From: a virus | Taxonomy: Duplodnaviria > Heunggongvirae > Uroviricota > Caudoviricetes | IMG/VR virus record: IMGVR_UViG_3300046474_000237 | Span: 7,469-71,468 of that record | Reading direction: 5' to 3' (one strand) | Length of the DNA: 64,000 bases | Position numbers and translations under genes: made by a program | Notes under the pieces: model-generated | Seen by the model: the letters and a program-made list of their open reading frames with translations, nothing else | What the model was told of the DNA's origin: nothing | Databases searched by the model: none | In this document: one piece after another, positions 1 through 64,000 of the stretch | Layout of the letters: each line of letters starts with the position of its first letter | Position numbering within the stretch: the first letter of the stretch is position 1

Positions 1-828
1 ACGGACCTTGATGAAGAAGAACAAGAAGCAATTCAACAGGAGCTTCGTAGTGAGCAAACTGGCAGTCATCCGATCCTCAATCGTGTGTCCAAACGACAAG
101 TTGTACAGTTGGGTGGAGCCGAAGCATCGGGAGATCGTAATGTCGCAGAGCAATATGCAGACGATATCCTCATCGATGAAAGTGCAGGAGCCGAAGCTAA
201 TAATGATGGCCAAGAGGGAATGGCACAAGAACAACGGATCCCTCCTTTGGAGCCCGTCGTACGAAGCCAAGAAGCAATCCCTCCTCTGGTGATGACTCGG
301 GATGGTGGAGCGTTGCCTGAAGGCGTTACTTCTATTCCGGCGCTCACGGCTTACAACAAGATGGAAGTCGTGCATCTGCTGATCGGACGTTCAGTGGAAG
401 ACGAAGAAGTTGTTCTGCTTCAATCATTTCCGGAGCGTTTCATTCGCAGCAAGAAACCGGAAGAGCTGATGGCAAGTTTGTATGCTCGGGTTCAGGAGCA
501 CGTTGATAATATGACGCAGCACCAAGTATACGATATTAACGAACGTCGCACTCGTCGCATTATTCAAGTCGTGCAGCCAAATCAACAACAGCAAGCTCGT
601 GGAATTACTTGGGCAGCTGGATACCTTGACAACGGTGTTCCCACTCATGCTGAAGTCCAGCAGTATTGTGAAAAGGATGATCTCGACGAGGATGAAGCTC
701 TGAGGTATATGAAAGAAGAAGGGTTCTACTCAGAACCATCTTTCGTATTCACTTGGGCTCTTGTAAAGGTAAAGATCGGTCATGACTTTGGCTCGTTCAA
801 GCTTTCCGAACTGATGCCTTCGCTGTAA
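1..828 (+). CDS. hypothetical protein (5'-partial: frame is open from window position 1, first ATG at 85)
   Basis: Long ORF with no stop upstream in frame. Followed by an intrinsic terminator. Confidence 0.5.
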   Translation, partial: TDLDEEEQEAIQQELRSEQTGSHPILNRVSKRQVVQLGGAEASGDRNVAEQYADDILIDESAGAEANNDGQEGMAQEQRIPPLEPVVRSQEAIPPLVMTRDGGALPEGVTSIPALTAYNKMEVVHLLIGRSVEDEEVVLLQSFPERFIRSKKPEELMASLYARVQEHVDNMTQHQVYDINERRTRRIIQVVQPNQQQQARGITWAAGYLDNGVPTHAEVQQYCEKDDLDEDEALRYMKEEGFYSEPSFVFTWALVKVKIGHDFGSFKLSELMPSL

Positions 829-833
829 CTTTT

Positions 834-864
834 AGAGAGCCGATTTTCTGGCTCTCTTTTTTTA
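834..864 (+). terminator. rho-independent terminator
   Basis: Stem AGAGAGCC / GGCTCTCT followed by a T7 run. Confidence 0.6.
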
Positions 865-974
865 GTCGTTTAAAGACTCTTAGAGCCTCTGTTGAGCCTG
901 GACTACCTAAGTGACCTCCCAGAGTTTCCAACCCGTCCTAGAGGCTGTGGTGAAGTCAGAGCAGTATTCCTGTC

Positions 975-1560
975 CTAAAACTGGACTCAGATTTCGATGT
1001 GTCCAGTTTTGTCCAAAAGTGTCCAGTTTCTAGTTTTTGAAAATAACGTTTAGAATCAAAGACTTATAAGGCATGTGTCCAGTCTGTCCAATTTCTTAAA
1101 AAAAAACTGGACACTTTTTATTCTTTAGAATCAAGCACTTAAGTCACTTTGTCCAGTTTTTTCGCCTTTTTTCAAAAAACCATACCTCACTTTATAAAAG
1201 TAGAAATAAAAAAACAAAAAAGGAAAAACTTAGGGTTCACCCTAACAGTCCAGAAATATGGGGGTACTATATATATATTTATATTTGAACTTTTAAAAAA
1301 TATATTTATATATAAGAGAATGCGTTTTCTATTTTCCTTATTTTTTATTTGTAAAAGGAAGTGAGGTATGGTTTTCGAAAAAAGCGGCAAAAAACTGGAC
1401 ATTTGCTTCTAAGTCTTTGATTCTAAAAGAGAAAATCCTGTTTTAGAAACTGGACACAAATTGGACAGCCAGGACAAACGCTTGTAAGTCTATGATTTAA
1501 AAGAAGAAATTTGAAAACTAGAAACTGGACACTTTTGGACAAAACTGGACACTATCCAAA
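975..1560. repeat. iteron-rich ori-like repeat element, copy A
   Basis: About 12 copies of AACTGGACA / TGTCCAGTT in both orientations. Imperfect ~100-bp palindromic arms (ccatacctcactt at 1180, aagtgaggtatgg at 1359) flank an AT-rich core (1255-1320) containing tatatatatatttatatt. Near-identical copy at 59785-60346. Confidence 0.7.
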
Positions 1561-1581
1561 AATCACTAATCTGAGGGTAAT

Positions 1582-1591
1582 TTGGTATAAG
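1582..1591 (+). promoter_or_regulatory. phage promoter motif TTGGTATAAG (extended -10)
   Basis: One of at least 16 occurrences of the same decamer, here followed by the conserved box gtaaagtatggaag. Confidence 0.55.
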
Positions 1592-1680
1592 TAAAGTATG
1601 GAAGAAACTCACTGATCGTCATCTCTAAGTTGATTCCCTTTCTTGGTAGTGCATTGGCTTAACAGTCAATTGGTCTTTGA

Positions 1681-1712
1681 CCGGGGCTTCTTTGAAGACC
1701 CCGGTTTTTTTT
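1681..1712 (+). terminator. hairpin plus T-run (terminator or attenuator in leader)
   Basis: ccggggcttctttgaagaccccgg followed by tttttttt. Confidence 0.45.
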
Positions 1713-1723
1713 GGATTCTTGAA

Positions 1724-2554
1724 ATGTCACAAACACAAATAGCAGAACAGATTCGTCACCTTGATTTTCAAACGCTTGGTGATGAGATGAAGCGATACGA
1801 GAAGAAGTACAACAGCGAGTACTTGATGCCAGGCCTACCGACTGTAATTCGCTTCGATGGTAACTCGTTCCATACATTCACCAAAGGTCTTACTAAACCC
1901 TTCGATTATGAGCTGGCCCAGACGTTCCAATGTACCGTGGATGACCTTATCAAAGAATTGAATCCTGATCTGGCATACCACCAGAGCGATGAGATAAGTC
2001 TTTTTTGGTTTAACAGCGATGCTAACGCACAACTGAACTTTGATGGTAAGGTCCAGAAATGGCTAAGCGTGTACGCTGCTAAGTGCTCGGTGATCTTTAA
2101 CAGCTATCTTCAAGGCTTTTTGCCAAACAAGTTCGCAGCACGTCCTGTGTTCGACGCTCGTGTATTTCAATTCCCAAAATGGGATCAGGCGTATGATTAC
2201 TTTGTTTGGCGTCAGTGGGATGCTCGTAAGAACAGTGTCAGCATGGCTGCGCACTCGGTCTTCAACAACTCAGAGTTGCTTCATAAAAACACTGCTGAGA
2301 AGATTCAAATGCTTCACGAAGTAGGCATTAACTTCTACGACTACCTTGAATGCTTCAGGCAAGGTACGTTCACTAGGAAGGTAAAGAGGCTGGTGGCTAT
2401 CGATGATCATACCTGGTCGTTGATTCCCGATGCTAACAAACCAGCTTCAAGAGAAGTAATGCGAAGTTCAATCGAGGTTATAAAGGAAGTTCCTAAGCTT
2501 ACGTCCCTGCCGGTAAGTCAAGGTTCATTCAAGATTTTTCATGAAGGTAAGTAA
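1724..2554 (+). CDS. Thg1-like protein (tRNA-His guanylyltransferase / tRNA 5'-end repair family)
   Basis: Motif LPTVIRFDGNSFHTF and overall similarity to the Thg1/TLP family. ATG at 1724 immediately after the hairpin. The six-frame ORF extends upstream to 1643. Confidence 0.6.
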   Translation: MSQTQIAEQIRHLDFQTLGDEMKRYEKKYNSEYLMPGLPTVIRFDGNSFHTFTKGLTKPFDYELAQTFQCTVDDLIKELNPDLAYHQSDEISLFWFNSDANAQLNFDGKVQKWLSVYAAKCSVIFNSYLQGFLPNKFAARPVFDARVFQFPKWDQAYDYFVWRQWDARKNSVSMAAHSVFNNSELLHKNTAEKIQMLHEVGINFYDYLECFRQGTFTRKVKRLVAIDDHTWSLIPDANKPASREVMRSSIEVIKEVPKLTSLPVSQGSFKIFHEGK

Positions 2555-3036
2555 TGGGTTTGGATATTCATATGAATTTGTCCTTCGGGATAAATGTAGG
2601 TAGTTCAGATAGTGCATGGGAAGAGTTCGAAGAATTCGAGAAAGCTCTCGCTAATGCTCTGGGTATAGAAGAGCTTGAAGATGGTGTCGAAGATGCTATT
2701 CAGGAATTGATTTTAAAAGAACTCAATATTAAGCGCCCTGAAGAAGAGTACTGTGAGAAAAATAGCAAGGAATACAGCGAGTACTGGAAGCGGAAAAATA
2801 ACGCTTTCGAAAACTATGGAGTAGGTATTACCAAGTATGGCACGTGTGACTATCCTGGTTATATTCTGTATACTAAGAATTTATCTCTAGGAGAAATCTG
2901 GGAACCAGCAGAGCTTGATAAAGAATGTCTTGGCGTAACACAAGATGATATCGATAGGCTGCGCAATTTTTGTGAGAAGTATGGTATAAGCTACACGGAA
3001 CCAGTAATGATGGTTTCAGCGTACTATAGTCACTAA
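2554..3036 (+). CDS. hypothetical protein
   Basis: TAATG overlap with the upstream gene. 160 aa, acidic. Confidence 0.5.
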   Translation: MGLDIHMNLSFGINVGSSDSAWEEFEEFEKALANALGIEELEDGVEDAIQELILKELNIKRPEEEYCEKNSKEYSEYWKRKNNAFENYGVGITKYGTCDYPGYILYTKNLSLGEIWEPAELDKECLGVTQDDIDRLRNFCEKYGISYTEPVMMVSAYYSH

Positions 3037-3101
3037 AAGTCAAGTCTTGTTGAGCCGCTCGTTCAATGAGATAATAGTGTTTTACAAGGAATAAGAAACA
3101 A

Positions 3102-4355
3102 ATGGCGAAGATCTCAGATCTTCCACTGAACGAGTTGTATGAGAGAAAGATTACAACGTCTGTAGAAGTGGCAATCCATAGCAAGGAAGACTTTAGCAAG
3201 ATCAGTAAGACGTATTGCGACAAAGTCTGTAAGCTCAAATGTAAATCGTATGATGCTGTTCGCCTTGCTCAAAACGAAGTTGATATTCTGATTATCCAGG
3301 ATCACGCGGCACCCGCTGGGAAGTGGGATAGAGTAGAGGGTCAGCAAGAAAAGATCCAGCAGGATATCATTCACCATCTCTGTAAACAAGCAGGGTTTGG
3401 AACGTTGAAGTACCGATTGGTGAACTTGCTTAAATGTAGTCCGACAGAAGAAGACTTTCCAAAAGGGAAAGCACCAACTGCAACACGGCTAATGAAATGT
3501 AAACCTTATCTTTTAGCTGAGATAGATCGTTGTAAACCAAAGGTCATCATCAGTCTGGCAACAGTTGTGACTAAAGCGTTGGGTTATAAGAAACACAGCA
3601 ATACTGGTAATCGTGGTGAGTATGTTGATAACGTAGTTATCACAATCCATCCAAGAGCATTGACGATGATTCGTCAGAACGCCTCTGGAGCCTTCTGGGG
3701 ACAAGAGTTGTATGGTGTGATTCTCCGAGACTTCAAGAAGGCCGCAGCAATGGCTCGTGGTCATCTTAAACCGCCTACGTTAGCTGAAGCGATTGAGTTT
3801 TATAAACAGAACCGTATTCGCATTGCACGAAGCATTGAAGAAGTAAAAGAGTTCATGGCTATCATTGATGGTTTGCCAGCAAACTCAATCATCAGTCTAG
3901 ATACTGAAACGACCAGCTTAGACGGGCTGGCTGAAAATGCCAAACTGCTTTGTATTCAGTTCGGGTATCGAGATCCAATTGACAAAGAAGTTAAAGCATT
4001 GGTAGTTCCACTGTGGCATCGTGAGAACAAGATGTATAGTGGAGACGAAGCATGGGCTTTGGTTACTCCTTTCTTAGAAGGGCCAAGACCGAAGGTAGGG
4101 CACAACATTAAGTTCGATATCTTGTACATTTGGCACACTACCAAAGTACGGGTGAAAAATATGGCTTTTGATACTTTGCTTGTTCTTCATAGTCTTGATA
4201 GTGGTGCGCAGGGTACTTATAGTTTGAAAACTGCAGTCTGGGATATTGTTCCTTGGACTGGATTAGGTGGTTATGAAGACCTCCTACCTAAACTAACTAA
4301 GAATGCCGCCGAAGAAACTGAAGAAACTGAAGAAGATGAGGTAGAAAGTGATTAA
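3102..4355 (+). CDS. DNA polymerase I-type, N-terminal part: family-4 UDG-like domain plus 3'-5' exonuclease domain
   Basis: UDG4-like block (DILIIQDHAAPAGKWDRVEGQ...KCKPYLLAEIDRCKPKVIISLA). ExoI SLDTETTSLD and ExoII GHNIKFD motifs. Confidence 0.65.
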   Translation: MAKISDLPLNELYERKITTSVEVAIHSKEDFSKISKTYCDKVCKLKCKSYDAVRLAQNEVDILIIQDHAAPAGKWDRVEGQQEKIQQDIIHHLCKQAGFGTLKYRLVNLLKCSPTEEDFPKGKAPTATRLMKCKPYLLAEIDRCKPKVIISLATVVTKALGYKKHSNTGNRGEYVDNVVITIHPRALTMIRQNASGAFWGQELYGVILRDFKKAAAMARGHLKPPTLAEAIEFYKQNRIRIARSIEEVKEFMAIIDGLPANSIISLDTETTSLDGLAENAKLLCIQFGYRDPIDKEVKALVVPLWHRENKMYSGDEAWALVTPFLEGPRPKVGHNIKFDILYIWHTTKVRVKNMAFDTLLVLHSLDSGAQGTYSLKTAVWDIVPWTGLGGYEDLLPKLTKNAAEETEETEEDEVESD

Positions 4356-6057
4356 GCGTATTGACCCAAAGCCAAAGACCTCGACTGAGCAAGTACTAGA
4401 AGAGAAGGTCATTGCTGAAGTACGAGAAACACCTGTTGAGAAAAAGACTCGCAAGAAAGCAGAGCCTAAACCGAAGGTTGAAGAACCTGTAGCTGAGAAG
4501 AAGATTTATAGAACGTATGAAGATTATGATAGTGAAGATCTTTACGTCTATGCAGGTATTGATAACATTGTCACTTCAGAAGTCCTGACAGGTCTATGGT
4601 CTGATTTAGTAAAACCTCAAGAAGTGCAGATTGTAGGTCCCAATGGAGCGCCGATTAAGGCAAAGGCTCCGGCGATCATCGAATCAGTGATCAACACAGA
4701 AATGTTCTGTCACGAGTTCATTATCGATCTTGAAATCAATGGCATGGCATACGACGTTGATCGTAACCGCAAGATCTCTGAACAGATGGTTCGTGAAGTT
4801 GAAGAGTTTGATGAAAAAATCTTTACTGCAATCGGTAAAAGAATCAATCTAGACTCTGGTACAGAAGTTGGTAAGCTGCTTTATGAAGAACTTGGATTCG
4901 TAGCTCCGTTTAAGACAAAGTCTGGTGATGATGCAACTGACGGTGCGGCATTGCTCACACTGGCAGGGTTAAATCCTCTGGCTAACCAGTATGATGCTCC
5001 AGATCCTAAGCTGCAGTTCCTTGCAGATATGGCTAAGAGAAAGGATATTAATAGTGTTCACAATACTTTCATCAAGACGTATGTGGAGGACTTTGTTAAG
5101 CGTGATGGTCGGATTCATCCTAGCTATAACATGTTTGGCACTAGCAGCTTTCGGATCACTGGCGACAGTCCTAATCTTACGCAGCTTCCACGTCCTAAAC
5201 ATGGATACAATGTACGAGAGTGCTACATCGTTGATAGCGGCAATGTATTTATTGCCTTTGACTTTAGTTCTGCTGAAGTTAAGATTCTAGGCGCAATCTG
5301 TCGTGACAAGAATATGCTTAAGGCGATTGCCGAGGGCTTGGACTTTCACTCGTATTCTGCCAGTGCGATGATGGGCGTGTCATACGAAGAATATATTCAT
5401 ATTTTGGAAGATAAGAGTAATTCTCTCCAAAAAGAATACAAACGCATGCGACAAGTTGCAAAAGTTTTAACTTTTTCGATACTTTATGGTTCTTCAGTAG
5501 GTGGTATTGCAATGCAGTTGCAGTTGGACAAGTCTGAAGCTGAACGTCTGGTTAATATGTACTTCAATGCATACCCTGGAGTTAAGGATTATATTGAAGA
5601 GTCACACAATATGGCACGTTGGAACCAGAAAGTCTGGACACCATTTGGTCAGTACAAACATGAGTATGTAGCACAGGAAGTATTCAAGAAGACCGCAGCT
5701 TATAACGCATCACTGCGCAATGCTCAGAATGTACGGATTCAAAGTGCAACTTCGACTCTTGGTCTAGTTACATTTGCGCATCTTAACCAAGCAATTCAAA
5801 AGATCGACCCTCGTTGTAAAAGTATCTGTACTGTGTATGACTCAGTTGAATTCGAAGTACCGATTGAGCGTGCGGCAGAAGTAATCGAGACGGCATTCTA
5901 TTACATGAATGAATGGCCAGTAGAGAATTTCGATTGGCTGACTCTTCCGATTGGTGTTGAAGGTGAAATCGGTTTTAACTGGGGCCAGGTGGAACAAGTC
6001 CATCGTGGAGTAACTCAAGAAGCAATTAACGATATGTTATTTAAAAAGAAGGCGTAA
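4348..6057 (+). CDS. DNA polymerase I-type, polymerase domain (separate ORF with 8-bp overlap)
   Basis: Motif A-like DFSSAEVKIL, motif B KRMRQVAKVLTFSILYG, motif C TVYDSVEF. GTG start overlaps the stop of the upstream ORF. Confidence 0.7.
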   Translation: MIKRIDPKPKTSTEQVLEEKVIAEVRETPVEKKTRKKAEPKPKVEEPVAEKKIYRTYEDYDSEDLYVYAGIDNIVTSEVLTGLWSDLVKPQEVQIVGPNGAPIKAKAPAIIESVINTEMFCHEFIIDLEINGMAYDVDRNRKISEQMVREVEEFDEKIFTAIGKRINLDSGTEVGKLLYEELGFVAPFKTKSGDDATDGAALLTLAGLNPLANQYDAPDPKLQFLADMAKRKDINSVHNTFIKTYVEDFVKRDGRIHPSYNMFGTSSFRITGDSPNLTQLPRPKHGYNVRECYIVDSGNVFIAFDFSSAEVKILGAICRDKNMLKAIAEGLDFHSYSASAMMGVSYEEYIHILEDKSNSLQKEYKRMRQVAKVLTFSILYGSSVGGIAMQLQLDKSEAERLVNMYFNAYPGVKDYIEESHNMARWNQKVWTPFGQYKHEYVAQEVFKKTAAYNASLRNAQNVRIQSATSTLGLVTFAHLNQAIQKIDPRCKSICTVYDSVEFEVPIERAAEVIETAFYYMNEWPVENFDWLTLPIGVEGEIGFNWGQVEQVHRGVTQEAINDMLFKKKA

Positions 6058-6058
6058 T

Positions 6059-6706
6059 ATGTGGAAAGTCCGGAAAGACATAACCGGTCAAGTGTTTGGG
6101 AAGGTGACGGTTATTAAACCGGACTTCGAAAGCGGAGACAGTAGAATGTGGATTTGCAAATGTCAATGTGGCATTGATAAATCTATAAGTAGAGATGCCT
6201 TGAAATCAGGGGCAACTGTATCATGCGGATGTGTAGGTAGAACGTCAAATTTAAAACATGGGATGCATACCTCCAGGACTTACACTTCCTGGTCAAAAAT
6301 GAAAAGTAGATGTTTAAATCCTAACGACGATAACTACTATTTGTATGGGGGCAGAGGCATCTTTATATGTGAAAAATGGTTATCGTTCGAAGGTTTCTTA
6401 GCAGATATGGGCGAACGTCCGGAGGGTATGACTTTGGATAGGATAGACTCCGATAAAGAATACAGCCTTGAAAATTGTAGATGGTCTACTCCTTTAGAAC
6501 AGACGCTTAATAGAGGCGTTACGGTGAAGCTGACATATAAAGGCGAAACTGATTTGCTAGTGAACTGGTGTAATAGATTACACTTGGATAGAAAATTGAT
6601 GTATAGCAGGATAATAGAAAATAGATGGTCTGTAGAACGAGCTTTTGAAGAAGATAAACGTCTCAATCAACACGCTTTTGGCGAAAGAAATAATGGAAGT
6701 AGATAA
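6059..6706 (+). CDS. HNH-family (HNH_3/AP2-like) homing endonuclease-like protein
   Basis: Cys cluster CKCQCG...SCGC. YGGRGI...LDRIDSDKEYSLENCRWSTPLEQTLN resembles phage free-standing endonucleases. Sits directly after the polymerase gene. Confidence 0.5.
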   Translation: MWKVRKDITGQVFGKVTVIKPDFESGDSRMWICKCQCGIDKSISRDALKSGATVSCGCVGRTSNLKHGMHTSRTYTSWSKMKSRCLNPNDDNYYLYGGRGIFICEKWLSFEGFLADMGERPEGMTLDRIDSDKEYSLENCRWSTPLEQTLNRGVTVKLTYKGETDLLVNWCNRLHLDRKLMYSRIIENRWSVERAFEEDKRLNQHAFGERNNGSR

Positions 6707-7139
6707 AGTAGTAATTTACACTGACGGTGCATGCCTTAATAACCCTGGTAAGGGTGGGCACGGATATGTATTCACCTATAATGATGGGGAGTATCTGCAC
6801 AGTGGTAATGGTGGGGAAAAAGATACGACAAATAATCGTATGGAGTTAATGGCTGTTATTTCTGCATTAGAGATGCTGGACGGAGAAAAGGATATTACTA
6901 TCATTACTGACTCCAAATACGTCATGCAAGGTATTACAGAATGGATTAAGGGTTGGAAAGCTAAAGGCTGGATTGGCTCCAATAAGAAGCCTGTAAAGAA
7001 CCAGGATCTTTGGAAACGACTAGACTCTTTGGTAGAAAAGGCTCCTCCGCTTAAATGGCAATGGGTAAAAGGCCATTCGGGAAATAAGTGGAACGAGTTT
7101 GCAGATAAATTGGCTACGGAAGCCGCAGCTCTAGCGTAA
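6693..7139 (+). CDS. rnhA: ribonuclease HI
   Basis: MEVDKVVIYTDGACLNNPGKGGHGYV...TNNRMELMAVISALE matches the RNase H catalytic core. The six-frame ORF starts at 6645, but the ATG at 6693 fits homologues. Confidence 0.8.
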   Translation: MEVDKVVIYTDGACLNNPGKGGHGYVFTYNDGEYLHSGNGGEKDTTNNRMELMAVISALEMLDGEKDITIITDSKYVMQGITEWIKGWKAKGWIGSNKKPVKNQDLWKRLDSLVEKAPPLKWQWVKGHSGNKWNEFADKLATEAAALA

Positions 7140-7148
7140 GGAATAACA

Positions 7149-7874
7149 ATGATTGAACTAGGCGTTACTATTACCGGCGCAGACGACGAAGTTGATCCGT
7201 CGATTCTGGATGATATCGGTCGTGAATATCCATTCGTTGAATGGGGCATTCTATTTTCTAAATCCCGTGAGGGCCAACCTCGTTACCCAACAGCGCAGTG
7301 GAGGGAGAAGCTGTACTGGGCAACGAACGATAGAGGTGAATACTACACTCTTGCTGCGCATCTTTGTGGCAAATCGGTAGAGGCGTTTCTGTCTTCTTGG
7401 AAACATTTCGAAAACGAAGTAACGCTAGGCTACAACGCAGTTCAGTTTAATTTCTTGACTGCTGAAAACAAAGACTTGATCTTTGAATTCGCAAAGAGTG
7501 AAAAGAGTACTGTAATCGTTCAGTACAGTGGTAACACGGACATTCTTCTCAATGGCATGTTTGAAGACGAAGTCCCTCCTGATTTGAAGATTCTTCTTGA
7601 CGCTTCTGGCGGCAAGGGTGTTTCCTGGCAGGATGCAGGTTGGCCGGATATTCCAGAACCTTGGGCTAGTCGGTTTGATGTTGGATATGCAGGCGGTATC
7701 AACGTTTACAACGTAGAGCAAACAGTGTTTGAGCTTCTGCAGAGTCACAGGGATGTCGAAAACGGCTATGCATGGATCGACCTTGAATCAGGCGCACGCA
7801 CTGAAGACAAGTTCGACATTGACAAGGTTCTTTCTATTTTGGATAAGGTCGATAAGATCGTAAAGGAGAATTAA
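7149..7874 (+). CDS. TrpF-like (phosphoribosylanthranilate isomerase fold) protein, function unknown
   Basis: LLDASGGKGVSWQD...VGYAGGINVYNVEQ...IDLESGARTE resembles the PRAI TIM-barrel signature. Confidence 0.35.
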   Translation: MIELGVTITGADDEVDPSILDDIGREYPFVEWGILFSKSREGQPRYPTAQWREKLYWATNDRGEYYTLAAHLCGKSVEAFLSSWKHFENEVTLGYNAVQFNFLTAENKDLIFEFAKSEKSTVIVQYSGNTDILLNGMFEDEVPPDLKILLDASGGKGVSWQDAGWPDIPEPWASRFDVGYAGGINVYNVEQTVFELLQSHRDVENGYAWIDLESGARTEDKFDIDKVLSILDKVDKIVKEN

Positions 7875-7875
7875 C

Positions 7876-8094
7876 GTGGATTATTTGGGCTTCGGTATTT
7901 TGTTGTGGGTTCTTGCTATGGTTCTGATCGTTGGAGCCAATAAGAAAAGCGAGAAACCACACAGTGATTTGACATTGGTATTGGTTGGTCTTTTGGTGGC
8001 ATTCGCATGTCTATTCTGGCCAATCACGCTACCAGTAACGGCAGTAATCGGCATCATCAAATTTGGTTCTGATCTTGTAGCAGCAAAGAAGTGA
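7876..8094 (+). CDS. small membrane protein
   Basis: GTG start. Two hydrophobic helices. Confidence 0.45.
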   Translation: MDYLGFGILLWVLAMVLIVGANKKSEKPHSDLTLVLVGLLVAFACLFWPITLPVTAVIGIIKFGSDLVAAKK

Positions 8095-8101
8095 GGAAAT
8101 C

Positions 8102-9112
8102 ATGGGCGGCAATGCAGTCAGCAACGCTGTCCGTCTGGAGAAGCAATACTACGACTTCGTAGCAGACGGTACAAGCACAGTTCTTAAGGAGGCCTTTCCT
8201 GAGGCGATAGTTTCAGTAATTCCAGCATACAGAGAGAAAGAAAGTTTCGGAGACCTCGACATTCTAATTTCTGGTATTGATGTTGGTACTCTCAGAGAGT
8301 TTTGTGAGAAGGTTCTTAATTCCCCAGAGGTTCACACTAACAGCAACGTTATCTCTTTCGGTTTAAACATCACTGGTTTGATGTTTAAGAGAACCATTTT
8401 TCAAGTTGATTTCATTACCGTACCTGAAGAAATCCATGACTTTGCCCTTAAGTATTTTGCTTTCAATGATCTTGGTAATCTTATCGGTCAAACTGCTCAT
8501 GGCATCGGTCTTAAGTTTGGTCACGACGGACTCTGGTACAAGTACATCGTTGACACTCAACTCGTCAGAGAAATCTGCATTACTCAAGACTTCACTGAAG
8601 CCCTGGAATTCCTCGGGTACGACCCTGCACGGTATGCGCTTGGATTTGATAATCTGGATGCCATTTTCGAGTATGTTATAACGAGTCCTTACTTTACAAC
8701 TTGGAACTATCTGCTTGAAAATCGCAACGCTGTAGGCCGTGTTCGAGATAAGAAACGTAAGACGTACATGCTTTTCTTAGATTGGCTTAAGGGTAAAACT
8801 CTCAACAATGAACGTTCTCCTAGAGACTCTGGATTTATCAGAATTTTAGAAAAGATGGAATTTCCAGAAGCAGTTAAAGCATATGCGATAGCTACTATGG
8901 ACTACCATCGTCTCAACAGGGTTAAGAAGAAAATCAACGGAACTCTTATCTCTGAATGGACAGGATTGACTGATAGAGAGTTAGGTATTCTATTCGGTAA
9001 CTACAGGACTTTGCACGGCGGGCTTTATTGGACGACAATGGACAGTATGTCTGCTGAAGAAATTGAAGCTGACGTAAAGAAGTATTTTCAGGAGGCGTAT
9101 TCAAAATTATGA
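8102..9112 (+). CDS. putative nucleotidyltransferase (pol-beta fold)
   Basis: ESFGDLDILISG fits the hG[GS]...DxD nucleotidyltransferase motif. Confidence 0.35.
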   Translation: MGGNAVSNAVRLEKQYYDFVADGTSTVLKEAFPEAIVSVIPAYREKESFGDLDILISGIDVGTLREFCEKVLNSPEVHTNSNVISFGLNITGLMFKRTIFQVDFITVPEEIHDFALKYFAFNDLGNLIGQTAHGIGLKFGHDGLWYKYIVDTQLVREICITQDFTEALEFLGYDPARYALGFDNLDAIFEYVITSPYFTTWNYLLENRNAVGRVRDKKRKTYMLFLDWLKGKTLNNERSPRDSGFIRILEKMEFPEAVKAYAIATMDYHRLNRVKKKINGTLISEWTGLTDRELGILFGNYRTLHGGLYWTTMDSMSAEEIEADVKKYFQEAYSKL

Positions 9113-9294
9113 AGACTGAACCCATTTTAGATTCCTGCCCCGAATGCGGCGAAACAAAAAAGTCACGCCTTTCAAATACTGCCATTTGGTTTGAGTGCAA
9201 AACCTGCGGTTACGCAGAGGATTCATTCAAAGGTCCAATCACAACACTTGATCGTCGTCCAAATTCAACTGTACCTTTCACACAATACCTGTAG
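9109..9294 (+). CDS. zinc-ribbon protein
   Basis: CPECG...CKTCG. ATGA overlap with the upstream gene. Ends with a rare TAG stop. Confidence 0.5.
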   Translation: MKTEPILDSCPECGETKKSRLSNTAIWFECKTCGYAEDSFKGPITTLDRRPNSTVPFTQYL

Positions 9295-9297
9295 TTG

Positions 9298-9307
9298 TTG
9301 GTATAAG
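9298..9307 (+). promoter_or_regulatory. phage promoter motif TTGGTATAAG
   Basis: Conserved decamer upstream of the Hen1/Pnkp operon. Confidence 0.55.
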
Positions 9308-9389
9308 TAAGATATTGGACGGTGATTCGTCCCGTCATTAGATTGTCTAAGTTTTTACCTGTAAACCTCTCTTCCAAAAAGGTTAAATA

Positions 9390-10706
9390 ATGTCGGTTCT
9401 TACTCTGGGTTCTGTGAACCCTAAATTTTCATGGGTTATTCAGAAAAACCCTGCAACGATTCGTGAATCCAAAGATCCGTTCAAGAAATCCATCCGTCAA
9501 GGCTCAGTATACGGATGGTTTCTGAAAGGAGACAAAGCTTTTAGGTTGTGGTTCAAGGATCATGCTCTACACTGCTCGTTTGCTGAAGGTCGAGATCAGG
9601 AATTCGAATACTTGGATCGTACGCGGTATGCTTCACCATATCTCCCGATCAGTCTGATCACGAACTGTCTTGCAACGGCGTTCAAGGAATTGCAGGAAGA
9701 AGACACTGTTGCTCCTTTTAGCGCCTGGCTTGAGACAACGGTTGAGATTCGCAGTGCTAGCATGCTGAAACACATCACTCAACACTTCAATGGGACGTTC
9801 GGATTCGATGAAGGATATGGATTTCATTCCGAGCTGATTTCAGGTCATGCTTACAAAGTTCGCATTGTCGGACCTAGCGTGCATCACATGTTGAACGCAG
9901 CAATGGTTATTTTTCTCATGTTCTGTGTTTCGACAAAGGGCATATACATAAACCTCAAGGGTGATAACGTAGAGAAGTACATCAATGCAATTAACCGCAT
10001 CGATGCTCCGTACTTCATTCGATACCTCTTTAAACGGAATGTATTCTCGAATCGTGATACCTTTGCTAAAAACAAGTCGTTGCTCGATACGCCCCAAATT
10101 GATCTCTGGCACGGGGACACTCTCAGTCAACGTAAAGAGGCTATCTTCCCGCACTTGGGAGGAGGATCGGTCCTCATTGACATTGGGTGCGGCGAACTCA
10201 ATTATTCGATCCCGCTCAGTGCAAAGTATGAACAAGTCCTTGCGTATGAAGCGGATGAAGAAGTACGTGAGAATGCCGTGGGGAAAGCCACTGGTAGGGG
10301 AGTTGAGAATATTACCTTCAAAGAAGCAGCAACTCCTGAATCAGTTGACGATTGCAGCGCTCTATTCGATGGAGCTGATGTACTCATCACTGAAGTGCTT
10401 GAACACATGGAAAAGAGGGATGCACAACTTCTGATTCAAGCTGTTCTCAAGACTGACTTCAACAAGCTGGTTATCACCGTTCCTAATGCAGAATTCAACG
10501 TGAACTATCTGATGGAAGAAGGTCAATTCCGTCATGATGACCACAAGTGGGAACCTGGTTTCAAGGAATTTTCAAATTGGTTCACATCTATCGTCAGAGG
10601 TGAAAACCGTGTCGAGGGTATCGTTTGGACAACAGAAGGTATTGGCGACAAGGTTAACGGTGTTTCCACCTCAACGATGATTGTACTTACAAAAATCAAG
10701 GACTAA
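9390..10706 (+). CDS. hen1: Hen1-type RNA 3'-end 2'-O-methyltransferase (bacterial Hen1 of the Pnkp/Hen1 RNA repair system)
   Basis: SAM motif VLIDIGCGE. Metal-binding EVLEHM and the signature FRHDDHKWEPGFKEF (Hen1 FRHxDHxFE motif) in the C-terminal half. Length 438 aa as in bacterial Hen1. Directly upstream of pnkp. Confidence 0.7.
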   Translation: MSVLTLGSVNPKFSWVIQKNPATIRESKDPFKKSIRQGSVYGWFLKGDKAFRLWFKDHALHCSFAEGRDQEFEYLDRTRYASPYLPISLITNCLATAFKELQEEDTVAPFSAWLETTVEIRSASMLKHITQHFNGTFGFDEGYGFHSELISGHAYKVRIVGPSVHHMLNAAMVIFLMFCVSTKGIYINLKGDNVEKYINAINRIDAPYFIRYLFKRNVFSNRDTFAKNKSLLDTPQIDLWHGDTLSQRKEAIFPHLGGGSVLIDIGCGELNYSIPLSAKYEQVLAYEADEEVRENAVGKATGRGVENITFKEAATPESVDDCSALFDGADVLITEVLEHMEKRDAQLLIQAVLKTDFNKLVITVPNAEFNVNYLMEEGQFRHDDHKWEPGFKEFSNWFTSIVRGENRVEGIVWTTEGIGDKVNGVSTSTMIVLTKIKD

Positions 10707-10708
10707 GC

Positions 10709-13144
10709 ATGAAAATCGAAACTAAGCTTCATACCGTCTTTATTCTCGTCGGACCTTCGATGTGCGGTAAGAGCACGTTTGCAAGGCAGTTCCAACTTGC
10801 TCTCGATGAGCAGCTTCACAAGGTAGGTGTACCTGGCGTAGTTAAGGTAATAAGCTCCGATGCAGAGCGTCAGAGCCTCTATTCGCATGGGTCGCTACAT
10901 CGGTATTCCGGACTCATGAGCGAGGCGTCAGAGGCCGCATTCAAGGTTTTGATGGCGAAGTTTGAAGCTGCGATCATGTTCCCGATCAACAGCGAGTTTG
11001 TGATCATCGATACGACTGGTATGAATGACCAGTTTCGTAAGGAAGTAAAGAAGATTGCAGACAAGCACGAGTACCGTACTGAATTGGTTACTTTCGAGTA
11101 CACCAATAAGTCGTATGCATCTGAATCTACTCCTGCAGAAAAATTAGTTGTAGACAGTAGCGCAGCTCGTTTTAAACAGAAAGTTCTTCCTAATCTCGGT
11201 CGCAAAGAGCACGACGGTAACATTCGTATACGTGAACGTGATCCGAATCACTGGTTTGGTATCGAAGTTGAAATCGAAGACCTCGATATCTATGCAAAGA
11301 GCCATTTGTATCTCCCACTCCATGAAGAACTTGTAGTTATCGGAGATATACACGAGCACGTAACTGCATTTCAGACTCTTGACATGCAGCTTATGAAATC
11401 TCGTGATAGTAATGCTACCTCACCTAAGGAAGTACTGGTAGGAGATTATCTCGATAAAGGTGGAAACACTGAAGATACGATCATCGTCATCGAGAACTTC
11501 GTAGAGCAAGGCGGAATCATTGTTCATGGCAATCATGAGAGCTACGCTGTAAAGCGTATTAAAGGGGAGATTAAAAACCCCGATCTTGAACTGGAGGCAA
11601 AGTACATGTCTTCACTCAAGGTTCTCTTGAAAGATCCTGGCCTTGCAGCTAGAGTGGTAAATCTGTTCGATAATCACTCAGTTCCATTTCTGAAGGTAAT
11701 TGGAAGGGATGTACGGACCGTGTACGTAACTCACGCTCCTTGTGAGAACAAGTATCTCGGTAAGATGAGCAGCGATGCACTCAAGGCTCAGCGTAATCTT
11801 TTCGGACGTCGTGACAAAGACTACCGTGAAGCGTACAAGTTCATCTTCGAAGAGGCCGTGGGAAATCATCCCCTTCACGTATTTGGCCACGTAGCTCACA
11901 ACGCAAATAAACTGGAATTCCGTAACAAGATCTTCCTGGACACCGGCGCTGTGTATGGCGGTAAGCTTACGGCATTCGTGTACAAGAACAATCGGTATGG
12001 GTTCTACGAAGTCAAGACTGAATCGTTGGTTGAACATCAGAAAGAACTGCAGTCGAATCTGACTGTGCCTATCAATGCACCGGAACGTCCTTTTAGCATC
12101 TACGACTACAAGTTGTCTCCCGACGACATGAAGTTTCTAAATCGTACGCTGAAGAACGGCATTAAGTACATTTCTGGTACGATGGCCCCTGCTCCGTCAA
12201 CGGACACTCAGATTGAAAGTCTTGAAGCTGGGCTTGATTACTTTAATAGTAGAGGTGTTCAGTTCGTTGTTATCGAGCCTAAGTTTATGGGTTCTCGTTG
12301 TCAAGCATATCTGTACAAAAAGGATCCTTCGAAGTCGTTTCTTGTTTCTCGGAATGGTTTCAAGATTCGAATGACAGAACAGCTTCAGACGATGCTTGAC
12401 AATATTCCTAAACAACTGGATGATCTCGGGTTCGAATGGGAAGACGAGCTTATTCTTGATGGGGAACTTGAGCCCTGGACAACTCTCGGCAGGGGTCTGG
12501 TTGAAGAACAGTTCAAAGCGTATGAAGGCCTTGTACACTACGAACTTTCAACGCTGGCTCAAGACGAAGAGTTTAACAACTTGGACTTCAAGCAGAAAAT
12601 TGACGCTCAAGGTCTGTTGGAAAATGATCTTAAAACGTTCAGTGATACGCTTGATATCTACGCTCAAGATGGCGAACCGTTCTATAGCCCCTTTGCAATA
12701 CTGAAGTGTGATGGTAAAGTTACTAACACTCAAATCGAGCTTGCCCAGTCGTTCTTTAGTGTGAGCACTTACGATGCCCTGACAATCGATGTAACTGATC
12801 CAGAAGAAATTCAGCTGGCCAAAGAGTTCTTCGAGAAAGTCACTGTTGAGAAGAACATGGAGGGTGTCGTTATCAAACCATTGACTTTGAATGATGAAAT
12901 CGCACCGTACATGAAAGTCCGGAATGAAAATTACCTGACTCTCGTTTATGGTTACGACTACAAACGCCGCTATGAAGCCCTGTGCAAACAGAAGCGGATT
13001 GGTGGCAAACTCAAAGTCTCTATCCGGGAACATGAACTCGCAATGAAGATGCTTTCAGCGGATAATGGCCCTGCGGTAACTGAGCTTGTTGTGAAGATGA
13101 TTTCGCAGCTCAGTAAAGAGAAAGAGTTGGATCCGAGACTTTAA
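10709..13144 (+). CDS. pnkp: polynucleotide kinase-phosphatase with C-terminal ligase-like domain (bacterial Pnkp)
   Basis: P-loop GPSMCGKST. Calcineurin-type phosphoesterase motifs GDIHEH, GDYLDKGG, VHGNHE. C-terminal adenylyltransferase-like region around VVIEPKFMGSRC. 811 aa. Confidence 0.7.
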   Translation: MKIETKLHTVFILVGPSMCGKSTFARQFQLALDEQLHKVGVPGVVKVISSDAERQSLYSHGSLHRYSGLMSEASEAAFKVLMAKFEAAIMFPINSEFVIIDTTGMNDQFRKEVKKIADKHEYRTELVTFEYTNKSYASESTPAEKLVVDSSAARFKQKVLPNLGRKEHDGNIRIRERDPNHWFGIEVEIEDLDIYAKSHLYLPLHEELVVIGDIHEHVTAFQTLDMQLMKSRDSNATSPKEVLVGDYLDKGGNTEDTIIVIENFVEQGGIIVHGNHESYAVKRIKGEIKNPDLELEAKYMSSLKVLLKDPGLAARVVNLFDNHSVPFLKVIGRDVRTVYVTHAPCENKYLGKMSSDALKAQRNLFGRRDKDYREAYKFIFEEAVGNHPLHVFGHVAHNANKLEFRNKIFLDTGAVYGGKLTAFVYKNNRYGFYEVKTESLVEHQKELQSNLTVPINAPERPFSIYDYKLSPDDMKFLNRTLKNGIKYISGTMAPAPSTDTQIESLEAGLDYFNSRGVQFVVIEPKFMGSRCQAYLYKKDPSKSFLVSRNGFKIRMTEQLQTMLDNIPKQLDDLGFEWEDELILDGELEPWTTLGRGLVEEQFKAYEGLVHYELSTLAQDEEFNNLDFKQKIDAQGLLENDLKTFSDTLDIYAQDGEPFYSPFAILKCDGKVTNTQIELAQSFFSVSTYDALTIDVTDPEEIQLAKEFFEKVTVEKNMEGVVIKPLTLNDEIAPYMKVRNENYLTLVYGYDYKRRYEALCKQKRIGGKLKVSIREHELAMKMLSADNGPAVTELVVKMISQLSKEKELDPRL

Positions 13145-13160
13145 ATAATCTCTGTAATCA

Positions 13161-13169
13161 TGGTATAAG
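13161..13169 (+). promoter_or_regulatory. phage promoter motif TGGTATAAG
   Basis: Conserved motif. Followed by a ~330-nt highly structured leader. Confidence 0.5.
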
Positions 13170-13495
13170 TACCTGGGTAAAGTATAGTCATTCGCAACTA
13201 GCAGATGGTGGAGAAAGTAACTTTCTCTTTTACTCTCTGGGAACACTCAAAGAGTGTTTTACCCAGTACCAGGTACCAACCAACGAGTTTACCCAGTAGT
13301 AACTTAATACCGTAGATGTTTTACGGTAGCCTTGCAAGTATTTGTTTGTTTTAGCCGCATCAAAACGAAGGCCAGCGAGTAACTTTCTGGCATTAAACTT
13401 CGGGACCCCACGTGAATCGGCCTACGGCCGTTCTCGACCCGAACTACCCTAACGGGAACGTGTTGCAAGGAACACTTGTGAATAAGGAGAAATAA

Positions 13496-13846
13496 GTGTC
13501 AGGAAGAAACGTAGAAGAAATTCAGGCATTTGAGTTCAGTCTTCGTGACCGACTCAATGCCGCAAACGCGGAAGGTGACGCTATCGTTTACCCGGTAGCT
13601 ATCCGGACACGTTATTGTGCATGTCCAGACAATGCAGACACTGATTGTCGCTTTCATCCTCGCACTGAAGAAGGGTGGGAGGTTTGTCCGGAAATTACGG
13701 ACTCTGCACAAATCGGCGCTTTGAAGAAAGGTCGTTGGCTGTATATTACGACCGGTGAGCCGTTGAACCAAGACGATCCGACCGAAGCACAGGATCGAGC
13801 TTTGGCCGAGCGTTTGTCAAACGAACTCATCAAAGCAGTTCAGTAA
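13496..13846 (+). CDS. hypothetical protein
   Basis: GTG start 7 nt after the RBS AAGGAG. 116 aa, four Cys. Confidence 0.5.
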   Translation: MSGRNVEEIQAFEFSLRDRLNAANAEGDAIVYPVAIRTRYCACPDNADTDCRFHPRTEEGWEVCPEITDSAQIGALKKGRWLYITTGEPLNQDDPTEAQDRALAERLSNELIKAVQ

Positions 13847-13861
13847 AGTACGGAAGAGAGG

Positions 13862-13896
13862 GGGTGCGGAGCAGTAAATCGCACCTTCTTTTTTTA
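13862..13896 (+). terminator. rho-independent terminator
   Basis: ggtgcg...cgcacc stem followed by a T-run. Confidence 0.6.
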
Positions 13897-14055
13897 GTCG
13901 CAGAAAGAGAAAAGTATTACGTAGTATGGGTATTATGTCAGTACTAAAAATACTGACGAAGCCATTGCTGCAGTATTCTGAGAAACGGTTATACTAAGAA
14001 TTCCCTCCAAGAATTCGTGTCATGGAATGAGTCCATGACCCTCTCAGTGAAGCAA

Positions 14056-14064
14056 TGGTATAAT
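14056..14064 (+). promoter_or_regulatory. promoter -10 TGGTATAAT
   Basis: Variant of the conserved motif, 38 nt upstream of the nrdA ATG. Confidence 0.45.
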
Positions 14065-14101
14065 AATGATTATCGAAAACCAAGACAGTGAATTAACGCA
14101 G

Positions 14102-16363
14102 ATGAAGTTTGTAACAAAGAAAAGTGGTAACAAAGAGCAATTAGAACTGAATAAGATTCACAAGGTATGTGCATACGGTTGTGACGGTATCGAAGGTGTT
14201 TCTCCTTCAGAACTGGAAATGGAAATCTCCAGATACTTTCATGACAAAATGACTACTCGTGAAATTAACGAGTTTATTGTCTCAGCGTGTAAGAGCCTGA
14301 TGACAGCAGGAAGTTCACATTACGATAAGGTTGGCGGTAGAATCATCTCCTTTATCGTACGTAAAGAAGCATATGGCTCATACAAAGTACCTGCGCTGTT
14401 CGATATCGTTAAGCGCAACGTAGACATTGGTCGTTACGATCCAGACATTCCGGCAATGTACAGCGAAGAGGAATGGGTTGCAATTAACAAGATGGTTGAT
14501 CATAGTCGTGACGAGTTATTCCGTCTGGCTGGCGCAGAGCAAATGCGCGTCAAGTATCTTAGTAAAAATCGAGTAACAAAACAGATTTACGAAAGTTTCC
14601 AGATCCCGTTTATTTTGGTTCCAGCTGTATTGTTCCGCAATGAGCCAAATCGTCTGGAACTTATTAAAGAAGCGTACGATGCACTGAGCCTGTTTGACAT
14701 CAGTGAACCGAGCCCTATTATGTCAGGCGTTCGTACAATTCTCAAACAATTCTCGTCCTGTGTCCTTATCGACATGGGTGACACAATCGATAGCATCAGT
14801 GCTTCGAACCATGCAATTCAAAGGTATGTATCAAATAAAGCTGGACTTGGTGTAAACGTAGGTCGAAATCGAGGCCTTGGATGCCCAATCAAAGGCGGGG
14901 AAGCAGTACACACCGGACTAATTCCTTTCATCAAACAGGCAACCGCAACAACAAAGAGTTGTTCACAAGGCGGGATGCGTGATGGTGCAGTAACGTTTAA
15001 CTTCCCGATTTGGCATTATGAATCTCCAGAACTGATTCTGTTGAAAGACTCAACTCTTCCTGCAGAACAAACCAATCGTCAAGCAGACTATTGTGTTCAG
15101 TTTAATAAGTTCATTTATAAACGAATCAAAGAAAACAAAGAACTGTCTCTGTTTAGTCCACATGAAACACCCGGGCTATACGATGCATTCTTTGCAGACC
15201 AAGTTGCATTCGAGTATCTGTATGGAAAGTACGAAGCAGACAAGAGTATTCGGCGTCGTACAGTATCGGCACAGAAGCTTTTTAACGATTTAGTAACACA
15301 GCGTAGTAACACTGGCCGTATCTATATCAGTAACGTTGACCACGTCAATGACAAGTCATCGTTCAAGGTTCCCATTTATATGACGAATCTTTGCGTTGAG
15401 ATTACTCTTCCAACGACTCCGTTTGAAGATATCAATGCAGGATTTCCTTCAGAGATCAGTATCTGTACACTCGGTGCTGTGAACTGGGGCAAGATTAACA
15501 AGCCGTCAGACTTTGAAATTCCGTGCCGTATAGCGGTTCGTCTGGCTGATTCAGTACTGGACTATCAAGACTACCCAGTAGAGGCAGCAAGGCTGTCTAC
15601 AATGGCCCGTAGGCCTATTGGCATCGGTATCATCGGCTTCGCTCACTTCTTGGCTAAGAAGGGAATGCCGTACAGCCGCATGTCTCTACAACTGGTTGAT
15701 GAGTTTGCTGAAGCATGGTCGTTCTATCTGCTTAAGGCATCGATGGAACTGGCTATTGAGAAAGGTCCTTGCCCGCTTTGGAAAGAAACAAAGTATGCAG
15801 ATGGCTGGACTCCAAACATGACTCGTACTGCTGGTCTGGATAAAATCCTGCCTCACGTCGAACGTCTTGATTGGGCTTGGCTTCGTGCAATGATTCAGAA
15901 ACATGGTATTCGTAACAGCACAGTGATGGCTCTGATGCCCTCTGAGACTTCAAGTCAGCTGTCTAACGAGACCAATGGCGTTGAGCCAGCAATGGGTCCG
16001 ATTATTGTTAAGTCATCGAAAGACGCAGCACCTCCGATTGCAGTTCCGGAGATTGATGACCTGATGCACAGTTATGATTGGCTATGGGATCAAAGAAGTC
16101 CCCGTGGATATTTGGAAGTAATCGCTGTTCTACAAAAGTATGTGGATCAAGCCATTTCTGTAAACATGTCGTACAATCCGAAGTTTTTTAAAGATGAAAA
16201 GCTTGATTCGGCAACTCTTGGTCAGGACATTATGTACAGTTATTCCTTGGGTAATAAAAACCATTATTACCAAAATACAAAGAAGCCTGGAGAGGCGGAA
16301 ATTCTCGGCTTCGTAGAGGATACATCTGGTGGTGGTTGTGAAGGTGGCGCTTGCCATATTTGA
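14102..16363 (+). CDS. nrdA: ribonucleotide reductase class I large subunit
   Basis: ATP-cone-like N-terminus MKFVTKKSGNKEQLELNKIHKV. Catalytic NLCVEITLP. The six-frame ORF starts at 14066, but the ATG at 14102 aligns with NrdA N-termini. Confidence 0.8.
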   Translation: MKFVTKKSGNKEQLELNKIHKVCAYGCDGIEGVSPSELEMEISRYFHDKMTTREINEFIVSACKSLMTAGSSHYDKVGGRIISFIVRKEAYGSYKVPALFDIVKRNVDIGRYDPDIPAMYSEEEWVAINKMVDHSRDELFRLAGAEQMRVKYLSKNRVTKQIYESFQIPFILVPAVLFRNEPNRLELIKEAYDALSLFDISEPSPIMSGVRTILKQFSSCVLIDMGDTIDSISASNHAIQRYVSNKAGLGVNVGRNRGLGCPIKGGEAVHTGLIPFIKQATATTKSCSQGGMRDGAVTFNFPIWHYESPELILLKDSTLPAEQTNRQADYCVQFNKFIYKRIKENKELSLFSPHETPGLYDAFFADQVAFEYLYGKYEADKSIRRRTVSAQKLFNDLVTQRSNTGRIYISNVDHVNDKSSFKVPIYMTNLCVEITLPTTPFEDINAGFPSEISICTLGAVNWGKINKPSDFEIPCRIAVRLADSVLDYQDYPVEAARLSTMARRPIGIGIIGFAHFLAKKGMPYSRMSLQLVDEFAEAWSFYLLKASMELAIEKGPCPLWKETKYADGWTPNMTRTAGLDKILPHVERLDWAWLRAMIQKHGIRNSTVMALMPSETSSQLSNETNGVEPAMGPIIVKSSKDAAPPIAVPEIDDLMHSYDWLWDQRSPRGYLEVIAVLQKYVDQAISVNMSYNPKFFKDEKLDSATLGQDIMYSYSLGNKNHYYQNTKKPGEAEILGFVEDTSGGGCEGGACHI

Positions 16364-16371
16364 GGTAGAGA

Positions 16372-16590
16372 ATGTATAATCTTGAAGTAGTTACGCATTA
16401 CCACAAAGACTGTGGCGGTGATTACGTAAGAGTAACCATCGAAATGGATGGGGAAATTCTCCGGGAGTTCGGAGATAATTATCACGATAAGGGTCATCAT
16501 AAAGCCTTTGGGTACATCCAAGCGTTTTATGACCTGTTTGGCACTCAAGAAGTTAGAGTGACATACAGAGACACAGAAGATACAGATTAA
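16372..16590 (+). CDS. hypothetical protein
   Basis: 72-aa ORF between nrdA and nrdB. Confidence 0.4.
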   Translation: MYNLEVVTHYHKDCGGDYVRVTIEMDGEILREFGDNYHDKGHHKAFGYIQAFYDLFGTQEVRVTYRDTEDTD

Positions 16591-16595
16591 GAGAG

Positions 16596-16616
16596 GCCGG
16601 GGAAACCCGGCTTTTT
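16596..16616 (+). terminator. rho-independent terminator
   Basis: gccgggg aaa cccggc followed by ttttt. Confidence 0.55.
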
Positions 16617-16620
16617 CATC

Positions 16621-16887
16621 ATGAGTATAATTTGGGAAATAGCAAACAGAGCTTTAGCGTACACTAGAGTTAGACGAAATTATGCGTTGGCTAACAAATT
16701 CATTCTTCTTAAACAAAAGTACACTGAGGCAGATGCTCAAGATTTGGCTGTAGAGTATCTAAAAATTTGCGACAAATATGACAGTCTATCTCATGAATTC
16801 ATAACTATGCTTACTCAAAGTGCAAGACTGGAAGCAGAAAATGAATTTATGCTTAGGCTTATTAACGAATATAAGATTGGCGAATGA
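16621..16887 (+). CDS. hypothetical protein
   Basis: 88-aa ORF. ATGA overlap with nrdB. Confidence 0.45.
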   Translation: MSIIWEIANRALAYTRVRRNYALANKFILLKQKYTEADAQDLAVEYLKICDKYDSLSHEFITMLTQSARLEAENEFMLRLINEYKIGE

Positions 16888-17993
16888 CACAAGAATCACC
16901 ATTACACGTATTTAAAATCCGCGACAAGTCACCGCTTGATACCAAGTTGTTTCTAGACGAGTCCGGTACTGTTGATATTTCTCGATCAGATATTGTCAAA
17001 TACAAGATCTTTGAGAAACAAGCACAGGCGATGGATGAAGCAAAGTGGGAACGTACTGAAGTTATTCTAACAAGAGATAAGATTGACTTCTATGATGTAC
17101 TTAGTAGCAATGAACAGTTCATCTTTACGTCGAATCTGAAACGTCAGATGATGTTGGATACGATTCAAAGTCTTGGACTGGCAGAAGCACTACTGCCGCT
17201 GGCTTCGGATCCGATGATTAAACGGTGTATCAATATCATCACGTATTTCGAAGAAGTTCATAACATGACTTATGAACATATTCTTAAGAACGTGTACAAT
17301 GATCCTACTGAAGTAACGGAAAGTATTAAGGACATTGATCTCATTATTAAGGCTGGTGAAAGTATCAGCAAATACTATGATGATCTACTGACAGAAACTG
17401 CGAAGTATCGTTTGAATATGACGACGCTTCATCAGCTTAAGAAGAAACTCTGGCTGGCAATTCAATCTATCAATGCACTTGAGGGCATTCGATTCTTTGT
17501 ATCCTTTGCATGTAGCTTCTCGTTCGGTCAAAGCGGTCGGATGATTGGTAACTCCAGTCTCATTAAGTTAATTGCAAATGATGAACTAATGCATGTCGCC
17601 TTCACGACTGCATTGCTTCGGACGATGCCTGAGGACGATGAAGAGTTCTTCGTGATCCGGCAAGAGTGCTTGGAAGAAGCCACGCATATCTTTATGGAAG
17701 TAGTAGCTGAAGAAAAGAGCTTTAACAAATTCCTGTTCAAAGAAGGTACGTTGATTGGCCTCAATGAACCGATGCTTAATGCAGAATTGGACTTCACAGC
17801 TGCAAAGCGTATGCGTGCTGTTCATATGGAATACCCTTACTCTGCACCAAAGACTCGTCCACTGCCTTGGATGAGCAAGTGGTTGAATGAAGGTGACATG
17901 CAGCCTGCACCGCAAGAGACTGAAAAGACTTCCTACGTTAAGGGTATCGTTAATACTCTTGATGAAACAACATTCGATGATATTGAACTATGA
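16884..17993 (+). CDS. nrdB: ribonucleotide reductase class I small subunit
   Basis: Di-iron ligand region EGIRFFVSFA...LIANDELMHVAFT. 369 aa. Confidence 0.8.
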   Translation: MTQESPLHVFKIRDKSPLDTKLFLDESGTVDISRSDIVKYKIFEKQAQAMDEAKWERTEVILTRDKIDFYDVLSSNEQFIFTSNLKRQMMLDTIQSLGLAEALLPLASDPMIKRCINIITYFEEVHNMTYEHILKNVYNDPTEVTESIKDIDLIIKAGESISKYYDDLLTETAKYRLNMTTLHQLKKKLWLAIQSINALEGIRFFVSFACSFSFGQSGRMIGNSSLIKLIANDELMHVAFTTALLRTMPEDDEEFFVIRQECLEEATHIFMEVVAEEKSFNKFLFKEGTLIGLNEPMLNAELDFTAAKRMRAVHMEYPYSAPKTRPLPWMSKWLNEGDMQPAPQETEKTSYVKGIVNTLDETTFDDIEL

Positions 17994-18244
17994 ACATTAA
18001 CAAAGCAGAATTTACACTTCCTGAGCAACTTGAAAATCCAGATTGGTCAGAGGTAAAGGAATATGCCTTACAAGCAGCTTCAGCTACGATGCGGGGAGAT
18101 ATTAAGACGGCAAATGATCTGTATCAATACATCGCTATTGAAGTAATGAGTACGCTGTATGGTCCTAACGCTGTCGGTAACTTCCTTGAGTTCGCAATGA
18201 ATAACGAACCTGCAAATCAAGAAACTCGGATTGTACTTGCATGA
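17990..18244 (+). CDS. hypothetical protein
   Basis: ATGA overlaps on both sides. Confidence 0.45.
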   Translation: MNINKAEFTLPEQLENPDWSEVKEYALQAASATMRGDIKTANDLYQYIAIEVMSTLYGPNAVGNFLEFAMNNEPANQETRIVLA

Positions 18245-18795
18245 TTAGCGAAGTAGTTGCAAGTCATCAGTTTGGGATTGGCATCGACCCAGGTTGGAAA
18301 AATCTGGGTTTTGCCATTGTTAAACGGGAATCAGAAGGTGAGCCGATTGATCTAGTGTATTCCTCTGCTATCAATCCGTCGGCTATGGGTATCGTTGGGA
18401 CGGTCAATCATATCTCAAAGATCATTGATGAGAACGTTCCTCTTGCTCTTACGGGGCCACGTAGTAATGTCAAAGTTTGTATTGAGCGATATGTTCCGTA
18501 CAACAATGTTGTGACTACGGAAAGCGAAACGATTACAATGATGATCGGCGCCTTAATTCTAGGAACTGATTATTACACAAGTCATGAAGTGCGTTTATTC
18601 AGAGCCATTGACTGGAAGATGAACATCGTAAAAGCTTTGTTTAAGAAGCAAGGTTTCCAAAACCCCAGCGATAAGCTGGATAAGAAGTTTAGTATCGCAG
18701 CTGCGAAAGCCGTTGCTAACGTAAAGGAGATTAAAACAGATCATGAAGCTGACGCTATTTGCTTGGCTGGGCTCCCGTTTATCCTCGATTTTTAA
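18241..18795 (+). CDS. RuvC-like Holliday junction resolvase
   Basis: FGIGIDPGWKNLGFAI at the N-terminus and HEADAICLA at the C-terminus. Confidence 0.6.
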   Translation: MISEVVASHQFGIGIDPGWKNLGFAIVKRESEGEPIDLVYSSAINPSAMGIVGTVNHISKIIDENVPLALTGPRSNVKVCIERYVPYNNVVTTESETITMMIGALILGTDYYTSHEVRLFRAIDWKMNIVKALFKKQGFQNPSDKLDKKFSIAAAKAVANVKEIKTDHEADAICLAGLPFILDF

Positions 18796-19147
18796 GAAGC
18801 ATCCTACAGAGGTTTTTCTAGGGGAAGAGGGAAGGCCAGGTCAGGTTATTATTACTGACAAAGATGGTAAGGTAGTTTTCGATAGCTGGAATACAGAAGC
18901 CAATTCAGCGCCTGTTAAACCTGAGAAGCCAAAAACTCTTGCTGAACTTGACTTCGAGTATTTGAAGACTAAGTTCACAGCATCAAGTGATGTTGCAGCA
19001 ATTAGTAGAGAACGGTATGACGCACTGCTGAGGTTGTCATTTGAGAATGAAGAAGTTGATGCTTGGCTCGATCAGCTTTATACGAGAATTAAACAACCGT
19101 TCATTTTTGTAGATGCTTGTCATGGAATAGGATTTGTCCGTTCCTAA
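18743..19147 (+). CDS. hypothetical protein
   Basis: 134 aa. Overlaps the resolvase 3' end by 53 nt; the start is uncertain. Confidence 0.4.
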   Translation: MKLTLFAWLGSRLSSIFKKHPTEVFLGEEGRPGQVIITDKDGKVVFDSWNTEANSAPVKPEKPKTLAELDFEYLKTKFTASSDVAAISRERYDALLRLSFENEEVDAWLDQLYTRIKQPFIFVDACHGIGFVRS

Positions 19148-19159
19148 ATGAAGAGTTAT

Positions 19160-19169
19160 TTGGTATAAG
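19160..19169 (+). promoter_or_regulatory. phage promoter motif TTGGTATAAG
   Basis: Conserved decamer. Followed by hairpin ggagaaaaagttttctcc and a tRNA. Confidence 0.5.
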
Positions 19170-19228
19170 AGAAGTACGGAGAAAAAGTTTTCTCCTTGCT
19201 CTTTTTGTCTTCTTAACTTTTAGATTTT

Positions 19229-19312
19229 CCGACTGTGGTGAAATGGCATACACAGGAGACTTAAACCCTCCCGCCCTTGGGCATACCAGTTCGAGTCTGG
19301 TCAGTCGGACCA
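19229..19312 (+). tRNA. tRNA-Leu (anticodon TAA), long variable arm, CCA encoded
   Basis: Hand fold: acceptor ccgactg/cagtcgg, D-stem gtg/cac, anticodon stem-loop ggaga-cttaaac-cctcc, variable hairpin gccc..gggc, T-arm accag-ttcgagt-ctggt, then acca. Confidence 0.65.
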
Positions 19313-19328
19313 ACAATTTGGAGTCATC

Positions 19329-19736
19329 ATGGCTTTGACGATTCAACAGACTTTTGACAAAGTTGCAGATCATCTCTTGACGCAGAATGCAAAGAGCAAA
19401 AAAGTGATTGGCGGAGACGATCTGGATTTTCCTAAGGAGTTTACTTCAGGATGCGCGTATCGTGGTGAAAAAGGAAGAATGTGTGCGGTGGGATGTCTGA
19501 TTCCGGACGAGCTTTACGATCCGCAAATGGAGAATAAAACTTCAAGCCATGTTCTTTCATCGTATCCTAAAGTTCAGGAGTTGTTTGAAAATGTAAATGA
19601 CGTAAATCCTCTTCTTAATGATCTTCAAGCGCTTCATGACGATAGTGGGCCTTACGCATGGCTCGATGGCCTTACCGGTATTGCTGAGCAATATAATCTC
19701 AGCAAAGAAGTGCTAAAGAAATATGAATCTGTTTAA
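19329..19736 (+). CDS. hypothetical protein
   Basis: 135-aa ORF with an RBS. Confidence 0.5.
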   Translation: MALTIQQTFDKVADHLLTQNAKSKKVIGGDDLDFPKEFTSGCAYRGEKGRMCAVGCLIPDELYDPQMENKTSSHVLSSYPKVQELFENVNDVNPLLNDLQALHDDSGPYAWLDGLTGIAEQYNLSKEVLKKYESV

Positions 19737-19868
19737 AGACGTTTACGAAAACGAGAGTTGGAAGTCGCTAAAAGACGACGGCGATTTTCAGCTATTCAAA
19801 GCCGATGATGTACCAGAGGACGCTTTCAAGGATGATGGCGATCCTAATTTTTTTGGACGGGACGAAAA

Positions 19869-20114
19869 ATGAAAGTAGTGTTTGCACCCCACGCCGTTGC
19901 ATCTCTTATCGAGGAAGTCGGTGAAGAAGAAGCACAAAAAATCATGGCAGAAATCGAAGCCTCAGTCGCTGACGGTACGTTCTTTGAAGGAGGTGAGCCT
20001 CTTGATCTTGCAGAGCTTGAACAAGAAGACCCTGAAGCTTACGAAGAACTCTGCAAGCAAATCGAAGCGATGCCGGTAGAAGAGCGTATGGCTGTGAAGC
20101 CGACGTATCACTAA
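19869..20114 (+). CDS. hypothetical acidic protein
   Basis: 81 aa, Glu-rich. RBS GGACG...AAAATG. Confidence 0.45.
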   Translation: MKVVFAPHAVASLIEEVGEEEAQKIMAEIEASVADGTFFEGGEPLDLAELEQEDPEAYEELCKQIEAMPVEERMAVKPTYH

Positions 20115-20163
20115 AACTAATCAGTACATACCACAATAATCAAATCCGCTACGGGGTATTAAA

Positions 20164-20421
20164 ATGCAAGGTATGAAATACATTATTGTAAATGATAAGC
20201 ATGCACTTATCTTTCCCGCTGCATTGTATCACCGAGACGCGTTTCTATTTTTTAGGAGTGGGACCAGCGGAGGCAAAGTAACTGGCGCTGGTTATATCGG
20301 TGCCGATGATAAGGGTAAGCTTTTCCTGTACGGACGTAGTGAAGGGTTCAATCTCGATGCTGACCCAAAAGATATTGAGCTGATTATGCAGGCACTGCAT
20401 CGTCCTGAGTTCTGTCGATAG
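20164..20421 (+). CDS. hypothetical protein
   Basis: 85 aa. Its 3' end overlaps the convergent HNH gene. Confidence 0.45.
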   Translation: MQGMKYIIVNDKHALIFPAALYHRDAFLFFRSGTSGGKVTGAGYIGADDKGKLFLYGRSEGFNLDADPKDIELIMQALHRPEFCR

Positions 20422-20761
20422 GATCTTTATCGATTTTGTCCAACTCAAAGTGAATTTCTCGGTGACAATTAGCACAGACCAAAATACACTTGTCTAGTTC
20501 TATTTTCATTTTCTCCCAGGACTTTGTAATTCCGGATTGTGCTAATCCAAAATCTTTTTCAGTCGGGTCTACGTGGTGAAATTCTAAAGCTGCTACGCAT
20601 TTGTTATAGTTGCAGTTTTGGCATTTACCACCTTTGTATTCTATTGCCCTAAGCTTTAATCTACGACGAGTTCTATCGACGTGATATTTGTTTTTACATC
20701 CTGGACTACAGAACTTTTGCTTAGCTTCTTTCAGGCATAAATGCCATGCACATTTACTCAT
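20384..20761 (-). CDS. HNH endonuclease (CX2C...HH...CANCH family)
   Basis: GGKCQNCNYNKCVAALEFHHVDPTEKDF...CANCHREIH. Paralogous to the C-termini of the ORFs at 28060 and 39521. Minus-strand insertion in a plus-strand region. Confidence 0.7.
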   Translation of the reverse strand: MSKCAWHLCLKEAKQKFCSPGCKNKYHVDRTRRRLKLRAIEYKGGKCQNCNYNKCVAALEFHHVDPTEKDFGLAQSGITKSWEKMKIELDKCILVCANCHREIHFELDKIDKDPIDRTQDDAVPA

Positions 20762-20853
20762 AAAGATTAACTTCCATTGTTAATACTATTATAAATTAAT
20801 AAAAGTGTTGACGCAATTGAAAGTTCTGTATTAAAATTATCTTTACTGACAGT

Positions 20854-20932
20854 TCCACGGAACCCGAGCATGGTGCACGGGCTTGACTGTTAATCAATGA
20901 CTAGTAGGGTTCGATACCCTAACGTGGAGCCA
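20854..20932 (+). tRNA. tRNA-Asn (anticodon GTT), CCA encoded
   Basis: Acceptor tccacgg/acgtgga (6 of 7 bp). D-stem cccg/cggg. Anticodon loop ctgttaa. T-arm taggg-ttcgata-cccta. Some mispairs. Confidence 0.5.
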
Positions 20933-20940
20933 TAAAATTT

Positions 20941-21016
20941 GGGGGATTAGCTCATTTGATAGAGCGCCGCACTTGCACTGCGGAGGTGACCGGTTTGACC
21001 CCGGTATCCTCCACCA
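20941..21016 (+). tRNA. tRNA-Ala (anticodon TGC)
   Basis: Acceptor gggggat/atcctcc. Anticodon stem-loop ccgca-cttgcac-tgcgg. CCA encoded. Confidence 0.8.
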
Positions 21017-21024
21017 AGAATAAT

Positions 21025-21109
21025 GGGGCTGTGGTGGAATTGGCAGACACGCTGGTCTTAGAAGCCAGTGCCGAAAGGCGTAACGGTTCAAGTCCGTTCA
21101 GCCCTACCA
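21025..21109 (+). tRNA. tRNA-Leu (anticodon TAG), long variable arm
   Basis: Acceptor ggggctg/cagccct. Anticodon loop cttagaa. Variable arm gccgaaaggc. T-arm ggttcaagtcc. Confidence 0.75.
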
Positions 21110-21123
21110 AACAAAGAAGTACA

Positions 21124-21330
21124 ATGATTCAAACAACGTTATACTTTCACAGTAGTAAAGAAGATAACTATTACACTGGAATGGATCTCGGTCTTATAGG
21201 CGAAGCCTTACATAGATTTAGGTATGCTGGATATGAGATCAGTGTAGGGGTAGAAGTTAACCCTGAAACAGGAGAAACCTTCGCAACGAGTTTTGCAGGG
21301 CTTCCACTTCCGGGTAAAGTACAGATTTAG
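21124..21330 (+). CDS. hypothetical small protein between tRNA genes
   Basis: 68-aa ORF. It is the tail of the longer six-frame ORF 20956-21330 that runs across two tRNAs. Confidence 0.35.
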   Translation: MIQTTLYFHSSKEDNYYTGMDLGLIGEALHRFRYAGYEISVGVEVNPETGETFATSFAGLPLPGKVQI

Positions 21331-21331
21331 T

Positions 21332-21409
21332 TGGGGTGTCGCCTAGTCCGGCCTAAGGCACTGCGCTTTGACCGCAGGATCATTGGTTCAAATCCAATCA
21401 CCCTTACCA
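21332..21409 (+). tRNA. tRNA-Gln (anticodon TTG)
   Basis: Anticodon stem-loop ctgcg-ctttgac-cgcag. T-arm attgg-ttcaaat-ccaat. T1:T72 terminal mispair. Confidence 0.7.
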
Positions 21410-21418
21410 TGTAACAAC

Positions 21419-21510
21419 GGAAGATTGGCAGAGTCCGGCTTATTGCATCACTCTTGAAAAGTGAAGGCCCCTTAAAAGGTCCATCCGTTCAAATCGGATA
21501 TTTTCCTCCA
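21419..21510 (+). tRNA. tRNA-Ser (anticodon TGA), long variable arm
   Basis: Acceptor ggaagat/attttcc. Anticodon stem-loop tcact-cttgaaa-agtga. T-arm atccg-ttcaaat-cggat. Confidence 0.75.
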
Positions 21511-21521
21511 GTAACAACAAC

Positions 21522-21597
21522 GTCGTATTAGTTTATCGGTTCAGAACACTGGCCTTTCACGCCGGAGAGACGAGTTCAATTCTCGTATACGACTCCA
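21522..21597 (+). tRNA. tRNA-Glu (anticodon TTC)
   Basis: Acceptor gtcgtat/atacgac. Anticodon stem-loop ctggc-ctttcac-gccgg. CCA encoded. Confidence 0.75.
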
Positions 21598-21607
21598 TTA
21601 ACAGAAT

Positions 21608-21692
21608 AGAAGCTTGGCAGAGTGGTCGATTGCAGCTGGTTGCTAACCAGTAGACTCGAAAGGGTCCACAGGTTCAAATCCTGTAGCTTCTT
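21608..21692 (+). tRNA. tRNA-Ser (anticodon GCT), long variable arm, no encoded CCA
   Basis: Acceptor agaagct/agcttct. Anticodon stem-loop gctgg-ttgctaa-ccagt. T-arm acagg-ttcaaat-cctgt. Confidence 0.7.
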
Positions 21693-21710
21693 AACAAATG
21701 AGGTGTCATC

Positions 21711-22106
21711 ATGGCTGACCATAAAATCGCCATTATTTTCACAGATGAACGTTGGGATGATCGTGATGAAAGTTATCGAAAAATCATTGAACGTATCACT
21801 GATTGGTCCATTGTAACTCAAGAAGAATTTCAACTCCTTCATGATTACCAGTGGAAGAAGGGATTTAATCTCATTGAAATTCCGATCAACCAAGACGCTT
21901 TCATCAAAGAGACAGTAGCATCTATCTTGGTAGAGATTCAAAAGAAACAAGAGGAAGCAGAACGTAAGAAGGCTGAGCGAAAAAAGGCAATAGAAGCTAA
22001 CCGTGTTAAAACCGAAGCACTTGCTCGTGAAAAGAAACTCGAACAGCTTGCTAAACTTCAACGTGAATTAGGGCTTGTGCCAGATGCCAGTAAAGAAGTT
22101 TCCTAA
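21711..22106 (+). CDS. hypothetical protein (basic KKAERKKA-rich C-terminus)
   Basis: 131-aa ORF with RBS gaggtg immediately after tRNA-Ser. Confidence 0.5.
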   Translation: MADHKIAIIFTDERWDDRDESYRKIIERITDWSIVTQEEFQLLHDYQWKKGFNLIEIPINQDAFIKETVASILVEIQKKQEEAERKKAERKKAIEANRVKTEALAREKKLEQLAKLQRELGLVPDASKEVS

Positions 22107-22455
22107 ACGTGTTCTTCAAGACCTTCTGGGGGAAGACATTGAAGAATTCGAAGGTCAGAACATCGAAATAGTTTCTGACAAAATAGTTGATAATACTCGA
22201 TGGTCGATTGTCAGCCATCTTCTCTTTAAGCACGGCGACAAATTTTACTTTACTAGTTATAGTAGAGGTGCTACAGAGAATCAAGATGAACGGCCTTTTG
22301 AGTATGCAAACGCAGAAATCGAATGCCCAGAAATGGAACAGTATGAAGTCGTTGTAAAGAAATACAGGAAGGTTCCTGATGTCAGCGAAAACAATGCAGT
22401 ACAAGGACACACTTCTGTCAATGAACAGCGACCTGTTCAAGCTCCTGCAAAGTAA
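22084..22455 (+). CDS. hypothetical protein
   Basis: The six-frame ORF starts at 22075; the internal ATG at 22084 reduces the overlap. Confidence 0.45.
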   Translation: MPVKKFPKRVLQDLLGEDIEEFEGQNIEIVSDKIVDNTRWSIVSHLLFKHGDKFYFTSYSRGATENQDERPFEYANAEIECPEMEQYEVVVKKYRKVPDVSENNAVQGHTSVNEQRPVQAPAK

Positions 22456-22550
22456 CGAGCACGGAAAAGCTGAAAAGATGTACAAAGAATTATCGGATGC
22501 GTTTCACAAAGCCAATCCTGGCTGGAAACCGTATCCTCCTAAAAACTAAT

Positions 22551-22636
22551 GGGGCTGCGGTAGAGTTGGAGAGCTGCGAGTGGCTGTAACCCACTTCCCT
22601 CTGGGTGAATACGTTCGAATCGTATCAGCCTCACCA
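22551..22636 (+). tRNA. tRNA-Tyr (anticodon GTA), long variable arm
   Basis: Acceptor ggggctg/cagcctc. Anticodon stem-loop agtgg-ctgtaac-ccact. T-arm atacg-ttcgaat-cgtat. CCA encoded. Confidence 0.75.
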
Positions 22637-22650
22637 TTAAAGAGGTTCGT

Positions 22651-22806
22651 ATGAAAAAGCTTAAAGCTTGGTTCATCGAATGGAATAGACGAAGAAAGAT
22701 GGACCCGTTCGAACGGGCTTTACTTAGAGAGCAGGAGTTTCAAGCCGCTCTACAGGCAAAGATACTGTATGTACTGAAGAAGATGCGAGAGCGAGGCGAA
22801 ATATGA
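22651..22806 (+). CDS. small hypothetical protein (51 aa)
   Basis: RBS aagagg 8 nt upstream. ATGA overlap with the PTH2 gene. Confidence 0.4.
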   Translation: MKKLKAWFIEWNRRRKMDPFERALLREQEFQAALQAKILYVLKKMRERGEI

Positions 22807-23216
22807 GCCATAAGCAAGTAATTGTGATGCGCAAAGATCTTGGAATGCGCAAAGGCAAGATGATCGCTCAAGGTGCTCATGCAAGTATGAAAGCGATTCT
22901 TGATCAAGGCCTTTATGAAAAACTTACCGAAGTAAGGGTTAACGAACAAGAGCTTGTGTATTTTCATCTCCATGTTGATACACGTATGAAGGACTGGCTC
23001 CTAGGCAACTTCAAGAAAGTCTGCGTGTATGTAAATTCTGAAGAAGAACTGTTAGCCCTCTATGCAAAAGCAATGGAAGCTGGCATAATTACTACATTGA
23101 TTACAGATGCAGGACTTACGGAATTTAACGGTGTCCCGACCAATACATGCATTGCAGTAGGTCCGGACTTCGATGCCAAGATCGATGAAATCACTGGGCA
23201 CTTGCCCCTGTTGTAA
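22803..23216 (+). CDS. pth2: peptidyl-tRNA hydrolase, PTH2 family
   Basis: MRKDLGMRKGKMIAQGAHAS and the C-terminal LITDAGLTEFNGVPTNTCIAVGP match the PTH2 signature. Confidence 0.75.
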   Translation: MSHKQVIVMRKDLGMRKGKMIAQGAHASMKAILDQGLYEKLTEVRVNEQELVYFHLHVDTRMKDWLLGNFKKVCVYVNSEEELLALYAKAMEAGIITTLITDAGLTEFNGVPTNTCIAVGPDFDAKIDEITGHLPLL

Positions 23217-23222
23217 AATTAT

Positions 23223-23296
23223 GTCGGGGTGGCCGAGCGTAAAGGCAGGAAGCTGCAACCTTCCCTAGACTGGTTAAACTCCGGTCCCCGACTCCA
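23223..23296 (+). tRNA. tRNA-Cys (anticodon GCA)
   Basis: Acceptor gtcgggg/ccccgac. Anticodon stem-loop ggaag-ctgcaac-cttcc. T-arm actgg-ttaaact-ccggt. CCA encoded. Confidence 0.7.
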
Positions 23297-23349
23297 GATT
23301 TAATAACAGGTCTGACTGCTACCTGAATCAAAAAGACAGTCGAGAATTT

Positions 23350-23424
23350 GGCTTAATCATATAACGGTTATTATGCTGGACTGTCTATCCGGTCATAGGG
23401 GTTCGATTCCCCTTTAAGTCGCCA
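23350..23424 (+). tRNA. tRNA-Asp (anticodon GTC)
   Basis: Acceptor ggcttaa/ttaagtc. Anticodon stem-loop ctgga-ctgtcta-tccgg. T-arm agggg-ttcgatt-cccct. CCA encoded. Confidence 0.75.
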
Positions 23425-23693
23425 TGAAACATAAACCGTATTTAGCGTGGTTGGTTGTGAGTAGAATTACAGATATTGTTAAAGCCGGAAAGCCGGTTAA
23501 GTTTGTGCGTTATCAAAAGAACGAACTGTGGTATGTAACTGATTGTGGATTTGAATTCCCAGTTCCAATCAACGATACAGGCGATGCAGCATTTTTGCCT
23601 GAAGATAAGCCGATGTTGTTTATGCGATGGATGAATGCTCATATGAAAACCATCGAGAAAGCAAAGCAAGAGCAAGAAATTACGCTGGGATAA
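23424..23693 (+). CDS. hypothetical protein
   Basis: 89-aa ORF beginning at the last base of tRNA-Asp. Confidence 0.45.
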   Translation: MKHKPYLAWLVVSRITDIVKAGKPVKFVRYQKNELWYVTDCGFEFPVPINDTGDAAFLPEDKPMLFMRWMNAHMKTIEKAKQEQEITLG

Positions 23694-23788
23694 TTCAAGC
23701 CCACAGCCAGAAGTAAAGTCACATGGTATGTGATGAAGGTATGGCCGTAACGTCCCCACGGTAATGACGTTAAACTTGTAGCCGCAAT

Positions 23789-23865
23789 GCCCCTATAGCT
23801 CAGTTGGAAGAGCACTCGACTTGTAATCGAGAGGTCACGCGTTCGAACCGCCGTTAGGGGCACCA
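23789..23865 (+). tRNA. tRNA-Thr (anticodon TGT)
   Basis: Acceptor gccccta/taggggc. Anticodon stem-loop ctcga-cttgtaa-tcgag. T-loop ttcgaac. One extra nucleotide at the T-stem/acceptor junction. Confidence 0.7.
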
Positions 23866-23874
23866 AATTTTAAA

Positions 23875-23950
23875 CCTAGGGTAGCTCAGTTGGTAGAGCA
23901 CGTGCCTGAAGAGCATGGTGTCGCTGGTTCAATCCCAGCCCCTAGGGCCA
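23875..23950 (+). tRNA. tRNA-Phe (anticodon GAA)
   Basis: Acceptor cctaggg/ccctagg (C1-G72). Anticodon stem-loop cgtgc-ctgaaga-gcatg. T-arm gctgg-ttcaatc-ccagc. Confidence 0.75.
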
Positions 23951-23959
23951 ATACTCAGT

Positions 23960-24033
23960 TGCGGGATGGAGAAGTGCTATCTCAGGAGTCTCATAAGCTC
24001 CAGTCTCGGGTTGGATCCCCGATCCCGCTACCA
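23960..24033 (+). tRNA. tRNA-Met or tRNA-Ile2 (anticodon CAT)
   Basis: D-stem gaga/tctc. Anticodon stem-loop ggagt-ctcataa-gctcc. T-arm tcggg-ttggatc-cccga. 1:72 mispair. Confidence 0.7.
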
Positions 24034-24038
24034 GTAAT

Positions 24039-24114
24039 GGGAACTTAGCTCAGTTGGTAGAGCGGCATCCTTACACGGTGCATGTCACAGGTTCGACCCC
24101 TGTAGTTCTCACCA
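24039..24114 (+). tRNA. tRNA-Val (anticodon TAC)
   Basis: Acceptor gggaact/agttctc. Anticodon stem-loop gcatc-cttacac-ggtgc. T-arm acagg-ttcgacc-cctgt. Confidence 0.8.
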
Positions 24115-24122
24115 TTAACATT

Positions 24123-24200
24123 CCGCGTCTAGCTCATGATTGGTAGAGCATTCGGCTGATAACCGAAAGGTGCCAGGATCATCGCCTGGGATGCGGACCA
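24123..24200 (+). tRNA. tRNA-Ile (anticodon GAT)
   Basis: Acceptor ccgcgtc/gatgcgg. Anticodon stem-loop ttcgg-ctgataa-ccgaa. Non-canonical T-loop atcatcg. Confidence 0.7.
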
Positions 24201-24809
24201 CTAATCAATTTTGAGTTTGTTGTGTTTAACAACTTTTACACATAGCTCAAAAAACTCTTCTAAAGAAAGATCGCCTTTAGCGAAGTTTGCTGCCTTGGTA
24301 GCGAATTCACAATTTTCAAGGGTGTTCAAACCTCCTTTAGATCTAGGTACTCTGTGATCTAGGCTGTAACTTGCAGTATCGCCAAAGTCTATTGTGTCAC
24401 CTGTTAGATAACAAGTCGAACCACATTTTTCTAAAAGATTTTTAGAACTAAAAGTAACAGGTTCCATAATTTTGTTTCCCTGTCTATAATCGGCAGCTCT
24501 CATAAAATTCTTAATTTTGCTTCTGATGGGGTTTGTTTTTGAAATACGTTGATGTTCTGGCGTTTTAAAAACAGTTTGAGTTTTAGGCTCTATATACGGT
24601 ATATACATAAACGTTTCTATTTTTCGCTTTAAAGGATCAGCTTTCCTTCTGCGATTTTGAGACGTTTTGAATTTGTCTTTAGAAGTATTGTTGCAATAGT
24701 ATGCGACTGTAGATTTTGCGCAGCCTAATTGCTCAACGATTTTGTTGTAGGATAAGCCTTGACTTCTTAGTTCAAGTATCTTATCCTTAAGTGTAGTTTC
24801 ATTATCCAT
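24201..24809 (-). CDS. HNH homing endonuclease (N-terminal HTH, C-terminal HNH motif DHRVPRSKGG...N)
   Basis: YSLDHRVPRSKGGLNTLENCEFATKAANFAKGD. On the minus strand, abutting tRNA-Ile inside the tRNA cluster. AT-rich codon usage. Confidence 0.75.
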   Translation of the reverse strand: MDNETTLKDKILELRSQGLSYNKIVEQLGCAKSTVAYYCNNTSKDKFKTSQNRRRKADPLKRKIETFMYIPYIEPKTQTVFKTPEHQRISKTNPIRSKIKNFMRAADYRQGNKIMEPVTFSSKNLLEKCGSTCYLTGDTIDFGDTASYSLDHRVPRSKGGLNTLENCEFATKAANFAKGDLSLEEFFELCVKVVKHNKLKID

Positions 24810-24814
24810 AATTC

Positions 24815-24855
24815 GGTTCGATTCATTAATTCGTTATTATAATATGAATCGAACC
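24815..24855. promoter_or_regulatory. 12-bp perfect inverted repeat in a divergent intergenic region (possible operator)
   Basis: ggttcgattcat ...17 nt... atgaatcgaacc, between the minus-strand HNH gene and the plus-strand gene at 24874. Confidence 0.4.
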
Positions 24856-24873
24856 ATTGAGTAAAGAGTAGTA

Positions 24874-25305
24874 ATGAGCACAGCAGAAGTAAAAGCATCA
24901 ATCGATTCTCTAAACGAATTTATTGAAGAGTTTCAAATCGCAGTAAGGGTTGCAAAGGACAATTTTAAAACTGTCATTAAAGACAAGTCTATTCCTCTAA
25001 AAGAACGCTGGGAACTTTTCGTTAAGGCACCTACTGAACTTAGAGAAAAAGACAATTGGATCCAGAGTTTTAAAGCCCTAGACGAAGCTTTAGGTAGTCA
25101 AGTAAGTTGGTATGATGACTTTAATAGAGAACGTCACGAAACAGTTTATCTACTGGACATTGTTAGTGACCTCGAATACCTCATTAAAGATTGCGAACTC
25201 TGCTCCAAGCGCTTTGAAGGCTTTGTTAATAAGCCAGAGCTGCTAGATCAGTTTAAAGAAGAAATTCTAGAAAAGAACATAGAGTCTTTCGAATACGATT
25301 GGTAA
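24874..25305 (+). CDS. hypothetical protein
   Basis: 143-aa ORF with an RBS. Confidence 0.5.
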   Translation: MSTAEVKASIDSLNEFIEEFQIAVRVAKDNFKTVIKDKSIPLKERWELFVKAPTELREKDNWIQSFKALDEALGSQVSWYDDFNRERHETVYLLDIVSDLEYLIKDCELCSKRFEGFVNKPELLDQFKEEILEKNIESFEYDW

Positions 25306-25310
25306 TAAAT

Positions 25311-25481
25311 ATGAGCGTCCTTGATTATGAGTCTGAGTGGTGTAAAGCTCAGCTAGAGACAGTAAGAAGGGAACGCAACGAAGTAAGCTGTAATTGCTGG
25401 ATAGTTTGCACAGAAGAATGTGAGACGGAGAAAGCCAAATGTTTGATCGAGCAGAACGGCGTCACCACACAGACAGACTGA
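25311..25481 (+). CDS. hypothetical Cys-rich small protein
   Basis: The six-frame ORF starts at 25299. Overlaps the next ORF in another frame; only one of the two may be real. Confidence 0.3.
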   Translation: MSVLDYESEWCKAQLETVRRERNEVSCNCWIVCTEECETEKAKCLIEQNGVTTQTD

Positions 25482-25681
25482 AAGAAAATCGCAAATCATA
25501 CGGTTGGCGTAAAGAACCGTTAACACCAAAGCAGCTAAGCTCAATGGTGAAACACCCCCAGATGTGTTCTTGCTCTGGGTGTGGCAATCCCCGTAGACAT
25601 AAATGGTTTAAGGGTGAGTGTTTAACACTTCAAGAACGTTCACAAATAGAAGCTCTTAAAACTTACGAGTTGGAAGAGTAA
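25439..25681 (+). CDS. hypothetical zinc-binding protein (CSCSGCG)
   Basis: Good RBS ggagaaag 8 nt upstream. Confidence 0.5.
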   Translation: MFDRAERRHHTDRLKENRKSYGWRKEPLTPKQLSSMVKHPQMCSCSGCGNPRRHKWFKGECLTLQERSQIEALKTYELEE

Positions 25682-25689
25682 ATCTTAAC

Positions 25690-25766
25690 CTCCGATTAGC
25701 TCAGCCAGGTAGAGCGCTAGATTTGGGATCTAGAGGCCAGACGTTCGATCCGTCTATCGGAGACCA
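25690..25766 (+). tRNA. tRNA-Pro (anticodon TGG)
   Basis: Acceptor ctccgat/atcggag. Anticodon stem-loop ctaga-tttggga-tctag. T-arm agacg-ttcgatc-cgtct. CCA encoded. Confidence 0.8.
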
Positions 25767-25783
25767 TAATTCAAGGAGTCAGC

Positions 25784-26386
25784 ATGATAGTAAGGAGCAC
25801 ACCTCCTGTAAATCTTGGTACTCACAGTTTGTTGTCCACTCCTGAACTCATGTTTGTCCAGTATATGCCTGTGCGTATGCCTGGAACTGACGTTCGAATT
25901 CCACCAAACCTTCAATGCTTTAAGCCTCTGGTAGACGTATCTGGATACTACGAGGATGAATACGTTTATCTCACAGCCAAACATATCTTTGTAACTCCGG
26001 ATAATCCTGGAAATAGGCCTGGCTGGCACATCGATGGGTATGGTACAACTGATATCAATCTCATTTGGTACAGTTCTATGCCCACCGAGTTCTGTGTTCA
26101 AGACTTTAACCTTTGGGAAGATCACGAAGGTGCAATGAGGGATATGGAGCAACAGGCTAAACCTGAAAACATAAAAACGTATCCTCCAGGTTCTCTGCTA
26201 ATTCTGACCAATAAGATAGTCCATCGTACAGCTGAATGCAAAGAGGGTCACTACCGCACCTTTGTCAAGATTTCTTTGTCTAAGGATCAGTACAATCTCA
26301 AGGGCAACGCTCACAACTATCTCTTCGACTACAGTTGGAATATGGTAGAGCGTGGCGAAACCCGAAATCATACTACTCACAAATAA
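25784..26386 (+). CDS. 2OG-Fe(II) oxygenase superfamily protein
   Basis: GWHIDGYG (HxD) plus the downstream IVHRT His and the RTFVKIS Arg fit the 2OG oxygenase facial triad. Confidence 0.45.
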   Translation: MIVRSTPPVNLGTHSLLSTPELMFVQYMPVRMPGTDVRIPPNLQCFKPLVDVSGYYEDEYVYLTAKHIFVTPDNPGNRPGWHIDGYGTTDINLIWYSSMPTEFCVQDFNLWEDHEGAMRDMEQQAKPENIKTYPPGSLLILTNKIVHRTAECKEGHYRTFVKISLSKDQYNLKGNAHNYLFDYSWNMVERGETRNHTTHK

Positions 26387-26387
26387 C

Positions 26388-26672
26388 ATGTGCAAAGATC
26401 TCACTCTGGAACAATTTGAGAAAGCAGTTCTTGTAGCTACTCTCGAATTTACGCAAGTCGATGTTCAAGAAACTACTCAGGCCCTTGAAGGTAAAATTCA
26501 TCGCACGTTTTCGGACCTAGGAATGGATAGTCTCGACATGGTCGAAATTATCATGGTCGTTGAAGACGAGCTTGGAGTTTATTTCGAAGACAACGATCTT
26601 GAAGAATTCGATCAAAAGATGCTTGCCGAAGAAGCTGCACCGTTTCTTTTCAAACTAAATCTAGGAAACTGA
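26388..26672 (+). CDS. acpP: acyl carrier protein
   Basis: FSDLGMDSLDMVEIIMVVEDELGV is the canonical ACP phosphopantetheine-attachment motif (DSL). ATG one base after the upstream stop; the six-frame ORF starts at a GTG at 26352. Confidence 0.75.
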   Translation: MCKDLTLEQFEKAVLVATLEFTQVDVQETTQALEGKIHRTFSDLGMDSLDMVEIIMVVEDELGVYFEDNDLEEFDQKMLAEEAAPFLFKLNLGN

Positions 26673-26730
26673 ATGTTCAACGAAGCTTATTATCACAACT
26701 GGCATATATGCAACTCACAGGAGAACATAT

Positions 26731-27024
26731 ATGTCAAGAACCGTCCGTCGAAAGAACTACGTACCGATCTGGGTAACGCATAACTGGGACCACATTCCTT
26801 TCACCAATGCTTGGAAACGTGTCCCGAAAGAGGGCAAGGAACTGACTCAAGCCCTTCATAAGCACCACGGTGATACGAACCGGTGGACTTGGCCTTCCAA
26901 GTGGATTCGTCAGCAATGCCAGATCAAACACCGCGCTGAAGCATGCGTTGAACTCAATCGTTACAAGAAGAACGAAGAGTACGAAGTCATCATTCCTCGT
27001 AAAGAACTTCTTCCGTGGGACTGA
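26731..27024 (+). CDS. hypothetical protein
   Basis: RBS aggaga upstream. 97 aa. Confidence 0.5.
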   Translation: MSRTVRRKNYVPIWVTHNWDHIPFTNAWKRVPKEGKELTQALHKHHGDTNRWTWPSKWIRQQCQIKHRAEACVELNRYKKNEEYEVIIPRKELLPWD

Positions 27025-27075
27025 TATATAGAACTGCTTGACTTAGGTTGAGCAGTTCATTAAACTAGAAACATC

Positions 27076-35336: not shown

Positions 35337-35725
35337 TGAACGAACAAATCAAACAAAAGTGGGTTGAAGCTCTTACGAGTGGAGAATATAAACAAGGTCG
35401 TAACTGTCTCAATGATGGTTTCGGAGGGTTCTGTTGCCTAGGGGTGTTGTCGGATCTTTATGCAAAAGAACAGAATTTTAAATGGGGAGACGATGGCCGT
35501 GGGAACTTCTGTCTAGACGGAGAAATTTATACGACTCCAAAGACAGTCCAAGCATGGTCTGGACTTAAAGTAGACGTCCCGTATCTTCCGTTTGCTTCAC
35601 GTGATAACGTTCCATATGGAGATTCTACACATATCATGGAGGGAGACTCAACTAGCATTGCTGCTTTGAATGATGAAGGCATTTCTTTCCCCCAAATCGC
35701 AGATCTTATCAAGACATTTCTATAA
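35336..35725 (+). CDS. tandem paralogue family protein 2
   Basis: MNEQIKQKWVEALTSGEYKQ...FCCLGVLSDLY...FPQIADLIKTFL. Confidence 0.6.
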   Translation: MNEQIKQKWVEALTSGEYKQGRNCLNDGFGGFCCLGVLSDLYAKEQNFKWGDDGRGNFCLDGEIYTTPKTVQAWSGLKVDVPYLPFASRDNVPYGDSTHIMEGDSTSIAALNDEGISFPQIADLIKTFL

Positions 35726-36108
35726 TGGCGATGAACTCGGAAGTAAAAGAAAAGTGGGTAGCTGCTCTTAAGAGTGGCGAGTACAAACAAACTCAATACG
35801 CTCTTCACGACAATGAAGGATTTTGTTGTCTAGGCGTTCTGTGTGACCTGTACTCGAAAGAGTTTTCGGAAGTAACATGGGAGTTTGACGACAAACTTAA
35901 AATGTACGTTTTTCAGCGTGAACGTACTGAGTTGCCAAGCTGTGTCTCGGTCTGGGCGGGAATCAATACTCTACACGGCAACGCAGCCGTCACTTTCCGA
36001 GACGAAGACTGTCAGAACGGAGAGCGTGCAACTAACCTGATGGACTTGAATGACGAGTGGTTAATGTCTTTCGACAAAATCGCTGACATAATCCAGGAAC
36101 AACTGTGA
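35725..36108 (+). CDS. tandem paralogue family protein 3
   Basis: EKWVAALKSGEYKQ...FCCLGVLCDLY...FDKIADIIQEQL. Confidence 0.6.
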   Translation: MAMNSEVKEKWVAALKSGEYKQTQYALHDNEGFCCLGVLCDLYSKEFSEVTWEFDDKLKMYVFQRERTELPSCVSVWAGINTLHGNAAVTFRDEDCQNGERATNLMDLNDEWLMSFDKIADIIQEQL

Positions 36109-36455
36109 ATGAGCGTGTAAAGAAACTGTGGGTTGAAGCACTTCGTAGCGGGGAGTATAAACAGACCCGTGGTAAACTTAAACACCAAACTGAAGACGGT
36201 GGATTAGAACATTGCTGTCTCGGGGTCTTGTGCGAAATTCACGACAAGGAAATGGGCTGCGAGCAATCGTTCAAGTCTATCGATGGATTTCCGCCTCCGC
36301 ACATTTTACAGTGGTCTGGATTCAACGCAGTAAATGCGAGATTTAAAGTTGAAAATACTGCGATAGGAACTGTGAGGGATAGCATTTCCTTTCTCAACGA
36401 CGCTCGTCTGTACACCTTCGCTCAAATAGCTGCTCTAATCGAGGCTCAAGCATGA
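36105..36455 (+). CDS. tandem paralogue family protein 4
   Basis: GTG start. KLWVEALRSGEYKQ...HCCLGVLCEIH...FAQIAALIEAQ. Confidence 0.55.
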   Translation: MNERVKKLWVEALRSGEYKQTRGKLKHQTEDGGLEHCCLGVLCEIHDKEMGCEQSFKSIDGFPPPHILQWSGFNAVNARFKVENTAIGTVRDSISFLNDARLYTFAQIAALIEAQA

Positions 36456-36808
36456 ATCAGGAAATTAAGGAAAAGTGGGTGAAGGCCCTTCGTAGCGGCG
36501 AGTACCCCCAAGGAACGCTTGCACTGAATGACTGTGGTAAATTTTGCTGTCTGGGTGTTCTTTGTGATATGTATTCCAAAGAGACCGGAGAGCCGTGGGT
36601 AGAGTCCGAGATAACGCAAGGTAAGAAACTCATTCACTCTGAGGAAGGGCTTCTACCTTATGAAGTAAGGTATTGGTCAGGTGCCAATACTTCGGATGGA
36701 CAACTCCCTTTTCTCGGTCGTCAAAAAGAAGAGCTTTGGCTGGCAAATCTTAACGATGGCGGAATGCCCTTCGGCCAAATCGCTGATCTTATCGAACACT
36801 GTCTGTAA
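36452..36808 (+). CDS. tandem paralogue family protein 5
   Basis: EKWVKALRSGEYPQ...FCCLGVLCDMY...FGQIADLIEHCL. Confidence 0.6.
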   Translation: MNQEIKEKWVKALRSGEYPQGTLALNDCGKFCCLGVLCDMYSKETGEPWVESEITQGKKLIHSEEGLLPYEVRYWSGANTSDGQLPFLGRQKEELWLANLNDGGMPFGQIADLIEHCL

Positions 36809-36825
36809 AACCTCAAGGAACTACA

Positions 36826-37197
36826 ATGAAAAAACGTATCAAAACCAAATGGCTCAAGGCTCTGCGTATCGGTGAGTATAACCAGACTACGGGTCAACTG
36901 AGGGATAGCACGGGGTTCTGTTGCCTCGGCGTTCTGTGTAATATCCACGCTCAAGAGAATCCTGAGATTGCTGCTAAAGAAACAGATCCTCACGAATATC
37001 TGCAGGCCTCAGGACAACTTCCTCCCGCAGTCGTTGCCTGGGCTGGCTTGGAGAAGGCCTCTGTAGAAGAAACTGCAGATGAAGAAACAGACATCAAGGT
37101 AACGTATCGCAACAAAGAAACGACTCTCGCAAGCCTTAACGACGGTGAAGGTCTGAGCTTCAAGAAGATCGCAAACGTGATCGAGCGTTGTCTGTAA
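36826..37197 (+). CDS. tandem paralogue family protein 6
   Basis: TKWLKALRIGEYNQ...FCCLGVLCNIH...FKKIANVIERCL. Confidence 0.6.
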   Translation: MKKRIKTKWLKALRIGEYNQTTGQLRDSTGFCCLGVLCNIHAQENPEIAAKETDPHEYLQASGQLPPAVVAWAGLEKASVEETADEETDIKVTYRNKETTLASLNDGEGLSFKKIANVIERCL

Positions 37198-37223
37198 GAC
37201 TTAATCAATTTCGGCGTTACGAA

Positions 37224-37233
37224 TTGGTATAAG
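37224..37233 (+). promoter_or_regulatory. phage promoter motif TTGGTATAAG
   Basis: Followed by box tttattaggaagc and a leader hairpin ccccgta/tacgggg. Confidence 0.5.
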
Positions 37234-37358
37234 TTTATTAGGAAGCATTGTATTCATTCTATGATGTTTCTTTTTCCCCGTACTAACCTACGGGGTCCTT
37301 CAACGCTTAAGCTTTGTCTTAGGCTGCAGAACTTAAACGTTGTAGATAAGGAGAAATA

Positions 37359-38330
37359 ATGCCGTGCGGTGATTGCAAAAAATTCAAAGGGCCTGGTATC
37401 GAGTGTGGTGGAAAGTATCTTGACCATCATCAGTTCACCCCAGTAAGCGCAAAGGTCGGACCTTGCATTAACGACTTTGAACCGAAGAAGACGGTAGCGG
37501 TAGTTCTTCCTACCTCCACTGGTTTGGGTCAGGTGCTGAAAGACGTCCTGGACAGCAAGGAAGCCAAGAAGCAGAGTTGCGCTAGTTGCGACAAGCTCTC
37601 TGATGTAGTCTGCACTGCCGTTAAGCATACCCGTATCGAGATACGCAAGCCGGAAGAAATGGGTGGCGGTTGCAATCTCTACGTCAAGAAGAAAGACCGG
37701 TGGGAGCAAGTTAAGCGTCTCCCTGTCCAAGATTTGGTTCCGCATCAGGACTATACGGCAATCGTGTCTAAGGTCGGTACGGGATTCAAGTATCTAGACG
37801 GCACTCCTATCACAGATCCGGCCAAAATTGGGTATCTGCGGAAACATTATCCGCAGCCTCCCATTGGCATGTTCAACGAACCTGAAGTACCTACAACCAA
37901 AAAGGAAGAAACGACCATGAGCAACGCAATCATCCGTCTGGCAGATTCGCAATTCACCAAGGAAGTCGCGGACTTCGGCGGCCTGAACATCGACCTGCGT
38001 GAAGCACTGCAAGACATGCAAGCAACGCAGAAGAAGGAAGCAGCAATCGCAGCGGCGAAGGAAGTGATGGGCGTTCTTAACGCGGCTGAAACCGTCATCG
38101 AAGACAACGTCGGCAATATTCGTTCGGCCCGTAGCATAGTCGAAAATTCAAAGGCTCGTATTGCTTCGATCAACCGTGCTAAGGCGTACGGTCTCGAAAC
38201 GAACAACTTCGTTCCGCTGGGCATTCTGATCGGCTCGATCTACGAACACCATGTCGAGAACAAGGAGCTGACGAAGGTTCCGTCGGACTGGGCTCCGAAG
38301 GTGAGCGCGGCTGCTACGAAGTCGGAGTAA
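37359..38330 (+). CDS. hypothetical protein (Cys-rich N-terminus, coiled-coil C-terminus)
   Basis: RBS aaggag. 323 aa. GC-rich. Confidence 0.55.
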   Translation: MPCGDCKKFKGPGIECGGKYLDHHQFTPVSAKVGPCINDFEPKKTVAVVLPTSTGLGQVLKDVLDSKEAKKQSCASCDKLSDVVCTAVKHTRIEIRKPEEMGGGCNLYVKKKDRWEQVKRLPVQDLVPHQDYTAIVSKVGTGFKYLDGTPITDPAKIGYLRKHYPQPPIGMFNEPEVPTTKKEETTMSNAIIRLADSQFTKEVADFGGLNIDLREALQDMQATQKKEAAIAAAKEVMGVLNAAETVIEDNVGNIRSARSIVENSKARIASINRAKAYGLETNNFVPLGILIGSIYEHHVENKELTKVPSDWAPKVSAAATKSE

Positions 38331-38772
38331 GCGTAGACAGTGGGTACGACCAGTAAAGTCTGGTCAGGAGCGCTGTGAACAGAGCCTCTTGCTACGCCCA
38401 GTATTAGTCAGCTAGGTAGTACCCTGTGAAACTCAGGGTCGGGGAGCTTCGGCTCCTCGCTACGCTCAATGACTCGTGGGTGGCTTCCCGTTGAAAAAGC
38501 TGTATCTCCTGGGGAACTGGGGGGTGCGTTAGCTGTCATTTATCGTTGTACTTACACTGCTTGGGAACGACGCCCTTCTTAACTACAACTATTCAGTTAA
38601 GAATTATATAGTCGGCATCTACTGCCAGGACTTGCTCCGAAATGTGAAACCTTATCCTAAGCCTACTTGATAGCACGGTTAAGGTGCAGTAAACTGAAGG
38701 CGCTGGGCCAGACCTAACGGGTGGCTCAGCTCTTCTTTCTCTTGAAAAATTCTTTAGTGCGTGTATAATTAC

Positions 38773-38846
38773 ACGTTACTCAATGGGGTTGAAGCTTTAA
38801 GGTGAAGCAACGGACTTTTAATCCGTAGAAGAAGGGTCACTACCTT
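38773..38846 (+). tRNA. tRNA-Lys (anticodon TTT), non-canonical T-loop
   Basis: Acceptor ggggttg/cagccct. D-stem gctt/aagc. Anticodon stem-loop acgga-cttttaa-tccgt. T-arm gaagg-gtcacta-ccttc. CCA encoded. Confidence 0.5.
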
Positions 38847-38852
38847 CCAGCC

Positions 38853-38927
38853 CTACCAATCAACAGGTCGGTGGTATAACGGTATTATGCGGGACTCCAA
38901 ATCCTTGCGACGGGCGTTCGAATCGCT
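38853..38927 (+). tRNA. tRNA-Trp (anticodon CCA)
   Basis: Acceptor aggtcgg/ccgactt. Anticodon loop ctccaaa. T-arm gggcg-ttcgaat-cgctc. CCA encoded. Confidence 0.65.
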
Positions 38928-38961
38928 CCCGACTTGCCAACTAACAAACATGGAGTAAACC

Positions 38962-39360
38962 ATGATGCATTCCCATCAACGTTCCGTAACAGTGGATCGT
39001 CTAAAGCTCATCGAACAACTGAAGGTAAACCTGGCTAAGCACAAGATCGACTATGCTGAAGCAGTGATCGGATATCGTATGAAACTGATGGACGATCTGG
39101 CTCTGAAGCTCGGTGAAGTACAAGCCTGCTCCGCAGCAGAAGCTCTTAAAGTCAGGGCTGTACAGTTCATAGCTCCTGTTAGCTACGAAAAAGACTACGT
39201 CGATGCAATCGCAATGCTCGAATGGTCTGTCAGCGACACTATCGAACTGGATCAAACGTTGTTCAAACAATACGTCCAGAACGAATGGGGCTGGAGCCAA
39301 AACTTCGAAGTAGCCAGCTCGATGTATAAGACATTCGCCGCCGGTCAACTCGCTAAGTAA
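38962..39360 (+). CDS. hypothetical protein
   Basis: RBS ggag. 132 aa. Confidence 0.5.
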   Translation: MMHSHQRSVTVDRLKLIEQLKVNLAKHKIDYAEAVIGYRMKLMDDLALKLGEVQACSAAEALKVRAVQFIAPVSYEKDYVDAIAMLEWSVSDTIELDQTLFKQYVQNEWGWSQNFEVASSMYKTFAAGQLAK

Positions 39361-39365
39361 ACAGA

Positions 39366-39457
39366 GGGCGTGCGAATCGTAGTGGGCCGAACCCACGTAA
39401 TGCGGTAGGGGCTGAATCGAGTCCCCCTTGCGAGTGAGAGCCTCGTCACGTCCACCA
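39366..39457 (+). ncRNA. tRNA-like structured element with encoded ACCA end (low confidence)
   Basis: gggcgtg at the 5' end pairs with cacgtcc immediately before ACCA. Internal hairpins gtggg-ccgaa-cccac and agggg...cccct. No canonical anticodon arm found. Confidence 0.25.
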
Positions 39458-39520
39458 ACAGAAAGGTCTAGCACAACGTAGTAGATTGATTGAGATATTC
39501 GTCTGAGTTATAATAGATGA

Positions 39521-40051
39521 ATGGATAAATTAATACTACAACAATACATTATTGAAGGAATGTCTATAGCGGATATTTCAGCTGCGGTCGGTAAAAGCAA
39601 AGGTTCAGTAAGACATCATCTGTCAAAACACGGTTTAAAAACAAAAGTAAGTATTTCACATGTAGTGGAAGGTGGAAGGTACTGTAGCGAGTGTGATTCT
39701 GTAAAATTAGAATCAGATTTTTATACGGTAAAGTCTAACGGTAAGTTACGTACTATTTCAAGATGCAAGCTTTGTTTTAACAAGAGTTGTGCAGATAGAC
39801 AGAGAGATATTAAGAAACAATCAGTAGAGTATAAAGGTGGAAGCTGTCAAAAATGTGGATACTCTAAATCAATGTCTGCTTTAGAATTTCATCACTTGGA
39901 CCCTACTGAGAAAGATTTCAATGTAAGAGATTTCAAATCAAAGTCTTTTGAAAATCTGAAAATTGAATTAGATAAGTGTATTCTTCTATGCGCTAACTGC
40001 CACAGGGAAACACATGATGAGTTGAGAGATCTTAGAGCCACTGTAGGATAA
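39521..40051 (+). CDS. HNH endonuclease with N-terminal HTH
   Basis: CQKCGYSKSMSALEFHHLDPTEKDF...CANCHRETH. Its last 15 nt overlap the 5' end of tRNA-Arg. Confidence 0.7.
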   Translation: MDKLILQQYIIEGMSIADISAAVGKSKGSVRHHLSKHGLKTKVSISHVVEGGRYCSECDSVKLESDFYTVKSNGKLRTISRCKLCFNKSCADRQRDIKKQSVEYKGGSCQKCGYSKSMSALEFHHLDPTEKDFNVRDFKSKSFENLKIELDKCILLCANCHRETHDELRDLRATVG

Positions 40052-40110
40052 TGGATTAATCTCCGGAGCTTCTACCTCCGTTAATGCGAGTTCGACCCTC
40101 GCCGGTGGCT
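40037..40110 (+). tRNA. tRNA-Arg (anticodon TCT)
   Basis: gccactg-ta-ggat-aatggatta-atct-c-cggag-cttctac-ctccg-ttaat-gcgag-ttcgacc-ctcgc-cggtggc-t. Starts inside the final codons of the HNH gene. Confidence 0.6.
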
Positions 40111-40155
40111 CTAAGAGTTCTTACATACCTAGGCGTCATATTATGGAAAACAATC

Positions 40156-40284
40156 ATGAAACTCAAGAACAGATTTGTATTGATGGTAATGCTAATGACG
40201 ATGGCGAGTTGCGCTACGCAGCCCGCGCCCGCATTCTTCGTGAAGGATACCGTTTCTTATGGCCTCTCAACGACGAGCCTCTAA
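40156..40284 (+). CDS. small lipoprotein-like peptide
   Basis: MKLKNRFVLMVMLMTMASCATQ signal/lipobox. The longer six-frame ORF would run through the tRNA. Confidence 0.3.
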   Translation: MKLKNRFVLMVMLMTMASCATQPAPAFFVKDTVSYGLSTTSL

Positions 40285-40431
40285 GCCAAGACCCCCAAGG
40301 CATGAGCAGCTAAACGAAGGTCTTGTGTCAAAGGCTAAGACAGGCGGTGAACACAAAAACCGCAGAAACAAACGCACTACCAAGAAACAGTTTGAGAGAG
40401 AACTCTCCTCCGAACTGACTGGAGAATAACT

Positions 40432-40605
40432 ATGACAATAGCCGAACTTGAGAAGTTTATCCGTTGCTACCCTCCGCATTTTACGGTAATGGTGACTACG
40501 GATGGTGCCGATGCTAATGACGTTACGTTTAATAACGTTATGCAGACGGCGAATATGGAGCGTGGTACGGTATTTCTTCGCCTTCAAAAGGACAGCGAGG
40601 ACTAA
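40432..40605 (+). CDS. small hypothetical protein (57 aa)
   Basis: RBS ggagaa 8 nt upstream. Confidence 0.35.
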   Translation: MTIAELEKFIRCYPPHFTVMVTTDGADANDVTFNNVMQTANMERGTVFLRLQKDSED

Positions 40606-40606
40606 C

Positions 40607-40783
40607 GTGGCTAACCTTGCCTGCAGTGAATGTGGCTTGACAATGGTTGAAGCAGTGTTTTTGGCTAGTATCGATAAAGAAGCTCTAAAACGAATCCTGT
40701 TCAGGCTTAACGATGCCACGCAAGAAGTCAATGCTGGAGATCGTGCAACTCTCATTCGCATGCTTGAACCTTTAACTAAGTAG
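40607..40783 (+). CDS. small hypothetical protein
   Basis: GTG start one base after the upstream stop (the six-frame ORF extends to 40502). CSECG motif. Confidence 0.3.
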   Translation: MANLACSECGLTMVEAVFLASIDKEALKRILFRLNDATQEVNAGDRATLIRMLEPLTK

Positions 40784-40794
40784 CCGAGGTTAAC

Positions 40795-40962
40795 ATGTCT
40801 GCTCGTGACGCTGTGGAACTGAACGTAAAACCGGAAATTCTTCGCTACGAAGGTCGGTTCATGGAAAATCCTTGGGAAGTAATTCTCTACACCAATTACG
40901 AAGTTCTTCAGCGTAGTCCGGGCTGGGAAGTTCGTGTCATTTACAAACAGGAAGAAGTTTAG
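40795..40962 (+). CDS. small hypothetical protein (55 aa)
   Basis: RBS gaggtt. Confidence 0.35.
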   Translation: MSARDAVELNVKPEILRYEGRFMENPWEVILYTNYEVLQRSPGWEVRVIYKQEEV

Positions 40963-40964
40963 TA

Positions 40965-41216
40965 ATGTATATCGATCCTCCTAACAAAAAACCTTTTGTA
41001 GCAGCAGATTTGGAATTCAAAGAAAAAGAAACGCCTGCTCAAAAAGCATCACGTCTCGGAGTTCCTCTAGTTCCGAAAAGACCTGTCCACCAACCGCTCC
41101 ACAATCCTGTCATTGCTGTGTGTGGCGAGTGTGGACACGAGTTTCGTGGTGGGCTAGAATATCGCTCCTGTCCGCTGAGCAACTGCCCGACAGGAAGTCC
41201 CGTAACACTGAATTGA
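40965..41216 (+). CDS. zinc-ribbon protein
   Basis: CGECGHEF...CPLSNCP. Confidence 0.45.
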   Translation: MYIDPPNKKPFVAADLEFKEKETPAQKASRLGVPLVPKRPVHQPLHNPVIAVCGECGHEFRGGLEYRSCPLSNCPTGSPVTLN

Positions 41217-41250
41217 AGTAGTTCAAGTTTGATCGTGGTCCTCCTTTTCT

Positions 41251-41279
41251 GGCGCTTGATTTTGAGCGCCTTTTTTTTG
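41251..41279 (+). terminator. rho-independent terminator
   Basis: ggcgcttgattttgagcgcc followed by ttttttttt. Confidence 0.65.
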
Positions 41280-41296
41280 ATTACCCAATAGCGAAA

Positions 41297-41306
41297 TTGG
41301 TATAAG
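41297..41306 (+). promoter_or_regulatory. phage promoter motif TTGGTATAAG
   Basis: Conserved decamer 18 nt after the terminator. Confidence 0.55.
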
Positions 41307-41360
41307 AATAATGGTAATAATTCTTAGACTCAATACCACTGTTCCGCAAAGGGGAGCGTC

Positions 41361-41594
41361 ATGACTTGCCACGAAAAGAAGTACGATCAACTGACTGCTA
41401 AAAACGAAGCCGTGCGCTTAACGCGGAAAGCCCGGTTTCAAAAGCCAAAGACTGGGACGGCTCTTGGATATTACAAAGCGTACTTCTGCAAAGAATGCGA
41501 CGCTTGGCATATCAAGCAAGAAACCCCAAAACAAAAAACACGAACTGAAGATCAAACAAATTTATGTCCAAAATTATCATTCACACCTGCGTGA
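41361..41594 (+). CDS. hypothetical protein
   Basis: RBS ggggag. 77 aa. Confidence 0.45.
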   Translation: MTCHEKKYDQLTAKNEAVRLTRKARFQKPKTGTALGYYKAYFCKECDAWHIKQETPKQKTRTEDQTNLCPKLSFTPA

Positions 41595-42967
41595 ACGCAG
41601 AAGACAATGCAATGCTACAGGCGTTGTATTCCCGTAGCATTGACAGCGTGACCGACCATATTCAGAAGCTTGAAGAGGTCGGTTCAAGCAAATTCATGTC
41701 CCAGTACTACCTGGGATATGGTCATGCATCAATTGGAGACTGTGGAACTGAGACGATGTACTTCGAGGGTATCTCAATGCTTGCAGCAAAGGCTATTGAA
41801 GATAACCCTCTTTTCGTAGGCCAGGAATGTAGCTCACGCTATATCGATTTCAGCTATCAGGCTTTCTACGATCCGATGGAGAAGAACTCCGAAGATAGTG
41901 GGAAAGTTGGAAATCTGTACTCCGAGTACCGGAAATTCTACGTCGAAAGTCTTGAACCCTTGAAGGAAGACTTGCGTAAGCGTTTCCCAATCAAGGAAGG
42001 TGACAAGCCAAATGTGTATGAAAAGGCTATTGCTGCTCGTGCTTTTGATATCCTGCGTGGCTTTCTGCCTGCGGGTGCTACTACCAATGTGGCTTGGAGT
42101 GGACGACTTAGCAACGCTGGTGAGCATCTCATTTGGATGATGCACCATCCGCTTTGGGAAGTTAAACGCTTAGGCGCAGAGGGATATAGACAGATGCAGG
42201 CAAAGTATCCCAATTCGTTCCGTCTGGATTACGCAATCGTAGCTAATAGTGATATTCCTGAATCGTTCGAACACGAACTCAGAAATATTGAGGGTGACGA
42301 AGTGTTTGAGTTCAACTCTGACTTCAACAACTTCTACGCTCAGTACCAGGAAGTGTGCGGGTACGAAAAGATTGCTAAATACTACGAGATACAAACTCTT
42401 GTCGGAACTCTTGAAGACGAGGATTGTAGAAGCTTGCTTCCTGCATTCAAGGACCGTCCAAAACGAACTAAGCTTCACAAACATTCTTTGGTATCCCAGT
42501 CTACTGTTTGGATCGAGACTCGAATTGATTTCGGTTCATTCCGGGATATTCAACGTCACAGAAACGGCTATTGTGGAATGCCTTTGGTTACTGGAGAGTA
42601 CGGCCTCCATCCTTGGTACTATGAAAACCTGACGTCTGAACTACAAAAGAAGGCTGATGAACTCTTGGAGAAAGTCAAAGATACGTATGACAGGTTGGAT
42701 CTGTGTGAAACTGATAATGATTTCTTAGCATTCGGCCAGTACATCCTGCCGATGGGAAACATTGTTCAGGTAGCTATGAAATACACGATTCAGCAAGCCA
42801 TGTATGTAGCAGAGCTTCGTTCGGGTAAGACTGTTCATGCTACTGCTCGTCCTTTCGCTAAGACAATCGGGGCGTATTTGGAAAAGTATGGCATTCCCGT
42901 GTACTACGACAAAGACGTAGATGATTGGACTGTTCGCAGGGGGGAGCAGGACATTGTCAAGAAGTAA
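41564..42967 (+). CDS. thyX: flavin-dependent thymidylate synthase (ThyX), long form
   Basis: YGHASIGDCGTE, QECSSRYIDF and the RHR motif DIQRHRNGYCGMPL. Confidence 0.65.
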   Translation: MSKIIIHTCVNAEDNAMLQALYSRSIDSVTDHIQKLEEVGSSKFMSQYYLGYGHASIGDCGTETMYFEGISMLAAKAIEDNPLFVGQECSSRYIDFSYQAFYDPMEKNSEDSGKVGNLYSEYRKFYVESLEPLKEDLRKRFPIKEGDKPNVYEKAIAARAFDILRGFLPAGATTNVAWSGRLSNAGEHLIWMMHHPLWEVKRLGAEGYRQMQAKYPNSFRLDYAIVANSDIPESFEHELRNIEGDEVFEFNSDFNNFYAQYQEVCGYEKIAKYYEIQTLVGTLEDEDCRSLLPAFKDRPKRTKLHKHSLVSQSTVWIETRIDFGSFRDIQRHRNGYCGMPLVTGEYGLHPWYYENLTSELQKKADELLEKVKDTYDRLDLCETDNDFLAFGQYILPMGNIVQVAMKYTIQQAMYVAELRSGKTVHATARPFAKTIGAYLEKYGIPVYYDKDVDDWTVRRGEQDIVKK

Positions 42968-42974
42968 CTAAATT

Positions 42975-42984
42975 TTGGTATAAG
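42975..42984 (+). promoter_or_regulatory. phage promoter motif TTGGTATAAG
   Basis: Conserved decamer. Confidence 0.5.
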
Positions 42985-43039
42985 CAAAGTGTCAAGGCAA
43001 TTGCCCTTGGCACTTCTTTCTTTAGCTGAGGAGACTCAA

Positions 43040-43504
43040 ATGATCAAATCCGGTAACTACGTAATCATCCCCATCGGTGTTTCCTGCTTCGTTATCGAAG
43101 AAACCGAAAATGGTCTTAAGCATGTCGGAGACGATCCCGGCAAGTCTTTGGAAGAAACCCTCAACCACATCCGTACCGTAATGCACGGAATGGCTAAGCG
43201 TGAGCGTCGTAACAAAGATATCAACACCCGTAACTGGAAGCGTTTTCAGGCTACGAAAGAGTTCATGGGTAAAGAAGAACTCGCAATGACTGAAACAATG
43301 TGGGCAGACTTCGATCTAGAAAAAGAAAACGAAAACTGCGAACGGTTCGCGGCTGCTTTCGAAAAATCGTTCTTCGAAGTGACGGATCTGATGCTGGAAC
43401 ACAACGTCACTATTCGTGCTATGGATGAAGACAGCGAAGAACCCAAGGGCGTTAGCCTGGAGTCTGTCAAAAGCATGCTTGGCAATCTCGGCAAATTGCA
43501 GTAA
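43040..43504 (+). CDS. hypothetical protein
   Basis: RBS gaggag 7 nt before the ATG at 43040. The six-frame ORF starts at 42989. Confidence 0.5.
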   Translation: MIKSGNYVIIPIGVSCFVIEETENGLKHVGDDPGKSLEETLNHIRTVMHGMAKRERRNKDINTRNWKRFQATKEFMGKEELAMTETMWADFDLEKENENCERFAAAFEKSFFEVTDLMLEHNVTIRAMDEDSEEPKGVSLESVKSMLGNLGKLQ

Positions 43505-43516
43505 AATTGCTTTATC

Positions 43517-43546
43517 AGCGGTAGCAAAGAGTTACCGCTTCTTTTA
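43517..43546 (+). terminator. rho-independent terminator
   Basis: agcggta...taccgct followed by tcttttaac. Confidence 0.5.
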
Positions 43547-43563
43547 ACTTTCGAGAGGCTCGA

Positions 43564-44700
43564 ATGTCACACAGTAAACTGTATCATGAAGCAGCACAAA
43601 TGTACGCTGCAACTTTCGGTAGTAAAAAACTCGCAGTAGACACAGAAGAAAAGCAGTATGACCTGGCAGTTGTAATGGGTCGATTTGAACCGCTCCACGC
43701 AGGGCATCAGATTCTCCTCAACAAGGCGTTGATGGTAGCTGATAGGGTGCTGGTTCTTATCGGATCTTCGAATGCGCCACGTACTATCAAGAACCCGTTC
43801 ACTTATGAAGAACGTGCTCAAATGGTAGTCCAGTCGGTCGGTACTTCAGAAGTAATGACGGCTCCGCTCGTTGACAATCCTTACTCAGATGATGAGTGGG
43901 TTAAGCAAGTTCAGGACGAAATCAAGTCTGCTCTTATCGCAGGCCATTCTTGGTCTGATAAAGATGTTCCACGCAAAGTCGCAATCGTCGGTAACAAGAA
44001 AGATGAAAGTTCGTATTACCTGGATTTGTTTCCGCAGTATGAATATGTATCTGTCGATGAAGTAAAGCTTGGTTTCGACGCTACGACCATTCGGGAAGTA
44101 ATCTTTGAGAGGCCCGGTTTCATCGAGCTTCTCAAGAGCTTAGTACCGGAGTATACTTTTAGCTTCATCAGGGAATTCATCAAGACCTCGGAGTATCTCC
44201 GTCTGGTACGTGAATACAAGATGGTGCAGAAGTATAAAGATTCCTGGAAGGCAGCTCCGTATGCGCCTACGTTTGTGACGGTCGATGCAATTTGCAAGAA
44301 GGCTGGACACGTCCTCATGGTTAGGCGTAAGGCTGCTCCTGGAGAGGGACTCTGGGCATTGCCAGGTGGGTTCCTAGAACAAAAAGAGAGACTTACAGAT
44401 GGTGCGATCCGTGAACTACAAGAGGAAACTTCGTTGGACCTCCCAAGAGGTTTACTTAGCGGTAGTATGTCTACCGGTGTTGTTTTTGATCATCCTGGGC
44501 GTAGCTTGCGCGGTAGAACTATTACGCATGCTTTTCTCTTTGATCTGGACCGTGCGGACAAAAAGCCAGGCCTTCCTAGAGTCAAAGGCGCGGATGACGC
44601 AGTAGAAGCAAAATGGATTCCCATTGCGGAACTCCTTAAGATGTCAGACCAGATCTTTGAAGATCATCTGAGCATTATCCGTACAGTACTTGGTGTATAA
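43564..44700 (+). CDS. nadM: bifunctional NMN adenylyltransferase / Nudix hydrolase (NadM-Nudix)
   Basis: HxGH motif VVMGRFEPLHAGH at the N-terminus. Nudix box GGFLEQKERLTDGAIRELQEETSL at the C-terminus. Confidence 0.7.
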   Translation: MSHSKLYHEAAQMYAATFGSKKLAVDTEEKQYDLAVVMGRFEPLHAGHQILLNKALMVADRVLVLIGSSNAPRTIKNPFTYEERAQMVVQSVGTSEVMTAPLVDNPYSDDEWVKQVQDEIKSALIAGHSWSDKDVPRKVAIVGNKKDESSYYLDLFPQYEYVSVDEVKLGFDATTIREVIFERPGFIELLKSLVPEYTFSFIREFIKTSEYLRLVREYKMVQKYKDSWKAAPYAPTFVTVDAICKKAGHVLMVRRKAAPGEGLWALPGGFLEQKERLTDGAIRELQEETSLDLPRGLLSGSMSTGVVFDHPGRSLRGRTITHAFLFDLDRADKKPGLPRVKGADDAVEAKWIPIAELLKMSDQIFEDHLSIIRTVLGV

Positions 44701-44752
44701 ACAAGTCCCGGAGAAAGACTCTGGGCATTTCTTAATTAACGAGGCGTTAATC

Positions 44753-46150
44753 ATGTCACAATTCAAAATCAATCCCCTTCTAAACGCAGACTCATATAAG
44801 CACAGCCACTTCCTTCAATACCCGGAAGGTGCTACTGCATTGTCTTCCTACGTCGAAGCACGTAAGGACAATAGCGGTTTCGGCATTACTCATGTAACTC
44901 CGTTTGGTCTTCAAGGCTATATCAAGGATCATCTGCTTACTCCGATCACTGCTAAAGATGTAGCTCAAGCGGCTGCGGTTTGCAAGGTTCATGGTGAGCC
45001 TTTTGCAGAAGATGCATTCCGTAAGGTAGTAGAAGTATATGGTGGTCTTGCACCTATCACTATTCGGGCTGTTGAAGAAGGCCGTCAAGTTCCGATTGGC
45101 AATGCGCTGATCGATGTCGAATGTCACGACAAAGACATGCTGTGGATGGGATCTTTCTATGAAACACAAATCCTTCGTGCGGCTTGGTACGGCACTACGG
45201 TTGCAACTGTTAGCCGCCACTGTAAAGAAATTATTTTCAAGGGACTTGTTGATACTTGTGACAAGCCACTTGATGAACTTCCTTTTAAGCTGCACGATTT
45301 CGGCGCTCGGGGTGCTAGTTCTGCTGAAACTTCTGCTATTGCTGGCGCCGCGCACTTAGTAAATTTCATGGGCACGGACACTATGCTTGGCATGGAGTAC
45401 GCTAACCAATTCTACGGAGCTGACTATGCCAATCTTGGCTTTAGTATTCCTGCTGCTGAGCATAGTACTATTACTAGCTGGGGCCGTAACGGAGAAGCAC
45501 AAGCGTACCGCAACATGGCTGAGAAGTTTGGCAATGGTCTCTTCGCTGTCGTATCTGATAGTTATGATATTTTTAACGCCGTAAAGAATGTATGGGGCGG
45601 TGAACTGCGTGATTTTGTCCTCGCTTTGCCTGGCACTCTCGTTGTTAGACCTGACTCCGGCGATCCGGTATCGGTTGTTAGGACTGTTGTGGGGATTCTC
45701 GCAGACAAGTTCGGATACACGACAAACGGTAAGGGATTCAAAGTCCTGAACAAGGTTCGAGTCATTCAAGGTGACGGTGTGAATCCTACTTCCATTCAAG
45801 CCATCCTCACGGCTCTTAAAATGGATGGTTTCAGTGCTGAGAACGTTGCATTCGGTATGGGTGGTGCCTTGCATCAAAAAATCGATAGGGATACATTTTC
45901 GTTTGCAATGAAGGCCTCAGCTATAGAAATCGATGGTAAGTGGAATGATGTGTACAAGGATCCGATTGCTGGTGGAAAGACTAGCAAACGCGGTCGTCTG
46001 GCACTGGTAGAAGACGAGAAGGGTGAACTGACTACGATTCGTCGTGAAAATGCAATGGGTCGTGACGATCATCTCGAAGTAGTGTACACTGGTGGTAAGC
46101 TTATCAAGGAACTGACATTCAACGAAGTACGTAGGAACGCTGCAATCTAA
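44753..46150 (+). CDS. nadV: nicotinamide phosphoribosyltransferase
   Basis: MSQFKINPLLNADSYKHSH N-terminus typical of NadV/Nampt. RBS gagg. The six-frame ORF starts at 44690. Confidence 0.7.
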   Translation: MSQFKINPLLNADSYKHSHFLQYPEGATALSSYVEARKDNSGFGITHVTPFGLQGYIKDHLLTPITAKDVAQAAAVCKVHGEPFAEDAFRKVVEVYGGLAPITIRAVEEGRQVPIGNALIDVECHDKDMLWMGSFYETQILRAAWYGTTVATVSRHCKEIIFKGLVDTCDKPLDELPFKLHDFGARGASSAETSAIAGAAHLVNFMGTDTMLGMEYANQFYGADYANLGFSIPAAEHSTITSWGRNGEAQAYRNMAEKFGNGLFAVVSDSYDIFNAVKNVWGGELRDFVLALPGTLVVRPDSGDPVSVVRTVVGILADKFGYTTNGKGFKVLNKVRVIQGDGVNPTSIQAILTALKMDGFSAENVAFGMGGALHQKIDRDTFSFAMKASAIEIDGKWNDVYKDPIAGGKTSKRGRLALVEDEKGELTTIRRENAMGRDDHLEVVYTGGKLIKELTFNEVRRNAAI

Positions 46151-46190
46151 AAGGAGGTCGCTATGAAATAATTCTATATGGAGTTAACTC

Positions 46191-46379
46191 ATGGCATTCG
46201 AAACTGATAAAGAATATCCTAATCGCAAAGACAACCGTCGTGTTTACAAGTATAACTATGCCAAAAGCGTAGACCGTACTTGTCGTAATCATGGTGGTTG
46301 CAACTGGTGTATGGGTAATCGGTTTTACTCTACTAACAAACTCTTGGTGAAAGCTAAGGACATGTTAGAAAATGACTGA
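46191..46379 (+). CDS. hypothetical protein
   Basis: 62-aa ORF. Confidence 0.4.
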   Translation: MAFETDKEYPNRKDNRRVYKYNYAKSVDRTCRNHGGCNWCMGNRFYSTNKLLVKAKDMLEND

Positions 46380-46382
46380 CAC

Positions 46383-46419
46383 GAAACCGGGCTTAAACGC
46401 TCGGTTTCTTTTTTTTTAG
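46383..46419 (+). terminator. rho-independent terminator
   Basis: gaaaccg...cggtttc followed by a T10 run. Confidence 0.65.
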
Positions 46420-46434
46420 TTTTTTGATCTATTC

Positions 46435-46444
46435 TTGGTATAAG
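46435..46444 (+). promoter_or_regulatory. phage promoter motif TTGGTATAAG
   Basis: Followed by box taaattgtaggaaac. Confidence 0.55.
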
Positions 46445-46502
46445 TAAATTGTAGGAAACTAATTATATTAATTTTCACAAACCAAAAGGACCAAGAGAAA
46501 AA

Positions 46503-46859
46503 ATGTTCATCGTTCAACTCATTCTGGTAATTTTTGCAATTTTCACTTTGGCTATCATCTGCGTTGCATACACGCAGTGCAAGATGAACACCGAAGCATG
46601 GAAGGACAGGGTTGCGTACAAGCTTCAAAGATCGTTCCACCTGCAAGAGCGAATTGCAGTTCAACTCACCGATTTGCATTTCCCCACCTTCCAGACTGTC
46701 TTTGCAGATCAGCCGCATCCGGATATCGCCGCTCACCAGATTTTCTGGGACGAGGGTGTGCAAGAGTTTTTGAACCGCACGCATTACTCGCCTGAGCTTG
46801 GCTTCCCCTACCATATGTTCTCTCGTCAGAACTATGGCCGTATCAACATTGAAGTTTAA
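46503..46859 (+). CDS. hypothetical protein
   Basis: 118-aa ORF. Confidence 0.5.
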   Translation: MFIVQLILVIFAIFTLAIICVAYTQCKMNTEAWKDRVAYKLQRSFHLQERIAVQLTDLHFPTFQTVFADQPHPDIAAHQIFWDEGVQEFLNRTHYSPELGFPYHMFSRQNYGRINIEV

Positions 46860-46980
46860 ACTCCTCGCATGCATGACTAGCCTAACTCGGAGATTGTATA
46901 TGTCTGGTATCTACACGTACGCTGCAATATTTGCAGTGGTATACGCTGTGTGTTGGCTAGTCATGCGCTAGGGAGAAAAC

Positions 46981-47337
46981 ATGTTTACGCTCCTGTTTTT
47001 TCTCTTCACCAAACATCTGATCGTGGACTTCCCACTTCAGACAAACTGGATGGCCTTCAACAAAGGTAACTTTGCTCACCTCGGTGGTTACGCACATGCT
47101 GCATTGCACGGCTTGACTACTGGCATCATCCTATTTGCGTTTGGATTAGAGATGTTCTGGTTCTGGGCCTTGGCAGAGTTCGTCGCACATTATCTCATCG
47201 ACTACTCCAAGGTCAATCTCTGTAAGGCCTACGACCTCCACCACAAAACTCATGGGTTCTGGTGGGCGTTGGGCTTCGATCAATATCTGCATGCGCTTTG
47301 TTACTTGATCATTGCGAATGCATACTTCGGGAATTGA
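46981..47337 (+). CDS. membrane protein (DUF3307-like)
   Basis: Multiple TM segments. IVDFPLQTNWMAFNKG. Confidence 0.45.
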   Translation: MFTLLFFLFTKHLIVDFPLQTNWMAFNKGNFAHLGGYAHAALHGLTTGIILFAFGLEMFWFWALAEFVAHYLIDYSKVNLCKAYDLHHKTHGFWWALGFDQYLHALCYLIIANAYFGN

Positions 47338-47341
47338 AATC

Positions 47342-47605
47342 ATGACTTCGATCAACGCTTTGGAAACCGTGGAACACATGGACGGTATGATCGACTCTGC
47401 AATGGAGTCCATCGATCTTGCAAAAATGAACTTGACACCGGCGCAGATAATGCTCATTCGTAGCGAAATGGTAAACATGTTCGTTGGCGGTTACGTCCGT
47501 CGTCAAGAAGAAGCTCGCAAGGCTAACCAGGAATTGAATAAGTCTATTTCGGACATGAAGGAAACCATCGAAGAACTTGCGCAGTCTTTCGGCGTCAAGT
47601 TATAA
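47342..47605 (+). CDS. hypothetical protein
   Basis: ATG 5 nt after the upstream stop. The six-frame ORF starts at 47312. Confidence 0.45.
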   Translation: MTSINALETVEHMDGMIDSAMESIDLAKMNLTPAQIMLIRSEMVNMFVGGYVRRQEEARKANQELNKSISDMKETIEELAQSFGVKL

Positions 47606-47611
47606 GTTTCA

Positions 47612-47640
47612 AGCCCGGGATTTCCTGGGCTTTCTTTTTT
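47612..47640 (+). terminator. rho-independent terminator
   Basis: agcccggga tttc ctgggct followed by ttctttttt. Confidence 0.6.
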
Positions 47641-47648
47641 GTTTAACA

Positions 47649-47867
47649 ATGAAAAGCAGAATTCACATTGATCAACACGCTATCAGGGCAAACAACAAGA
47701 ATGGTACTCAGTTGCCTGTTATTAGCGTAAAGACTTATAAGTCAAACACGAAGTGTCATGAAGTAGAAATCAATGGACCTTCAAAATTGGTATATTCGCC
47801 TGACAAGCCTCTGTCATGCGGGGCGCGGGTATGGATTGAAACGGAGGCAGAAGTAATTACTAAATGA
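47649..47867 (+). CDS. hypothetical protein
   Basis: First ATG after the terminator, in the frame of six-frame ORF 47577. Confidence 0.45.
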   Translation: MKSRIHIDQHAIRANNKNGTQLPVISVKTYKSNTKCHEVEINGPSKLVYSPDKPLSCGARVWIETEAEVITK

Positions 47868-48013
47868 AAAAGTTCTTTATAGGTTGTACATGCGCAACTG
47901 CCTTTATGGCTGGCTGGGGAATCGCACAGTCTAACTGGGTATTTGTTTTTATCGAAGCTGTAATCTCAATTTGCTGTTTAATATTTGCTACTCACGCGGA
48001 CAAACAAAAATGA
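47864..48013 (+). CDS. small membrane protein (49 aa)
   Basis: ATGA overlaps at both ends. Hydrophobic. Confidence 0.3.
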   Translation: MKKFFIGCTCATAFMAGWGIAQSNWVFVFIEAVISICCLIFATHADKQK

Positions 48014-48612
48014 CTAACAAAGTAATTCTCTTGATCGACATGGACGGCGTTATGGCCGATTGGACCAAGCGAGTCCTGGCAACCTACGCTGAAAAATACC
48101 CTGATCGATTCGTGCCTAAGCAAGAAGATGTAACAGAGTTTTTCATTGAAGGGTTGTTTCCGGAAGAGCACAGAAATGATCTGCTCGCAATTCCTCGTAC
48201 AAAGGGGTTCTATTCTTCCCTAGATACGATTCCAGGTGCAATCGAAGCACTAAAGGACATTGAAGAGAATTGTAAGGACTTTATCGAACCTTACATCTGC
48301 AGCGCACCTGAGCTTGACTTCGAAGACATGCTCTGTCATTCTGAGAAGGCTCAGTGGGTTAAGAAAACCCTTGGAGATTTCTGGCTTAAGAAAATGATCC
48401 TTACCAAGGATAAAACTGTAGTTCGCGGGGATTTCATCATCGATGACAAACCTGTGATTACTGGTGCTATGGAACCCCAGTGGGAACAGATTCATCTGAA
48501 ACAACCTTATACCCCCAGCACGGCTGAGATTGTTTTCGAATGGAGTCAGTGGACTCATTTGAAGGCTCAACTTCGTTATATTGCTGAGAGCAATTATTTC
48601 GGACTTAATTAA
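48010..48612 (+). CDS. 5'(3')-deoxyribonucleotidase (HAD superfamily, NT5C-like)
   Basis: KVILLIDMDGVMADW (DxDGV motif). Confidence 0.6.
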   Translation: MTNKVILLIDMDGVMADWTKRVLATYAEKYPDRFVPKQEDVTEFFIEGLFPEEHRNDLLAIPRTKGFYSSLDTIPGAIEALKDIEENCKDFIEPYICSAPELDFEDMLCHSEKAQWVKKTLGDFWLKKMILTKDKTVVRGDFIIDDKPVITGAMEPQWEQIHLKQPYTPSTAEIVFEWSQWTHLKAQLRYIAESNYFGLN

Positions 48613-48623
48613 GAAGTCCGATT

Positions 48624-48633
48624 TTGGTATAAG
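48624..48633 (+). promoter_or_regulatory. phage promoter motif TTGGTATAAG
   Basis: Followed by box agagttgtaggac. Confidence 0.5.
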
Positions 48634-48726
48634 AGAGTTGTAGGACAAACTTACTTTTATGTTTAGGGTAGGTGACTTACATGCTCTCTTGCATATAAGC
48701 ATCACCCTAACTTAAAGTGTACAAAC

Positions 48727-50247
48727 ATGAACGTAACTCGTATATCAGGTCTAACCCCAGTAGTAGCTAACACAACGTTTAGCGGACGTTGTATTTTCGA
48801 TGAAGGCGGGGTCCTTCAACCAGCGTCAGGCGTAACAGTAACTTTTGCAAATGCGCTGATTGACGCTAGCGATTATCAGATTATTTTCGACCTATCAAAA
48901 GGCGGAACAATTGCTGGTTCAATCTACAATGATTATCACTCAGGAGTATGGTACGGCGCTGACTTCACTGGTCTGAGTCAGACTGGTACAAAAGTCCAAG
49001 CAGCCTTTGATTCGCCTCTCACCGCAAACGTTAAACTGGTGCGAGGGATGTATCTATGTTCAGGTGTGCAGCTAAAGCTGATCGATAAGCACCTTATGTG
49101 TTCAACCTATCGTATGGGTGGACAAAATGATGGTGTAATTTTGCGCTGGTCACAAGACATGGGCGCTGGCACTGCTTGTCTACAGATGTATAACGGCGGA
49201 AGGAAGCTTGATACAGCTAAGTACCGTGGATTCAAGATCATGGGTCCTGGTCAGAAGGGCGCTGTAATTGGTTCTACTGGTTGTATGATGGACGGTATCA
49301 TCTTTGGTAATGGCGGTAATCACAAGTTCGATGCTAAAGATCTTTTCGTAACAGGCGTGCGATTCGCATATACAGCCTGGACGAATGACGGCCATAGCTC
49401 ACTTGATAATGTTGGTGGAACTGGTAATTTCGCAACTTGGAATATGCTAAGTACCGGTGGTGACTGGACTTGGAAGAAGTGCTCAAGCAATGCAGAGCAA
49501 CGTGCAGCATTTTATTTGCCGAAGAACGGAAGCTTCGGTGTACATGCAGACATGGACGACTATTTTAACGGATATGCTCCCTACTTCGTCTATCAGGACA
49601 ATGTCATTGATCCACGTCTAGCATCTACAGCCACAGCTGGTCTGACAGTTTCCTCATCCTGGAGACGTATCGGCTGTGAGAGACTTGGTAATGCATTCAT
49701 TAACCTGTTGCCGACTGATTCGAATCTATTCCAACTAAAGCTTAGCGATAGCGGTTGGGATTCATTTGTAAGTGGGGCAGCAGTGATTCCCGGCGAAGCA
49801 CAAGACTTCGCAATAAAGGTTGGTTATATTGAAGGACTTGATTTAAACGATACTCTGGAGTCTGGTGGTGCTGGAACTCTTTCAGCATTTAATTCTGGAG
49901 TAATCAAAGTTCTAAATAGTAGTTCACGAGGCATCTCAGCTACTAGACTTCACAACCTGCCCCCTGTAGGAAAGACATTTTTGGCTGGCACTACTAAGGC
50001 GCGTATAATTCCGCAGACTTATAATATGCCAGTTATCAATATTCCTGCAGGGCAAACTATTGGAACATACACTGCTTCAGACTTTGAAGCGTGCAGTAAG
50101 TCAAACTGGTTTCCTCAGATTAGAAATGATTTAGGTGTAGATGATGCATCTTTATCTATTAGCGGTAATGTTGTAAAGGTAACACTTTCTGAAGCACTGA
50201 CGTTTGCTGTAACTTTTATTCTAAATCTTTACGGACCAGGAAACTGA
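48727..50247 (+). CDS. putative tail fibre / tailspike-like beta-helix protein
   Basis: 506 aa, rich in G/T/S/N with repetitive beta-strand-like segments and no enzymatic motifs. Assignment by composition only. Confidence 0.3.
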   Translation: MNVTRISGLTPVVANTTFSGRCIFDEGGVLQPASGVTVTFANALIDASDYQIIFDLSKGGTIAGSIYNDYHSGVWYGADFTGLSQTGTKVQAAFDSPLTANVKLVRGMYLCSGVQLKLIDKHLMCSTYRMGGQNDGVILRWSQDMGAGTACLQMYNGGRKLDTAKYRGFKIMGPGQKGAVIGSTGCMMDGIIFGNGGNHKFDAKDLFVTGVRFAYTAWTNDGHSSLDNVGGTGNFATWNMLSTGGDWTWKKCSSNAEQRAAFYLPKNGSFGVHADMDDYFNGYAPYFVYQDNVIDPRLASTATAGLTVSSSWRRIGCERLGNAFINLLPTDSNLFQLKLSDSGWDSFVSGAAVIPGEAQDFAIKVGYIEGLDLNDTLESGGAGTLSAFNSGVIKVLNSSSRGISATRLHNLPPVGKTFLAGTTKARIIPQTYNMPVINIPAGQTIGTYTASDFEACSKSNWFPQIRNDLGVDDASLSISGNVVKVTLSEALTFAVTFILNLYGPGN

Positions 50248-50260
50248 TTAAGGGGTTAGT

Positions 50261-50392
50261 ATGTTGTTCAAGCACAAGCAAAAGGGTTTTACAATTTTCG
50301 AACTGTGGTTTCTATTGATTGGCCTTGTATCTTTTGGGGTTCTCGGTACGTTTGTTTACGTCGGGGTGCACTTCATTTCCAAGTGGTGGTAG
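50261..50392 (+). CDS. small membrane protein (43 aa)
   Basis: RBS aagggg 7 nt upstream. One TM helix. Confidence 0.35.
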   Translation: MLFKHKQKGFTIFELWFLLIGLVSFGVLGTFVYVGVHFISKWW

Positions 50393-50396
50393 CAAA

Positions 50397-50621
50397 ATGA
50401 GTTTATACGACTGTCGTAAGTGTGGGCGCATCAACGTTTCGTTTGATCATAGCTGTGATCGCTATGAACCTTCCGTTATGGAAGTACCCGTGAGCGTACT
50501 CATTGATGCATGTACAACGTATAACGATTTCGTAAGAAAGTATTGTCCTAGTGGAACTGCATACGCTAATGTCAATGCAATGCGGGCTACTCTCCATTCT
50601 GTTTTGAACAAGGAAAAGTAA
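50397..50621 (+). CDS. hypothetical Cys-rich protein
   Basis: CRKCG...C...C. The six-frame ORF starts at 50319. Confidence 0.4.
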   Translation: MSLYDCRKCGRINVSFDHSCDRYEPSVMEVPVSVLIDACTTYNDFVRKYCPSGTAYANVNAMRATLHSVLNKEK

Positions 50622-50622
50622 A

Positions 50623-51378
50623 GTGAACGACATCGATTTGAAGCGTAAGAAGGTTGCGGGGATCGTGAAGTTGGTAATCGGTGCAGTTGCGATTGCTATC
50701 TTGGCTCCTACAATCATGCTGCTGGTCAAAGGCTTGGTTGGTATCGGCATTGCTGGTCTTGTGGCGTTGGCTATTGTCAACTTCGCACCAGTGATCTCGA
50801 TGAAGTTTGCCAACTGGAAGATCAAGGCCATCGTCGCTGAAGCCAAGAGCAATCCGATTGAAACAATGATCAGTGTTGCTCATGCTCGGCAGGATAAGCT
50901 TCTGGAGGCAAAGAATGCCATTGCGAATCTGAGCACGCAGATTAAAAACTTCCGGGATAAACTGGCAGGATTTAAACAGCAATGGCCGGATCAATCGGAT
51001 GTCTTTGAGAAGAATGCTGCCAACATGGAAGCGGTTCTCAAAAAATGGCAAGACAATTACCGTATTGCTGATGGGGCTCTGTCGCAGTACTGGAAAGAGA
51101 TCGATAAATGCCAAGCGGTAAACGCAATGGCCATCGAGATGCAGAAGCTGAACAACATGGCTCAGATGGATTCTGACAAGTTGCTGGAAGAACTTAAGTC
51201 GAAAACTGCAATCGACGCCGTAAGCGAGAACATGAACCATGCAATGTCTCAGCTCGAAACGTCGCTGTTGACTGAAGTTCCGGGAAAGGTTATTACTCCT
51301 CAGACGGCTTCGCTTCTTTCCAATGATCCTTCGCAGGTAGTTGATTTCCACAGCATTAAGGTTGCCAAGGAGGCGTGA
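50623..51378 (+). CDS. membrane-anchored coiled-coil protein
   Basis: GTG start. Two N-terminal TM helices followed by a long coiled coil. Confidence 0.45.
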   Translation: MNDIDLKRKKVAGIVKLVIGAVAIAILAPTIMLLVKGLVGIGIAGLVALAIVNFAPVISMKFANWKIKAIVAEAKSNPIETMISVAHARQDKLLEAKNAIANLSTQIKNFRDKLAGFKQQWPDQSDVFEKNAANMEAVLKKWQDNYRIADGALSQYWKEIDKCQAVNAMAIEMQKLNNMAQMDSDKLLEELKSKTAIDAVSENMNHAMSQLETSLLTEVPGKVITPQTASLLSNDPSQVVDFHSIKVAKEA

Positions 51379-51379
51379 G

Positions 51380-51574
51380 ATGGTGAAGGTCGTCGGGCAG
51401 GATAGCACTGTAGCCAAACGCATCACGTGTAAGAACTGTGGTGCTATCAACGAATACCTCCCTGCAGATGTGCGTGAGCTTTATCGGGGAAGAGACATTA
51501 GTGGTTGCGGAGAAGGTCGTGATGGCTTTAACTGCGGCCAGTGCGGAAAGGAAGTAATTACTAAATCGTGGTGA
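51380..51574 (+). CDS. zinc-ribbon protein
   Basis: RBS aaggaggcg. CKNCG...CGQCG. Confidence 0.45.
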   Translation: MVKVVGQDSTVAKRITCKNCGAINEYLPADVRELYRGRDISGCGEGRDGFNCGQCGKEVITKSW

Positions 51575-51705
51575 AATATGTATAAGAAAGACAGAGAGGC
51601 TTTTGACATTTGGAATATTTACAGTCCTGACGGCGACTATGTTTGCGCAGTAAGTTCCGAAACCGAAGCCGATGTTCTTCTCTCCCATCTCAACCGAGGC
51701 TAATC

Positions 51706-51891
51706 ATGCCCGTTATAGACATTCACTGCAGTCATTGCGGACAGAAACTGGTACATCAACGCGGTCCTATGTGGCATGGCGAAGCTGACATAGCTCCACA
51801 GTACTGTTGGGTAGATCCCGTGCATGGCTCACAGCTTCACAAGCCTGCTATCAACTTGGAACTTTCTTCGGAATATTCAAATGCTGTTTAG
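51706..51891 (+). CDS. zinc-ribbon protein
   Basis: RBS gagg. CSHCG. Confidence 0.4.
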   Translation: MPVIDIHCSHCGQKLVHQRGPMWHGEADIAPQYCWVDPVHGSQLHKPAINLELSSEYSNAV

Positions 51892-52057
51892 ACTGATTAC
51901 CAGCCTTCTGGTGGTCCTGGTTTGTGTGGGTGGCTACTTCGCCTTCAACCGGGACTCCGGATCGGTTCAGACGGGCTCTGACACAGCCCAAACCCAATCG
52001 GCAGCTCCGGCTGCTTCCTCCGACGATAACGCTTTCAAAGACCTAAAGGTAAACTGA
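51881..52057 (+). CDS. small membrane protein
   Basis: TM helix LITSLLVVLVCVGGYFAF. Confidence 0.35.
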   Translation: MLFRLITSLLVVLVCVGGYFAFNRDSGSVQTGSDTAQTQSAAPAASSDDNAFKDLKVN

Positions 52058-52058
52058 C

Positions 52059-52982
52059 ATGTTCAACAACAAGTACAACAACCGTCGCTGGATCTACGGA
52101 ATGATCGTAGGTGCACTGATCACGTGGCTCGTCATGCACAATGCACACGCCCAATCCCTCACCGTGGCAACTGGTGGACCGAAGGGAACGTACTCGGCAA
52201 TGTTCAAGGAACTGAATCAACGCTGCGGGCTTGGCGAAATCAAGGAACTGAACAGCCTGGGTTCGAACGACAACATCGACAAGCTGGTGGCCAATCAGGT
52301 CAACGGTGCAATCGTTCAGATGGACGTTATCTTCTTCCGTTCGAAGACCGAAGATCTGTCGAAGATCAAAACCCTGTTCTCGCTTCATCCGGAACAAGTT
52401 CACTTCCTTGCACGCGGCGATGGTGTGAAAGAAGGTGGCTTCATGGGTATCGGCGGAAAGGAAGTCAAGTTCCAGACGATCTCGGATCTGAATGGTCGTA
52501 ATATTGGTGCGGCTGGAGGTTCGGTATTGACGGCCAAGGTTGTCAAGGCTCAAGCCGGTGTGAACTACAACGTGCAAGAGTTCAATACGAACGCAGATGC
52601 TCTCAAAGCGTTGCAGGACAAGACTATCGATGCGGTGGTTATCGTCGGCGGTCAGCCCATGAAAGAAATCGAAGCTCTGCCGCCGATCTACAAGGTCTTG
52701 GCAATTCCCGCTCCGCTGCAAGACAAGCTCAAGAGCGTGTATCAGCCTGCACGGGTCAGCTATCGCAACCTGAATGCTGCTGGTGTTCAAACCGTGTCGG
52801 TGAGTTCGCTTCTGGTGACGCGTGAGTACAAGTCGGCCAAGTTCGTAACGGCGCTCAAGAACTATCGTGAGTGCTTCTACAACAACCTGGACGACCTTCA
52901 GGAGACGACTGGTACGAGCCCTGCTTGGCAAAATGTTGTCAAGTCCGATCAAGGTAAGTGGACGTGGAATGATCTGAAATAA
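52059..52982 (+). CDS. periplasmic solute-binding protein, TAXI/TRAP-type (COG2358-like)
   Basis: Signal peptide, then SLTVATGGPKGTYSAMF resembling the TAXI ATGGxxGxY motif. GC-rich. Confidence 0.4.
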   Translation: MFNNKYNNRRWIYGMIVGALITWLVMHNAHAQSLTVATGGPKGTYSAMFKELNQRCGLGEIKELNSLGSNDNIDKLVANQVNGAIVQMDVIFFRSKTEDLSKIKTLFSLHPEQVHFLARGDGVKEGGFMGIGGKEVKFQTISDLNGRNIGAAGGSVLTAKVVKAQAGVNYNVQEFNTNADALKALQDKTIDAVVIVGGQPMKEIEALPPIYKVLAIPAPLQDKLKSVYQPARVSYRNLNAAGVQTVSVSSLLVTREYKSAKFVTALKNYRECFYNNLDDLQETTGTSPAWQNVVKSDQGKWTWNDLK

Positions 52983-53164
52983 TGGAAAACTTCGCTCACA
53001 TCTACCTGTGTCTTGCAGCGGCTTACTTCATTATGCTGTCAATCTTTTACAAGCAAGATGGTATAAGCGATGTAGTGCAAGATCTTATCGGTTCCATTCT
53101 TTGGCCTATCTGTGCGGTCATGGATCTGTTCTACGAGCTTAAGCCGAAAGACAATCTTCGTTAA
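52982..53164 (+). CDS. small membrane protein
   Basis: ATGA overlap. TM helix. Confidence 0.4.
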   Translation: MENFAHIYLCLAAAYFIMLSIFYKQDGISDVVQDLIGSILWPICAVMDLFYELKPKDNLR

Positions 53165-53202
53165 CTGCCGGGGGTGTTCACATAAGCCCCTCAGGGGAAA
53201 CT

Positions 53203-53418
53203 ATGTGGGCACTCATTGTAGTAACCGTTGCAACGACACCGTATCTCAACCCTGTGATTCCTCAGCCTAAGTATGAGGTTATAGGAACGTATGACACCAT
53301 GCAGCACTGTCAAGATGATGAATTTCTGTACAGTGGCTCTGGCTTTAAAGGTCGTAGGTGGACTGTACCGTATACGTATGACAAGAGGACTCAGTGCATT
53401 AGAGTTCCAAATCAATGA
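53203..53418 (+). CDS. small secreted protein
   Basis: Signal-like N-terminus. RBS gggaaact. Confidence 0.4.
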   Translation: MWALIVVTVATTPYLNPVIPQPKYEVIGTYDTMQHCQDDEFLYSGSGFKGRRWTVPYTYDKRTQCIRVPNQ

Positions 53419-53421
53419 TAC

Positions 53422-53450
53422 AAAGGGCGCTTTTACAGGCCCTTTTTCTT
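53422..53450 (+). terminator. rho-independent terminator
   Basis: aaagggc...gcccttt followed by ttcttt. Confidence 0.5.
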
Positions 53451-53460
53451 TAGGTGTGAC

Positions 53461-53706
53461 ATGACTGCAGATCAAGTGTTTGGATGGTATCTTTGGTGTA
53501 TTCCTTTTATTCTGATTATTTCTCTAGTAGTGATTGGATACCGTGGGAAAGACTATGACGAAATTATTAGGAAGGCGGATTACCTATTTGCTATAGTGGT
53601 GGCCTTATGGTGGCCTGCTGTATTGTTAGTGATAGCTGTTTGTTTTATTTCCAGCTTACCACTTAAATTTGGTGTTTATCTAAGTAAAAAAGAGAGAAGT
53701 AAATGA
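53461..53706 (+). CDS. small membrane protein (two TM helices)
   Basis: Hydrophobic segments. Confidence 0.4.
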   Translation: MTADQVFGWYLWCIPFILIISLVVIGYRGKDYDEIIRKADYLFAIVVALWWPAVLLVIAVCFISSLPLKFGVYLSKKERSK

Positions 53707-53915
53707 CATTTCTAATTTGGCTGGCAGGAACAGTTTTATTTGCAAGTTGCTTGGCTGCGTGGATGGGGTACATGGACGGCAAGGGGAAACCAATAAGCCT
53801 CAGCGGTGGTGAAATCGTATTGATGTTCTTGCTGTGTTTCATCTGGTACATTTCTGTACCTATTTTCTTAGCCTACCATATCGTAGAGCGAATCACTAGA
53901 CCGCGTAAGAAGTGA
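53703..53915 (+). CDS. small membrane protein (two TM helices)
   Basis: ATGA overlap. Confidence 0.4.
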   Translation: MTFLIWLAGTVLFASCLAAWMGYMDGKGKPISLSGGEIVLMFLLCFIWYISVPIFLAYHIVERITRPRKK

Positions 53916-54070
53916 AAACAGAGAAGCAACTACTCCAAGACGCCTTTGCAAAGCTAGGCTCACAGATAATATCAGACCTTGGAAGCCTACCTAAGTCCTT
54001 GCGTAAAAAAGCGCATAAGGCTAGAATTCAGGCTCTTCAAAATAATCAATTCAGGAAAGGTAAAAAATGA
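53912..54070 (+). CDS. small basic protein (52 aa)
   Basis: GTGA and ATGA overlaps. Below the ORF-track cutoff. Confidence 0.3.
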   Translation: MKTEKQLLQDAFAKLGSQIISDLGSLPKSLRKKAHKARIQALQNNQFRKGKK

Positions 54071-54390
54071 GTACACAAGATTTTGACAAGATTGAACCCA
54101 CGCTAGTAGAAGACTCAAAGAAAATAGTAGAGCTTCTCAATAGCCCGGCTCCTAAAACCAAATACAAGAGTTTCATCTATCGCCCTAACCACGATGGGGC
54201 AAAGCTTTCGATGGGAGTTCACTCAGCTCCGGCGACAGTTCCATTTCCTAAATCGACTTTCGAAGGCGTAGATTTCTATCGCGTCGAAGGTAAACTGTGG
54301 CAACTCAGTAATGTAGGTTCTGACGATCTCGGTATCTTCGTTGAGTTTTATCGTGTAGAAGGTGAGTTCAAGGGGTACACATATGGCTAA
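54067..54390 (+). CDS. hypothetical protein
   Basis: 107-aa ORF. Confidence 0.45.
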   Translation: MSTQDFDKIEPTLVEDSKKIVELLNSPAPKTKYKSFIYRPNHDGAKLSMGVHSAPATVPFPKSTFEGVDFYRVEGKLWQLSNVGSDDLGIFVEFYRVEGEFKGYTYG

Positions 54391-54820
54391 ATCTAATGAA
54401 ACACTGTACGCACACCTACAACAGGTGCGGACTGAAGCTCTTAAACTGAAGGATTCTTTTTCGTTTACTAAGCTTGGCACCGTACTTGGTGAAGCCAAGC
54501 AATTGGCTACTAAGAAAGAGAACCGTGATCCTACCGATGAAGAAGTTATCGGCATTGTCAAGAAGGGTCTTGAAGGTATTGCAGAAATGCTTGAGCATGA
54601 GAAGGATAATCTTAAGCGTGGCACTCTACTTGCTGAACGTCAGCTTCTTCAAACCTTTATGCCTACTCAACTGTCAGAGACTGAAATCAAGGTAATCATT
54701 GAGAATGCTGCGATGGATAGCATTGGTAAGATCATGGCTATCTTCAAAAACAATTTCGCAGGGAAATATGATGGCAAACTCGTCTCTAAACTCGCTGAAG
54801 AGTTCCTTAGCTCAAAGTGA
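54383..54820 (+). CDS. YqeY/GatB C-terminal domain protein
   Basis: LSETEIKVIIENAAMDSIGKIMAIFKNNFAGKYDGKLVSKLAEEFL matches the YqeY/GatB domain signature. RBS aagggg. The six-frame ORF starts at 54362. Confidence 0.55.
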   Translation: MAKSNETLYAHLQQVRTEALKLKDSFSFTKLGTVLGEAKQLATKKENRDPTDEEVIGIVKKGLEGIAEMLEHEKDNLKRGTLLAERQLLQTFMPTQLSETEIKVIIENAAMDSIGKIMAIFKNNFAGKYDGKLVSKLAEEFLSSK

Positions 54821-55529
54821 AGCTCCGGATCTCGATGTAAACAAGGTTCGTTTACTGTTCCTTGATGTGGACGGAGTAATAAATAGTACCAAGACATGGC
54901 TACTAGCGGGATGTAAGTGGCCGTGGCCTTTGTATGACACTGATGGCTGTCAACTGTATTTCGGGGGAGGTCCTCGTAATAAAACGCTTAAAGCTCCGTA
55001 TGTGGAAACACCTGAAGCTATTGATAAGTATGCAGTTGGACTTCTCAACAAACTTCTCATTGCTACTAATGCACACATCGTATTGTCTTCGACTTGGCGT
55101 GAAGGGCTAGACATCTACGATATTCGTAAGATGTTAGGTGCAATGGGCTTTGATGAAAACCGTGTGATCGGTAAGACTGCCAGTACGTTTAACTCTCGTG
55201 GGGAGCAGATCTTCAACTTCATTCAAGCAGTTGGAGAAAAACGTTTCTACAGCGGACCAGACTTCTTGGTTTCAAATGGACGTCTGATCCAGTCACTGAG
55301 TAAAGTTCCAATGAAACTTGACTCTTATGTGATCATCGATGACATAGATGATTTCCTGCAAGATCAAGGTGCTTTTTTCGTTCAGACCAACGAACAAGAA
55401 GGACTTACGCTTGAACAGACTTTGGTTGCAGGAAAGGTTTTGACTAAGAAAGAAGACTTTGAGTTGAATCACCTTATTCATGGTGAGAATTACCAAGGGC
55501 GTATTTTGCATCTCCCTGAAATTCAATAA
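54768..55529 (+). CDS. HAD-superfamily hydrolase
   Basis: LLFLDVDGVINS (DxDGV) and VLSSTWRE. Start uncertain: ATG at 54768 or 54771; the six-frame ORF uses a TTG at 54699. Confidence 0.45.
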   Translation: MMANSSLNSLKSSLAQSEAPDLDVNKVRLLFLDVDGVINSTKTWLLAGCKWPWPLYDTDGCQLYFGGGPRNKTLKAPYVETPEAIDKYAVGLLNKLLIATNAHIVLSSTWREGLDIYDIRKMLGAMGFDENRVIGKTASTFNSRGEQIFNFIQAVGEKRFYSGPDFLVSNGRLIQSLSKVPMKLDSYVIIDDIDDFLQDQGAFFVQTNEQEGLTLEQTLVAGKVLTKKEDFELNHLIHGENYQGRILHLPEIQ

Positions 55530-55541
55530 TTTTGTAGTTGT

Positions 55542-55551
55542 TGGTATAAGC
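55542..55551 (+). promoter_or_regulatory. phage promoter motif TTGGTATAAG
   Basis: Followed by box ctaattgtgaagg and hairpin gccacat/atgtggc. Confidence 0.5.
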
Positions 55552-55626
55552 TAATTGTGAAGGACATTCATAGCCACATCGAGTGTTCTTCATTTCCTTT
55601 TTATGTGGCTTTGTTTTAGGTTCAAG

Positions 55627-55890
55627 ATGTCAGCACTTAATATTCAAACAGCAGCACGTAACGTAGTTCGTAACACCGTCAACCTCCGTCTTGAAAGCGA
55701 TGTGACGATCAGTGATATGGCAGCTGCAACTAAGCTCTCAGAAAGCACTATCCGTCGCATCGAAAAGTTCAGCCGCCTTGGTGCACTGGCTGGTAACTAT
55801 CGTCCGCAACTCTCGACGCTGGTCAAGCTGGCTAACGCAGCAGAAGTTACGCCGCAAGACTTCATTACGCAAGAACTTACCGTAGCGTAA
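55627..55890 (+). CDS. HTH-type transcriptional regulator (XRE-like)
   Basis: ISDMAAATKLSESTIRRIEKF helix-turn-helix. Confidence 0.45.
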   Translation: MSALNIQTAARNVVRNTVNLRLESDVTISDMAAATKLSESTIRRIEKFSRLGALAGNYRPQLSTLVKLANAAEVTPQDFITQELTVA

Positions 55891-55984
55891 GAAAAAGAAT
55901 AAATCGCTTCTAGCAATATTCGTGGGGCGTGAACGCCACGCTCCTTTCTGTTTTTTATCTCGGGAACAACAGAGGGCGATTCAA

Positions 55985-56155
55985 ATGTTTAATGAAATCA
56001 TTAGCGTTGTAGAGTACAACGAAGGCTTCGCTCTAATCGAAGACAATCAGGGTAAGTACCTGGTGACAAAAGAAAGTCCCGAAATCACAGAACTAGAATT
56101 TCCTCGGTGTTGGTTGACCGATGCGAATCGTGATAGACTTTCAATGTTGACTTAA
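55985..56155 (+). CDS. hypothetical protein
   Basis: Start uncertain (55922 or 55985). Confidence 0.35.
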   Translation: MFNEIISVVEYNEGFALIEDNQGKYLVTKESPEITELEFPRCWLTDANRDRLSMLT

Positions 56156-56771
56156 GCTTTGCGTGGTGGCGAGTAGAGCGTTTCTCCTTCCCTGGACTAA
56201 GCAACCCGGGGTTCTCTGCAGAATTGCTTAACCCCTTCTGGGGCATGATGAAGTATAATGTAACGACAACGTTACTAGAAGTAATGAAACATTCTTCGAA
56301 GTTGTCTTCGCCTACGGCGAACCCCAGGGACCGAGATGCTCTGGGGTACGACATCCCAGCTCGAACTTATACTTAACTATATTGAAGAGCTGCAGGTCTC
56401 GTGACATCAATACCGCATGAGTTCATCATGAACACGGCCTTCGGGTCGCACAGAGTTTGAAGTATCAAACTGGTTTAAAATTTGCCGCCTAGGTTGATAG
56501 CCAGGGAGGGTAATCAAGGCCAGAGAGTATCTGAAACAGTGCTCTACGTTGCTCTTGCCAAAAGCAAAAGCAAAATCTTTACCCAGCTGGGGCTGGGTAA
56601 AACTAATTCTGAGCTTAGATGTTACCGACGGGTCTCATCCTAACTTAGGTTAATTAGTATTAACCAGGTTGGTTCTGCACAGAATGTGTTCAAGCTACGA
56701 GAGCCGCCGAACTGGATTATCGGCCAAAAATCTTCCAGTTCAATATTCGCTTTCAATAATTTAGAAGTTAA

Positions 56772-56780
56772 TGGTATAAT
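56772..56780 (+). promoter_or_regulatory. promoter -10 TGGTATAAT upstream of the tRNA-like repeat array
   Basis: Variant of the conserved motif, 10 nt before the first repeat unit. Confidence 0.45.
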
Positions 56781-56789
56781 AGATTTAGT

Positions 56790-57610
56790 GAGCCGTTCTT
56801 ATGTTGGGTTATCAATTGGTGATTACTCCCCGGCATTACTCTTTTGCTCACTCACGCTTTAATCCTCGTATTGATTCTAAAGAGTCAGTACCTGATTTAA
56901 AGTTTATGGACCGATAGAATGGGTTATCTAACTCCAAGACGCAAATACAGGTTCGAGTCCTGTACTCCGCTTCTGTTGCGGAGTTCATCTAATTGGCAGG
57001 ATGGCGACTCCTGATTCCATTCGATTACTTGTCCATCCCTCTTTCACGGGCCGTTAGAATATCGATTATCTATCTTACAGGCAAACTCGATATTCACTTC
57101 TTTGCCCGTTTCAAGTTTCAAACGAACCGAACGTACTAAGGGTTATCTACTTCGACTAGTTAGAACGAAAGCATTACGTAGTTTCTGGAAACAGAATAGT
57201 GCCTGAGTCTAATACTGCTATACTCTGCTTGAGCTAAAGCTATTGTGGGATGAACTCCCATATCTCCCTTGTCAATCACTTGTTCGTTTTTTCAGTTTGT
57301 GAGCCGTTTAGAATTGGGTTATCCTTTTAAGATACTCCCCCAGTTCATTTCTTTTGCTCACTTCAATTTTACGGACCGTTAGTATTAGGTTATCTACTTT
57401 TGGGAAGTCGGGACGTTGGTTCGAATCCAACTGCAGCCTTGAGGGTTGTATAGCTTAGTGGATAGAGCACGTAACATTTCCTAGTACGCCTTTTGTCCGT
57501 TTCAGTTTTAAATACAGAGCCGCTTTAATTAGATTATCTTCTCCTATATCGAAGGACTGCCCAGAGGGGGCTCTCGAAAGAGACGGGTTCGACTCCCAGT
57601 CTAAACATCT
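56790..57610 (+). ncRNA. array of seven tRNA-like repeat units (candidate Y-RNA-like ncRNAs) upstream of rsr
   Basis: Units start at 56790, 56908, 57048, 57123, 57301, 57373 and 57517, each with a box like GRRCCGTTAGAATnGGTTATCT. Units 1-3 are pairwise homologous to units 5-7, suggesting a block duplication. Units 2 and 6 carry a T-arm (ggttcgagtcc / ggttcgaatcc) followed by a hairpin and a D-arm-like agcttagtggatagagc, without a complete cloverleaf. Confidence 0.45.
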
Positions 57611-58011
57611 AGTTATACCTTTGTTCTGTTTCCCATGACCTTTCGTATTTTGCTTTGAAGTTTGAAAGTAACCATAGAGTAACTCTGTGGGTTTATCTTT
57701 CTCCGACGTACGTTGCGTACTACAAGGTTCCGCTGCGCTACACCATGTACTACTCCACTCCCTTCGGAGATCTGGCCAGGAGACATCCCAGCCATGAGGT
57801 CAGGTCATGACCGCAGTACTCGCATTAGACTTACGTATCAAAGCAGTTTAGATTGCTGGCTTAGAGTAACTCTAAGTTATAGCTTTCCGCCCAGTGTCGG
57901 CTTCGCCTCTACTGGAGCGGAGATGATGAAGGAGGATCTGCTTCACCAGGGCCCTGGGTAACCAGGATCCCAGTTCACCTCCAACATCGCATGTGGTAAG
58001 TTAGCAGTACA

Positions 58012-58051
58012 CGAAGGCCTGTTTCCAACCCGGATTCAGGCCTTCTTTTTT
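58012..58051 (+). terminator. rho-independent terminator
   Basis: gaaggcctg...caggccttc followed by ttttttt. Confidence 0.6.
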
Positions 58052-58093
58052 TAGTGTTTTAAAACTTTGTTCCCAATCCAAAAGGAGCCTCAA

Positions 58094-59725
58094 ATGTCTT
58101 TCAATACCCTCGCAAAGAATACGAATACCCGAGTAGCAGCACGTACCACACCGCAGAACAAGCCTGCTGGCAATGCACCTGTAGCACAGGTTAAGAACAA
58201 CGCTGGTGGCTTTGTGTTTGAGATCTCTGGCATTCAAAAGCTGGATCGATTCCTCATCATCGGCACGAGCGGCGGTACGTTCTATGCTAACGAAAAGGAT
58301 CTCACGAAGCAGAACACTGACGAGATCGTGGCTCTGATCAAGGCTAACGGCAAGGTTGTGGTTGACCGTGTGGTTGAGATCAGCCAAGCCGGTCGTGCCA
58401 AGAACAATGACTATGCGCTTCTGGTCATGGCTCTGGTCTTCACCCACGGCGATGTTGCAACCAAGATGTATGCAAAGGATAAGTTGAACCTCGTGGCTCG
58501 TACTGGCACGCACTTCATGCACTTCGTTGCATTCTCAAATGGGATGCGAGGTTGGGGCCGTTCGCTTAAGAGCGTAGTTCAGAACTGGTATTCCTCGAAG
58601 GATACCGATAAGCTGGCATTCCAGATCGTGAAGTACAAGCAACGTGACGGCTGGTCCCACAAGGACATCATGCGTCTGGCTCACGTTAAGCCTGGTACTG
58701 ATCCGGTTCGTCAGAACCTGTACAAGTTCATCAACAAGGGTTCAGAGTCGCTGACGCAAGGTGACCTCGTGCCTCAACTTCTGATTGCTGCAGAGCAAGC
58801 CAAGACTGCAGATACGAAGACGTTGATCAAGCTGATCCAGGATTTCAAGCTCACGCACGAAATGATCCCGAATGAGCAAAAGAATGACCCGAAGGTTTGG
58901 GAAGCTCTCGTGCCTCACATGGGTCTGGGTGCGCTGGTTCGTAACCTGAACAAGCTCACGGCAGTTGGTCTGATCAAGCCTTTCTCGGAAACGAGCAAGA
59001 TTGTCAGTGTCAAGCTTCATGACGTAGAAGCAATTCGTCGTGAACGCCTACATCCTATGTCCATTATCGTAGCCCAAAAGGTTTACGCAAAGGGTCAGGG
59101 GGATAAGGGTTCGCTTGTATGGTCACCTGCACGCAACATCGTGTCGGATCTGGAAGATGCGTTCTATGTTTCGTTTGAAGCAGTAGAACCGTCCGGTAAG
59201 AACATTCTTCTTGCTCTGGACGTATCTGGTTCGATGAGCTGTGCAATCCCCGGAGCGCCACTGTTGAGCTGTGCTGAAGGCACTGCAATCATGGCAATGG
59301 TCACAGCTCGTACTGAGCCTTGGACCGAAATCCGTGGTTTCACGAGCGGTAGGAATGGCTTCAAGGATCTGGGTATCACGAAGAACGATACCTTGGCTAC
59401 AGCTTGCAGCAAGGTCCGCGACAATAACTTCGGTGGAACGAACTGTGCACTGCCGTTCGAGTATGCGCTTCAAAACAAGTGGGACGTGGATGCTGTCTGT
59501 GTTTACACGGATAATGAAACGTGGTCTGGTGGCCAACACGTGTTCCAAGCAGCACGCAAGTACCGTCAAGGTATGAACAAGCCTGAAGCTAAGCTTATCA
59601 CTGTTGGTATGGCAGTGAACAACTTCAGCATTGCTGACCCGACTGACCGCAATATGCTGGACGTGGTTGGTTTCGATACGGCAACTCCGAGGTTCATTTC
59701 GGAATTTGTGGCTGGCAACCTGTAA
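58094..59725 (+). CDS. rsr: Ro60/Rsr orthologue (TROVE domain plus vWA domain)
   Basis: LDRFLIIGTSGGTFYA and VARTGTHFMHFVAFSNGMRGWGRSLKSVVQNWY closely parallel the Ro60 TROVE motifs. C-terminal vWA MIDAS motif LALDVSGSMS. RBS aaaggag. The six-frame ORF starts at 58067. Confidence 0.8.
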   Translation: MSFNTLAKNTNTRVAARTTPQNKPAGNAPVAQVKNNAGGFVFEISGIQKLDRFLIIGTSGGTFYANEKDLTKQNTDEIVALIKANGKVVVDRVVEISQAGRAKNNDYALLVMALVFTHGDVATKMYAKDKLNLVARTGTHFMHFVAFSNGMRGWGRSLKSVVQNWYSSKDTDKLAFQIVKYKQRDGWSHKDIMRLAHVKPGTDPVRQNLYKFINKGSESLTQGDLVPQLLIAAEQAKTADTKTLIKLIQDFKLTHEMIPNEQKNDPKVWEALVPHMGLGALVRNLNKLTAVGLIKPFSETSKIVSVKLHDVEAIRRERLHPMSIIVAQKVYAKGQGDKGSLVWSPARNIVSDLEDAFYVSFEAVEPSGKNILLALDVSGSMSCAIPGAPLLSCAEGTAIMAMVTARTEPWTEIRGFTSGRNGFKDLGITKNDTLATACSKVRDNNFGGTNCALPFEYALQNKWDVDAVCVYTDNETWSGGQHVFQAARKYRQGMNKPEAKLITVGMAVNNFSIADPTDRNMLDVVGFDTATPRFISEFVAGNL

Positions 59726-59748
59726 GTTGTAAGGTTGTAGTAAGTAAG

Positions 59749-59775
59749 AGCCGGGTTTCGATCCGGCTTTTTTTA
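59749..59775 (+). terminator. rho-independent terminator
   Basis: agccggg tttcgat ccggct followed by ttttttt. Confidence 0.65.
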
Positions 59776-59784
59776 GCTTCTGGA

Positions 59785-60346
59785 GAAAAAACTGGACACA
59801 TGTCCAAAAAACTGGACAAGTCCGTTTTTTACTTTTCCTTTTAAATCAAGGACTTACAGAGGGTGTGTCCAGTGTGTCCAATTTCTCTAAAAAAAACTGG
59901 ACAGCTGAAACCATTGCTGCATAAGGCTTAGAGCCAGATTGTCCAGTTTTTTTGCCTTTTTTCCAAAAACCATACCTCACTTTCTTTTTGACTAAATAAA
60001 AAACAAAAAAGGAAAAACATAGGGTTCACCCTAACAGTCCAGGAATATGGGGGTACTATATATATATTTATATTTGAACTTTTAAAAAAATATATTTATA
60101 TATAAGAGAGTGTTTTCCTTTTTGGTAAGTTTTTTATTTCTAATAGAAAGTGAGGTATGGTTTTTGGAAAAACACGAAAAAAACTGGACAAAATCGCTGT
60201 GAGCCTTATAAACAAAGGCTTAGAGCCTGTCCAGTTTTTTATTTGGAAATTGGACAAACTGGACAGCAATGCTATAACTCATTGTTTTATATATGTTTTC
60301 ACGTTTCATAGAAAACGGACATTTCTGGACATGTGTCCAGTTTCTT
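59785..60346. repeat. iteron-rich ori-like repeat element, copy B
   Basis: About 13 AACTGGACA/TGTCCAGTT iterons. Palindromic arms ccatacctcactt (59971) and aagtgaggtatgg (60149). AT-rich core (60045-60110) nearly identical to copy A. Confidence 0.7.
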
Positions 60347-60354
60347 GTGATTCC

Positions 60355-60364
60355 TTGGTATAAG
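60355..60364 (+). promoter_or_regulatory. phage promoter motif TTGGTATAAG
   Basis: Conserved decamer immediately after repeat copy B. Confidence 0.55.
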
Positions 60365-60388
60365 AGGGACGTACAGTAGGGGTAAACC

Positions 60389-60757
60389 ATGAATAGTAGA
60401 CTGATAGATAAACTTAAAAGGTTGGCCCTTGACTCAGCTCAACCTGAAACTGGTAGGTATCGGATAGCAGCAGCAGTCCTTGATCGCAAGGGTAAAATTT
60501 TAGCCACTGGAACTAACTCATACGTTAAGACCCATCCTCTTCAAGCTGAATACGCTAAGAAGACTGGCAACGGTCATCGTCACTGGCTACATGCTGAGAT
60601 AGCTGCTTTAGTGAAAGTAAAGAATGGACTACCTGCCAAGATAGTAGTCGTGAGGGTTGGCAACGCTGGTGAACTAAGACTGGCTAAGCCCTGCTCCGTA
60701 TGTGAGATGGCTATCAAACAGGCAGGAATTGAATCAATAGAATATACGGTAGGTTAA
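60389..60757 (+). CDS. cytidine/deoxycytidylate deaminase-fold zinc-binding protein
   Basis: HAEIAAL...PCSVCEMAI (H-x-E and PCxxC zinc ligands). Confidence 0.55.
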   Translation: MNSRLIDKLKRLALDSAQPETGRYRIAAAVLDRKGKILATGTNSYVKTHPLQAEYAKKTGNGHRHWLHAEIAALVKVKNGLPAKIVVVRVGNAGELRLAKPCSVCEMAIKQAGIESIEYTVG

Positions 60758-60761
60758 AGAG

Positions 60762-61496
60762 GTGACTAACGAAGAACTATTAGGAAATATACAGGGGTAT
60801 CTATCTGATTATTTCCGCGGAGGAGACGTACGAATAAGAGACGTCATACTTCCAGGCCAAATTTTCGATCACAGCAGAGTTAGAGTATCGTTTAATTACA
60901 TAGGAATATCCGCCCCTGGGGAATATTTCAACATAGAAACAAGTATTGATGCTTATATGATGGAATATGTGACTGGAGATGCAGTCATGCGCGTATGTCG
61001 AGAGATTACTGAAGGGATTAATAGACACAGGAGAGAGTACATGGCACAGTGGAATCAACGTCAAGACCAACGTCTTAGACAACAGGAAGATCAAAGACGT
61101 GTGGCTCGTGGGCAGCAACCGGTAGAGCCTCAGGCAGAATTTCCAACAGCAGATGATCCGTGGGGTGGCACTGCTGCGGTAAATTCTATTTACAACGAAT
61201 ACCTCAGAGCTAGGGATGTTCACTTAAACAGGTTTCAGACTACTCCACTTACTACATCTGCTTCGCCTAATTGGTATAGCATATCTACTAATTCCACTCA
61301 GGCCCAATTTCAAGAACCTGTTCGAACTCACTCTTTTACAGAAGATCAGTTAAAGGCAATGCTTAAAAGCATGCTTAAGGACAATCTCGATCTCCGCATT
61401 AGCATGACGGAATCAGATGGAGAAGTCAGTGTTGAAGCAGAGATCTTCTTGGATGGTGAACTTCTAATTTCAGACTCAGACTCTATTCAACTATGA
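60762..61496 (+). CDS. hypothetical protein
   Basis: GTG start with RBS aaagagg. 244 aa. Confidence 0.45.
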   Translation: MTNEELLGNIQGYLSDYFRGGDVRIRDVILPGQIFDHSRVRVSFNYIGISAPGEYFNIETSIDAYMMEYVTGDAVMRVCREITEGINRHRREYMAQWNQRQDQRLRQQEDQRRVARGQQPVEPQAEFPTADDPWGGTAAVNSIYNEYLRARDVHLNRFQTTPLTTSASPNWYSISTNSTQAQFQEPVRTHSFTEDQLKAMLKSMLKDNLDLRISMTESDGEVSVEAEIFLDGELLISDSDSIQL

Positions 61497-62359
61497 AAAC
61501 AGTTATTCTTTACCATTCTTCCTGCATGGATGGAACTGGTGCACGCTACGCTGCGTGGAAGAAGTTTGGTGATAATGCAGAGTATTTCGCATGTCAGTAT
61601 GGTCAATCTCTTCCAGAGTTTAAAAAGGGTCCTGACATTCAAGTCTTCCTTTTAGATTTCAGCTTGCCAACCAAGACTGAATTAGAGGCTCTAGGAGAGG
61701 CTTGTGGAAGAGTTGTGGTACTCGACCACCATGCGACTGCACGAGAGGCACTGGAGGGCTGTAAAGGCGTAGAAACAGTATTTGACATGAACAGGTCAGG
61801 TGCAGTTATCGCCTGGGAGTACTTCCACCCCGAATCTGAGACCCCGATGCTTCTGGAATATGTTCAAGACCGAGACCTGTGGAAATTCGATATGGTCTTC
61901 AGTAAGGCTGTCCATTCAGGGCTTGGACTTCTCAAGGGCCGTATGGAAGCTTGGAATAACTATGCTGAGAACGAGGATGAGATAAACAAACTCATCGACA
62001 TCGGCAATACCTTGCTCCAGCAACAGAAGCAGATCGTTGAAGCAGCAGTGCCTAAGACTGTCAAGGTCGTACGCTTTAACAAGTACAACGCAGGCATTCT
62101 CAACACAGGTGAGTTCGTATCCGAAAAAGGTGCTGCAATCTGTGAGGATAAAACGCTTAACGTTGATCTTGCAATCATGTGGTTTGTGACCAAAGACAAT
62201 CAAGTAATCTTGTCAATGCGTTCACATAAAGACAGTGGCGTTAACGTAGCTGAACTGTGTAAAGCATTTGGAGGCGGGGGGCATCCTAACGCTGCTGGTT
62301 GTAGAGTTGATTTCAAAACCCTTGAACACATCCTTAACGACGAATGGTGGACTGAATAA
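61493..62359 (+). CDS. DHH/DHHA1 phosphoesterase (NrnA-like nanoRNase/pAp phosphatase)
   Basis: ILYHSSCMDG, VVVLDHH and the C-terminal GGGGHPNAAG (DHHA1 GGGH). Confidence 0.6.
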   Translation: MKTVILYHSSCMDGTGARYAAWKKFGDNAEYFACQYGQSLPEFKKGPDIQVFLLDFSLPTKTELEALGEACGRVVVLDHHATAREALEGCKGVETVFDMNRSGAVIAWEYFHPESETPMLLEYVQDRDLWKFDMVFSKAVHSGLGLLKGRMEAWNNYAENEDEINKLIDIGNTLLQQQKQIVEAAVPKTVKVVRFNKYNAGILNTGEFVSEKGAAICEDKTLNVDLAIMWFVTKDNQVILSMRSHKDSGVNVAELCKAFGGGGHPNAAGCRVDFKTLEHILNDEWWTE

Positions 62360-62868
62360 TGTATAGTAAACTTCAACAAATGATTGCCGGTAACATCAAG
62401 TTTCTTACCACGCAGCTTCAGCCGTACCTCGATAAGCATAAGTGTAAAAATGCGTTTGATCTCTACACTCAGCATTTCGAAGATATGGAAGAGAAGGTCA
62501 AAGTGATGGGTTACGTGCATCGCCGTGATGCGTATGTTACGATTGGAAATCAAATCGCCAGTGAGCAAACCAGCATTCAGGACGAGATCACTGGTTCGCT
62601 TATGAAGACTATCCCCAGTACTCGTAAGCAGGAGATCATTGGAAACGCTTTTAGCCGTGAAGTTGAGAAGCTTCTCATGGATTCAAATCCTGAGATGCTC
62701 AACTGGGCTAGCGCAGACTGTATCAAAGATGCTATGGATCTTATGGACGATGGTAGCTACAGTTCTGCACTTCCGTTGATAGCAGCTATTTGGTATGATA
62801 CTGAAATTGAGAAACTTAACGAACCGGAGGTAACTCCGAGTGAACCAACCGAACCACAATTAGCATGA
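62359..62868 (+). CDS. hypothetical protein
   Basis: TAATG overlap. 169 aa. Confidence 0.5.
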   Translation: MYSKLQQMIAGNIKFLTTQLQPYLDKHKCKNAFDLYTQHFEDMEEKVKVMGYVHRRDAYVTIGNQIASEQTSIQDEITGSLMKTIPSTRKQEIIGNAFSREVEKLLMDSNPEMLNWASADCIKDAMDLMDDGSYSSALPLIAAIWYDTEIEKLNEPEVTPSEPTEPQLA

Positions 62869-63428
62869 CAGAAAATAAGACAACAGCAGTAGACTGGGCA
62901 AAGGCACTATATACGAACCCAGAAGATGTAGACTATGCAGTAAAACTTTCAGAAGAACAAGAAGCAAAGGTAAGAAAGGATATGGAAGCAATGGAGAAGC
63001 GCTTTGAGAAAATGGCTCAAGGTGATCCGCTGAAAAGCGAACTTGAAAAACGAATCGGAGCCGCTCCTCTTCCAACTTTTCCAGCAGCAGAAGTTCCTGA
63101 CTTAGCAACACAAGCATTTATCAAGGAATTAAGAAAGGAACCAAAACCTGACAAGCAAAGTGCACATAGTTTCCTTGACGAAGCTTCAAACACGATGAAG
63201 CAACGTGCAGCATTGCGTGATGCAGAAGATGGTGAACGGACAGCTGCCAAGATTGCAGAAGTGTTTAATGCAATTACGGGACACGAGATTAGCGAAGCCG
63301 ATGCTTGGATGTTTCTCGTAGTGTTGAAGATTGTACGTAGCCGTAACGGTAAATATAATCGTGATGATTATGTAGACCTCGCAGCTTATGCTGGTCTTCT
63401 CGGTGAATGTGAGAGTCAAAGTCGGTGA
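62865..63428 (+). CDS. hypothetical protein
   Basis: ATGA overlap. 187 aa. Confidence 0.5.
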   Translation: MTENKTTAVDWAKALYTNPEDVDYAVKLSEEQEAKVRKDMEAMEKRFEKMAQGDPLKSELEKRIGAAPLPTFPAAEVPDLATQAFIKELRKEPKPDKQSAHSFLDEASNTMKQRAALRDAEDGERTAAKIAEVFNAITGHEISEADAWMFLVVLKIVRSRNGKYNRDDYVDLAAYAGLLGECESQSR

Positions 63429-63512
63429 CTAAATATTGCCCTAGTAGTAGGGCATTTCATGGAATCCACGAATCTAGGATACAAGGAACTCCTTATAGTG
63501 CTATGACATACT

Positions 63513-63851
63513 ATGTATGTAATCTATGTGGGCAAAGTAAGATTCGTGGACCCGGAGCTTTTTATAAAGACGAATATGAAAAGGAAAATCGAAGTAGAAG
63601 TTGAAAGCTTCAGTAAATATGATTTAGATGGCCCAGTCTCAAGCGTAGTAGAATTTTTTAATAGTATTCTACAAAAACATGGTTCCGATACTACGCTTGA
63701 TTTTTATGGTGATGAATTCTACATATACACTGAACGTGAAGAAACTGATGAAGAATATCAGGCCAGAATAGATAAAGAGAAGTTTTGGACCGATAACCGG
63801 GAGAAAGCAGACCGTGAGAAGTATGAAGAACTTAAAAAAAAATTTGGGTAA
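63513..63851 (+). CDS. hypothetical protein
   Basis: Start uncertain; an internal ATG at 63575 is possible. Confidence 0.4.
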   Translation: MYVIYVGKVRFVDPELFIKTNMKRKIEVEVESFSKYDLDGPVSSVVEFFNSILQKHGSDTTLDFYGDEFYIYTEREETDEEYQARIDKEKFWTDNREKADREKYEELKKKFG

Positions 63852-63853
63852 AA

Positions 63854-64000
63854 ATGATAGACCGCACAGATAAGCCAAAGTCGTTAACTGAAATGATAGA
63901 CGAGCATGTCAAAGCTAGTCCCGGAAGACCTACGGATATCATCTCTTCAGTAGTTTCTGGCGTACTAGGAGGAGTCATTCATCCTCCTGTTTATCCTACA
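63854..64000 (+). CDS. hypothetical protein (3'-partial, continues beyond the window)
   Basis: ATG at 63854 and an open frame to the window end. Confidence 0.35.
   Translation, partial: MIDRTDKPKSLTEMIDEHVKASPGRPTDIISSVVSGVLGGVIHPPVYPT

Follow-up and report, generated by a model that had tools for sequence, protein, structure and literature searches.

The window analysed here, a 64-kb stretch of DNA, comes from a large phage genome. Nearly all of the window's long ORFs, and every ORF with an assigned function, lie on the + strand. It carries 21 tRNA genes and encodes a split family-A DNA polymerase and a UDG-like/3'-5' exonuclease ORF, as well as ribonucleotide reductase, NAD-salvage enzymes, and an RNA-repair set of Thg1-like, Hen1, Pnkp, and Ro60 proteins. 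The nearest annotated polymerases are those of Salmonella phage Arash (47% identity) and of the Vibrio phages D69, D181, and D148 (45%). Arash virions contain the beta and beta' subunits of an RNA polymerase and a sigma factor (PMC10585845). The 9-mer TGGTATAAG occurs 16 times in the window against 0.27 expected occurrences, on the + strand every time, and is clearly the phage's standard promoter motif.

In this lineage, the gene order reads exonuclease, a 984-aa DnaG-type primase, two genes without assigned function, a non-coding element that we call copy A, Thg1, UDG-exonuclease, and PolA. A homologous element, copy B, lies 58.79 kb downstream in the same orientation, as the first-pass annotation had claimed. 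Both are quasi-palindromes of ~570 bp, and their features are as follows.

834-864, + strand: terminator-like hairpin and T run ending the upstream gene, just before copy A (read from the sequence)
975-1560, no strand: copy A, the whole ~570-bp non-coding quasi-palindrome
1000-1028, - strand: outer-left triplet of copy A, TGTCCAGTT / TGTCCAAAA / TGTCCAGTT, with 10-bp spacing
1054-1066, + strand: IHF-consensus site AATCAAAGACTTA in the spacer between repeat clusters, copy A
1076-1113: middle-left cluster of copy A, a doublet at 1076-1084 and 1085-1093 (-) and an inverted site at 1105-1113 (+)
1129-1141, + strand: second IHF-consensus site of copy A, AATCAAGCACTTA
1150-1158, - strand: inner-left short repeat of copy A
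1178-1192, + strand: left arm of copy A, AACCATACCTCACTT, invariant in 12 of 12 aligned copies and 179-180 bp from the right arm
1230-1245, - strand: conserved hairpin TTAGGGTGAACCCTAA of copy A, terminator-like in that a T run follows it on the minus strand
1260-1318, + strand: GGGGG-TAC, then the ~94% A+T centre of copy A, a candidate unwinding element
within 1260-1318: ATATATTTATAT twice (1273, 1300), with the promoter-like box TATAAGAG as the end of the centre, copy A
1359-1373, + strand: right arm of copy A, AAGTGAGGTATGGTT, an inverted copy of the left arm
1393-1401, + strand: inner-right short repeat of copy A
1410-1422, - strand: third IHF-consensus site of copy A, the mirror image of 1129-1141
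1448-1476, + strand: middle-right cluster of copy A, AACTGGACA, AATTGGACA, and the degenerate CCAGGACA
1523-1551, + strand: outer-right triplet of copy A, 10-bp spacing, mirroring 1000-1028
1582-1591, + strand: outward-facing TTGGTATAAG promoter motif after copy A
59746-59779, + strand: terminator-like hairpin and T run after the Ro60-like gene, just before copy B
59780-60345, no strand: copy B, the whole element, oriented as copy A
59790-59818, no strand: outer-left sites of copy B, TGGACA-CA-TGTCCA and one further site
59844-59856, + strand: IHF-consensus site AATCAAGGACTTA, copy B
59866-59948: left sites of copy B, the middle doublet at 59866 and 59875 (-), an inverted site at 59895-59903 (+), and the inner site at 59940-59948 (-)
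59968-59982, + strand: left arm of copy B, AACCATACCTCACTT
60049-60106, + strand: GGGGG and A+T centre of copy B, at both 60 bp and 100 bp the window's least stable duplex
60148-60162, + strand: right arm of copy B, AAGTGAGGTATGGTT
60182-60342: right-half sites of copy B at 60182 (+), 60228 (-), 60248 and 60257 (+), 60323 (+), and 60334 (-)
60355-60364, + strand: outward-facing TTGGTATAAG promoter motif before the dCMP-deaminase-like gene, copy B

Exact AACTGGACA is found 16 times in the 64-kb window (0.64 expected), and all 16 sites fall inside the elements, eight within 1000-1551 and eight within 59790-60342. The 6-mer core TGGACA occurs at 13 sites per element, the two elements together holding 26 of the 55 sites in the window; the first-pass count of about 12 copies of a 9-mer is therefore correct if degenerate copies are included. 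The 13 repeats of each element occupy mirror-symmetric positions and are helically phased, with 10-bp spacing in the outer triplets and 9 bp in the doublets, which gives each element the three or more phased sites expected of an iteron-type origin. The inverted arms proposed in the same annotation are indeed there: in copy A, 1150-1226 matches 1325-1401 (77 nt, 71%) and the outer arms match at 999-1070 and 1481-1552 (72 nt, 83%), and copy B has equivalents. Within copy A, the perfect 15-mers AACCATACCTCACTT (1178-1192) and AAGTGAGGTATGGTT (1359-1373) stand on either side of the AT core. Between the two copies, identity reaches 98% over a 92-nt core and 80-85% in the flanks, but only 34% in the spacers. 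The earlier placement of each copy between a terminator and a promoter also holds, in that a terminator-like hairpin precedes each copy (834-857 and 59746-59771) and a TTGGTATAAG motif follows it (1582-1591 and 60355-60364).

Between the arms, the order is an A-rich tract, a short hairpin, a GGGGG run, and a stretch of ~50 bp that is ~94% A+T; in copy A this is the AT-rich core with a TA repeat that had been described at first pass, and it spans 1268-1316. In a nearest-neighbour profile of duplex stability calculated over 60-bp and 100-bp windows, the two cores are the two least stable duplexes in the 64 kb at both window sizes; they score -57.1 and -57.9 kcal/mol, whereas the mean is -80.8 (sd 4.9) and the next-lowest window is at -62.9. 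An exceptionally unstable A+T region is expected of iteron origins, and the cores rank first and second in 64 kb here and first to fifth in the 180.8 kb of Arash, where the five 60-bp windows of lowest stability coincide exactly with the five elements (described below). The two elements also contain four perfect matches to the IHF consensus WATCAANNNNTTR, where ~0.07 would be expected. The spacers come in two interchangeable types, an AT type that carries the perfect IHF consensus and another that has a GC-rich dyad at the same position. We would like to note that IHF-consensus sites are present in some spacers and copies only and are absent from the Arash elements.

Several other kinds of feature were sought in the elements. 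No conserved ORF was found within copy A or copy B, and sigma-70 promoter scans of the elements gave no excess over shuffled controls. In Rfam, only tRNAs passed the gathering threshold, and a scan by E-value returned weak, palindrome-caused matches with nothing credible among them. A structured RNA gene was accordingly rejected as a candidate, as the core hairpin also has no compensatory changes. Neither DnaA boxes nor GATC clusters were found. GC and AT skew across the elements of the window, Arash, and D69 show no origin-type switch. GC skew in Arash does show a small, consistent left-to-right drop across all five elements at a 3-5 kb scale, opposite to the bacterial convention, and copy B has the opposite sign to the Arash elements.

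Relatives of the elements were located by exact-pattern scans of IMG/VR. A degenerate version of the core pattern retrieved mainly an unrelated family of small phages without an INPHARED match, and 16-mer matches at three loci (L009, L011, and L017) were judged to be chance. The related IMG/VR contigs that contain the element have flanking genes 70-88% identical to those of the window. One of them, a contig of 181,435 bp, holds an orthologue each of copy A (L005) and copy B (L002), the latter adjoining a Ro60-like gene 58.9 kb from the A orthologue, and also an inverted third copy, copy C (L004). The gaps between copies on this contig are 46.3, 58.9, and 76.3 kb. Copy C stands at the head of a long one-directional gene arm, between divergent promoters, and PHROGs searches on the genes around it identified only the large terminase, about 10 kb away. 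In more distant relatives, with flanks ~70% identical, the same three positions are occupied, with gaps of about 50, 57-59, and 75 kb. DNA searches with the element and the first 12 kb against the INPHARED phages gave no match, as did a search with the element against PLSDB plasmids, and we found no description of the elements in the searchable literature, the Arash paper included.

Twelve element copies from at least five phages were aligned (alignment A2). All of them have the perfect 15-bp inverted arms, 179-180 bp apart, and the order of features between the arms given above, with an A+T stretch that carries ATATATTTATAT twice and has TATAAGAG at its end. Relative to the arm, the repeats sit at base-pair identical positions and in identical orientations in all 12 copies, at -105<, -96<, -73>, and -31< on the left and +214>, +257<, +280>, and +289> on the right (arrowheads give orientation), with outer triplets of 10-bp spacing near -180 to -160 and +345 to +365. 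Identity among paralogues and orthologues alike is 80-100% in the repeats, arms, and AT centre and 34-40% in the spacers, even where the orthologues come from phages with only ~70% identity in their flanking genes. Compensatory double changes were seen in 22 of 94 palindrome pairs, so that the left and right halves co-vary, and the core hairpin displays no such covariation. Judged by sequence comparison, this is the pattern that a precisely built nucleoprotein complex would leave, and not that of an RNA or a coding sequence.

This comparison also bears on the possibility that the two copies are an assembly artefact, i.e., a collapsed or misjoined terminal repeat, which the first-pass annotation had named as the result that would overturn it. 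Contigs of the distant relatives do start or stop inside the element, as such an artefact might produce, but they do so at varying internal positions, which indicates assembly breaks induced by a repeat and not physical ends. Copies A and B differ from each other throughout their spacers (34% identical), both have a separate orthologue, flanked by the same genes, in independent assemblies, and the finished genome of the cultured phage Arash holds five copies. We therefore exclude an artefact and regard its probability as negligible.

Arash and D69 were examined over their whole genomes. Arash has five copies of ~210-240 bp at 26.6, 66.4, 100.1, 138.5, and 173.3 kb, all in a single orientation. 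Their core is related to that of the window, with inverted arms containing GAGGTnnnGGTT, then GGGGT-TATATATA, an A+T stretch, and TATATAAG, and about 130 bp of it are identical across all five copies; the short repeat is GTTACAA in place of TGGACA (array form GGTTACAA). A DNA search with the Arash element matched only Arash itself. D69 has three quasi-palindromes of ~340-400 bp at 67.5, 125.2, and 185.4 kb, in which the repeats AATGTAGCA/AATGTTGCA and AGTTACA are arranged mirror-symmetrically; 10 of the 11 AATGTAGCA sites in the D69 genome lie inside the elements. The repeat thus differs by lineage (TGGACA, GTTACAA, or ATGTAGCA), and copy orientations are mixed in D69 and in the window's clade. 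The elements are kept across a poorly known clade of ~180-kb phages with a virion RNA polymerase.

The copies are spread quite evenly. In Arash, the gaps are 39.7, 33.8, 38.3, 34.8, and 34.2 kb, and a minimum gap this large has P = 2.8e-5 (4.6e-4 with internal gaps only). The D69 gaps are 57.7, 60.2, and 68.8 kb (P = 0.005), and the gaps of 46/59/76 kb in the window's clade (P = 0.055) are of marginal significance alone, the layout of copies in that clade being kept among phages with ~70% identity. In all three lineages (the window's clade, D69, and Arash), one copy lies between the primase and the UDG-exonuclease/polymerase genes, and in each lineage a copy is found 1-10 kb upstream of the gene for the large terminase. 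The other neighbouring genes are not conserved between lineages.

Three to five quite evenly spaced copies per ~180-kb genome would most likely be multiple replication origins. On the sequence comparisons above, we propose that each element may be one of several homologous, bidirectional, iteron-type origins of a ~180-kb lytic phage. The best reading of the evidence, as we see it, takes together the symmetric phased arrays around the genome's least stable DNA, the bending sites between the arrays, the insulation from read-through, the lineage-specific repeats on a conserved scaffold, the copy in the replication module, and the even spread along the genome. We nevertheless give this proposal only about an even chance, because we infer every step from the binding sites to initiation (protein binding, melting, priming, and origin function itself) and because several findings run contrary to it. 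The core shows far more conservation than an AT-rich unwinding element would require, which counts against an origin, and the promoter-like TATAAG box and the clade's minus-strand hairpin could point to a small transcript, instead or additionally. These three features together make a short origin-associated transcript or primer possible.

If the elements are origins, initiation might proceed along the following lines. A putative phage-encoded DNA-binding protein would occupy the TGGACA repeats, which are fixed, helically phased, and mirror-symmetric about the core. Host IHF, or the GC-rich dyads that replace its sites in some copies, would bend the DNA between the clusters and wrap the two halves, and the invariant 15-bp inverted arms may be the target of a further, more conserved factor. 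Stress built up in this way, aided by negative supercoiling behind the outward-firing flanking promoters, would melt the ~50-bp A+T centre, and the phage primase/helicase and split family-A polymerase would then start forks both ways, with priming possibly from the conserved G run that borders the melted region. The genome would then be split into replicons of similar size by the three copies of the window's clade, and by the three or five of its relatives.

A linked initiator was sought, and no neighbouring gene proved to be conserved across the window's clade, Arash, and D69. The protein encoded just upstream of copy A, P0001, found no support as the iteron binder: its 18 homologues are all within the clade, tblastn against Arash and D69 retrieved no homologue, and its C-terminal domain, despite a good structure model, has no meaningful fold match in the PDB and no match to a DNA-binding fold. 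Pfam searches with the large primases and helicases of Arash and D69 returned Toprim and SNF2 domains and no recognizable origin-binding domain. The iteron-dependent origin suggested at first pass stands in part: the arrays, IHF sites, unstable centre, conservation, copy in the replication module, and spacing of three to five copies in three lineages all fit it indirectly, while no initiator was found and the GC skew is unsupportive. Its other suggestion, a protein-primed origin, fares worse. Protein-primed origins of the phi29, PRD1, and adenovirus type lie at the ends of linear genomes, with inverted terminal repeats, a terminal protein, and a family-B polymerase. The elements here are internal and multi-copy, so the protein-primed reading is unsupported, and the polymerase belongs to family A.

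Other functions have to be weighed against an origin. Each element could be a transcription hub or small-RNA locus, with the core as a promoter or short unit for the phage RNA polymerase and the repeats as operators that also control the outward promoters. We consider this unlikely, and it is kept alive by the RNA polymerase beta/beta' subunits and sigma factor of Arash virions (PMC10585845). Features of the DNA that suit it are the end of the core, TATAAGAG, which also forms the 3' part of the abundant TGGTATAAGAG promoter motif; the CTTATATAAGG of the Arash core; the leftward hairpin and T run inside the core in the window's clade, and the hairpin and TTTCTTT right of the core in Arash; the outward promoters that abut the outermost repeats in every copy; and the extreme identity of the core, which suits sequence-specific recognition. 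However, there are three to five copies per genome as against 16 ordinary promoters in 64 kb, and the orientation of the core relative to the neighbouring genes varies, with copy C inverted and the Arash copies keeping one orientation across plus- and minus-strand gene blocks. Furthermore, the neighbouring genes differ by lineage, the terminator-like features are not kept between lineages, the hairpin has neither covariation nor an Rfam match, and local regulation does not predict even spacing along a genome. That spacing, seen in three lineages, would suit genome-organising sites, which would serve as evenly spaced sites of anchoring, condensation, or centromere-like partition, bound by a phage protein and IHF, and would act on the whole chromosome without starting replication. 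Symmetric repeat arrays with IHF sites do resemble plasmid centromeres such as R1 parC, and the positions of the copies are not tied to particular neighbouring genes. We nonetheless hold this to be improbable: such sites have no need for the genome's least stable DNA at their centre, one copy is always within the replication module, and the surveyed parts of the genomes revealed no ParA-, ParB-, or SMC-like gene.

A selfish origin of the elements, as MITE-like palindromes spread in phage genomes without function for the phage, would explain why they are short, AT-rich, non-coding sequences with perfect 15-bp inverted repeats in multiple copies and either orientation. The copy positions do differ among distant lineages, and homing endonuclease genes adjoin two of the D69 copies. 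Even so, the elements occupy orthologous positions even where the flanking genes of the phages retain only ~70% identity, discrete motifs are fixed in position while the DNA between them diverges, the repeat sequence changes by lineage while the architecture is kept, the copies are spaced far more regularly than expected of insertion at random, and no target-site duplication is evident at the element boundaries, all of which makes this very improbable. We give slightly less credence still to packaging (pac/cos) sites, also proposed at first pass, in which the repeats would be sites for the small terminase, IHF would bend the DNA, and the AT centre would be the cut site. Repeats and an IHF site around a central cut region are the layout of P1 pac and lambda cosB, and the copy 1-10 kb upstream of the large terminase gene points the same way, but with many evenly spaced copies one near that gene is expected by chance. 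Three to five dispersed copies per genome are not a single site, their orientations are mixed in the window's clade and D69, and the contigs break at varied positions in the element, as for a repeat and not a fixed end.

Compared with known systems, the elements are not members of any described origin family, and by analogy their function would resemble that of IHF-using iteron origins. The iteron theta origins of pSC101, R6K gamma, and lambda likewise have phased arrays of sites beside an A+T-rich unwinding region, with IHF sites between. Their repeats are direct and on one side, whereas those of the elements are mirror-symmetric on both sides, and the elements have no adjacent or overlapping initiator gene, no DnaA boxes, and three to five homologous copies per genome. 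In symmetry and copy number, the elements are closer to two other systems: archaeal origins that carry inverted ORB sites, and HSV-1 oriS/oriL, the three palindromic origins of a large dsDNA virus, with an A+T-rich centre and inverted UL9 sites that lie between transcription units. The HSV-1 palindromes are 45-144 bp long with 2-3 sites, and the origins are not evenly spaced, as against ~570 bp with about 13 sites and IHF sites here; the viruses and their proteins are unrelated.

Several origins per chromosome are also found in the archaeon Sulfolobus (oriC1-3), where sites of opposite polarity (inverted ORB) flank the unwinding element and would load helicases both ways. Those origins are mutually non-homologous and each lies beside an Orc1/Cdc6-type or WhiP initiator gene, whereas the elements are paralogous and have no linked initiator gene. 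T4 is likewise a large lytic phage of ~170 kb with several origins (oriA, oriE, oriF, and oriG), some of which consist of a promoter and a downstream unwinding element, while oriE has iterons. Unlike the elements, the T4 origins are unrelated to one another in sequence and architecture, are no palindromes, and lie at uneven intervals. P1 pac and lambda cosB share with the elements short-repeat clusters on both sides of a central region and an IHF site, but they occur once per genome and mark physical DNA ends, whereas the elements are present in three to five copies with no ends evident. In the satellite phage P4, ori and crr are likewise two separated cis elements with the same short repeats, both bound by one phage protein, the primase-helicase alpha; in contrast to the elements, they lie 4.5 kb from each other and do not form palindromes about an AT core.

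To our knowledge, replication origins are undescribed for almost all large lytic phages. A broader proposal, which we hold tentatively, is that a ~180-kb chromosome may be replicated as three to five near-equal replicons from paralogous, sequence-homogenized palindromic origins whose spacing is selected and whose repeat specificity co-evolves with a putative phage initiator, or that the same sites serve to organize the genome. We know of no bacteriophage for which an archaeal- or eukaryote-style multi-origin layout has been described, so this layout would, if true, be new to bacteriophages, and the genome-organising alternative would likewise be without phage precedent. Whatever their function, the elements account for the fixed break points in assemblies of these phages and for the mis-annotation of small "hypothetical" ORFs across them. 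If they are origins, they would point to a putative initiator with a swappable DNA specificity, and a conserved family of homologous, evenly spaced origins would make origin usage and spacing directly testable, which is practical because Salmonella phage Arash is cultured.

Downstream of copy A, the repeated quasi-palindromic element at 975-1560, the region 1582-1723 carries a TTGGTATAAG promoter followed by a strong terminator-like hairpin with a T run, and together these could define a leader of about 110 nt, an attenuator or a small RNA. The features at its downstream end are as follows.

About 1677-1705: terminator-like hairpin and T run, directly 5' of the likely Thg1 start codon
1724: likely Thg1 start codon

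The repeated elements also leave their mark on assemblies and annotations of related phages. Two metagenomic IMG/VR contigs from such phages, 3300046507_000526 and 3300046524_000229 (loci L008, L010, L012 and L013), both start and finish within element cores. The repeat restricts genome assembly, so that these contigs reach about 107 and 134 kb as against about 181 kb. In the distant relatives, small ORFs annotated as hypothetical proteins overlap the repeated non-coding elements, namely gp115c (66238-66405) and gp171c (100204-100371) in Salmonella phage Arash (OQ632216) and ORFs 0094, 0230-0232 and 0322-0323 in Vibrio phage D69 (OZ195729); these are probably not genes. Across all five Arash elements (L018-L021), which lie around 26.6, 66.4, 100.1, 138.5 and 173.3 kb, GC skew falls from left to right on a scale of 3-5 kb, with a mean change of -0.058 (about 0.3% of random placements); origins usually show the reverse sign.

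In small phage contigs of an unrelated IMG/VR family (L023-L045), for which no match was found in INPHARED, GGGGTATTATATATAC...TATATATAAG lies beside TGTTGC repeats as well as a divergent gene start, and this may be another origin-like region. One example locus is listed here.

L023, 6480-6527: small-phage family locus

Several observations concern the gene content of the window. An RNA-repair gene set is distributed across 1724-2554, 9390-13144 and 58067-59725 and includes a Thg1-like tRNA-His guanylyltransferase, Hen1 and Pnkp, and a Ro60/TROVE-vWA protein, beside whose gene no Y-RNA-like Rfam match was detected. The family-A polymerase (3102-6706) is split, with a UDG-like domain fused to a 3'-5' exonuclease in one ORF and the polymerase on a separate ORF, and an HNH endonuclease gene follows directly. 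At 34785-37197, corresponding to families D1, D2, D3 and D8 of the repeat search of the window, five or six paralogous genes of about 120 aa each form a tandem array and have in common a CCLGVL motif as well as their conserved N-terminus, MNEQIKQKW..SGEY. Lastly, among 21 phage tRNAs, the top-scoring Rfam tRNA match (69.3 bits) is an amber suppressor with anticodon CTA (27076-27151), labeled 'Pyl' by ARAGORN, and it may indicate TAG read-through or stop-codon recoding.

Follow-up and report, generated by a model that had tools for sequence, protein, structure and literature searches.

In SPO1 (gp28) and phiEco32 (gp36), the product of a phage sigma gene under a host-type promoter turns transcription towards promoters specific to the phage, namely the SPO1 middle promoter AGGAGA-N17-TTTnTTT and the phiEco32 promoter TAATGTATA. 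To our knowledge, neither phage has a polymerase of its own. Late promoters of the T4 type have the sequence TATAAATA and are read by gp55, and at the middle/late promoters of Thermus phage P23-45 the host holoenzyme is retargeted by gp39 and gp76, with a -10 that keeps the host consensus. For the jumbo phages phiKZ and AR9, a highly conserved AT-rich early motif of about 10 nt near -10 was found bioinformatically (PMC7598289). The same work restates the established finding that host sigma70 binds flipped-out A-11 and T-7 (PMC7598289).

Here we analysed a 64-kb stretch of DNA from a tailed virus (the window) containing a repeated motif, TTGGTATAAG, which is almost certainly the promoter of genes for replication, nucleotide metabolism and tRNAs in large phages of a group that has been little studied. 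The motif occurs on the + strand only, with 13 copies in the window against 0.05 expected from shuffles, and the looser form TGGTATAAK is found 18 times against 0.74 expected, every copy again on the + strand. When the window was scanned with a family matrix whose 137 training sites all came from other phages, 16 + strand sites reached 12 bits or more and no - strand site did. The density of predicted promoters in the window is about 17 per 64 kb, or about one per 4 kb (Table 1). The initial annotation had proposed a + strand family from 16 coordinates, and these were found to be right except for one slip, the decamer given at 55542 beginning at 55541. Two further copies had been missed (2982 and 53059), each within a small ORF. 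We would like to note that one listed match, TGGTATAAT at 14056..14064 (+), is probably a chance match: the family matrix gives it only 1.2 bits, it stands 2 nt ahead of the nrdA ATG, and the sequence on either side is unlike that of the family.

Table 1. Predicted promoters of the TTGGTATAAG family in the 64-kb window, with family-matrix scores
Feature	Span	Strand	Score (bits)	Context
Promoter site, TGGTATAAG (1583-1591)	1583..1598	+	33.3	Exact decamer; predicted start A at 1598; would drive Thg1-like gene 1649-2554; position kept in 4 relatives, with invariant block GGTATAAGTAAAGTATGGA
Weak or possible internal promoter, TGGTATAAG	2982..2997	+	10.8	Within 3' end of ORF 2554-3036; upstream of PolA-exo/UDG gene (3102); conserved in the closest relative (L062) only
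Promoter site	9299..9314	+	21.4	Upstream of Hen1/Pnkp RNA-repair genes 9390-13144; position kept in 4 relatives
Promoter site, caTGGTATAAG	13161..13176	+	18.4	17 nt past Pnkp stop codon; conserved stem-loop 13210-13228 downstream, stem with compensatory changes; position kept in 4 relatives
Promoter site	19161..19176	+	29.9	Upstream of tRNA-Leu 19229-19312 and ORFs from 19329 onward
Promoter site	28642..28657	+	27.9	Upstream of tRNA-Met 28707-28779 and AAA/Lon-like gene 28884-30962
Promoter site	32451..32466	+	26.2	26 nt past stop of ORF 31583-32425
Promoter site	34733..34748	+	31.8	Ahead of ORF run 34785/34890-37197
Promoter site	37225..37240	+	28.6	Ahead of ORF 37359-38330
Promoter site	41298..41313	+	23.2	Directly past terminator 41251-41270; ahead of ORF 41361 and thymidylate-synthase-like gene 41564-42967
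Promoter site	42976..42991	+	27.6	9 nt past stop at 42967; ahead of ORF 43040-43504
Promoter site	46436..46451	+	33.5	Highest score in window; directly past terminator 46383-46408; ahead of ORF 46503-46859
Promoter site	48625..48640	+	31.1	Overlaps T-run of hairpin 48599-48621; ahead of ORF 48727-50247
Probable promoter (absent from initial annotation)	53059..53074	+	20.7	Within 60-aa ORF 52982-53164; upstream of ORF 53203
Promoter site with exact TTCAAT at -35	55542..55557	+	23.2	Ahead of HTH-protein gene 55627-55890
Variant site, TGGTATAAT, TTCAAT-like -35	56772..56787	+	14.2	Opens a 1.3-kb ORF-poor stretch holding YrlA-like RNA 57387-57502; ahead of Ro/TROVE gene
Promoter site	60356..60371	+	16.6	Predicted start 18 nt upstream of dCMP-deaminase gene 60389-60757; site comes after second CTGGACA repeat cluster

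The sites are co-oriented with the genes and upstream of them. The 14 core sites are intergenic; each either comes 4-82 nt past an upstream stop codon or stands in a gap, and the next gene or tRNA begins 18-330 nt further on. A position right after intrinsic terminators, which had been called typical, is seen at only 3 of the 17 sites (41298, 46436 and 48625, each past a hairpin with a T-run). Of the four leader hairpins named in the initial annotation, three beat shuffled sequences, namely 19177-19210 (hairpin at 19178-19195; z -1.9), 32460-32498 in the leader of site 32451 (z -4.1) and the hairpin near 55557-55593, whose 5' stem begins at the predicted +1 of site 55542 (z -2.8), while 34742-34790 did not (z +0.8). 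The leader hairpin of site 42976 has a z of -3.8, a 5' stem starts from the predicted +1 of site 48625 (z -3.4), and the predicted +1 of site 28642 is likewise the beginning of a 5' stem. These leader hairpins are lineage-specific extras outside the promoter proper and are not family-wide.

When TATAAG is numbered -12 to -7, the TG falls at -15/-14, where it is invariant, as is A-11. A pyrimidine/purine position suited to transcription start lies exactly 7 nt past the hexamer: +1 is a purine in 17/17 window sites (14/14 core sites), and the core sites have T at -1 in 12 of 14 cases and A at +5 in 11 of 14. Across 166 non-redundant sites of the clade, T-1 is present in 82% and a purine at +1 in 94%. 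The downstream "TGT-GGAA box" of the initial annotation is a genuinely conserved element but not a separate one, and is, as judged from these positions, the predicted start site (T-1, R+1) together with a purine-rich initial transcribed region. Its view that there is no conserved -35 roughly holds, but the window sites do have a weak AT-rich element at -36..-28, which over the 166 clade sites reads TTCAAT(W)(W)T, each position carrying 0.2-0.55 bit. By its sequence, the class belongs to the extended -10 promoters of the sigma70 family, its predicted start site being canonical, and we infer promoter function for the TGnTATAAG sites on these grounds.

The exception to this canonical pattern is -7, which is G, so that the hexamer is not TATAAT with its pocket-bound T-7. 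The tally at this position is 228 for G, 20 for T, 19 for A and 24 for C, where the opposite strand gives a background of 10-17; by these counts G at -7 is under specific selection and T is there only at background, which suggests a phage sigma as the reader rather than that of the host. It was considered whether the sites could be ordinary extended -10 promoters of host sigma70, possibly with a phage co-factor, at which G-7 tunes strength. The TG at -15/-14, TATAA at -12..-8, the canonical start distance and the TT-A-type -35 all fit this explanation, and of the 9 specified positions in the sigma70 extended -10 consensus TGnTATAAG agrees at 8, which makes some use by the host holoenzyme possible. 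P23-45 also provides a precedent, its extended -10 promoters having no -35 and being transcribed by host polymerase. Nevertheless, we regard host sigma70 as an improbable reader, as T-7 is one of its two pocket-bound bases (PMC7598289) and the preference for G over T holds in phages that differ in host and in GC content. In addition, a simple sigma70 -35/-10 scan of the window gave no enrichment, and the clade encodes two sigma factors and its own polymerase.

Salmonella phage Arash and Vibrio phage D69 share the motif, as do about 45 uncultivated contigs (165-192 kb, 39-55% GC), and it is conserved across phages at about 46% PolA identity. In Arash it ranks first among the 10-mers (18 copies on the strand of the early genes, 0 on the opposite one), and an RBS and ATG follow within about 20-40 nt downstream. 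D69 has 24 copies of TGnTATAAG versus 1, and in 45 polymerase-centred IMG/VR loci the count is about 150 versus 9. The base at -13 is G in 81% of the 166 sites; it is G in the window and in Arash and mostly T or C in D69 (TGT/TGC), a difference expected of the free base in "TGn". In alignments of orthologous intergenic regions, the core is invariant and its position kept while the flanks have diverged. In the variant contig L014, the motif changes strand with the genes, with 4 minus-strand sites ahead of minus-strand genes. Co-orientation, conservation in Arash and D69, and start-site geometry together support the initial proposal of a phage-specific extended -10 class, TGnTATAAG.

On the structural-gene strand, 0 copies were found in Arash, and none in the late block of contig L009. 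Given this distribution and the sequence TATAAG(TA), the possibility of a T4-type late promoter was rejected. What the late strand of the clade is enriched in is another short motif, TAAAATA (163:46).

The location of sites just past stop codons, some of them then followed by hairpins, would also suit another kind of oriented intergenic signal, for instance a site of RNA processing, an operator to which a protein binds, or a homing/recombination target. We consider such a signal highly improbable, given that the motif fits the -10/extended -10 consensus with an "n" that varies between phages, that an element resembling a -35 and a Y/R start position stand at canonical distances, that the Arash motif is only about 25-40 nt from start codons, and that the hairpins do not extend to the whole family.

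Neither a sigma gene nor a polymerase gene is present inside the window, so the candidate readers of the motif come from relatives, which have a bacterial-type RNA polymerase. One 181-kb contig, whose PolA is 91% identical to that of the window, has both a polymerase beta gene and a gp196-like sigma. In Arash, gp206 contains the domains Rpb2_3, Rpb2_6, Rpb1_1 and Rpb1_2, gp216 contains Rpb1_5, and both gp10 and gp196 contain Sigma70 r2/r3 domains; beta is fused to the N-terminal part of beta' in Arash and D69, while these are separate genes in the window's clade. The gp196-like sigma can be aligned with SigA from region 2 through region 4, and the segment LTYAGWW(V/I)xQR is invariant in 9 diverse members, so the lineage encodes a sigma70-family protein with the regions that read -10, TG and -35. 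Its gene lies on the opposite strand under a promoter that is host-type by sequence (TTGACT-N17-TACTAT, with T at -7; alternatively TTCAAT-N17-TGtTATAAT or TTGCWT..TGaTACWYT), and in more than 30 loci TGnTATAAG is absent upstream of this gene on its strand. The gp196-like sigma would be the best candidate reader because its own promoter is of the sigma70 type with T-7 and is never preceded by the motif. The initial annotation had suggested a phage-modified RNA polymerase; the class does appear phage-specific, but the genes of relatives make a phage sigma70-family factor the likelier reader.

A second candidate is the gp10-like sigma, in which case the motif would be the early promoter of an injected virion holoenzyme (gp206 and gp216 with gp10-like sigma) and the gp196-like sigma would serve late genes. 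According to the Arash paper, which contains no promoter analysis, virion preparations included gp206 (3516 spectra), gp216 and gp10 by mass spectrometry, and in the excerpted portions of its table of virion proteins gp196 is absent. Genes for the polymerase and the gp10-like protein are located in the structural, late-strand module, and the Sigma70_r3 match of gp10-like proteins could read TG. Virion-polymerase jumbo phages also carry a highly conserved early motif, about 10 nt and AT-rich, centred at -10 (PMC7598289), and with an injected holoenzyme the clade would resemble phiKZ and AR9, which have virion polymerases. Despite this, we find the explanation unlikely. The gp196-like gene, which would then be early and needed late, never has the motif and keeps its sigma70-type promoter on the other strand. 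The -10 helix of the gp10-like protein is missing the equivalents of Y430, W433 and W434 and differs between Arash and D69, although the promoter is identical in both. Lastly, a virion polymerase is reported for Arash only, in a list of 116 proteins that includes ribonucleotide reductase and RNA ligases, and carry-over is therefore possible.

We thus favour TGnTATAAG as, probably, the promoter class of a phage sigma, most likely gp196-like, heading a co-oriented gene block. Such a promoter would consist of a weak -35 TTCAAT, a spacer of about 17-18 bp, T-15 G-14 n, and T-12 A T A A G-7, followed by 5-6 A/T-rich nt, T-1 and a purine at +1. This is the architecture of promoters of a sigma70-family holoenzyme: sigma region 3.0 would read the TG and region 2 the -10 box, with the start 7 nt downstream, and G-7, where host sigma70 needs T, would mark the targets of the phage sigma. 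The gp196-like sigma would be a non-virion protein made first by a different holoenzyme, as the sigma70-type promoter with T-7 on its gene indicates, and would then switch on the TGnTATAAG regulon. The class would drive a long block of genes in one orientation, for replication, nucleotide metabolism, RNA repair and tRNAs, and transcription would be re-initiated along it, seeing that most promoters stand a few bases past the preceding stop codon.

The phage sigma possibly works with the phage's own polymerase. That the bacterial-type multisubunit polymerase of the phage (beta fused to or beside the N-terminal part of beta', plus the C-terminal part of beta') and a phage sigma70-family factor together read TGnTATAAG is a tentative proposal, which we hold to be rather doubtful at present. 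If true, the virus would have a transcription machine that is self-contained and sigma-dependent, with a canonical -35/TG/-10 layout and a re-specified -7 pocket (G for T). It would be unlike the split polymerases of phiKZ and AR9, which work without a sigma, and would be a natural experiment on the base specificity of the sigma -7 pocket. The motif with its statistics, orientation, conservation and start-site geometry, and the polymerase and sigma genes of relatives, are direct observations; that transcripts start at these sites, and that a given sigma reads them with host core or with the phage's multisubunit polymerase, is inferred from sequence.

Compared with bacterial sigma70 extended -10 promoters (TGnTATAAT), the sites share the TG at -15/-14, a free -13, T-12 A-11 T-10 A-9 A-8, a purine start (here predicted) 7 nt downstream with a pyrimidine before it, and low dependence on a -35. 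They differ in the essentially invariant G in place of pocket-bound T-7, in having TTCAAT rather than TTGACA, and in their probable reader, a phage sigma. As in the SPO1 and phiEco32 cascades, the sigma gene has a host-type promoter and a phage-specific class heads many operons; the promoter sequences are unrelated, however, and the clade described here adds a multisubunit polymerase and a second sigma. The sequence TATAAGTA is one position from the T4 late TATAAATA, and a -10-type element is dominant in both, but the present sites head replication, metabolism and tRNA genes rather than late ones and need the TG upstream. P23-45 likewise has a phage promoter class made of an extended -10 motif with no strong -35, but in that phage it is the host holoenzyme that is retargeted, to a -10 of host consensus. 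Similar to phiKZ and AR9, a highly conserved AT-rich motif of about 10 nt near -10 stands ahead of early operons and beta/beta'-like polymerase subunits are encoded, which for Arash are reported in virion preparations. In contrast to those phages, whose polymerases have split subunits, no sigma70-family factor and different motifs, the clade has a single polymerase set, bona fide sigma70-family proteins and the canonical -35/TG/-10 layout.

The 16 coordinates at which the initial annotation had placed copies of an extended -10-like motif, TGnTATAAG, were all confirmed. The sequence TTGGTATAAG occurs 13 times in the window and the sequence TGGTATAA(G/T) 18 times, against 0.05 and 0.74 copies expected, and every copy lies on the + strand, which also carries all substantial ORFs of the window. 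Two additional copies were found at 2982 and 53059. A position matrix spanning -37 to +9, trained on 137 sites from other phages only, returned 16 sites of at least 12 bits on the + strand and none on the - strand. When the first 60 kb of the window were scanned for generic sigma70 -35/-10 sites, these were not enriched relative to shuffled sequences. The copy at 14056 was set aside as a probable chance match, given its matrix score and its position (see table). The 14 core sites lie a few bases 3' of the upstream stop codon, with the next gene or tRNA 18-330 nt downstream. The initial annotation had also placed the motif typically right after terminators; this does not hold for the window, where just 3 of 17 sites (41298, 46436, and 48625) directly follow a terminator-like hairpin and T-run, although such an arrangement is common in Vibrio phage D69.

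Features in and around the window, with positions in the window unless another sequence is named
Feature	Position	Description	Matrix score (bits)
Motif copy	2982	Inside small ORF	10.8
Motif copy	14056	Adjoins nrdA ATG	1.2
Motif copy	53059	Inside small ORF	20.7
Variant promoter	56772	Heads 1.3-kb ORF-poor stretch	14.2
Thg1-like tRNA-His guanylyltransferase	1649-2554	Gene	
Hen1 N-domain and Pnkp kinase-phosphatase-ligase	9390-13144	RNA-repair pair	
Ro/TROVE protein	58094-59725	Gene	
Split family-A DNA polymerase		Gene	
Class I ribonucleotide reductase		Gene	
NAD-salvage enzymes		Genes	
Near-duplicate elements	1000-1560; 59790-60345	About 250 bp each	
Promoter-proximal element	13176-13240	Stem-loop 13210-13228, loop GTAAC, then T-rich tail	
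tRNA, anticodon CTA	27076-27151	Amber suppressor ("Pyl" by ARAGORN); Rfam 69 bits, top tRNA score in window	
YrlA (Y RNA-like) match	57387-57502	30 bits, E 5.6e-4; Rfam gathering score 69	
Reverse-transcriptase gene	L014:3769-4578	RVT_1, 269 aa; ~0.7-1.5 kb left of window start	
gp196-like gene promoter	Arash clade	TTGACT-N17-TACTAT	
gp196-like gene promoter	L077 and L078	TTCAAT-N17-TGtTATAAT	
gp196-like gene promoter	Window's clade	TTGC(A/T)T..TGaTAC(A/T)(T/C)T	
gp196-like gene promoter	Other loci	TTGACA/TTGACT types	

No close relative of the window emerged among deposited phages when the phage collection was searched for near-identical DNA, and a distant DNA search matched only NAMPT genes; relatives were found via PolA at the protein level. 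The nearest PolA proteins are those of Salmonella phage Arash (47%) and Vibrio phages D69, D181, and D148 (45%), which make up the two cultured lineages of a clade of about 170-190 kb phages. JGI metagenome contigs, the longest of them 94 kb, carry proteins identical to those of the window, and the closest IMG/VR contig is 181 kb long (91% PolA identity). In Arash (53% GC), the commonest 10-mer is GGTATAAGTA, and TGGTATAAG occurs 18 times on the strand of the long gp18c-gp184c replication/metabolism block and 0 times on the other, most copies having an RBS and ATG within about 20-40 nt downstream. D69 carries TGnTATAAG 24 times on the early strand versus once on the other, with n mostly T or C, exactly as an extended -10 "TGn" element predicts. 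Across 45 IMG/VR loci (39-55% GC), each with the polymerase gene of the clade at its centre, about 150 copies lie on the strand opposite that gene and 9 on the same strand. The motif's orientation follows the genes, since L014, a variant contig that reaches beyond the window's left end, has four minus-strand copies before minus-strand genes; the block of structural genes beyond the window's right end, represented by L009, has none. The positions of sites 1583, 9299, and 13161 are conserved in four relatives (68-81% nucleotide identity), with the core invariant and the flanks diverged. That these sites form a real promoter family is strongly supported by such sequence comparisons, and we consider it extremely improbable that the motif is something other than a promoter.

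With TATAAG set at -12 to -7, the TG occupies -15/-14. The initial annotation had described a downstream "TGT-GGAA box"; a conserved sequence is indeed present, and we read it as the predicted start site at canonical sigma-type distance plus the initial transcribed sequence, because -1 is T in 12 of the 14 core sites, +1 is a purine in 17/17 window sites, and +3 to +9 is purine-rich. Among 166 non-redundant sites clade-wide, G is found at -13 in 81%, T at -1 in 82%, and a purine at +1 in 94%, and the weak AT-rich element seen at -36 to -28 in the window sites takes the form TTCAAT(W)(W)T, each position carrying 0.2-0.55 bit. Relaxing one motif position at a time across 1.37 Mb of clade DNA revealed selection on every specified base; the counts at -7 were G 228, T 20, A 19, and C 24, the opposite strand giving a background of 10-17.

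Hairpins are present in 8/16 window leaders versus 11/80 controls. The stems at 28657-90, 32460-98, 42985-43020, 48640-82, and 55557-93 exceed shuffles, the stem at 19177-210 is weaker than the others, and that at 34742-90 is no better than shuffles. At four sites (28642, 32451, 48625, and 55542) the first base of the stem is the predicted +1 itself, as would be the case for stem-loops that protect the 5' end. None of the motif leaders of Arash has such a hairpin, and there is no enrichment across the 166 clade sites (22% versus 19%, MFE p = 0.91). We therefore rejected the hairpins as part of the promoter and regard them as lineage-specific additions. Downstream of promoter 13161, the stem of a separate stem-loop is preserved in four relatives by compensatory changes; as the next ORF begins only at 13496, we regard this element as a possible attenuator or small RNA (about 55 nt). 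Promoter 19161 likewise has a promoter-proximal hairpin and T-run downstream.

Searching the window by tblastn with sigma and polymerase proteins from Arash and D69 gave no match, and thus the reader of the motif is not encoded there. Arash gp206 (1525 aa) combines the beta and N-terminal beta' domains, gp216 supplies the C-terminal beta' domain, and gp10 and gp196 (D69_0011 and D69_0246 in D69) are sigma70-family proteins. The 181-kb contig has a gp196-like sigma and encodes beta and the N-terminal part of beta' as separate genes. This split, with about 3 kb of inserted ORFs between the two genes, is found in the window's sub-clade, the single 1525-aa protein being that of Arash and D69 (L053:10001-17509 compared with L003:30093-34670).

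To our knowledge, T at -7 is bound in a pocket by all well-studied primary sigma factors. The motif fails the host consensus at exactly this position, having an invariant G where host sigma70 would bind T in its pocket (PMC7598289); this argues against the host factor, and we judge recognition by host sigma70 to be quite improbable. The gp196-like sigma, which can be aligned to primary sigmas over regions 2 to 4 and whose -10-reading helix, LTYAGWW(V/I)xQR, is invariant in nine diverse members, is probably the reader. Its gene, at more than 30 loci (L068-L085 and L123-L142, e.g., L137:990-1101), never has a TGnTATAAG upstream; it is encoded on the opposite strand to the early block, behind its own host-type promoter with T at -7 (see table), as expected of a factor that switches the regulon on from outside it. 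This promoter is conserved, and in many cases the 5' UTR after it contains a hairpin, which in the window's clade reads GGAGAC..GTCTC. Recognition by an injected polymerase that uses the gp10-like sigma is unlikely. The Arash paper reports gp206, gp216, and gp10 in virion preparations and, among the virion table entries examined, does not list gp196; the same 116-protein list also includes metabolic enzymes. The -10-reading helix of the gp10-like protein has diverged much further and differs between Arash and D69, and a pattern search reached no gp10-like member in the window's own sub-clade.

A second motif, TAAAATA, occurs 163 times on the late (structural-gene) strand versus 46 on the other across the clade (Arash, D69, L009, and L017-L061; 11:4 in Arash and 27:5 in D69), frequently with a late start codon 20-35 nt downstream, and 0 times on the window's + strand. 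It resembles T4 TATAAATA, and some Arash copies read CTTATACCCTAAAATA, overlapping an inverted GGGTATAAG. This suggests that TAAAATA is a candidate separate, T4-late-like promoter, and its strand bias and absence from the window's + strand suggest an early or middle class for TGnTATAAG. A T4-late-like reading of TATAAGTA itself was rejected on gene class and strand. Together with the gp196-like sigma preferred here, these patterns point to a three-tiered programme, in which a sigma70-type promoter would drive the phage sigma gene, TGnTATAAG promoters would then serve replication, metabolism, and tRNA genes, and the short TAAAATA motif would serve late genes.

Several other elements were observed. 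Two near-duplicate elements each contain an AT-rich palindrome (...ATATATTTATATTTGAACTTTTAAAAAATATATTTATATAT...) bracketed by CCATACCTCAC / GTGAGGTATGG and are flanked by clustered AAACTGGACA / TGTCCAGTTT repeats, heptamers that number 17 + 10 in the window. A TTGGTATAAG promoter follows each element, and divergent promoters flank the left one in L014. The two elements resemble iteron-type origins of replication or a regulatory hub. The L014 reverse-transcriptase gene, in a divergent minus-strand block with TGGTATAAG promoters, may belong to a retron or DGR-type element; the window sequence differs from L014 in this region. The YrlA-like match falls below the Rfam gathering score, but its location, in ORF-poor DNA shortly before the Ro/TROVE gene, makes a phage-encoded Y RNA partner of Ro plausible. 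Thg1-like, Hen1/Pnkp, and the Ro/Y-RNA pair, a set for RNA repair and tRNA maintenance, along with 21 tRNA genes, point to heavy investment against tRNA-targeting host defences. The CTA-anticodon tRNA could be a sign of TAG read-through or recoding.

The searchable literature yielded no description of this clade's TGnTATAAG promoter and nothing on the clade concerning TATAAG-type phage promoters or sigma-dependent phage multisubunit polymerases; the Arash paper contains no promoter analysis. For a clade that has hardly been studied, the motif offers a ready transcription map, with about 17 predicted start points in 64 kb; its conserved G at -7 gives a specific, testable prediction of altered sigma specificity, and it could supply orthogonal promoter/sigma pairs for engineering. 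We would like to note that it remains a sigma-type phage promoter in kind, of specialist rather than revolutionary interest. It would work as a sigma70-family extended -10 promoter does, while failing the host consensus at -7; the specific twist would be that G, a phage sigma, and possibly a phage polymerase. The conserved early motifs of the phiKZ and AR9 virion polymerases are alike in role, but those polymerases have no sigma70-family factors (PMC7598289). As a set, the TGnTATAAG promoters would work like the regulons of the phage sigma cascades of SPO1 gp28 and phiEco32 gp36.

Follow-up and report, generated by a model that had tools for sequence, protein, structure and literature searches.

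A divergent hen1-pnkp cassette in a tRNA-rich phage probably encodes a complete RNA repair machine

The hen1-pnkp locus

The window, a stretch of 64,000 nucleotides from a Caudoviricetes record of IMG/VR (IMGVR_UViG_3300046474_000237), carries two adjacent, co-oriented genes in the order hen1-pnkp. The upstream gene, hen1 (9390..10706, + strand, ATG start), encodes a 438-aa protein that by homology would be an RNA 3'-terminal ribose 2'-O-methyltransferase. Only 2 nt (TAA-GC-ATG) separate it from pnkp (10709..13144, + strand, ATG start), whose 811-aa product is a predicted trifunctional Pnkp with kinase, phosphatase, and ligase domains. An earlier, sequence-only reading had placed both frames exactly here, and the motifs it quoted are present, namely EVLEHM and FRHDDHKWE in hen1 and GDIHEH, GDYLDKGG, and GNHE in pnkp.

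A promoter-like motif, T-GGTATAAGTA, is found at 9299..9309 (+ strand), ~80 nt 5' of the hen1 ATG. It resembles an extended -10 element and may act as a promoter. Six exact + strand copies of GGTATAAGTA occur in the window, several of them just 5' of + strand genes, including those at 1584 before Thg1, at 9300 before hen1, and at 28643 before an AAA+ ATPase ORF. With at most one mismatch, 11 matches are found versus 2.4 expected, a number reached in 0 of 100 shuffles, and conservation around the copies is limited to the T and the decamer. The next T-GGTATAAGTA-like copy lies at 13161..13171 (+ strand), 18 nt past the pnkp stop codon; with copies on both sides, the pair appears bracketed as a separate two-gene unit. 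A terminator-like hairpin at 13210-13228 does not rise above chance. The surrounding genes belong to DNA replication and repair, encoding a UDG-exonuclease, PolA, RNase H, a Pol X-like enzyme, and RNR, and the cassette stands outside the tRNA array of the phage.

The Hen1 protein

Profile searches of the hen1 product return Pfam Hen1_N (3.5e-45) and Methyltransf_25. A Hen1_N match of this strength sets the protein apart from generic methyltransferases and bears out the Hen1 identity proposed by the sequence-only reading. The N-terminal domain (9399..10088, + strand; aa 4-233) covers positions 2-218 of the 222 in profile PF22032, and its residues S8, K19, N20, P21, and G38 are invariant across 20 diverse Hen1 proteins. 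In characterised systems this domain binds and activates the Pnkp or Rnl ligase (PMC4411300), and the phage domain may have the same ligase-activating role.

The methyltransferase domain (10128..10676, + strand; aa 247-429) is matched by TIGR04074 and contains a SAM motif and metal-binding residues. Invariant in the same 20 proteins are D264-x-G266-C267-G268, E335, E338-H339, R381-H382-x-D384-H385, and E388. Their counterparts in Hen1 from C. thermocellum (CthHen1) are the VIEVIEH and RHRDH motifs, and Hen1 from Capnocytophaga gingivalis (CgiHen1) aligns as well. CgiHen1 (4xrp_C) also gives a full-length phmmer match to the phage protein (1.3e-28, residues 3-435) that includes the N-terminal domain. 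As judged from these profiles and residues, ORF 9390-10706 is a full Hen1, predicted to join a ligase-activating Hen1_N domain to a Mn-type 2'-O-methyltransferase.

The Pnkp protein

Three Pfam domains are recognised in the pnkp product: AAA_33 (4e-07, residues 10-135), Metallophos (7e-07, 209-398), and PNKP_ligase (8.1e-26, 485-783). These matches, like that of Hen1_N, lie far outside what chance would give. At least 1984 homologs were found, and almost all of the top 120 span the full length and contain these domains. The AlphaFold2 model has a pLDDT of 90.7 and matches solved kinase, phosphatase, and ligase modules. Invariance was judged across 25 homologs; the Pnkp and Hen1 sets share 25-85% identity.

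The 5'-OH polynucleotide kinase domain (10709..11278, + strand; aa 1 to ~190) contains the P-loop GPSMCGKST. Its invariant residues are G20, K21, S50, D51, R54, and D101, and Foldseek aligns it to polynucleotide kinase from C. thermocellum (4gp6/4mde/4gp7; TM 0.77-0.80). The binuclear metallophosphoesterase (2',3'-phosphatase) domain follows at 11321..12046 (+ strand; aa ~205-446), with G212-D213-x-H215, G245-D246, N275-H276, H342, G393-H394, and D411 invariant. It matches the phosphatase of C. thermocellum Pnkp (CthPnkp; 4j6o) by phmmer (2.6e-09) and by fold (TM 0.67).

The ATP-dependent RNA ligase (adenylyltransferase) domain occupies 12116..13141 (+ strand; aa ~470-811), and Rnl/Pnkp-C ligase structures align to the Pnkp model with TM 0.71-0.75. 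Its motif I lysine, the conserved residue that the sequence-only reading had suggested looking for, is K525 (nt 12281-12283) in EPK525FMGSR, aligned with KHMGSR of CthPnkp and KYMGSY of the C. gingivalis ligase (CgiRnl). Residues K525-x-M-G-S-R530, R548, D584-G-E586, F662, E718-G-x-V-x-K723, and K736-V-R738 are invariant. A PNKP-type ligase domain with this lysine rules out a ligase-less DNA-repair PNKP. Taken on sequence and model, ORF 10709-13144 is a predicted trifunctional Pnkp with kinase, calcineurin-type phosphatase, and PNKP-type ligase in one polypeptide.

Selection and phage relatives

Phage relatives as distant as 64% identity still have the cassette; those in the 64-74% range are IMG/VR viral contigs with lengths of 107-181 kb. 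Measured against phage relatives, dN/dS is 0.11-0.15 for hen1 and 0.13 for pnkp, and both genes are under purifying selection. A syntenic phage contig of 181,869 bp, found in two samples, carries the same cassette. Given these viral-contig relatives, the syntenic contig, and PHROG families matched all through it, the window is phage-derived. Judged by PolA, the closest cultured phages (Arash and Vibrio D69/D181/D148) have no such cassette, which makes it dispensable in phages of this type. It has the patchy distribution of an accessory module.

A divergent sister clade of classical Pnkp-Hen1

The domain content and layout are those of classical bacterial Pnkp-Hen1. The Pnkp architecture (kinase, binuclear metallophosphatase, ligase) is the same, Hen1 has the same make-up of N-terminal ligase activator and Mn-dependent methyltransferase, and the genes are likewise adjacent and co-oriented. 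The phage kinase and phosphatase folds also find their best matches in C. thermocellum structures. The sequence-only reading regarded the order hen1 before pnkp as reversed, which proved mistaken, as this is the order in all three classical PGAP-annotated cassettes (Nostoc, Leptospira, Deinococcus), in 80 of 80 bacterial relatives, and in 23 of 30 informative viral loci.

The label 'bacterial-type' given to the pair obscures how far it lies from the classical family. Against the curated NCBIfam equivalogs, Pnkp reaches 147.1 bits (TIGR04075, bacter_Pnkp; cut-off 750 bits) and Hen1 56.1 bits (TIGR04074, bacter_Hen1; cut-off 340 bits), and membership in both was rejected. The bacterial relatives fall short as well (110-196 and 37-80 bits, respectively). 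With thresholds failed by so wide a margin, exact functional equivalence with the characterised enzymes is an assumption. By blastp, Pnkp shares 35-38% identity within its own clade and 21-25% with classical Pnkp, compared with 56-61% within the classical clade. The phage Pnkp has 811 aa versus about 850-870 aa in the classical proteins, the BLAST alignment of phage to classical Hen1 is limited to the methyltransferase half, and the cassette is phage-borne. On these scores and identities, together with an NJ tree, the pair is placed in a divergent sister clade of classical Pnkp-Hen1 that is common to Firmicutes such as Paenibacillus, Brevibacillus, and Listeria and to many large phages. CgiRnl also groups within this large clade, whose internal branches have low bootstrap support, and the clade seems to extend to the stand-alone Rnl ligases of the three-component Pnkp1-Rnl-Hen1 system. 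Bacterial copies of the cassette have no consistent DNA-repair neighbours (e.g., L007).

Comparison with other repair systems

The C. gingivalis Pnkp1-Rnl-Hen1 system (PDB 4XRP/4XRU) provides the best PDB matches of the phage ligase and Hen1 (1.1e-37 and 1.3e-28), for the ligase also by fold, and both of its proteins are closer to those of the phage than the C. thermocellum proteins are. For Hen1, phmmer gives 1e-28 over the full length with CgiHen1 versus 2e-10 with CthHen1. For the ligase, the figures are 1.1e-37 with CgiRnl (4xru_B) versus 2e-14 with the CthPnkp ligase, and Foldseek yields TM 0.75 (E 1.2e-23) versus 0.61-0.71. The C. gingivalis ligase is a protein of its own, and healing is performed by a T4-like Pnkp1, with kinase and HAD/DxDxT phosphatase, that is encoded away from hen1 (Wang et al. 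2015, PMC4411300). In contrast, a single phage polypeptide unites the ligase with a kinase and a calcineurin-type phosphatase. The Pnkp1 chains of 4XRP/4XRU give no match to the phage Pnkp even at E <= 10, and the latter has no HAD_PNKP domain. With its fused ligase, the phage pair was therefore rejected as a three-component system.

Phage versions have been described before. Xanthomonas phage XacN1, reported in 2018, encodes PNKP and Hen1 homologs along with 56 tRNAs, Thg1, and peptidyl-tRNA hydrolase (PMC5852040); it is a partial version that makes the idea of counter-defence less new than had been implied. In XacN1 (ORF197-199), the Stenotrophomonas phages CM1 and RAS14, and the Vibrio phages RYC and vB_VpaM_sm033, Hen1 and PNKP-type ligase genes lie side by side in one orientation within large genomes, and their proteins share 27-32% identity with those of the window. 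In XacN1, CM1, and RAS14, Hen1 is preceded by a small separate kinase and followed by a protein of 404-434 aa that consists of the ligase only; no phosphatase adjoins them. In RYC and sm033, a stand-alone Rnl comes first, and after it a single 717-726-aa protein joins Hen1, kinase, and HAD_PNKP. The fused kinase-metallophosphatase-ligase protein was not found among deposited phages, where no record covers >=80% of the query.

Phage T4 likewise encodes a heal-and-seal pathway for broken tRNA, in which Pnkp and Rnl1 counter the PrrC anticodon nuclease (PMC4411300). Its kinase carries a HAD phosphatase, its ligase is of the unrelated Rnl1 family, and it has no methyltransferase, which would leave the repaired tRNA open to re-cutting.

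tRNAs and RNA-related genes of the window

ARAGORN identifies 21 tRNAs between 19229 and 40111, all on the + strand, and Rfam 16 at gathering score, fewer than the '25 or more' of the sequence-only reading. Neither introns nor split genes were detected among them, and all 21 are intact. The array is dense, with HNH-type endonuclease ORFs interspersed. Two further genes named in that reading were recovered: a Thg1-like gene with its ATG at 1724 (Pfam 7.9e-27; a 276-aa product, as also called in syntenic contig L005) and PTH2 at 22803-23216 (1.2e-31). The window also encodes Ro60/TROVE and HAD_SAK_2 (SAK-type HAD phosphatase) proteins.

Proposed mechanism and role

The pair probably constitutes a complete machine of the Pnkp-Hen1 kind that heals, methylates, and seals RNA, an accessory two-gene unit of divergent sister-clade type in a tRNA-rich phage of ~180 kb that would help to keep translation going under host ribotoxin attack. 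Beyond the residue-level and fold-level checks, the mechanism is modelled on characterised homologs, where Pnkp-Hen1 and Pnkp1-Rnl-Hen1 mend colicin-cleaved tRNA in vitro by a Hen1-dependent ligation, and the methylated junction is protected from being cut again (PMC4411300, PMC3675462). A metal-independent ribonuclease would cut RNA, most plausibly in the tRNA anticodon loop, leaving a 2',3'-cyclic phosphate and a 5'-OH. The metallophosphatase domain of Pnkp would take off the cyclic phosphate and leave a 2'-OH/3'-OH end, and its P-loop kinase domain would phosphorylate the 5'-OH. The Hen1 methyltransferase domain, using SAM and Mn2+, would methylate the 3'-terminal nucleotide at its 2'-OH, while docking of the Hen1 N-terminal domain may switch on the Pnkp ligase. 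Adenylylation of K525 and sealing would then produce a 2'-O-methylated junction resistant to the same nuclease. In infection, such repair would likely keep the translation apparatus working once host anticodon nucleases or ribotoxins are triggered, with the 21 phage tRNAs, the Thg1-like 5'-end repair enzyme, PTH2, Ro60, and the SAK-type HAD phosphatase as candidate partners. Counter-defence against anticodon nucleases is plausible from this context. Thg1-like genes also adjoin hen1 or pnkp at independent loci, lying between both genes in L028 and beside them in L091 and L061 (Paenibacillus) and in L030. Weighing against the overall reading are the sub-threshold equivalog scores, the position of the cassette among replication and repair genes, and its absence from the closest cultured phages.

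The same enzymes might instead serve routine RNA processing, either maturing or splicing phage tRNA precursors, joining fragments left by the phage's own nucleases, or protecting phage or host small RNAs by 3'-terminal 2'-O-methylation. Hen1 methyltransferase domains do act as autonomous 3'-end methyltransferases in characterised systems (PMC3675462), the tRNA array is dense and studded with HNH-type ORFs, and the motif shared by Thg1 and hen1 would fit co-regulated RNA housekeeping. However, such a role is unlikely, given that neither introns nor split genes were detected among the tRNAs, that the four activities with a conserved Hen1_N are exactly what 2',3'-cyclic phosphate/5'-OH breaks need, and that the closest cultured phages lack the cassette, as expected more of an accessory conflict gene than of core processing machinery. 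The neighbouring replication and repair genes raise another alternative, in which the pair acts on DNA or RNA-DNA junctions, with Pnkp working alongside the Pol X-like polymerase, RNase H, and PolA to heal 5'-OH/3'-phosphate DNA ends and seal nicks. This is very improbable: the chemistry of Hen1, whose catalytic residues are invariant, depends on a ribose 2'-OH, the ligase falls in the PNKP/Rnl RNA-ligase family rather than a DNA ligase family (DNA_ligase_A_M at 23 bits, below the 26-bit cut-off), and bacterial cassettes lack consistent DNA-repair neighbours. Accessory status and patchy distribution would also suit a weapon, an exclusion factor, or a decaying passenger without current function. 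Low dN/dS, intact active-site residues throughout, and conservation in relatives to 64% identity make this scarcely credible, and PADLOC defence models have no match to Pnkp and only a generic SAM-motif match to Hen1.

A wider scenario is tentative and rather doubtful. The clade may represent a previously unrecognised second Pnkp-Hen1 lineage, abundant in Firmicutes and large phages and missed by curated models. It might be the pool that gave rise to stand-alone Rnl and the split or fused phage forms by domain fission and healing-module swapping, with phages as vehicles. The cassette could then be one arm of an anti-ribotoxin regulon sharing the promoter motif and comprising Thg1-like repair, PTH2, Ro60 with a Y-like RNA, the SAK-HAD phosphatase, replacement tRNAs, and a suppressor tRNA. 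If true, this regulon would exceed in breadth every RNA-damage response described so far in viruses.

The hen1-pnkp gene pair and its products

The two genes lie on the plus strand at 9390-10706 (hen1, 438 aa) and 10709-13144 (pnkp, 811 aa), exactly where the sequence-only reading had placed them. Only 2 nt (TAA-GC-ATG) separate the reading frames, a spacing that suggests translational coupling. The first protein matches the Pfam family Hen1_N (PF22032; E = 3.5e-45, residues 4-233) and in profile searches also carries a class I methyltransferase domain. The second combines an AAA_33 kinase (residues 10-135), a Metallophos phosphatase (209-398) and a PNKP_ligase domain (PF16542; E = 8.1e-26, residues 485-783). 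All motifs quoted in the sequence-only reading occur in these proteins, and the profile matches lie far beyond chance. That reading had named two findings that would speak against it, a first protein lacking the Hen1 N domain and a second lacking the ligase domain; since both Hen1_N and PNKP_ligase are matched, neither applies, and the core identification of Hen1 and Pnkp is confirmed.

The catalytic residues of all three Pnkp modules show no variation in an alignment of the window protein with 24 homologs of 37-75% identity. The invariant positions are G20-K21, S50-D51-x-x-R54 and D101 in the kinase; G212-D213-x-H215, G245-D246, N275-H276, H342, G393-H394 and D411 in the phosphatase; and K525-x-M-G-S-R530, R548, D584-G-E586, F662, E718-G-x-V-x-K723 and K736-V-R738 in the ligase. 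K525 pairs with the motif I lysine of both the classical C. thermocellum Pnkp (CthPnkp, KHMGSR) and the Capnocytophaga gingivalis ligase Rnl (CgiRnl, KYMGSY). Among 20 full-length Hen1 proteins, the SAM motif D264-x-G-C-G268 and the metal-site residues E335, E338-H339 and R381-H382-x-D384-H385 are likewise invariant, and in the alignment these residues correspond to VIEVIEH and RHRDH of C. thermocellum Hen1. In the AlphaFold2 model of Pnkp (pLDDT 90.7), each module separately matches its solved counterpart: the model aligns with Rnl of the Pnkp1-Rnl-Hen1 complex (E = 1.2e-23, TM 0.75), the Pnkp-C/Hen1-N heterodimer (TM 0.71), the CthPnkp phosphatase (TM 0.67) and the C. thermocellum polynucleotide kinase (TM 0.77-0.80).

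A divergent sister clade of Pnkp-Hen1

The pair had been described as bacterial-type, a label that needs correcting, since it falls outside the classical family. Its Pnkp reaches 147 bits on the NCBIfam equivalog TIGR04075 (cut-off 750) and its Hen1 56 bits on TIGR04074 (cut-off 340). The nearest solved relatives come from C. gingivalis, both for the ligase domain (Rnl, 1.1e-37) and, over its full length, for Hen1 (1.3e-28), with the C. thermocellum proteins more distant (2e-14 and 2e-10, respectively). In the three-component system of C. gingivalis, healing falls to a protein of its own, the T4-like Pnkp1, whose phosphatase is of the HAD type (PMC4411300). The window Pnkp, in contrast, has the classical fused kinase-metallophosphatase-ligase layout and no similarity to C. 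gingivalis Pnkp1.

Such proteins are numerous. A search of 5.8 billion proteins yielded at least 1984 Pnkp homologs; the best 120 are almost all 790-900 aa long, share the three domains of the window protein and occur on phage-sized and megabase-sized contigs alike. Relatives were found in at least 212 bacterial species by a GTDB genome scan, the best 80 being mostly from Paenibacillus, Brevibacillus, Listeria, Cohnella and Saccharibacillus at 33-37% identity. The bacterial relatives also score low on the equivalog models (Pnkp 110-196 bits, Hen1 37-80 bits). In pairwise BLAST, the classical Pnkps of Nostoc, Leptospira and Deinococcus share 56-61% identity with one another, and the window Pnkp shares 35-38% with the proteins of Paenibacillus, Listeria and the bacterial locus L007, whereas identity across the two groups falls to 21-25% and only the methyltransferase half of Hen1 aligns. 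A neighbour-joining tree built from ligase domains leaves the classical C. thermocellum domain alone on a long branch and gathers the fused proteins, CgiRnl and the ligase-only proteins of phages into one large clade. Low bootstrap values leave the internal branching of that clade poorly resolved, so fused and split forms are not put in a precise branching order.

Equivalog scores, the BLAST split and the ligase tree together place the window pair, as judged from sequence, in a divergent sister clade of the classical Pnkp-Hen1 systems that has no name in current curated models. Its proteins are labelled ‘predicted kinase’ or ‘hypothetical protein’ in their sources. Spanning those bacterial species and dozens of viral contigs, this large clade links the two characterised architectures, which makes it useful for annotation and for choosing enzymes to characterise.

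The hen1-before-pnkp order had been taken as a reversal of the usual operon; it is in fact the usual order. It holds in all three PGAP-annotated classical cassettes, from three phyla, in 80 of 80 bacterial sister-clade loci (the best 80 of the GTDB relatives) and in 23 of the 30 informative viral loci. Occasional exceptions run from pnkp to hen1, for example L007 and the loci L022/L023. The classical cassette on Deinococcus gobiensis plasmid P2 (locus L124) has two ‘nucleotidyltransferase domain-containing’ genes between hen1 and pnkp (821-2526), neither similar to the Pol X-like ORF of the window, and an AbiEi/AbiEii toxin-antitoxin pair directly downstream.

Distribution among phages

At the nucleotide level the region matches none of 50,697 deposited phages, which marks the phage as uncultured. 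Those related to it, with 64-74% identity, are viral contigs from IMG/VR, 107-181 kb long. One contig of 181,869 bp (L005), present in two samples, is syntenic over Thg1, PolA, RNase H, hen1, pnkp, RNR and PTH2. Judged by PolA, Salmonella phage Arash and Vibrio phages D69, D181 and D148 come closest among cultured phages (45-47% identity); none of them carries the cassette, which is therefore an accessory module.

Pnkp/Hen1 in a phage has been noted before. The 2018 genome paper on phage XacN1 already described a PNKP and a Hen1 homolog alongside 56 tRNAs, Thg1 and peptidyl-tRNA hydrolase (PMC5852040). A Hen1 homolog is encoded in five of the 50,697 deposited phage records, all of which differ from the window in architecture. 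In XacN1, CM1 and RAS14, Hen1 is preceded by a small kinase and followed by a protein that consists of the ligase alone; RYC and sm033 encode a free-standing Rnl and, after it, a protein in which Hen1, kinase and HAD_PNKP are fused. The fused trifunctional Pnkp is absent from all 50,697 records and, among viruses, occurs only in metagenomic contigs, with about 25 of 34 IMG/VR loci showing it. By homology, the window pair adds a new, divergent, phage-borne member to an established type of RNA repair system, for which partial phage precedents exist.

The Hen1-kinase-HAD_PNKP fusion of Vibrio phage RYC (L001, 6137-8290) recurs in vB_VpaM_sm033 (L003, 6146-8326) and in locus L033 (7354-9483). These proteins of 709-726 aa contain the Hen1 N domain and methyltransferase, a T4-type kinase and a HAD_PNKP phosphatase, and are encoded directly 3' of a stand-alone Rnl gene, an arrangement that is the Pnkp1-Rnl-Hen1 three-component system in two genes. 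GenBank names the fusion only as ‘polynucleotide kinase’.

A putative promoter motif around the cassette

The decamer GGTATAAGTA, with an invariant T before it (T-GGTATAAGTA), resembles an extended -10 element. Its six exact copies, at 1584, 9300, 13162, 28643, 32452 and 46437, are all on the plus strand, and allowing up to one mismatch gives 11 matches against 2.4 expected. Three copies lie directly upstream of plus-strand genes, namely Thg1 (1584), hen1 (9300) and an AAA+ ATPase ORF (28643), and the copy at 13162 lies immediately 3' of pnkp. The motif is probably a phage promoter element; hen1 and pnkp, bracketed by two copies, would then form their own two-gene unit, and the copy before Thg1 hints at regulation common to both. 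Around the cassette, generic searches for sigma-70 promoters and for terminators gave nothing above shuffled expectation. The ATPase behind the motif (28884-30962, plus strand, 692 aa) matches PADLOC IetA models in its ATPase domain (1e-18) and PHROG 29662 ‘ATP-dependent protease’.

Proposed function

By homology, residue conservation and predicted fold, the pair very probably carries out heal-methylate-seal chemistry. The phosphatase and kinase of Pnkp would heal broken RNA ends, Hen1 would methylate the 3'-terminal ribose, and the Pnkp ligase, in dependence on Hen1, would seal the break. As for its role, genomic context and analogy with T4 make it reasonably likely that the pair counters anticodon nucleases or ribotoxins of the infected host.

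Two less likely readings are routine RNA processing and DNA-end repair together with the neighbouring replication genes; neither is favoured by the evidence. Nor is a reading of the cassette as a defence gene or a decaying gene: a PADLOC search of the cassette for defence-system identity found nothing specific, and both genes are intact, conserved and under purifying selection, with dN/dS of 0.11-0.15 against phage relatives.

So far T4 Pnkp/Rnl1 acting against PrrC has served as the single paradigm of phage tRNA repair. Defences that cleave tRNA, such as PrrC, RloC, PARIS and retron/PtuAB-type systems, have proved widespread, and a phage-borne repair system that also protects the mended junction against further cleavage would be a counter-measure both stronger and different in kind. 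This phage lineage provides it as an intact and compact pair of proteins that lends itself to direct testing. The advance is incremental, as the result rests on homology, the chemistry has been described and there is a precedent in phages; its main points of note are the unnamed linking sister clade and the unusually broad RNA-repair gene set of this phage.

Other RNA-repair and accessory genes

Thg1 and PTH2, both listed in the earlier reading, are present in the window, and its count of 25 or more tRNAs is revised to 21. Thg1-like genes also adjoin hen1 or pnkp in independent loci (L028, 4552-5364; L091, 6753-7490; L061, 9491-10102; L030, 13241-14380). In L028, a viral locus, the gene is placed between hen1 and pnkp; L091 and L061 are from Paenibacillus and have it close by. 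This recurrence suggests a functional link between 3'-5' repair of tRNA 5' ends and Hen1-Pnkp. A HAD_SAK_2 protein of 276 aa (54699-55529, plus strand; ‘HAD domain in Swiss Army Knife RNA repair proteins’, 1e-17) could be a further RNA end-processing enzyme. A weak match to the same family lies near the bacterial pnkp-hen1 pair of L007 (17475-18107).

The window also encodes a Ro60/TROVE ortholog (58067-59725, plus strand; Pfam vWA_Ro60 4e-55, TROVE 2e-34), preceded by a 2.5-kb stretch without an ORF of at least 100 aa. In this stretch, 560 nt upstream of Ro60, Rfam gives a full-length but sub-threshold match to a YrlA-like Y RNA (57387-57502, plus strand), where ARAGORN finds no tRNA. The candidate scores 30 bits where the gathering threshold is 69 (E = 0.0014), and its predicted fold is unexceptional (z-score -0.8), which makes it too weak to count as support.

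Phages use NAD salvage modules against NAD-depleting defences. Such a pair is found at 43564-46150 (plus strand), comprising an NMNAT/NUDIX (NadR-like) protein (PHROG 395, 2e-73) and a nicotinamide phosphoribosyltransferase (NAMPT; PHROG 448, 7e-145), which suggests that the region gathers counter-defence functions more generally.

An HNH endonuclease gene between PolA and RNase H (6059-6706, plus strand; PHROG 374, 1e-63) is missing at that position from the syntenic contig L005 and is thus probably a mobile homing endonuclease. Three HNH-like ORFs with Cys/His-rich motifs, recognised by eye, lie in the tRNA array (20384-20761 and 24201-24809, minus strand; 28030-28635, plus strand). Between RNase H and the Pol X-like gene, all close phage relatives conserve a 241-aa ORF (7149-7874, plus strand) without matches in Pfam, NCBIfam, PHROGs or PADLOC, which by eye has a TIM-barrel, PRAI-like look (LDASGGKG and AGGI motifs). 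The top tRNA score in the Rfam scan (69 bits) belongs to a tRNA with a CUA anticodon (27076-27151, plus strand), an amber suppressor labelled Pyl by ARAGORN, which may serve stop-codon reassignment or the suppression of host or phage amber codons.

Follow-up and report, generated by a model that had tools for sequence, protein, structure and literature searches.

What is encoded in the 1.9 kb of DNA just 5' of a Ro60/Rsr gene in an uncultured large phage? The gene, rsr, lies within a window of 64,000 nucleotides, which is the whole stretch analysed here, and its product was correctly recognised beforehand as an orthologue of Ro60/Rsr. The protein matches the Pfam families TROVE (2e-34) and vWA_Ro60 (4e-55). 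In a phmmer search of the PDB it matches Deinococcus radiodurans Rsr (2NVO, 1e-111), Xenopus laevis Ro60 (1YVP, 1e-97) and entry 9NEN (4e-96), while its top matches among deposited phage genomes share 39-43% identity. X. laevis K170, R174 and H187, which have roles in Y-RNA and cavity binding, are conserved at the aligned positions of the window protein. The phage has also 21 tRNA genes and RNA-repair-type neighbours, among them HAD_SAK_2 and YqeY.

The original prediction described the DNA upstream of rsr as free of ORFs. Mechanical ORFs of up to 82 amino acids are found between 56156 and 58093, none of which keeps its position or strand across related contigs, and the description stands in that sense. 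The segment is densely filled with structured RNA. It is predicted to hold a non-coding operon with eight Y-RNA-like genes, accompanied by three more conserved structured RNAs (region Z, X1 and X2), a set that exceeds anything described. The array lies on the same strand as rsr and is conserved in six related phage contigs. The features are as follows.

56158-56696, + strand: region Z, a structured non-coding RNA of about 540 nt, with blocks conserved in five loci
56698-56755, + strand: Y-like unit 0, 58 nt, short loop, fold with a GAGAGC/GCUUUC closing stem
56752-56780, + strand: promoter-like site, extended -10 TGGTATAAT (56772-56780) and weak -35 TTCAAT (56752-56757)
56787-56852, + strand: Y-like unit 1, 66 nt, short loop UUAUCAAUUGGUGAUUACUC, MFE fold z=-3.4
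56856-56903, + strand: long conserved hairpin 3' of unit 1, predicted in the window and in loci L001, L003, L004 and L007
56905-57037, + strand: Y-like unit 2, 133 nt, tRNA mimic by its predicted fold
57045-57110, + strand: Y-like unit 3, 66 nt, short loop, fold z=-3.4, 9-bp upper stem
57121-57288, + strand: Y-like unit 4, 168 nt, fold with Ro-type stems around a 116-nt multi-hairpin module
57298-57362, + strand: Y-like unit 5, 65 nt, short loop UUAUCCUUUUAAGAUACUCC, fold z=-4.2
57370-57501, + strand: Y-like unit 6, 132 nt, YrlA-type tRNA mimic with T-arm, 7-bp acceptor-like hairpin and D-arm
57514-57629, + strand: Y-like unit 7, 116 nt, a T-arm-like hairpin after three small ones, not the YrlA arrangement
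57633-57825, + strand: module X1, about 190 nt of structured RNA with a closing terminal stem (alignment and alifold)
57828-58004, + strand: module X2, paralogous to X1, with hairpin UAGAGUAACUCUA and a terminal stem ACUUAC/GUAAGU
58013-58052, + strand: terminator-like GC hairpin (inverted repeat) and U7 run that separate the RNA operon from rsr
58094-59725, + strand: rsr, Ro60 orthologue of 543 amino acids, RBS AAAGGAG at 58081-58087
59746-59779, + strand: intrinsic-terminator-like hairpin 3' of rsr, 11-bp stem then a T run (terminator scan)

The Y-like array does not fill the 1.9 kb, as had been proposed, but is restricted to 56698-57629; its flanks, 56158-56696 and 57633-58004, consist of other conserved structured RNA. 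The repeated box that marks the units is real. The motif GRRCCG-N6-18-TTATC occurs eight times on the + strand of the window, always within 56701-57517, and never on the - strand, while first-order Markov simulations averaged 1.0 and never exceeded 3 with both strands pooled. The spacing from box to box is irregular (72 to 177 nt). Seven units had been counted; there are eight, the additional one (unit 0) being located upstream of TGGTATAAT. A duplicated block of three units was not borne out. The units at 56787 and 57298 (units 1 and 5) are 82% identical and are the sole clear paralogues, whereas the pairs 56905/57370 (67%) and 57045/57514 (59%) fall within the 59-76% found for most other pairs.

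All eight units have the same closing and upper stems in their predicted folds. In the common core a closing stem of 6-7 bp (nnGRRC/GYYCnn) is followed by an unpaired C and a G·U pair; an asymmetric internal loop then leads to an upper stem of 6-9 bp, beyond which the loop starts with an invariant UUAUC. The original prediction had made a helix formed by the unit termini the decisive feature; such a helix is found in 8/8 units, with the conserved unpaired C and strong covariation. Among 16 short units in a natural alignment, pairing holds in 94% of cells, compared to 29-51% when the 3' partner is slid, and compensatory changes occur in 8/12 pairs. A core alignment anchored on structure, with 40 units drawn from five related phage contigs, gave 95.2% paired cells versus 42-47% slid, an alignment that leans towards structure because the best-pairing 3' strand was chosen during building. 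There, 132 cells are changed on both sides versus 39 in shuffles (0/500 shuffles reach the observed value), and the G9·U39 pair is present in 36 of 39 distinct sequences. As many as four Watson-Crick pair types are found at one position of the closing stem. RNAalifold recovered the closing stem, the upper stem and the T-arm unaided from natural alignments of the tRNA-like units, and additionally the D-arm from a 7-sequence alignment.

Beyond the core the units diverge. Four have short loops, two carry YrlA-type tRNA mimics, one has another module with a T-arm and one has the 116-nt multi-hairpin module, which lacks a T-arm. The name of tRNA-like repeat units, applied at first to the whole array, is thus too wide: a T-arm is found in just 3/8 units, five are without any tRNA-like part, and most are short. 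Characterised Y RNAs are quoted at 80-130 nt, while the four short units measure 58-66 nt and unit 4 reaches 168 nt. Covariance model R1, searched on both strands of 55-60 kb, finds the four short units at E about 1e-10 to 5e-18 (unit 0, 47.9 bits, E about 1e-10; unit 1, 69.4 bits; unit 3, 59.2 bits; unit 5, 77.9 bits) and nothing else significant, the next best match having E=0.23. Unit 0, whose predicted upper stem GAACUGGA/UCCAGUUC precedes UUAUC, has orthologues in every clade locus. The loop type of unit 1 is present also in the cultured Microbacterium phage A3Wally and in IMG/VR locus L033, where the loop type of unit 5 is conserved too.

Units 2 and 6 had been singled out for their T-arms, and each was found to combine a T-arm, a 7-bp hairpin and a D-arm. 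In unit 2 the T-arm ACAGG-UUCGAGU-CCUGU is followed by the acceptor-like hairpin and the D-arm-like hairpin, and its ends (5' GGACCGA, 3' UUGUCC) are the nearest match of the array to the vertebrate Ro site. RNAalifold predicts 30 pairs from five orthologues of unit 2, with compensatory changes in 8, and 23 pairs from 7 homologues of unit 6, with compensatory changes in 14. D-arms are found in two of the three T-arm units, with the loop signatures GG and UUCGA. In unit 7 the closing and upper stems are predicted, while the energy of the whole unit (z=+0.39) is no more stable than that of shuffles; a clean T-arm is seen in its orthologues of L003 (3443-3551) and L007 (3241-3351). Unit 4 has orthologues in L001, L003, L004 and L007.

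Searches with Rfam models, which the original prediction had suggested, gave a divided answer. The YrlA model matches unit 6 at 57387-57502 with 30.1 bits (E=6e-4), below the gathering score of 69. Unit 2 has no YrlA match in the window search, its L007 orthologue scores 32.1 bits, and homologues in relatives score 32-45 bits, all far below 69. The published YrlA 5' motif GNCGAAN0-1G is absent from 8/8 window units in a motif test. The vertebrate Y_RNA model found no match in the window at E<=10, and the sbRNA model RF01656 none in the window itself, although it matches short units of two other phage rsr loci with 31.1 and 31.8 bits. The latter alignment spans GGNCCG...GGGUUAYC...CCCA...AACUUGNCC, with UUAUC or, in the better match, UUACC.

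The flanks of the array are structured as well. The hairpins noticed earlier in 56160-56770 exist and are part of a conserved structured region. Region Z has two domains (56161-56451 and 56455-56695), for which RNAalifold predicts about 20 helices, many with compensatory changes, and long-range pairings 56244-56252/56422-56430 and 56455-56461/56689-56695. Its nhmmer profile matches only the clade of the window and it has no Rfam match at E<=10. X1 contains a variable hairpin and the conserved hairpin AUAGAGUAACUCUGU; its nhmmer profile matches the clade only, with a cross-match to X2. The hairpin that follows unit 1 has a conserved outer stem GCUUUAAU/AUUAAAGU and an inner stem whose sequence varies yet remains paired, a candidate processing or attenuation element.

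The motif proposed as a promoter at 56772 is present as TGGTATAAT, invariant in 5/5 aligned loci while the flanking bases vary. The site is missing from the listing of a generic scan because its -35 is weak. Its predicted start, about 56787, is the first base of unit 1, and its function would be that of a promoter. Unit 0 is located 5' of this only recognisable promoter, its 3' strand overlapping the -35 position, which counts against the operon reading. The terminator-like hairpin at 58013-58052 is kept in all clade loci. Since the rsr ATG follows it by only about 20 nt in L003 and L007, rsr is probably reached by read-through.

The association of the core with rsr extends to other genomes. 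Across 76 other phage loci the box is more frequent on the rsr strand (162 vs 26), as it is across 80 bacterial loci (212 vs 15). In the phage loci the top 5-mers 3' of GRNCCG on the rsr strand are TTATC, GGTTA and GTTAT; in the bacterial loci GC-rich 5-mers lead, GGTTA ranks third and the six listed do not include TTATC. The array had been called unusual; arrays of 3 to 9 such units are in fact common beside rsr in public phage and bacterial sequence, while no description of multi-unit rsr-linked arrays was found in the searchable literature. A3Wally has a similar multi-unit array, separated from rsr by the endolysin gene, and in L038 and L087 the array is downstream of rsr.

The best reading of these data is a polycistronic Y-RNA operon: we estimate a probability of about 0.78 that 56.7-58.05 kb is a non-coding RNA operon for the phage Rsr, whose products would load onto this protein and probably tether it to different partners. 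The presence of a Y-RNA-like gene cluster, some of it YrlA-type, beside a phage rsr was supported by every computational test run. Transcription would start at the conserved extended -10 promoter, while unit 0 and region Z would be transcribed from a start further upstream. The transcript would carry seven tandem Y-like units, X1 and X2, and then a leaky terminator hairpin just before rsr. The precursor may be cut, conceivably by RNase E-type processing, in short A/U-rich spacers (consensus YCA(R)(G)UUU) to yield separate RNAs of 58-168 nt. The 5' and 3' ends of each RNA would pair to form a Ro60-binding module, from the nnGRRC/GYYCnn stem through UUAUC, and each RNA would therefore load on the outside of the Rsr ring in the manner of animal and bacterial Y RNAs. 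The modules beyond UUAUC, which differ among units, would most likely be adaptor ends that tether Rsr to PNPase, other exoribonucleases or tRNA-recognising enzymes, or that gate the Rsr cavity. If so, the infected cell would contain several specialised Rsr RNPs with roles in the degradation, quality control or repair of RNA.

The same organisation might instead reflect a cis-acting structured leader of the rsr mRNA, bound by Rsr to control termination at 58013-58052 or the stability or translation of the message, with no small RNAs acting in trans. The array, X1, X2 and rsr share one strand, the short gap between hairpin and start codon in L003 and L007 makes co-transcription probable, and a generic scan found no separate rsr promoter. 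Such a leader cannot be general, given the arrays placed downstream of rsr or separated from it by the A3Wally endolysin gene. Autoregulation needs no eight diversified modules, including tRNA mimics kept by covariation, and characterised bacterial Y RNAs are processed from precursors of this kind (PMC4201824). We regard the leader as unlikely if taken alone; it is compatible with the operon reading.

Somewhat less likely still are tRNA-derived decoys or relics independent of Rsr, either degenerate phage tRNAs or sponges for host tRNA-targeting nucleases or tRNA-modifying enzymes, with an incidental rsr neighbour. They would suit a phage with 21 tRNA genes and RNA-repair-type neighbours, and the T-arms of three units, two of them with D-arms. 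Against them, 5/8 units are not tRNA-like yet have the same stem, unpaired C and UUAUC core, covariation places the non-tRNA stems under selection, and the core shows a strong same-strand association with rsr in 156 further loci. Neither ARAGORN nor the Rfam tRNA model makes a call in the array. A box of about 22 bp that recurs eight times, with spacers, within 0.9 kb of non-coding DNA could also recall protein sites at the DNA level, such as origin iterons or an operator array, with incidental RNA folds. This is very improbable: the pairing is kept by G·U pairs, whose counterparts on the opposite strand would be A·C mismatches, compensatory changes maintain it outside the box, the model finds nothing significant on the minus strand, and the boxes are irregularly spaced (72-177 nt) and always follow the orientation of rsr.

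The core of the eight units bears a closer resemblance to animal Y RNAs and nematode sbRNAs than to the Rfam YrlA model. Those RNAs share a lower stem (5' GGNCCG(A), 3' UUGNCC) with the unpaired C, the asymmetric internal loop, an upper stem ending in GGG/CCC and UUAUC at the 5' side of the loop, UUAUC being a named conserved motif of sbRNAs and vertebrate Y RNAs (PMC4450293, PMC4726728). Human Y4 has GGUCCGAUGGUAGUGGGUUAUC where unit 2 has GGACCGAUAGAAUGGGUUAUC, and the 13-mer GUUAUCUCAAUUG is common to mouse Y1 and unit 1 of L003. The Pol III signals and the 3' oligo-U/La site of animal Y RNAs are inapplicable to phage units, and animal Y RNAs lack the tRNA-like modules of some window units. 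The likeness may reflect homology or convergence on a Ro60-binding shape.

YrlA (RF02553) of Salmonella, Mycobacterium smegmatis and mycobacteriophages has, like the window array, a same-strand rsr neighbour and paired 5' and 3' ends, and its order of T-arm, acceptor-like hairpin (7 bp in M. smegmatis) and D-arm is that of units 2 and 6. It differs in that the window and its relatives score 30-45 bits against the gathering score of 69, that both strands of the Ro-type helix are recognisable in the window units while Salmonella and M. smegmatis YrlA are said to show the 5' strand only (PMC4201824), and that UUAUC is missing from the Rfam YrlA consensus.

[quoted passage not shown] Beside rsr, Salmonella and M. 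smegmatis encode YrlB and D. radiodurans encodes Yrn2, each a second Y RNA that is not of the YrlA type and is co-processed with the tRNA-like one from a shared precursor. The complement of the M. smegmatis YrlB probe has UAUCUGG, which fits the UUAUC element with its first U beyond the probe. YrlB has no Rfam model. The window has four such short units of 58-66 nt, with distinct, separately conserved loop types, against one of the YrlB/Yrn2 type.

D. radiodurans Yrn1 keeps both strands of a metazoan-like Ro-binding helix, has a T-arm and tethers Rsr to PNPase (PMC4201824). Unit 7, with hairpins before its T-arm, is nearer in arrangement to Yrn1 than to YrlA. Deinococcus has two Y RNAs and other small RNAs compared to the eight units of the window. 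In Thermus phage phiLo, two Yrl RNAs encoded upstream have been shown to bind Ro60 and to make up a ternary complex with it and the host PNPase (PMC12135203). The phiLo Ro60 is very distant from the window Rsr (E=3e-7, against 1e-111 for Deinococcus Rsr). Like the window units, phiLo Yrl1 and Yrl2 are phage-encoded just 5' of the phage Ro60 gene, phiLo having two such RNAs and the window eight.

The rsr gene of the window (58094-59725) is preceded by an array of eight predicted Y-RNA-like units, numbered here 0 to 7, which lie 0.46-1.4 kb upstream of the gene, array and rsr being both on the + strand. The distance is within the limit of at most 4 kb from rsr, on the same strand, used as linkage criterion for bacterial and phage Y RNAs (Chen et al. 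2014). The original prediction of an Rsr-linked repeat array is confirmed with corrections: its seven tRNA-like units are found again as units 1-7, and unit 0 brings the count to eight. The 1.9 kb that precede rsr (56156-58093) have no ORF whose position or strand is conserved among relatives. The segment is organized as follows.

Features of the segment upstream of rsr (window positions)
56158-56696, + strand: region Z, structured RNA
56698-56755, + strand: Y-like unit 0
56772-56780, + strand: extended -10 element TGGTATAAT, invariant; predicted start at 56787, the first base of unit 1
56787-56852, + strand: Y-like unit 1
56856-56903, + strand: long hairpin, conserved
56905-57037, + strand: Y-like unit 2
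57045-57110, + strand: Y-like unit 3
57121-57288, + strand: Y-like unit 4
57298-57362, + strand: Y-like unit 5
57370-57501, + strand: Y-like unit 6
57514-57629, + strand: Y-like unit 7
57633-57825, + strand: module X1
57828-58004, + strand: module X2
58013-58052, + strand: GC hairpin followed by a U7 run
58081-58087, + strand: ribosome-binding site AAAGGAG, then rsr

Two other candidate features were discarded. The sequence TATAAT at 56254-56259 was rejected as an upstream promoter because it is not conserved in relatives, and an 82-aa ORF (57713-57961) was rejected as coding, its counterpart being present only in a 93%-identical relative and absent from other loci. The hairpin of ~20 bp at 56856-56903, right after unit 1, has an outer stem that is conserved and an inner stem that covaries, and may separate unit 1 from the remaining transcript, as an RNase III-type site or as an attenuator.

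Each of the eight units folds individually (MFE folding) into one common frame. From 5' to 3' this frame is composed of nn-GRRC, C G N2-7, the 5' strand of an upper stem (6-9 nt, usually ending GG(G/A)), UUAUC, a variable module, a Y-rich stretch, the 3' strand of the upper stem, N4-10 that is U-rich and ends UU, and GYYC-nn. The closing stem has 6-7 bp; beyond it, on the 5' strand, an unpaired C is followed by a G that faces a U. MFE folding gives 8/8 units the topology of Y RNAs, with paired 5' and 3' ends, an internal loop in the stem and a variable loop beyond, and covariation supports this topology. The motif GRRCCG-N6-18-TTATC is found eight times in the 64 kb, always on the + strand and within the 0.9 kb of the array, against ~1 copy expected by chance on both strands combined and a maximum of 3 in 200 Markov simulations. 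A chance origin of this cluster is excluded.

The same operon is present in five further distinct IMG/VR contigs that define, with the window, a clade: L001 (to which L002 and L006 are near-identical), L003, L004, L007 and L016. Their Rsr proteins are 72-93% identical to that of the window and each contig has 7-9 units. The natural MAFFT alignment of 16 short units has 94.3% of its cells paired, against 29-51% when the partner strand is slid, and both-side changes in 8/12 pairs; some 3' strands are out of register in this alignment, therefore these counts slightly understate pairing. The closing stem of the 40 clade units is paired in practically every case and shows as many as four Watson-Crick types at one position (at position 3, UA 18, CG 14 and AU 8). 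The structure-anchored alignment of the 40 cores, which leans towards structure because the 3' strand was chosen as the best-pairing one, has 95.2% of 546 cells paired (42-47% when slid) and 132 both-side changes (39±6 in shuffles). The G·U pair that follows the unpaired C is kept in 36/39 distinct core sequences, and such G·U pairs make the structure strand-specific.

A covariance model built from short units (R1) detects the four short units of the window with E of ~1e-10 to 5e-18 and gives nothing significant on the minus strand. The long units escape it even when filters are switched off, since their inserted modules are too long; structure-anchored cores and natural alignments of orthologues were therefore used for these. 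From natural alignments of long units RNAalifold recovered, independently, the T-arm together with both stems (closing and upper), and from a 7-sequence alignment also the D-arm, with compensatory changes in 14/23 and 8/30 pairs. The array is thus shown to consist of eight structured, covarying and strand-specific units of Y-RNA architecture that are physically linked to rsr and conserved, a result that supports the Y-RNA interpretation first given to it.

The units differ by the module that they enclose. Units 0, 1, 3 and 5 are short (58-66 nt) with a loop of 17-21 nt, units 1 and 5 being paralogous with 82% identity. Apart from this pair, the units matched in the originally proposed duplication of a three-unit block are no closer to each other than background in pairwise identity, and unit order varies among relatives, so that this proposal is not supported. 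The T-arm and D-arm recognized early on in units 2 and 6 are indeed present, together with a 7-bp acceptor-like hairpin; the T-loops read UUCGAGU (unit 2) and UUCGAAU (unit 6), and both D-loops have GG. The order T-arm, acceptor-like hairpin, D-arm occurs in these two units and is absent from the other six. In unit 7 the T-arm is preceded by three small hairpins, a topology that differs from the YrlA type and is clearer in the orthologues of L003 (3443-3551) and L007 (3241-3351). Unit 4 encloses a conserved multi-hairpin module of 116 nt that has no tRNA feature. Relatives L001, L003 and L004 have an extra tRNA-like unit missing from the window, and in L003 the short and tRNA-like units 2/3 are swapped in order. 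Units are separated by spacers of 7-12 nt, 23/40 of which contain YCA(R)(G)UUU, a putative processing signal.

Arrays of this kind were searched for in two further sets of loci, 76 from IMG/VR and 80 from bacterial genomes, collected with an Rsr alignment (their Rsr is ~38-47% identical to that of the window), using the box G[AG]NCCG-N4-18-TTA[TC]C. The phage loci have 162 boxes on the rsr strand and 26 on the opposite one, with at least three units in 1.5 kb in 25 loci, at least four in 16 and a maximum of seven. In the bacterial loci the numbers are 212 and 15 boxes, 35 loci with at least three units, 18 with at least four, and a maximum of nine in a Chloroflexia MAG. Linkage to rsr and strand bias of the box hold thus in 156 other loci. 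A less circular check is the count of 5-mers downstream of all GRNCCG sites: TTATC, GGTTA and GTTAT are the commonest on the rsr strand of the non-clade phage loci but not on the opposite strand, and in bacterial loci GC-rich 5-mers come first and GGTTA third. Sample folds of other loci show the same frame enclosing modules that are short, tRNA-like (in both orientations) or of other types, in arrays placed upstream or downstream of rsr. Arrays of several units are therefore found at rsr loci in general and are not peculiar to this phage, whose array is at the upper end of unit counts; they are unannotated in deposited genomes. Among the bacterial loci (L092-L171), GRNCCG...UUAUC arrays of up to nine units beside rsr (e.g. 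L108 at 1417-2786, L120, L122 and L125) were seen in Chloroflexota, Rhodospirillales, Anaerolineae, Verrucomicrobiota and Polyangia, and Nocardia loci have typically 2-3 units. Overall, arrays beside rsr are common in phages and, among bacteria, in Chloroflexota, Nocardia, Polyangia, Verrucomicrobiota and Alphaproteobacteria.

The cultured Microbacterium phage A3Wally (L015, MZ150783) carries the same kind of array, which makes the idea testable at the bench. Five units at ~104014-104600 are followed by a terminator, and a single further unit is found at ~106822 just before the Ro gene. Another box match, at ~102221, is a less certain unit: its MFE fold lacks the standard closing stem. All A3Wally units are unannotated, and the "hypothetical protein" gene 192 (104169-104297), which overlies two of them, is probably not a real gene. 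The sequence GTGTGCTAC(G/C)ATAGA occurs in two copies, one ahead of the array and one ahead of the single unit, and resembles a phage promoter. A3Wally and the IMG/VR locus L033 share the loops of window units 1 and 5, which argues for conserved paralogue classes. The maintenance of at least these two loop types in phages whose Rsr is only ~40% (A3Wally) or ~45% (L033) identical to that of the window points to partner-specific functions.

Three other structured RNAs flank the Y-like array. Region Z (56158-56696, ~540 nt) is conserved in all clade loci and is predicted by RNAalifold to have ~20 helices, many of them covarying, in two domains closed by long-range pairings. X1 and X2 are paralogous modules of ~190 nt each located between the array and the hairpin that precedes rsr. 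Their terminal stems are ACCUUUC/GAAAGGU or ACUUAC/GUAAGU, beside CGUAU...AUGAGG, and each module has one variable hairpin and the near-invariant hairpin AUAGAGUAACUCUAU. Z, X1 and X2 have no match in Rfam (E<=10), and nhmmer profiles and motif regexes gave nothing convincing for them in ~155 rsr loci outside the clade. X1 and X2 share the transcription unit of the Y array and rsr and are therefore candidates for further Rsr-associated RNAs. In L004 and L016 the last Y-like unit and X1 are separated by an inserted AT-rich ORF of 148 aa (3124-3570); its weak HNH match (20.6 bits, cutoff 21.4) suggests that it is probably a homing endonuclease.

The product of ORF 58094-59725 is a full-length Ro60/Rsr protein with Pfam matches to TROVE (2e-34) and vWA_Ro60 (4e-55). 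Its phmmer matches include Rsr of D. radiodurans (2NVO, 1e-111), Ro60 of X. laevis (1YVP, 1e-97) and human RO60 (9NEN, 4e-96), while the protein of Thermus phage phiLo is distant (3e-7). The residues aligned to K170, R174 and H187 of X. laevis Ro60, which we take to be Y-RNA-binding and cavity residues, are kept. Near rsr are genes coding an HTH protein, a HAD_SAK_2 "Swiss-army-knife RNA repair" phosphatase domain, a YqeY/GatB-like protein, a dCMP deaminase and a DHH phosphoesterase; NAMPT, an NMNAT-Nudix protein, ThyX and a Band-7 protein are encoded farther upstream. The YqeY/GatB-like gene overlaps that of the RNA-repair-type phosphatase (54362-55529), and the NMNAT-Nudix and NAMPT genes, whose products belong to NAD+ salvage, lie at 43564-46150; both pairs are upstream of the RNA operon on the same strand. 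NAD+ salvage is a known counter-defence theme.

The window belongs to a large uncultured phage that, judged by sequence, is without a close cultured relative: no nucleotide match to deposited phages was found by blastn (56160-58100) or megablast (40-64 kb), and its DHH protein has at most 33% identity to any phage match. Its IMG/VR relatives are contigs of 107-181 kb. The window has a G+C content of 44% and 21 tRNA genes at 19-40 kb. The top-scoring tRNA (27076-27151, 69.3 bits) has the anticodon CUA and is labelled tRNA-Pyl by ARAGORN; it is of the amber-suppressor type, so that stop codons may be reassigned or suppressed in this phage.

The arrangement of the operon suggests how it might work. 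Transcription would start from the conserved TGGTATAAT and the precursor would be cleaved in the A/U-rich spacers. The hairpin at 58013-58052 would be partly read through into rsr, because L003 and L007 have no room for a separate promoter. The stem of each unit would bind the outer surface of Rsr, and its divergent module would serve as an adaptor, with partners that differ among units. Such an adaptor role has precedents in the machine formed by Rsr, Y RNA and PNPase in Deinococcus and Salmonella (PMC4201824) and in the Ro60-Yrl-PNPase complex of phiLo (PMC12135203).

Other explanations of the array are less well supported. A purely cis-acting leader of rsr accords poorly with arrays that at other loci are downstream of rsr or separated from it. 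Against tRNA decoys that act independently of Rsr, 5/8 units have no tRNA part. Against repeats that function at the DNA level, the pairing uses G·U pairs and compensatory changes.

The metazoan-type Ro60 site is helical, with GGUCCGA on the 5' side, UUGACC on the 3' side and one bulged C; GGUCCGA is the strand contacted by Xenopus Ro60 (Chen et al., PMC4201824). The core common to the units appears from its sequence to be closer to this animal Ro60 site. GRRCCG is present in 8/8 window units and UUGYYC in 7/8, while the exact GGNCCGA is found only in unit 2 (GGACCGA...UUGUCC). Both strands of the site are therefore recognizable in the window units, in contrast to YrlA of Salmonella and M. smegmatis where only the 5' strand is; the Deinococcus RNAs keep both (PMC4201824). 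UUAUC directly follows the upper stem in 8/8 window units and is near-invariant over the 40 clade units (variants UUACC, UUAAC and UUCUC). UUAUC has been named as a conserved element in nematode sbRNAs and in vertebrate Y RNAs, where replication-initiation activity requires it (PMC4450293, PMC4726728).

The likeness extends to individual sequences. Human Y4 starts with GGCUGGUCCGAUGGUAGUGGGUUAUCAG and unit 2 with AUGGACCGAUAGAAUGGGUUAUCUAA. Mouse Y1 (PMC6060611) and L003 unit 1 (2478-2543) have an identical 13-mer, GUUAUCUCAAUUG, where the loop begins; with a chance of a few per cent, as roughly estimated from ~1,600 unit-by-Y-RNA comparisons, this identity may reflect chance or deep conservation and is suggestive only. 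A related loop, UUAUC(UC)AAUUGGUGA, recurs at window position 56809, in A3Wally and in L033. The Rfam model of nematode sbRNAs (RF01656, consensus ..GGUCCGGaGucgaUGGGUUAUC...UUCCCAucgaCACCAACUUGACC..) aligns from one end to the other with short units at two other phage rsr loci, L087 (31.1 bits) and Gordonia phage Cashline (31.8 bits), below its gathering score of 38. Matches to RF01656 of 24-32 bits are located at 2828-2955 of the Cashline locus (L011) and at 6105-6256 of L087, the former overlapping a YrlA match.

These observations bear on the relationship between bacterial and animal Y RNAs, which one review considers not homologous (PMC4726728). We give a rough probability of 0.3 to a tentative joint reading: that the unit core, meaning the GGNCCG/UUGNCC stem with its unpaired C, the upper stem ending GGG/CCC and the following UUAUC, is homologous to the animal Y RNA/sbRNA core and not convergent; that phages and many bacteria keep adaptor libraries of up to eight or nine Y RNAs in conserved paralogue classes, each with its own partner; and that Z, X1 and X2 represent Rsr-associated structured RNAs of new classes. 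If the homology were true, Y RNAs would have moved with Ro60 among animals, bacteria and phages, and UUAUC would be an ancient part of the Ro60 RNP. To our knowledge, a role of UUAUC is so far known only in DNA-replication initiation. Congruent trees of Ro60 and of the Y-RNA core, together with shared rare features such as UUAUCUCAAUUG, would favour homology.

At gathering thresholds Rfam finds only 16 tRNAs in the window, all outside the array, and from 40.2 kb to the window end neither ARAGORN nor Rfam calls a tRNA, defined as a cloverleaf with an anticodon arm. At E<=10 the segment 55.9-58.15 kb has a single match, of YrlA (RF02553) to unit 6 (30.1 bits, E=6e-4), and none to vertebrate Y_RNA (RF00019), sbRNA (RF01656), GOLLD, ROOL, tmRNA or ribozymes. 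Homologous units of relatives score 32-45 bits with YrlA, the best relatives reaching 44.9 and 49.1 bits; no unit scored in the window or relatives attains the gathering score of 69. The YrlA 5' motif GNCGAAN0-1G is absent from 8/8 window units, and is found in 2/40 clade units and in 3/6 tested A3Wally units. Because of these scores and of the missing motif the window units are not YrlA members by curated criteria, and by score they are equally outside curated Y_RNA and sbRNA. Units 2 and 6 are nevertheless YrlA-like in the order of their tRNA-like domains. Characterized Y RNAs have 80-130 nt, a size that only units 2 (133 nt), 6 (132 nt) and 7 (116 nt) have or approach; units 0, 1, 3 and 5 (58-66 nt) and unit 4 (168 nt) are outside this range.

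The literature searched, to which the 2020 Annual Review on bacterial Ro60/Y RNAs did not belong, describes no more than two Y RNAs for any one bacterium or phage, in addition to up to four small RNAs mapped beside rsr of Deinococcus; YrlA and YrlB of M. smegmatis are co-processed from one precursor (PMC4201824). The scale of the arrays, their conserved paralogue classes and the UUAUC common with animal Y RNAs are not described there. They touch on why an organism has several Y RNAs and on the role of the variable half of the Y RNA, and UUAUC in phage and bacterial arrays bears on the homology of bacterial and animal Y RNAs. As a test system the operon is compact: it combines a single promoter and a single Rsr with eight diversified Y-like RNAs. 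It expands the known principle of Y-RNA genes beside rsr to an eight-member diversified operon, and adds to it an animal/sbRNA-like core and three extra structured RNAs.
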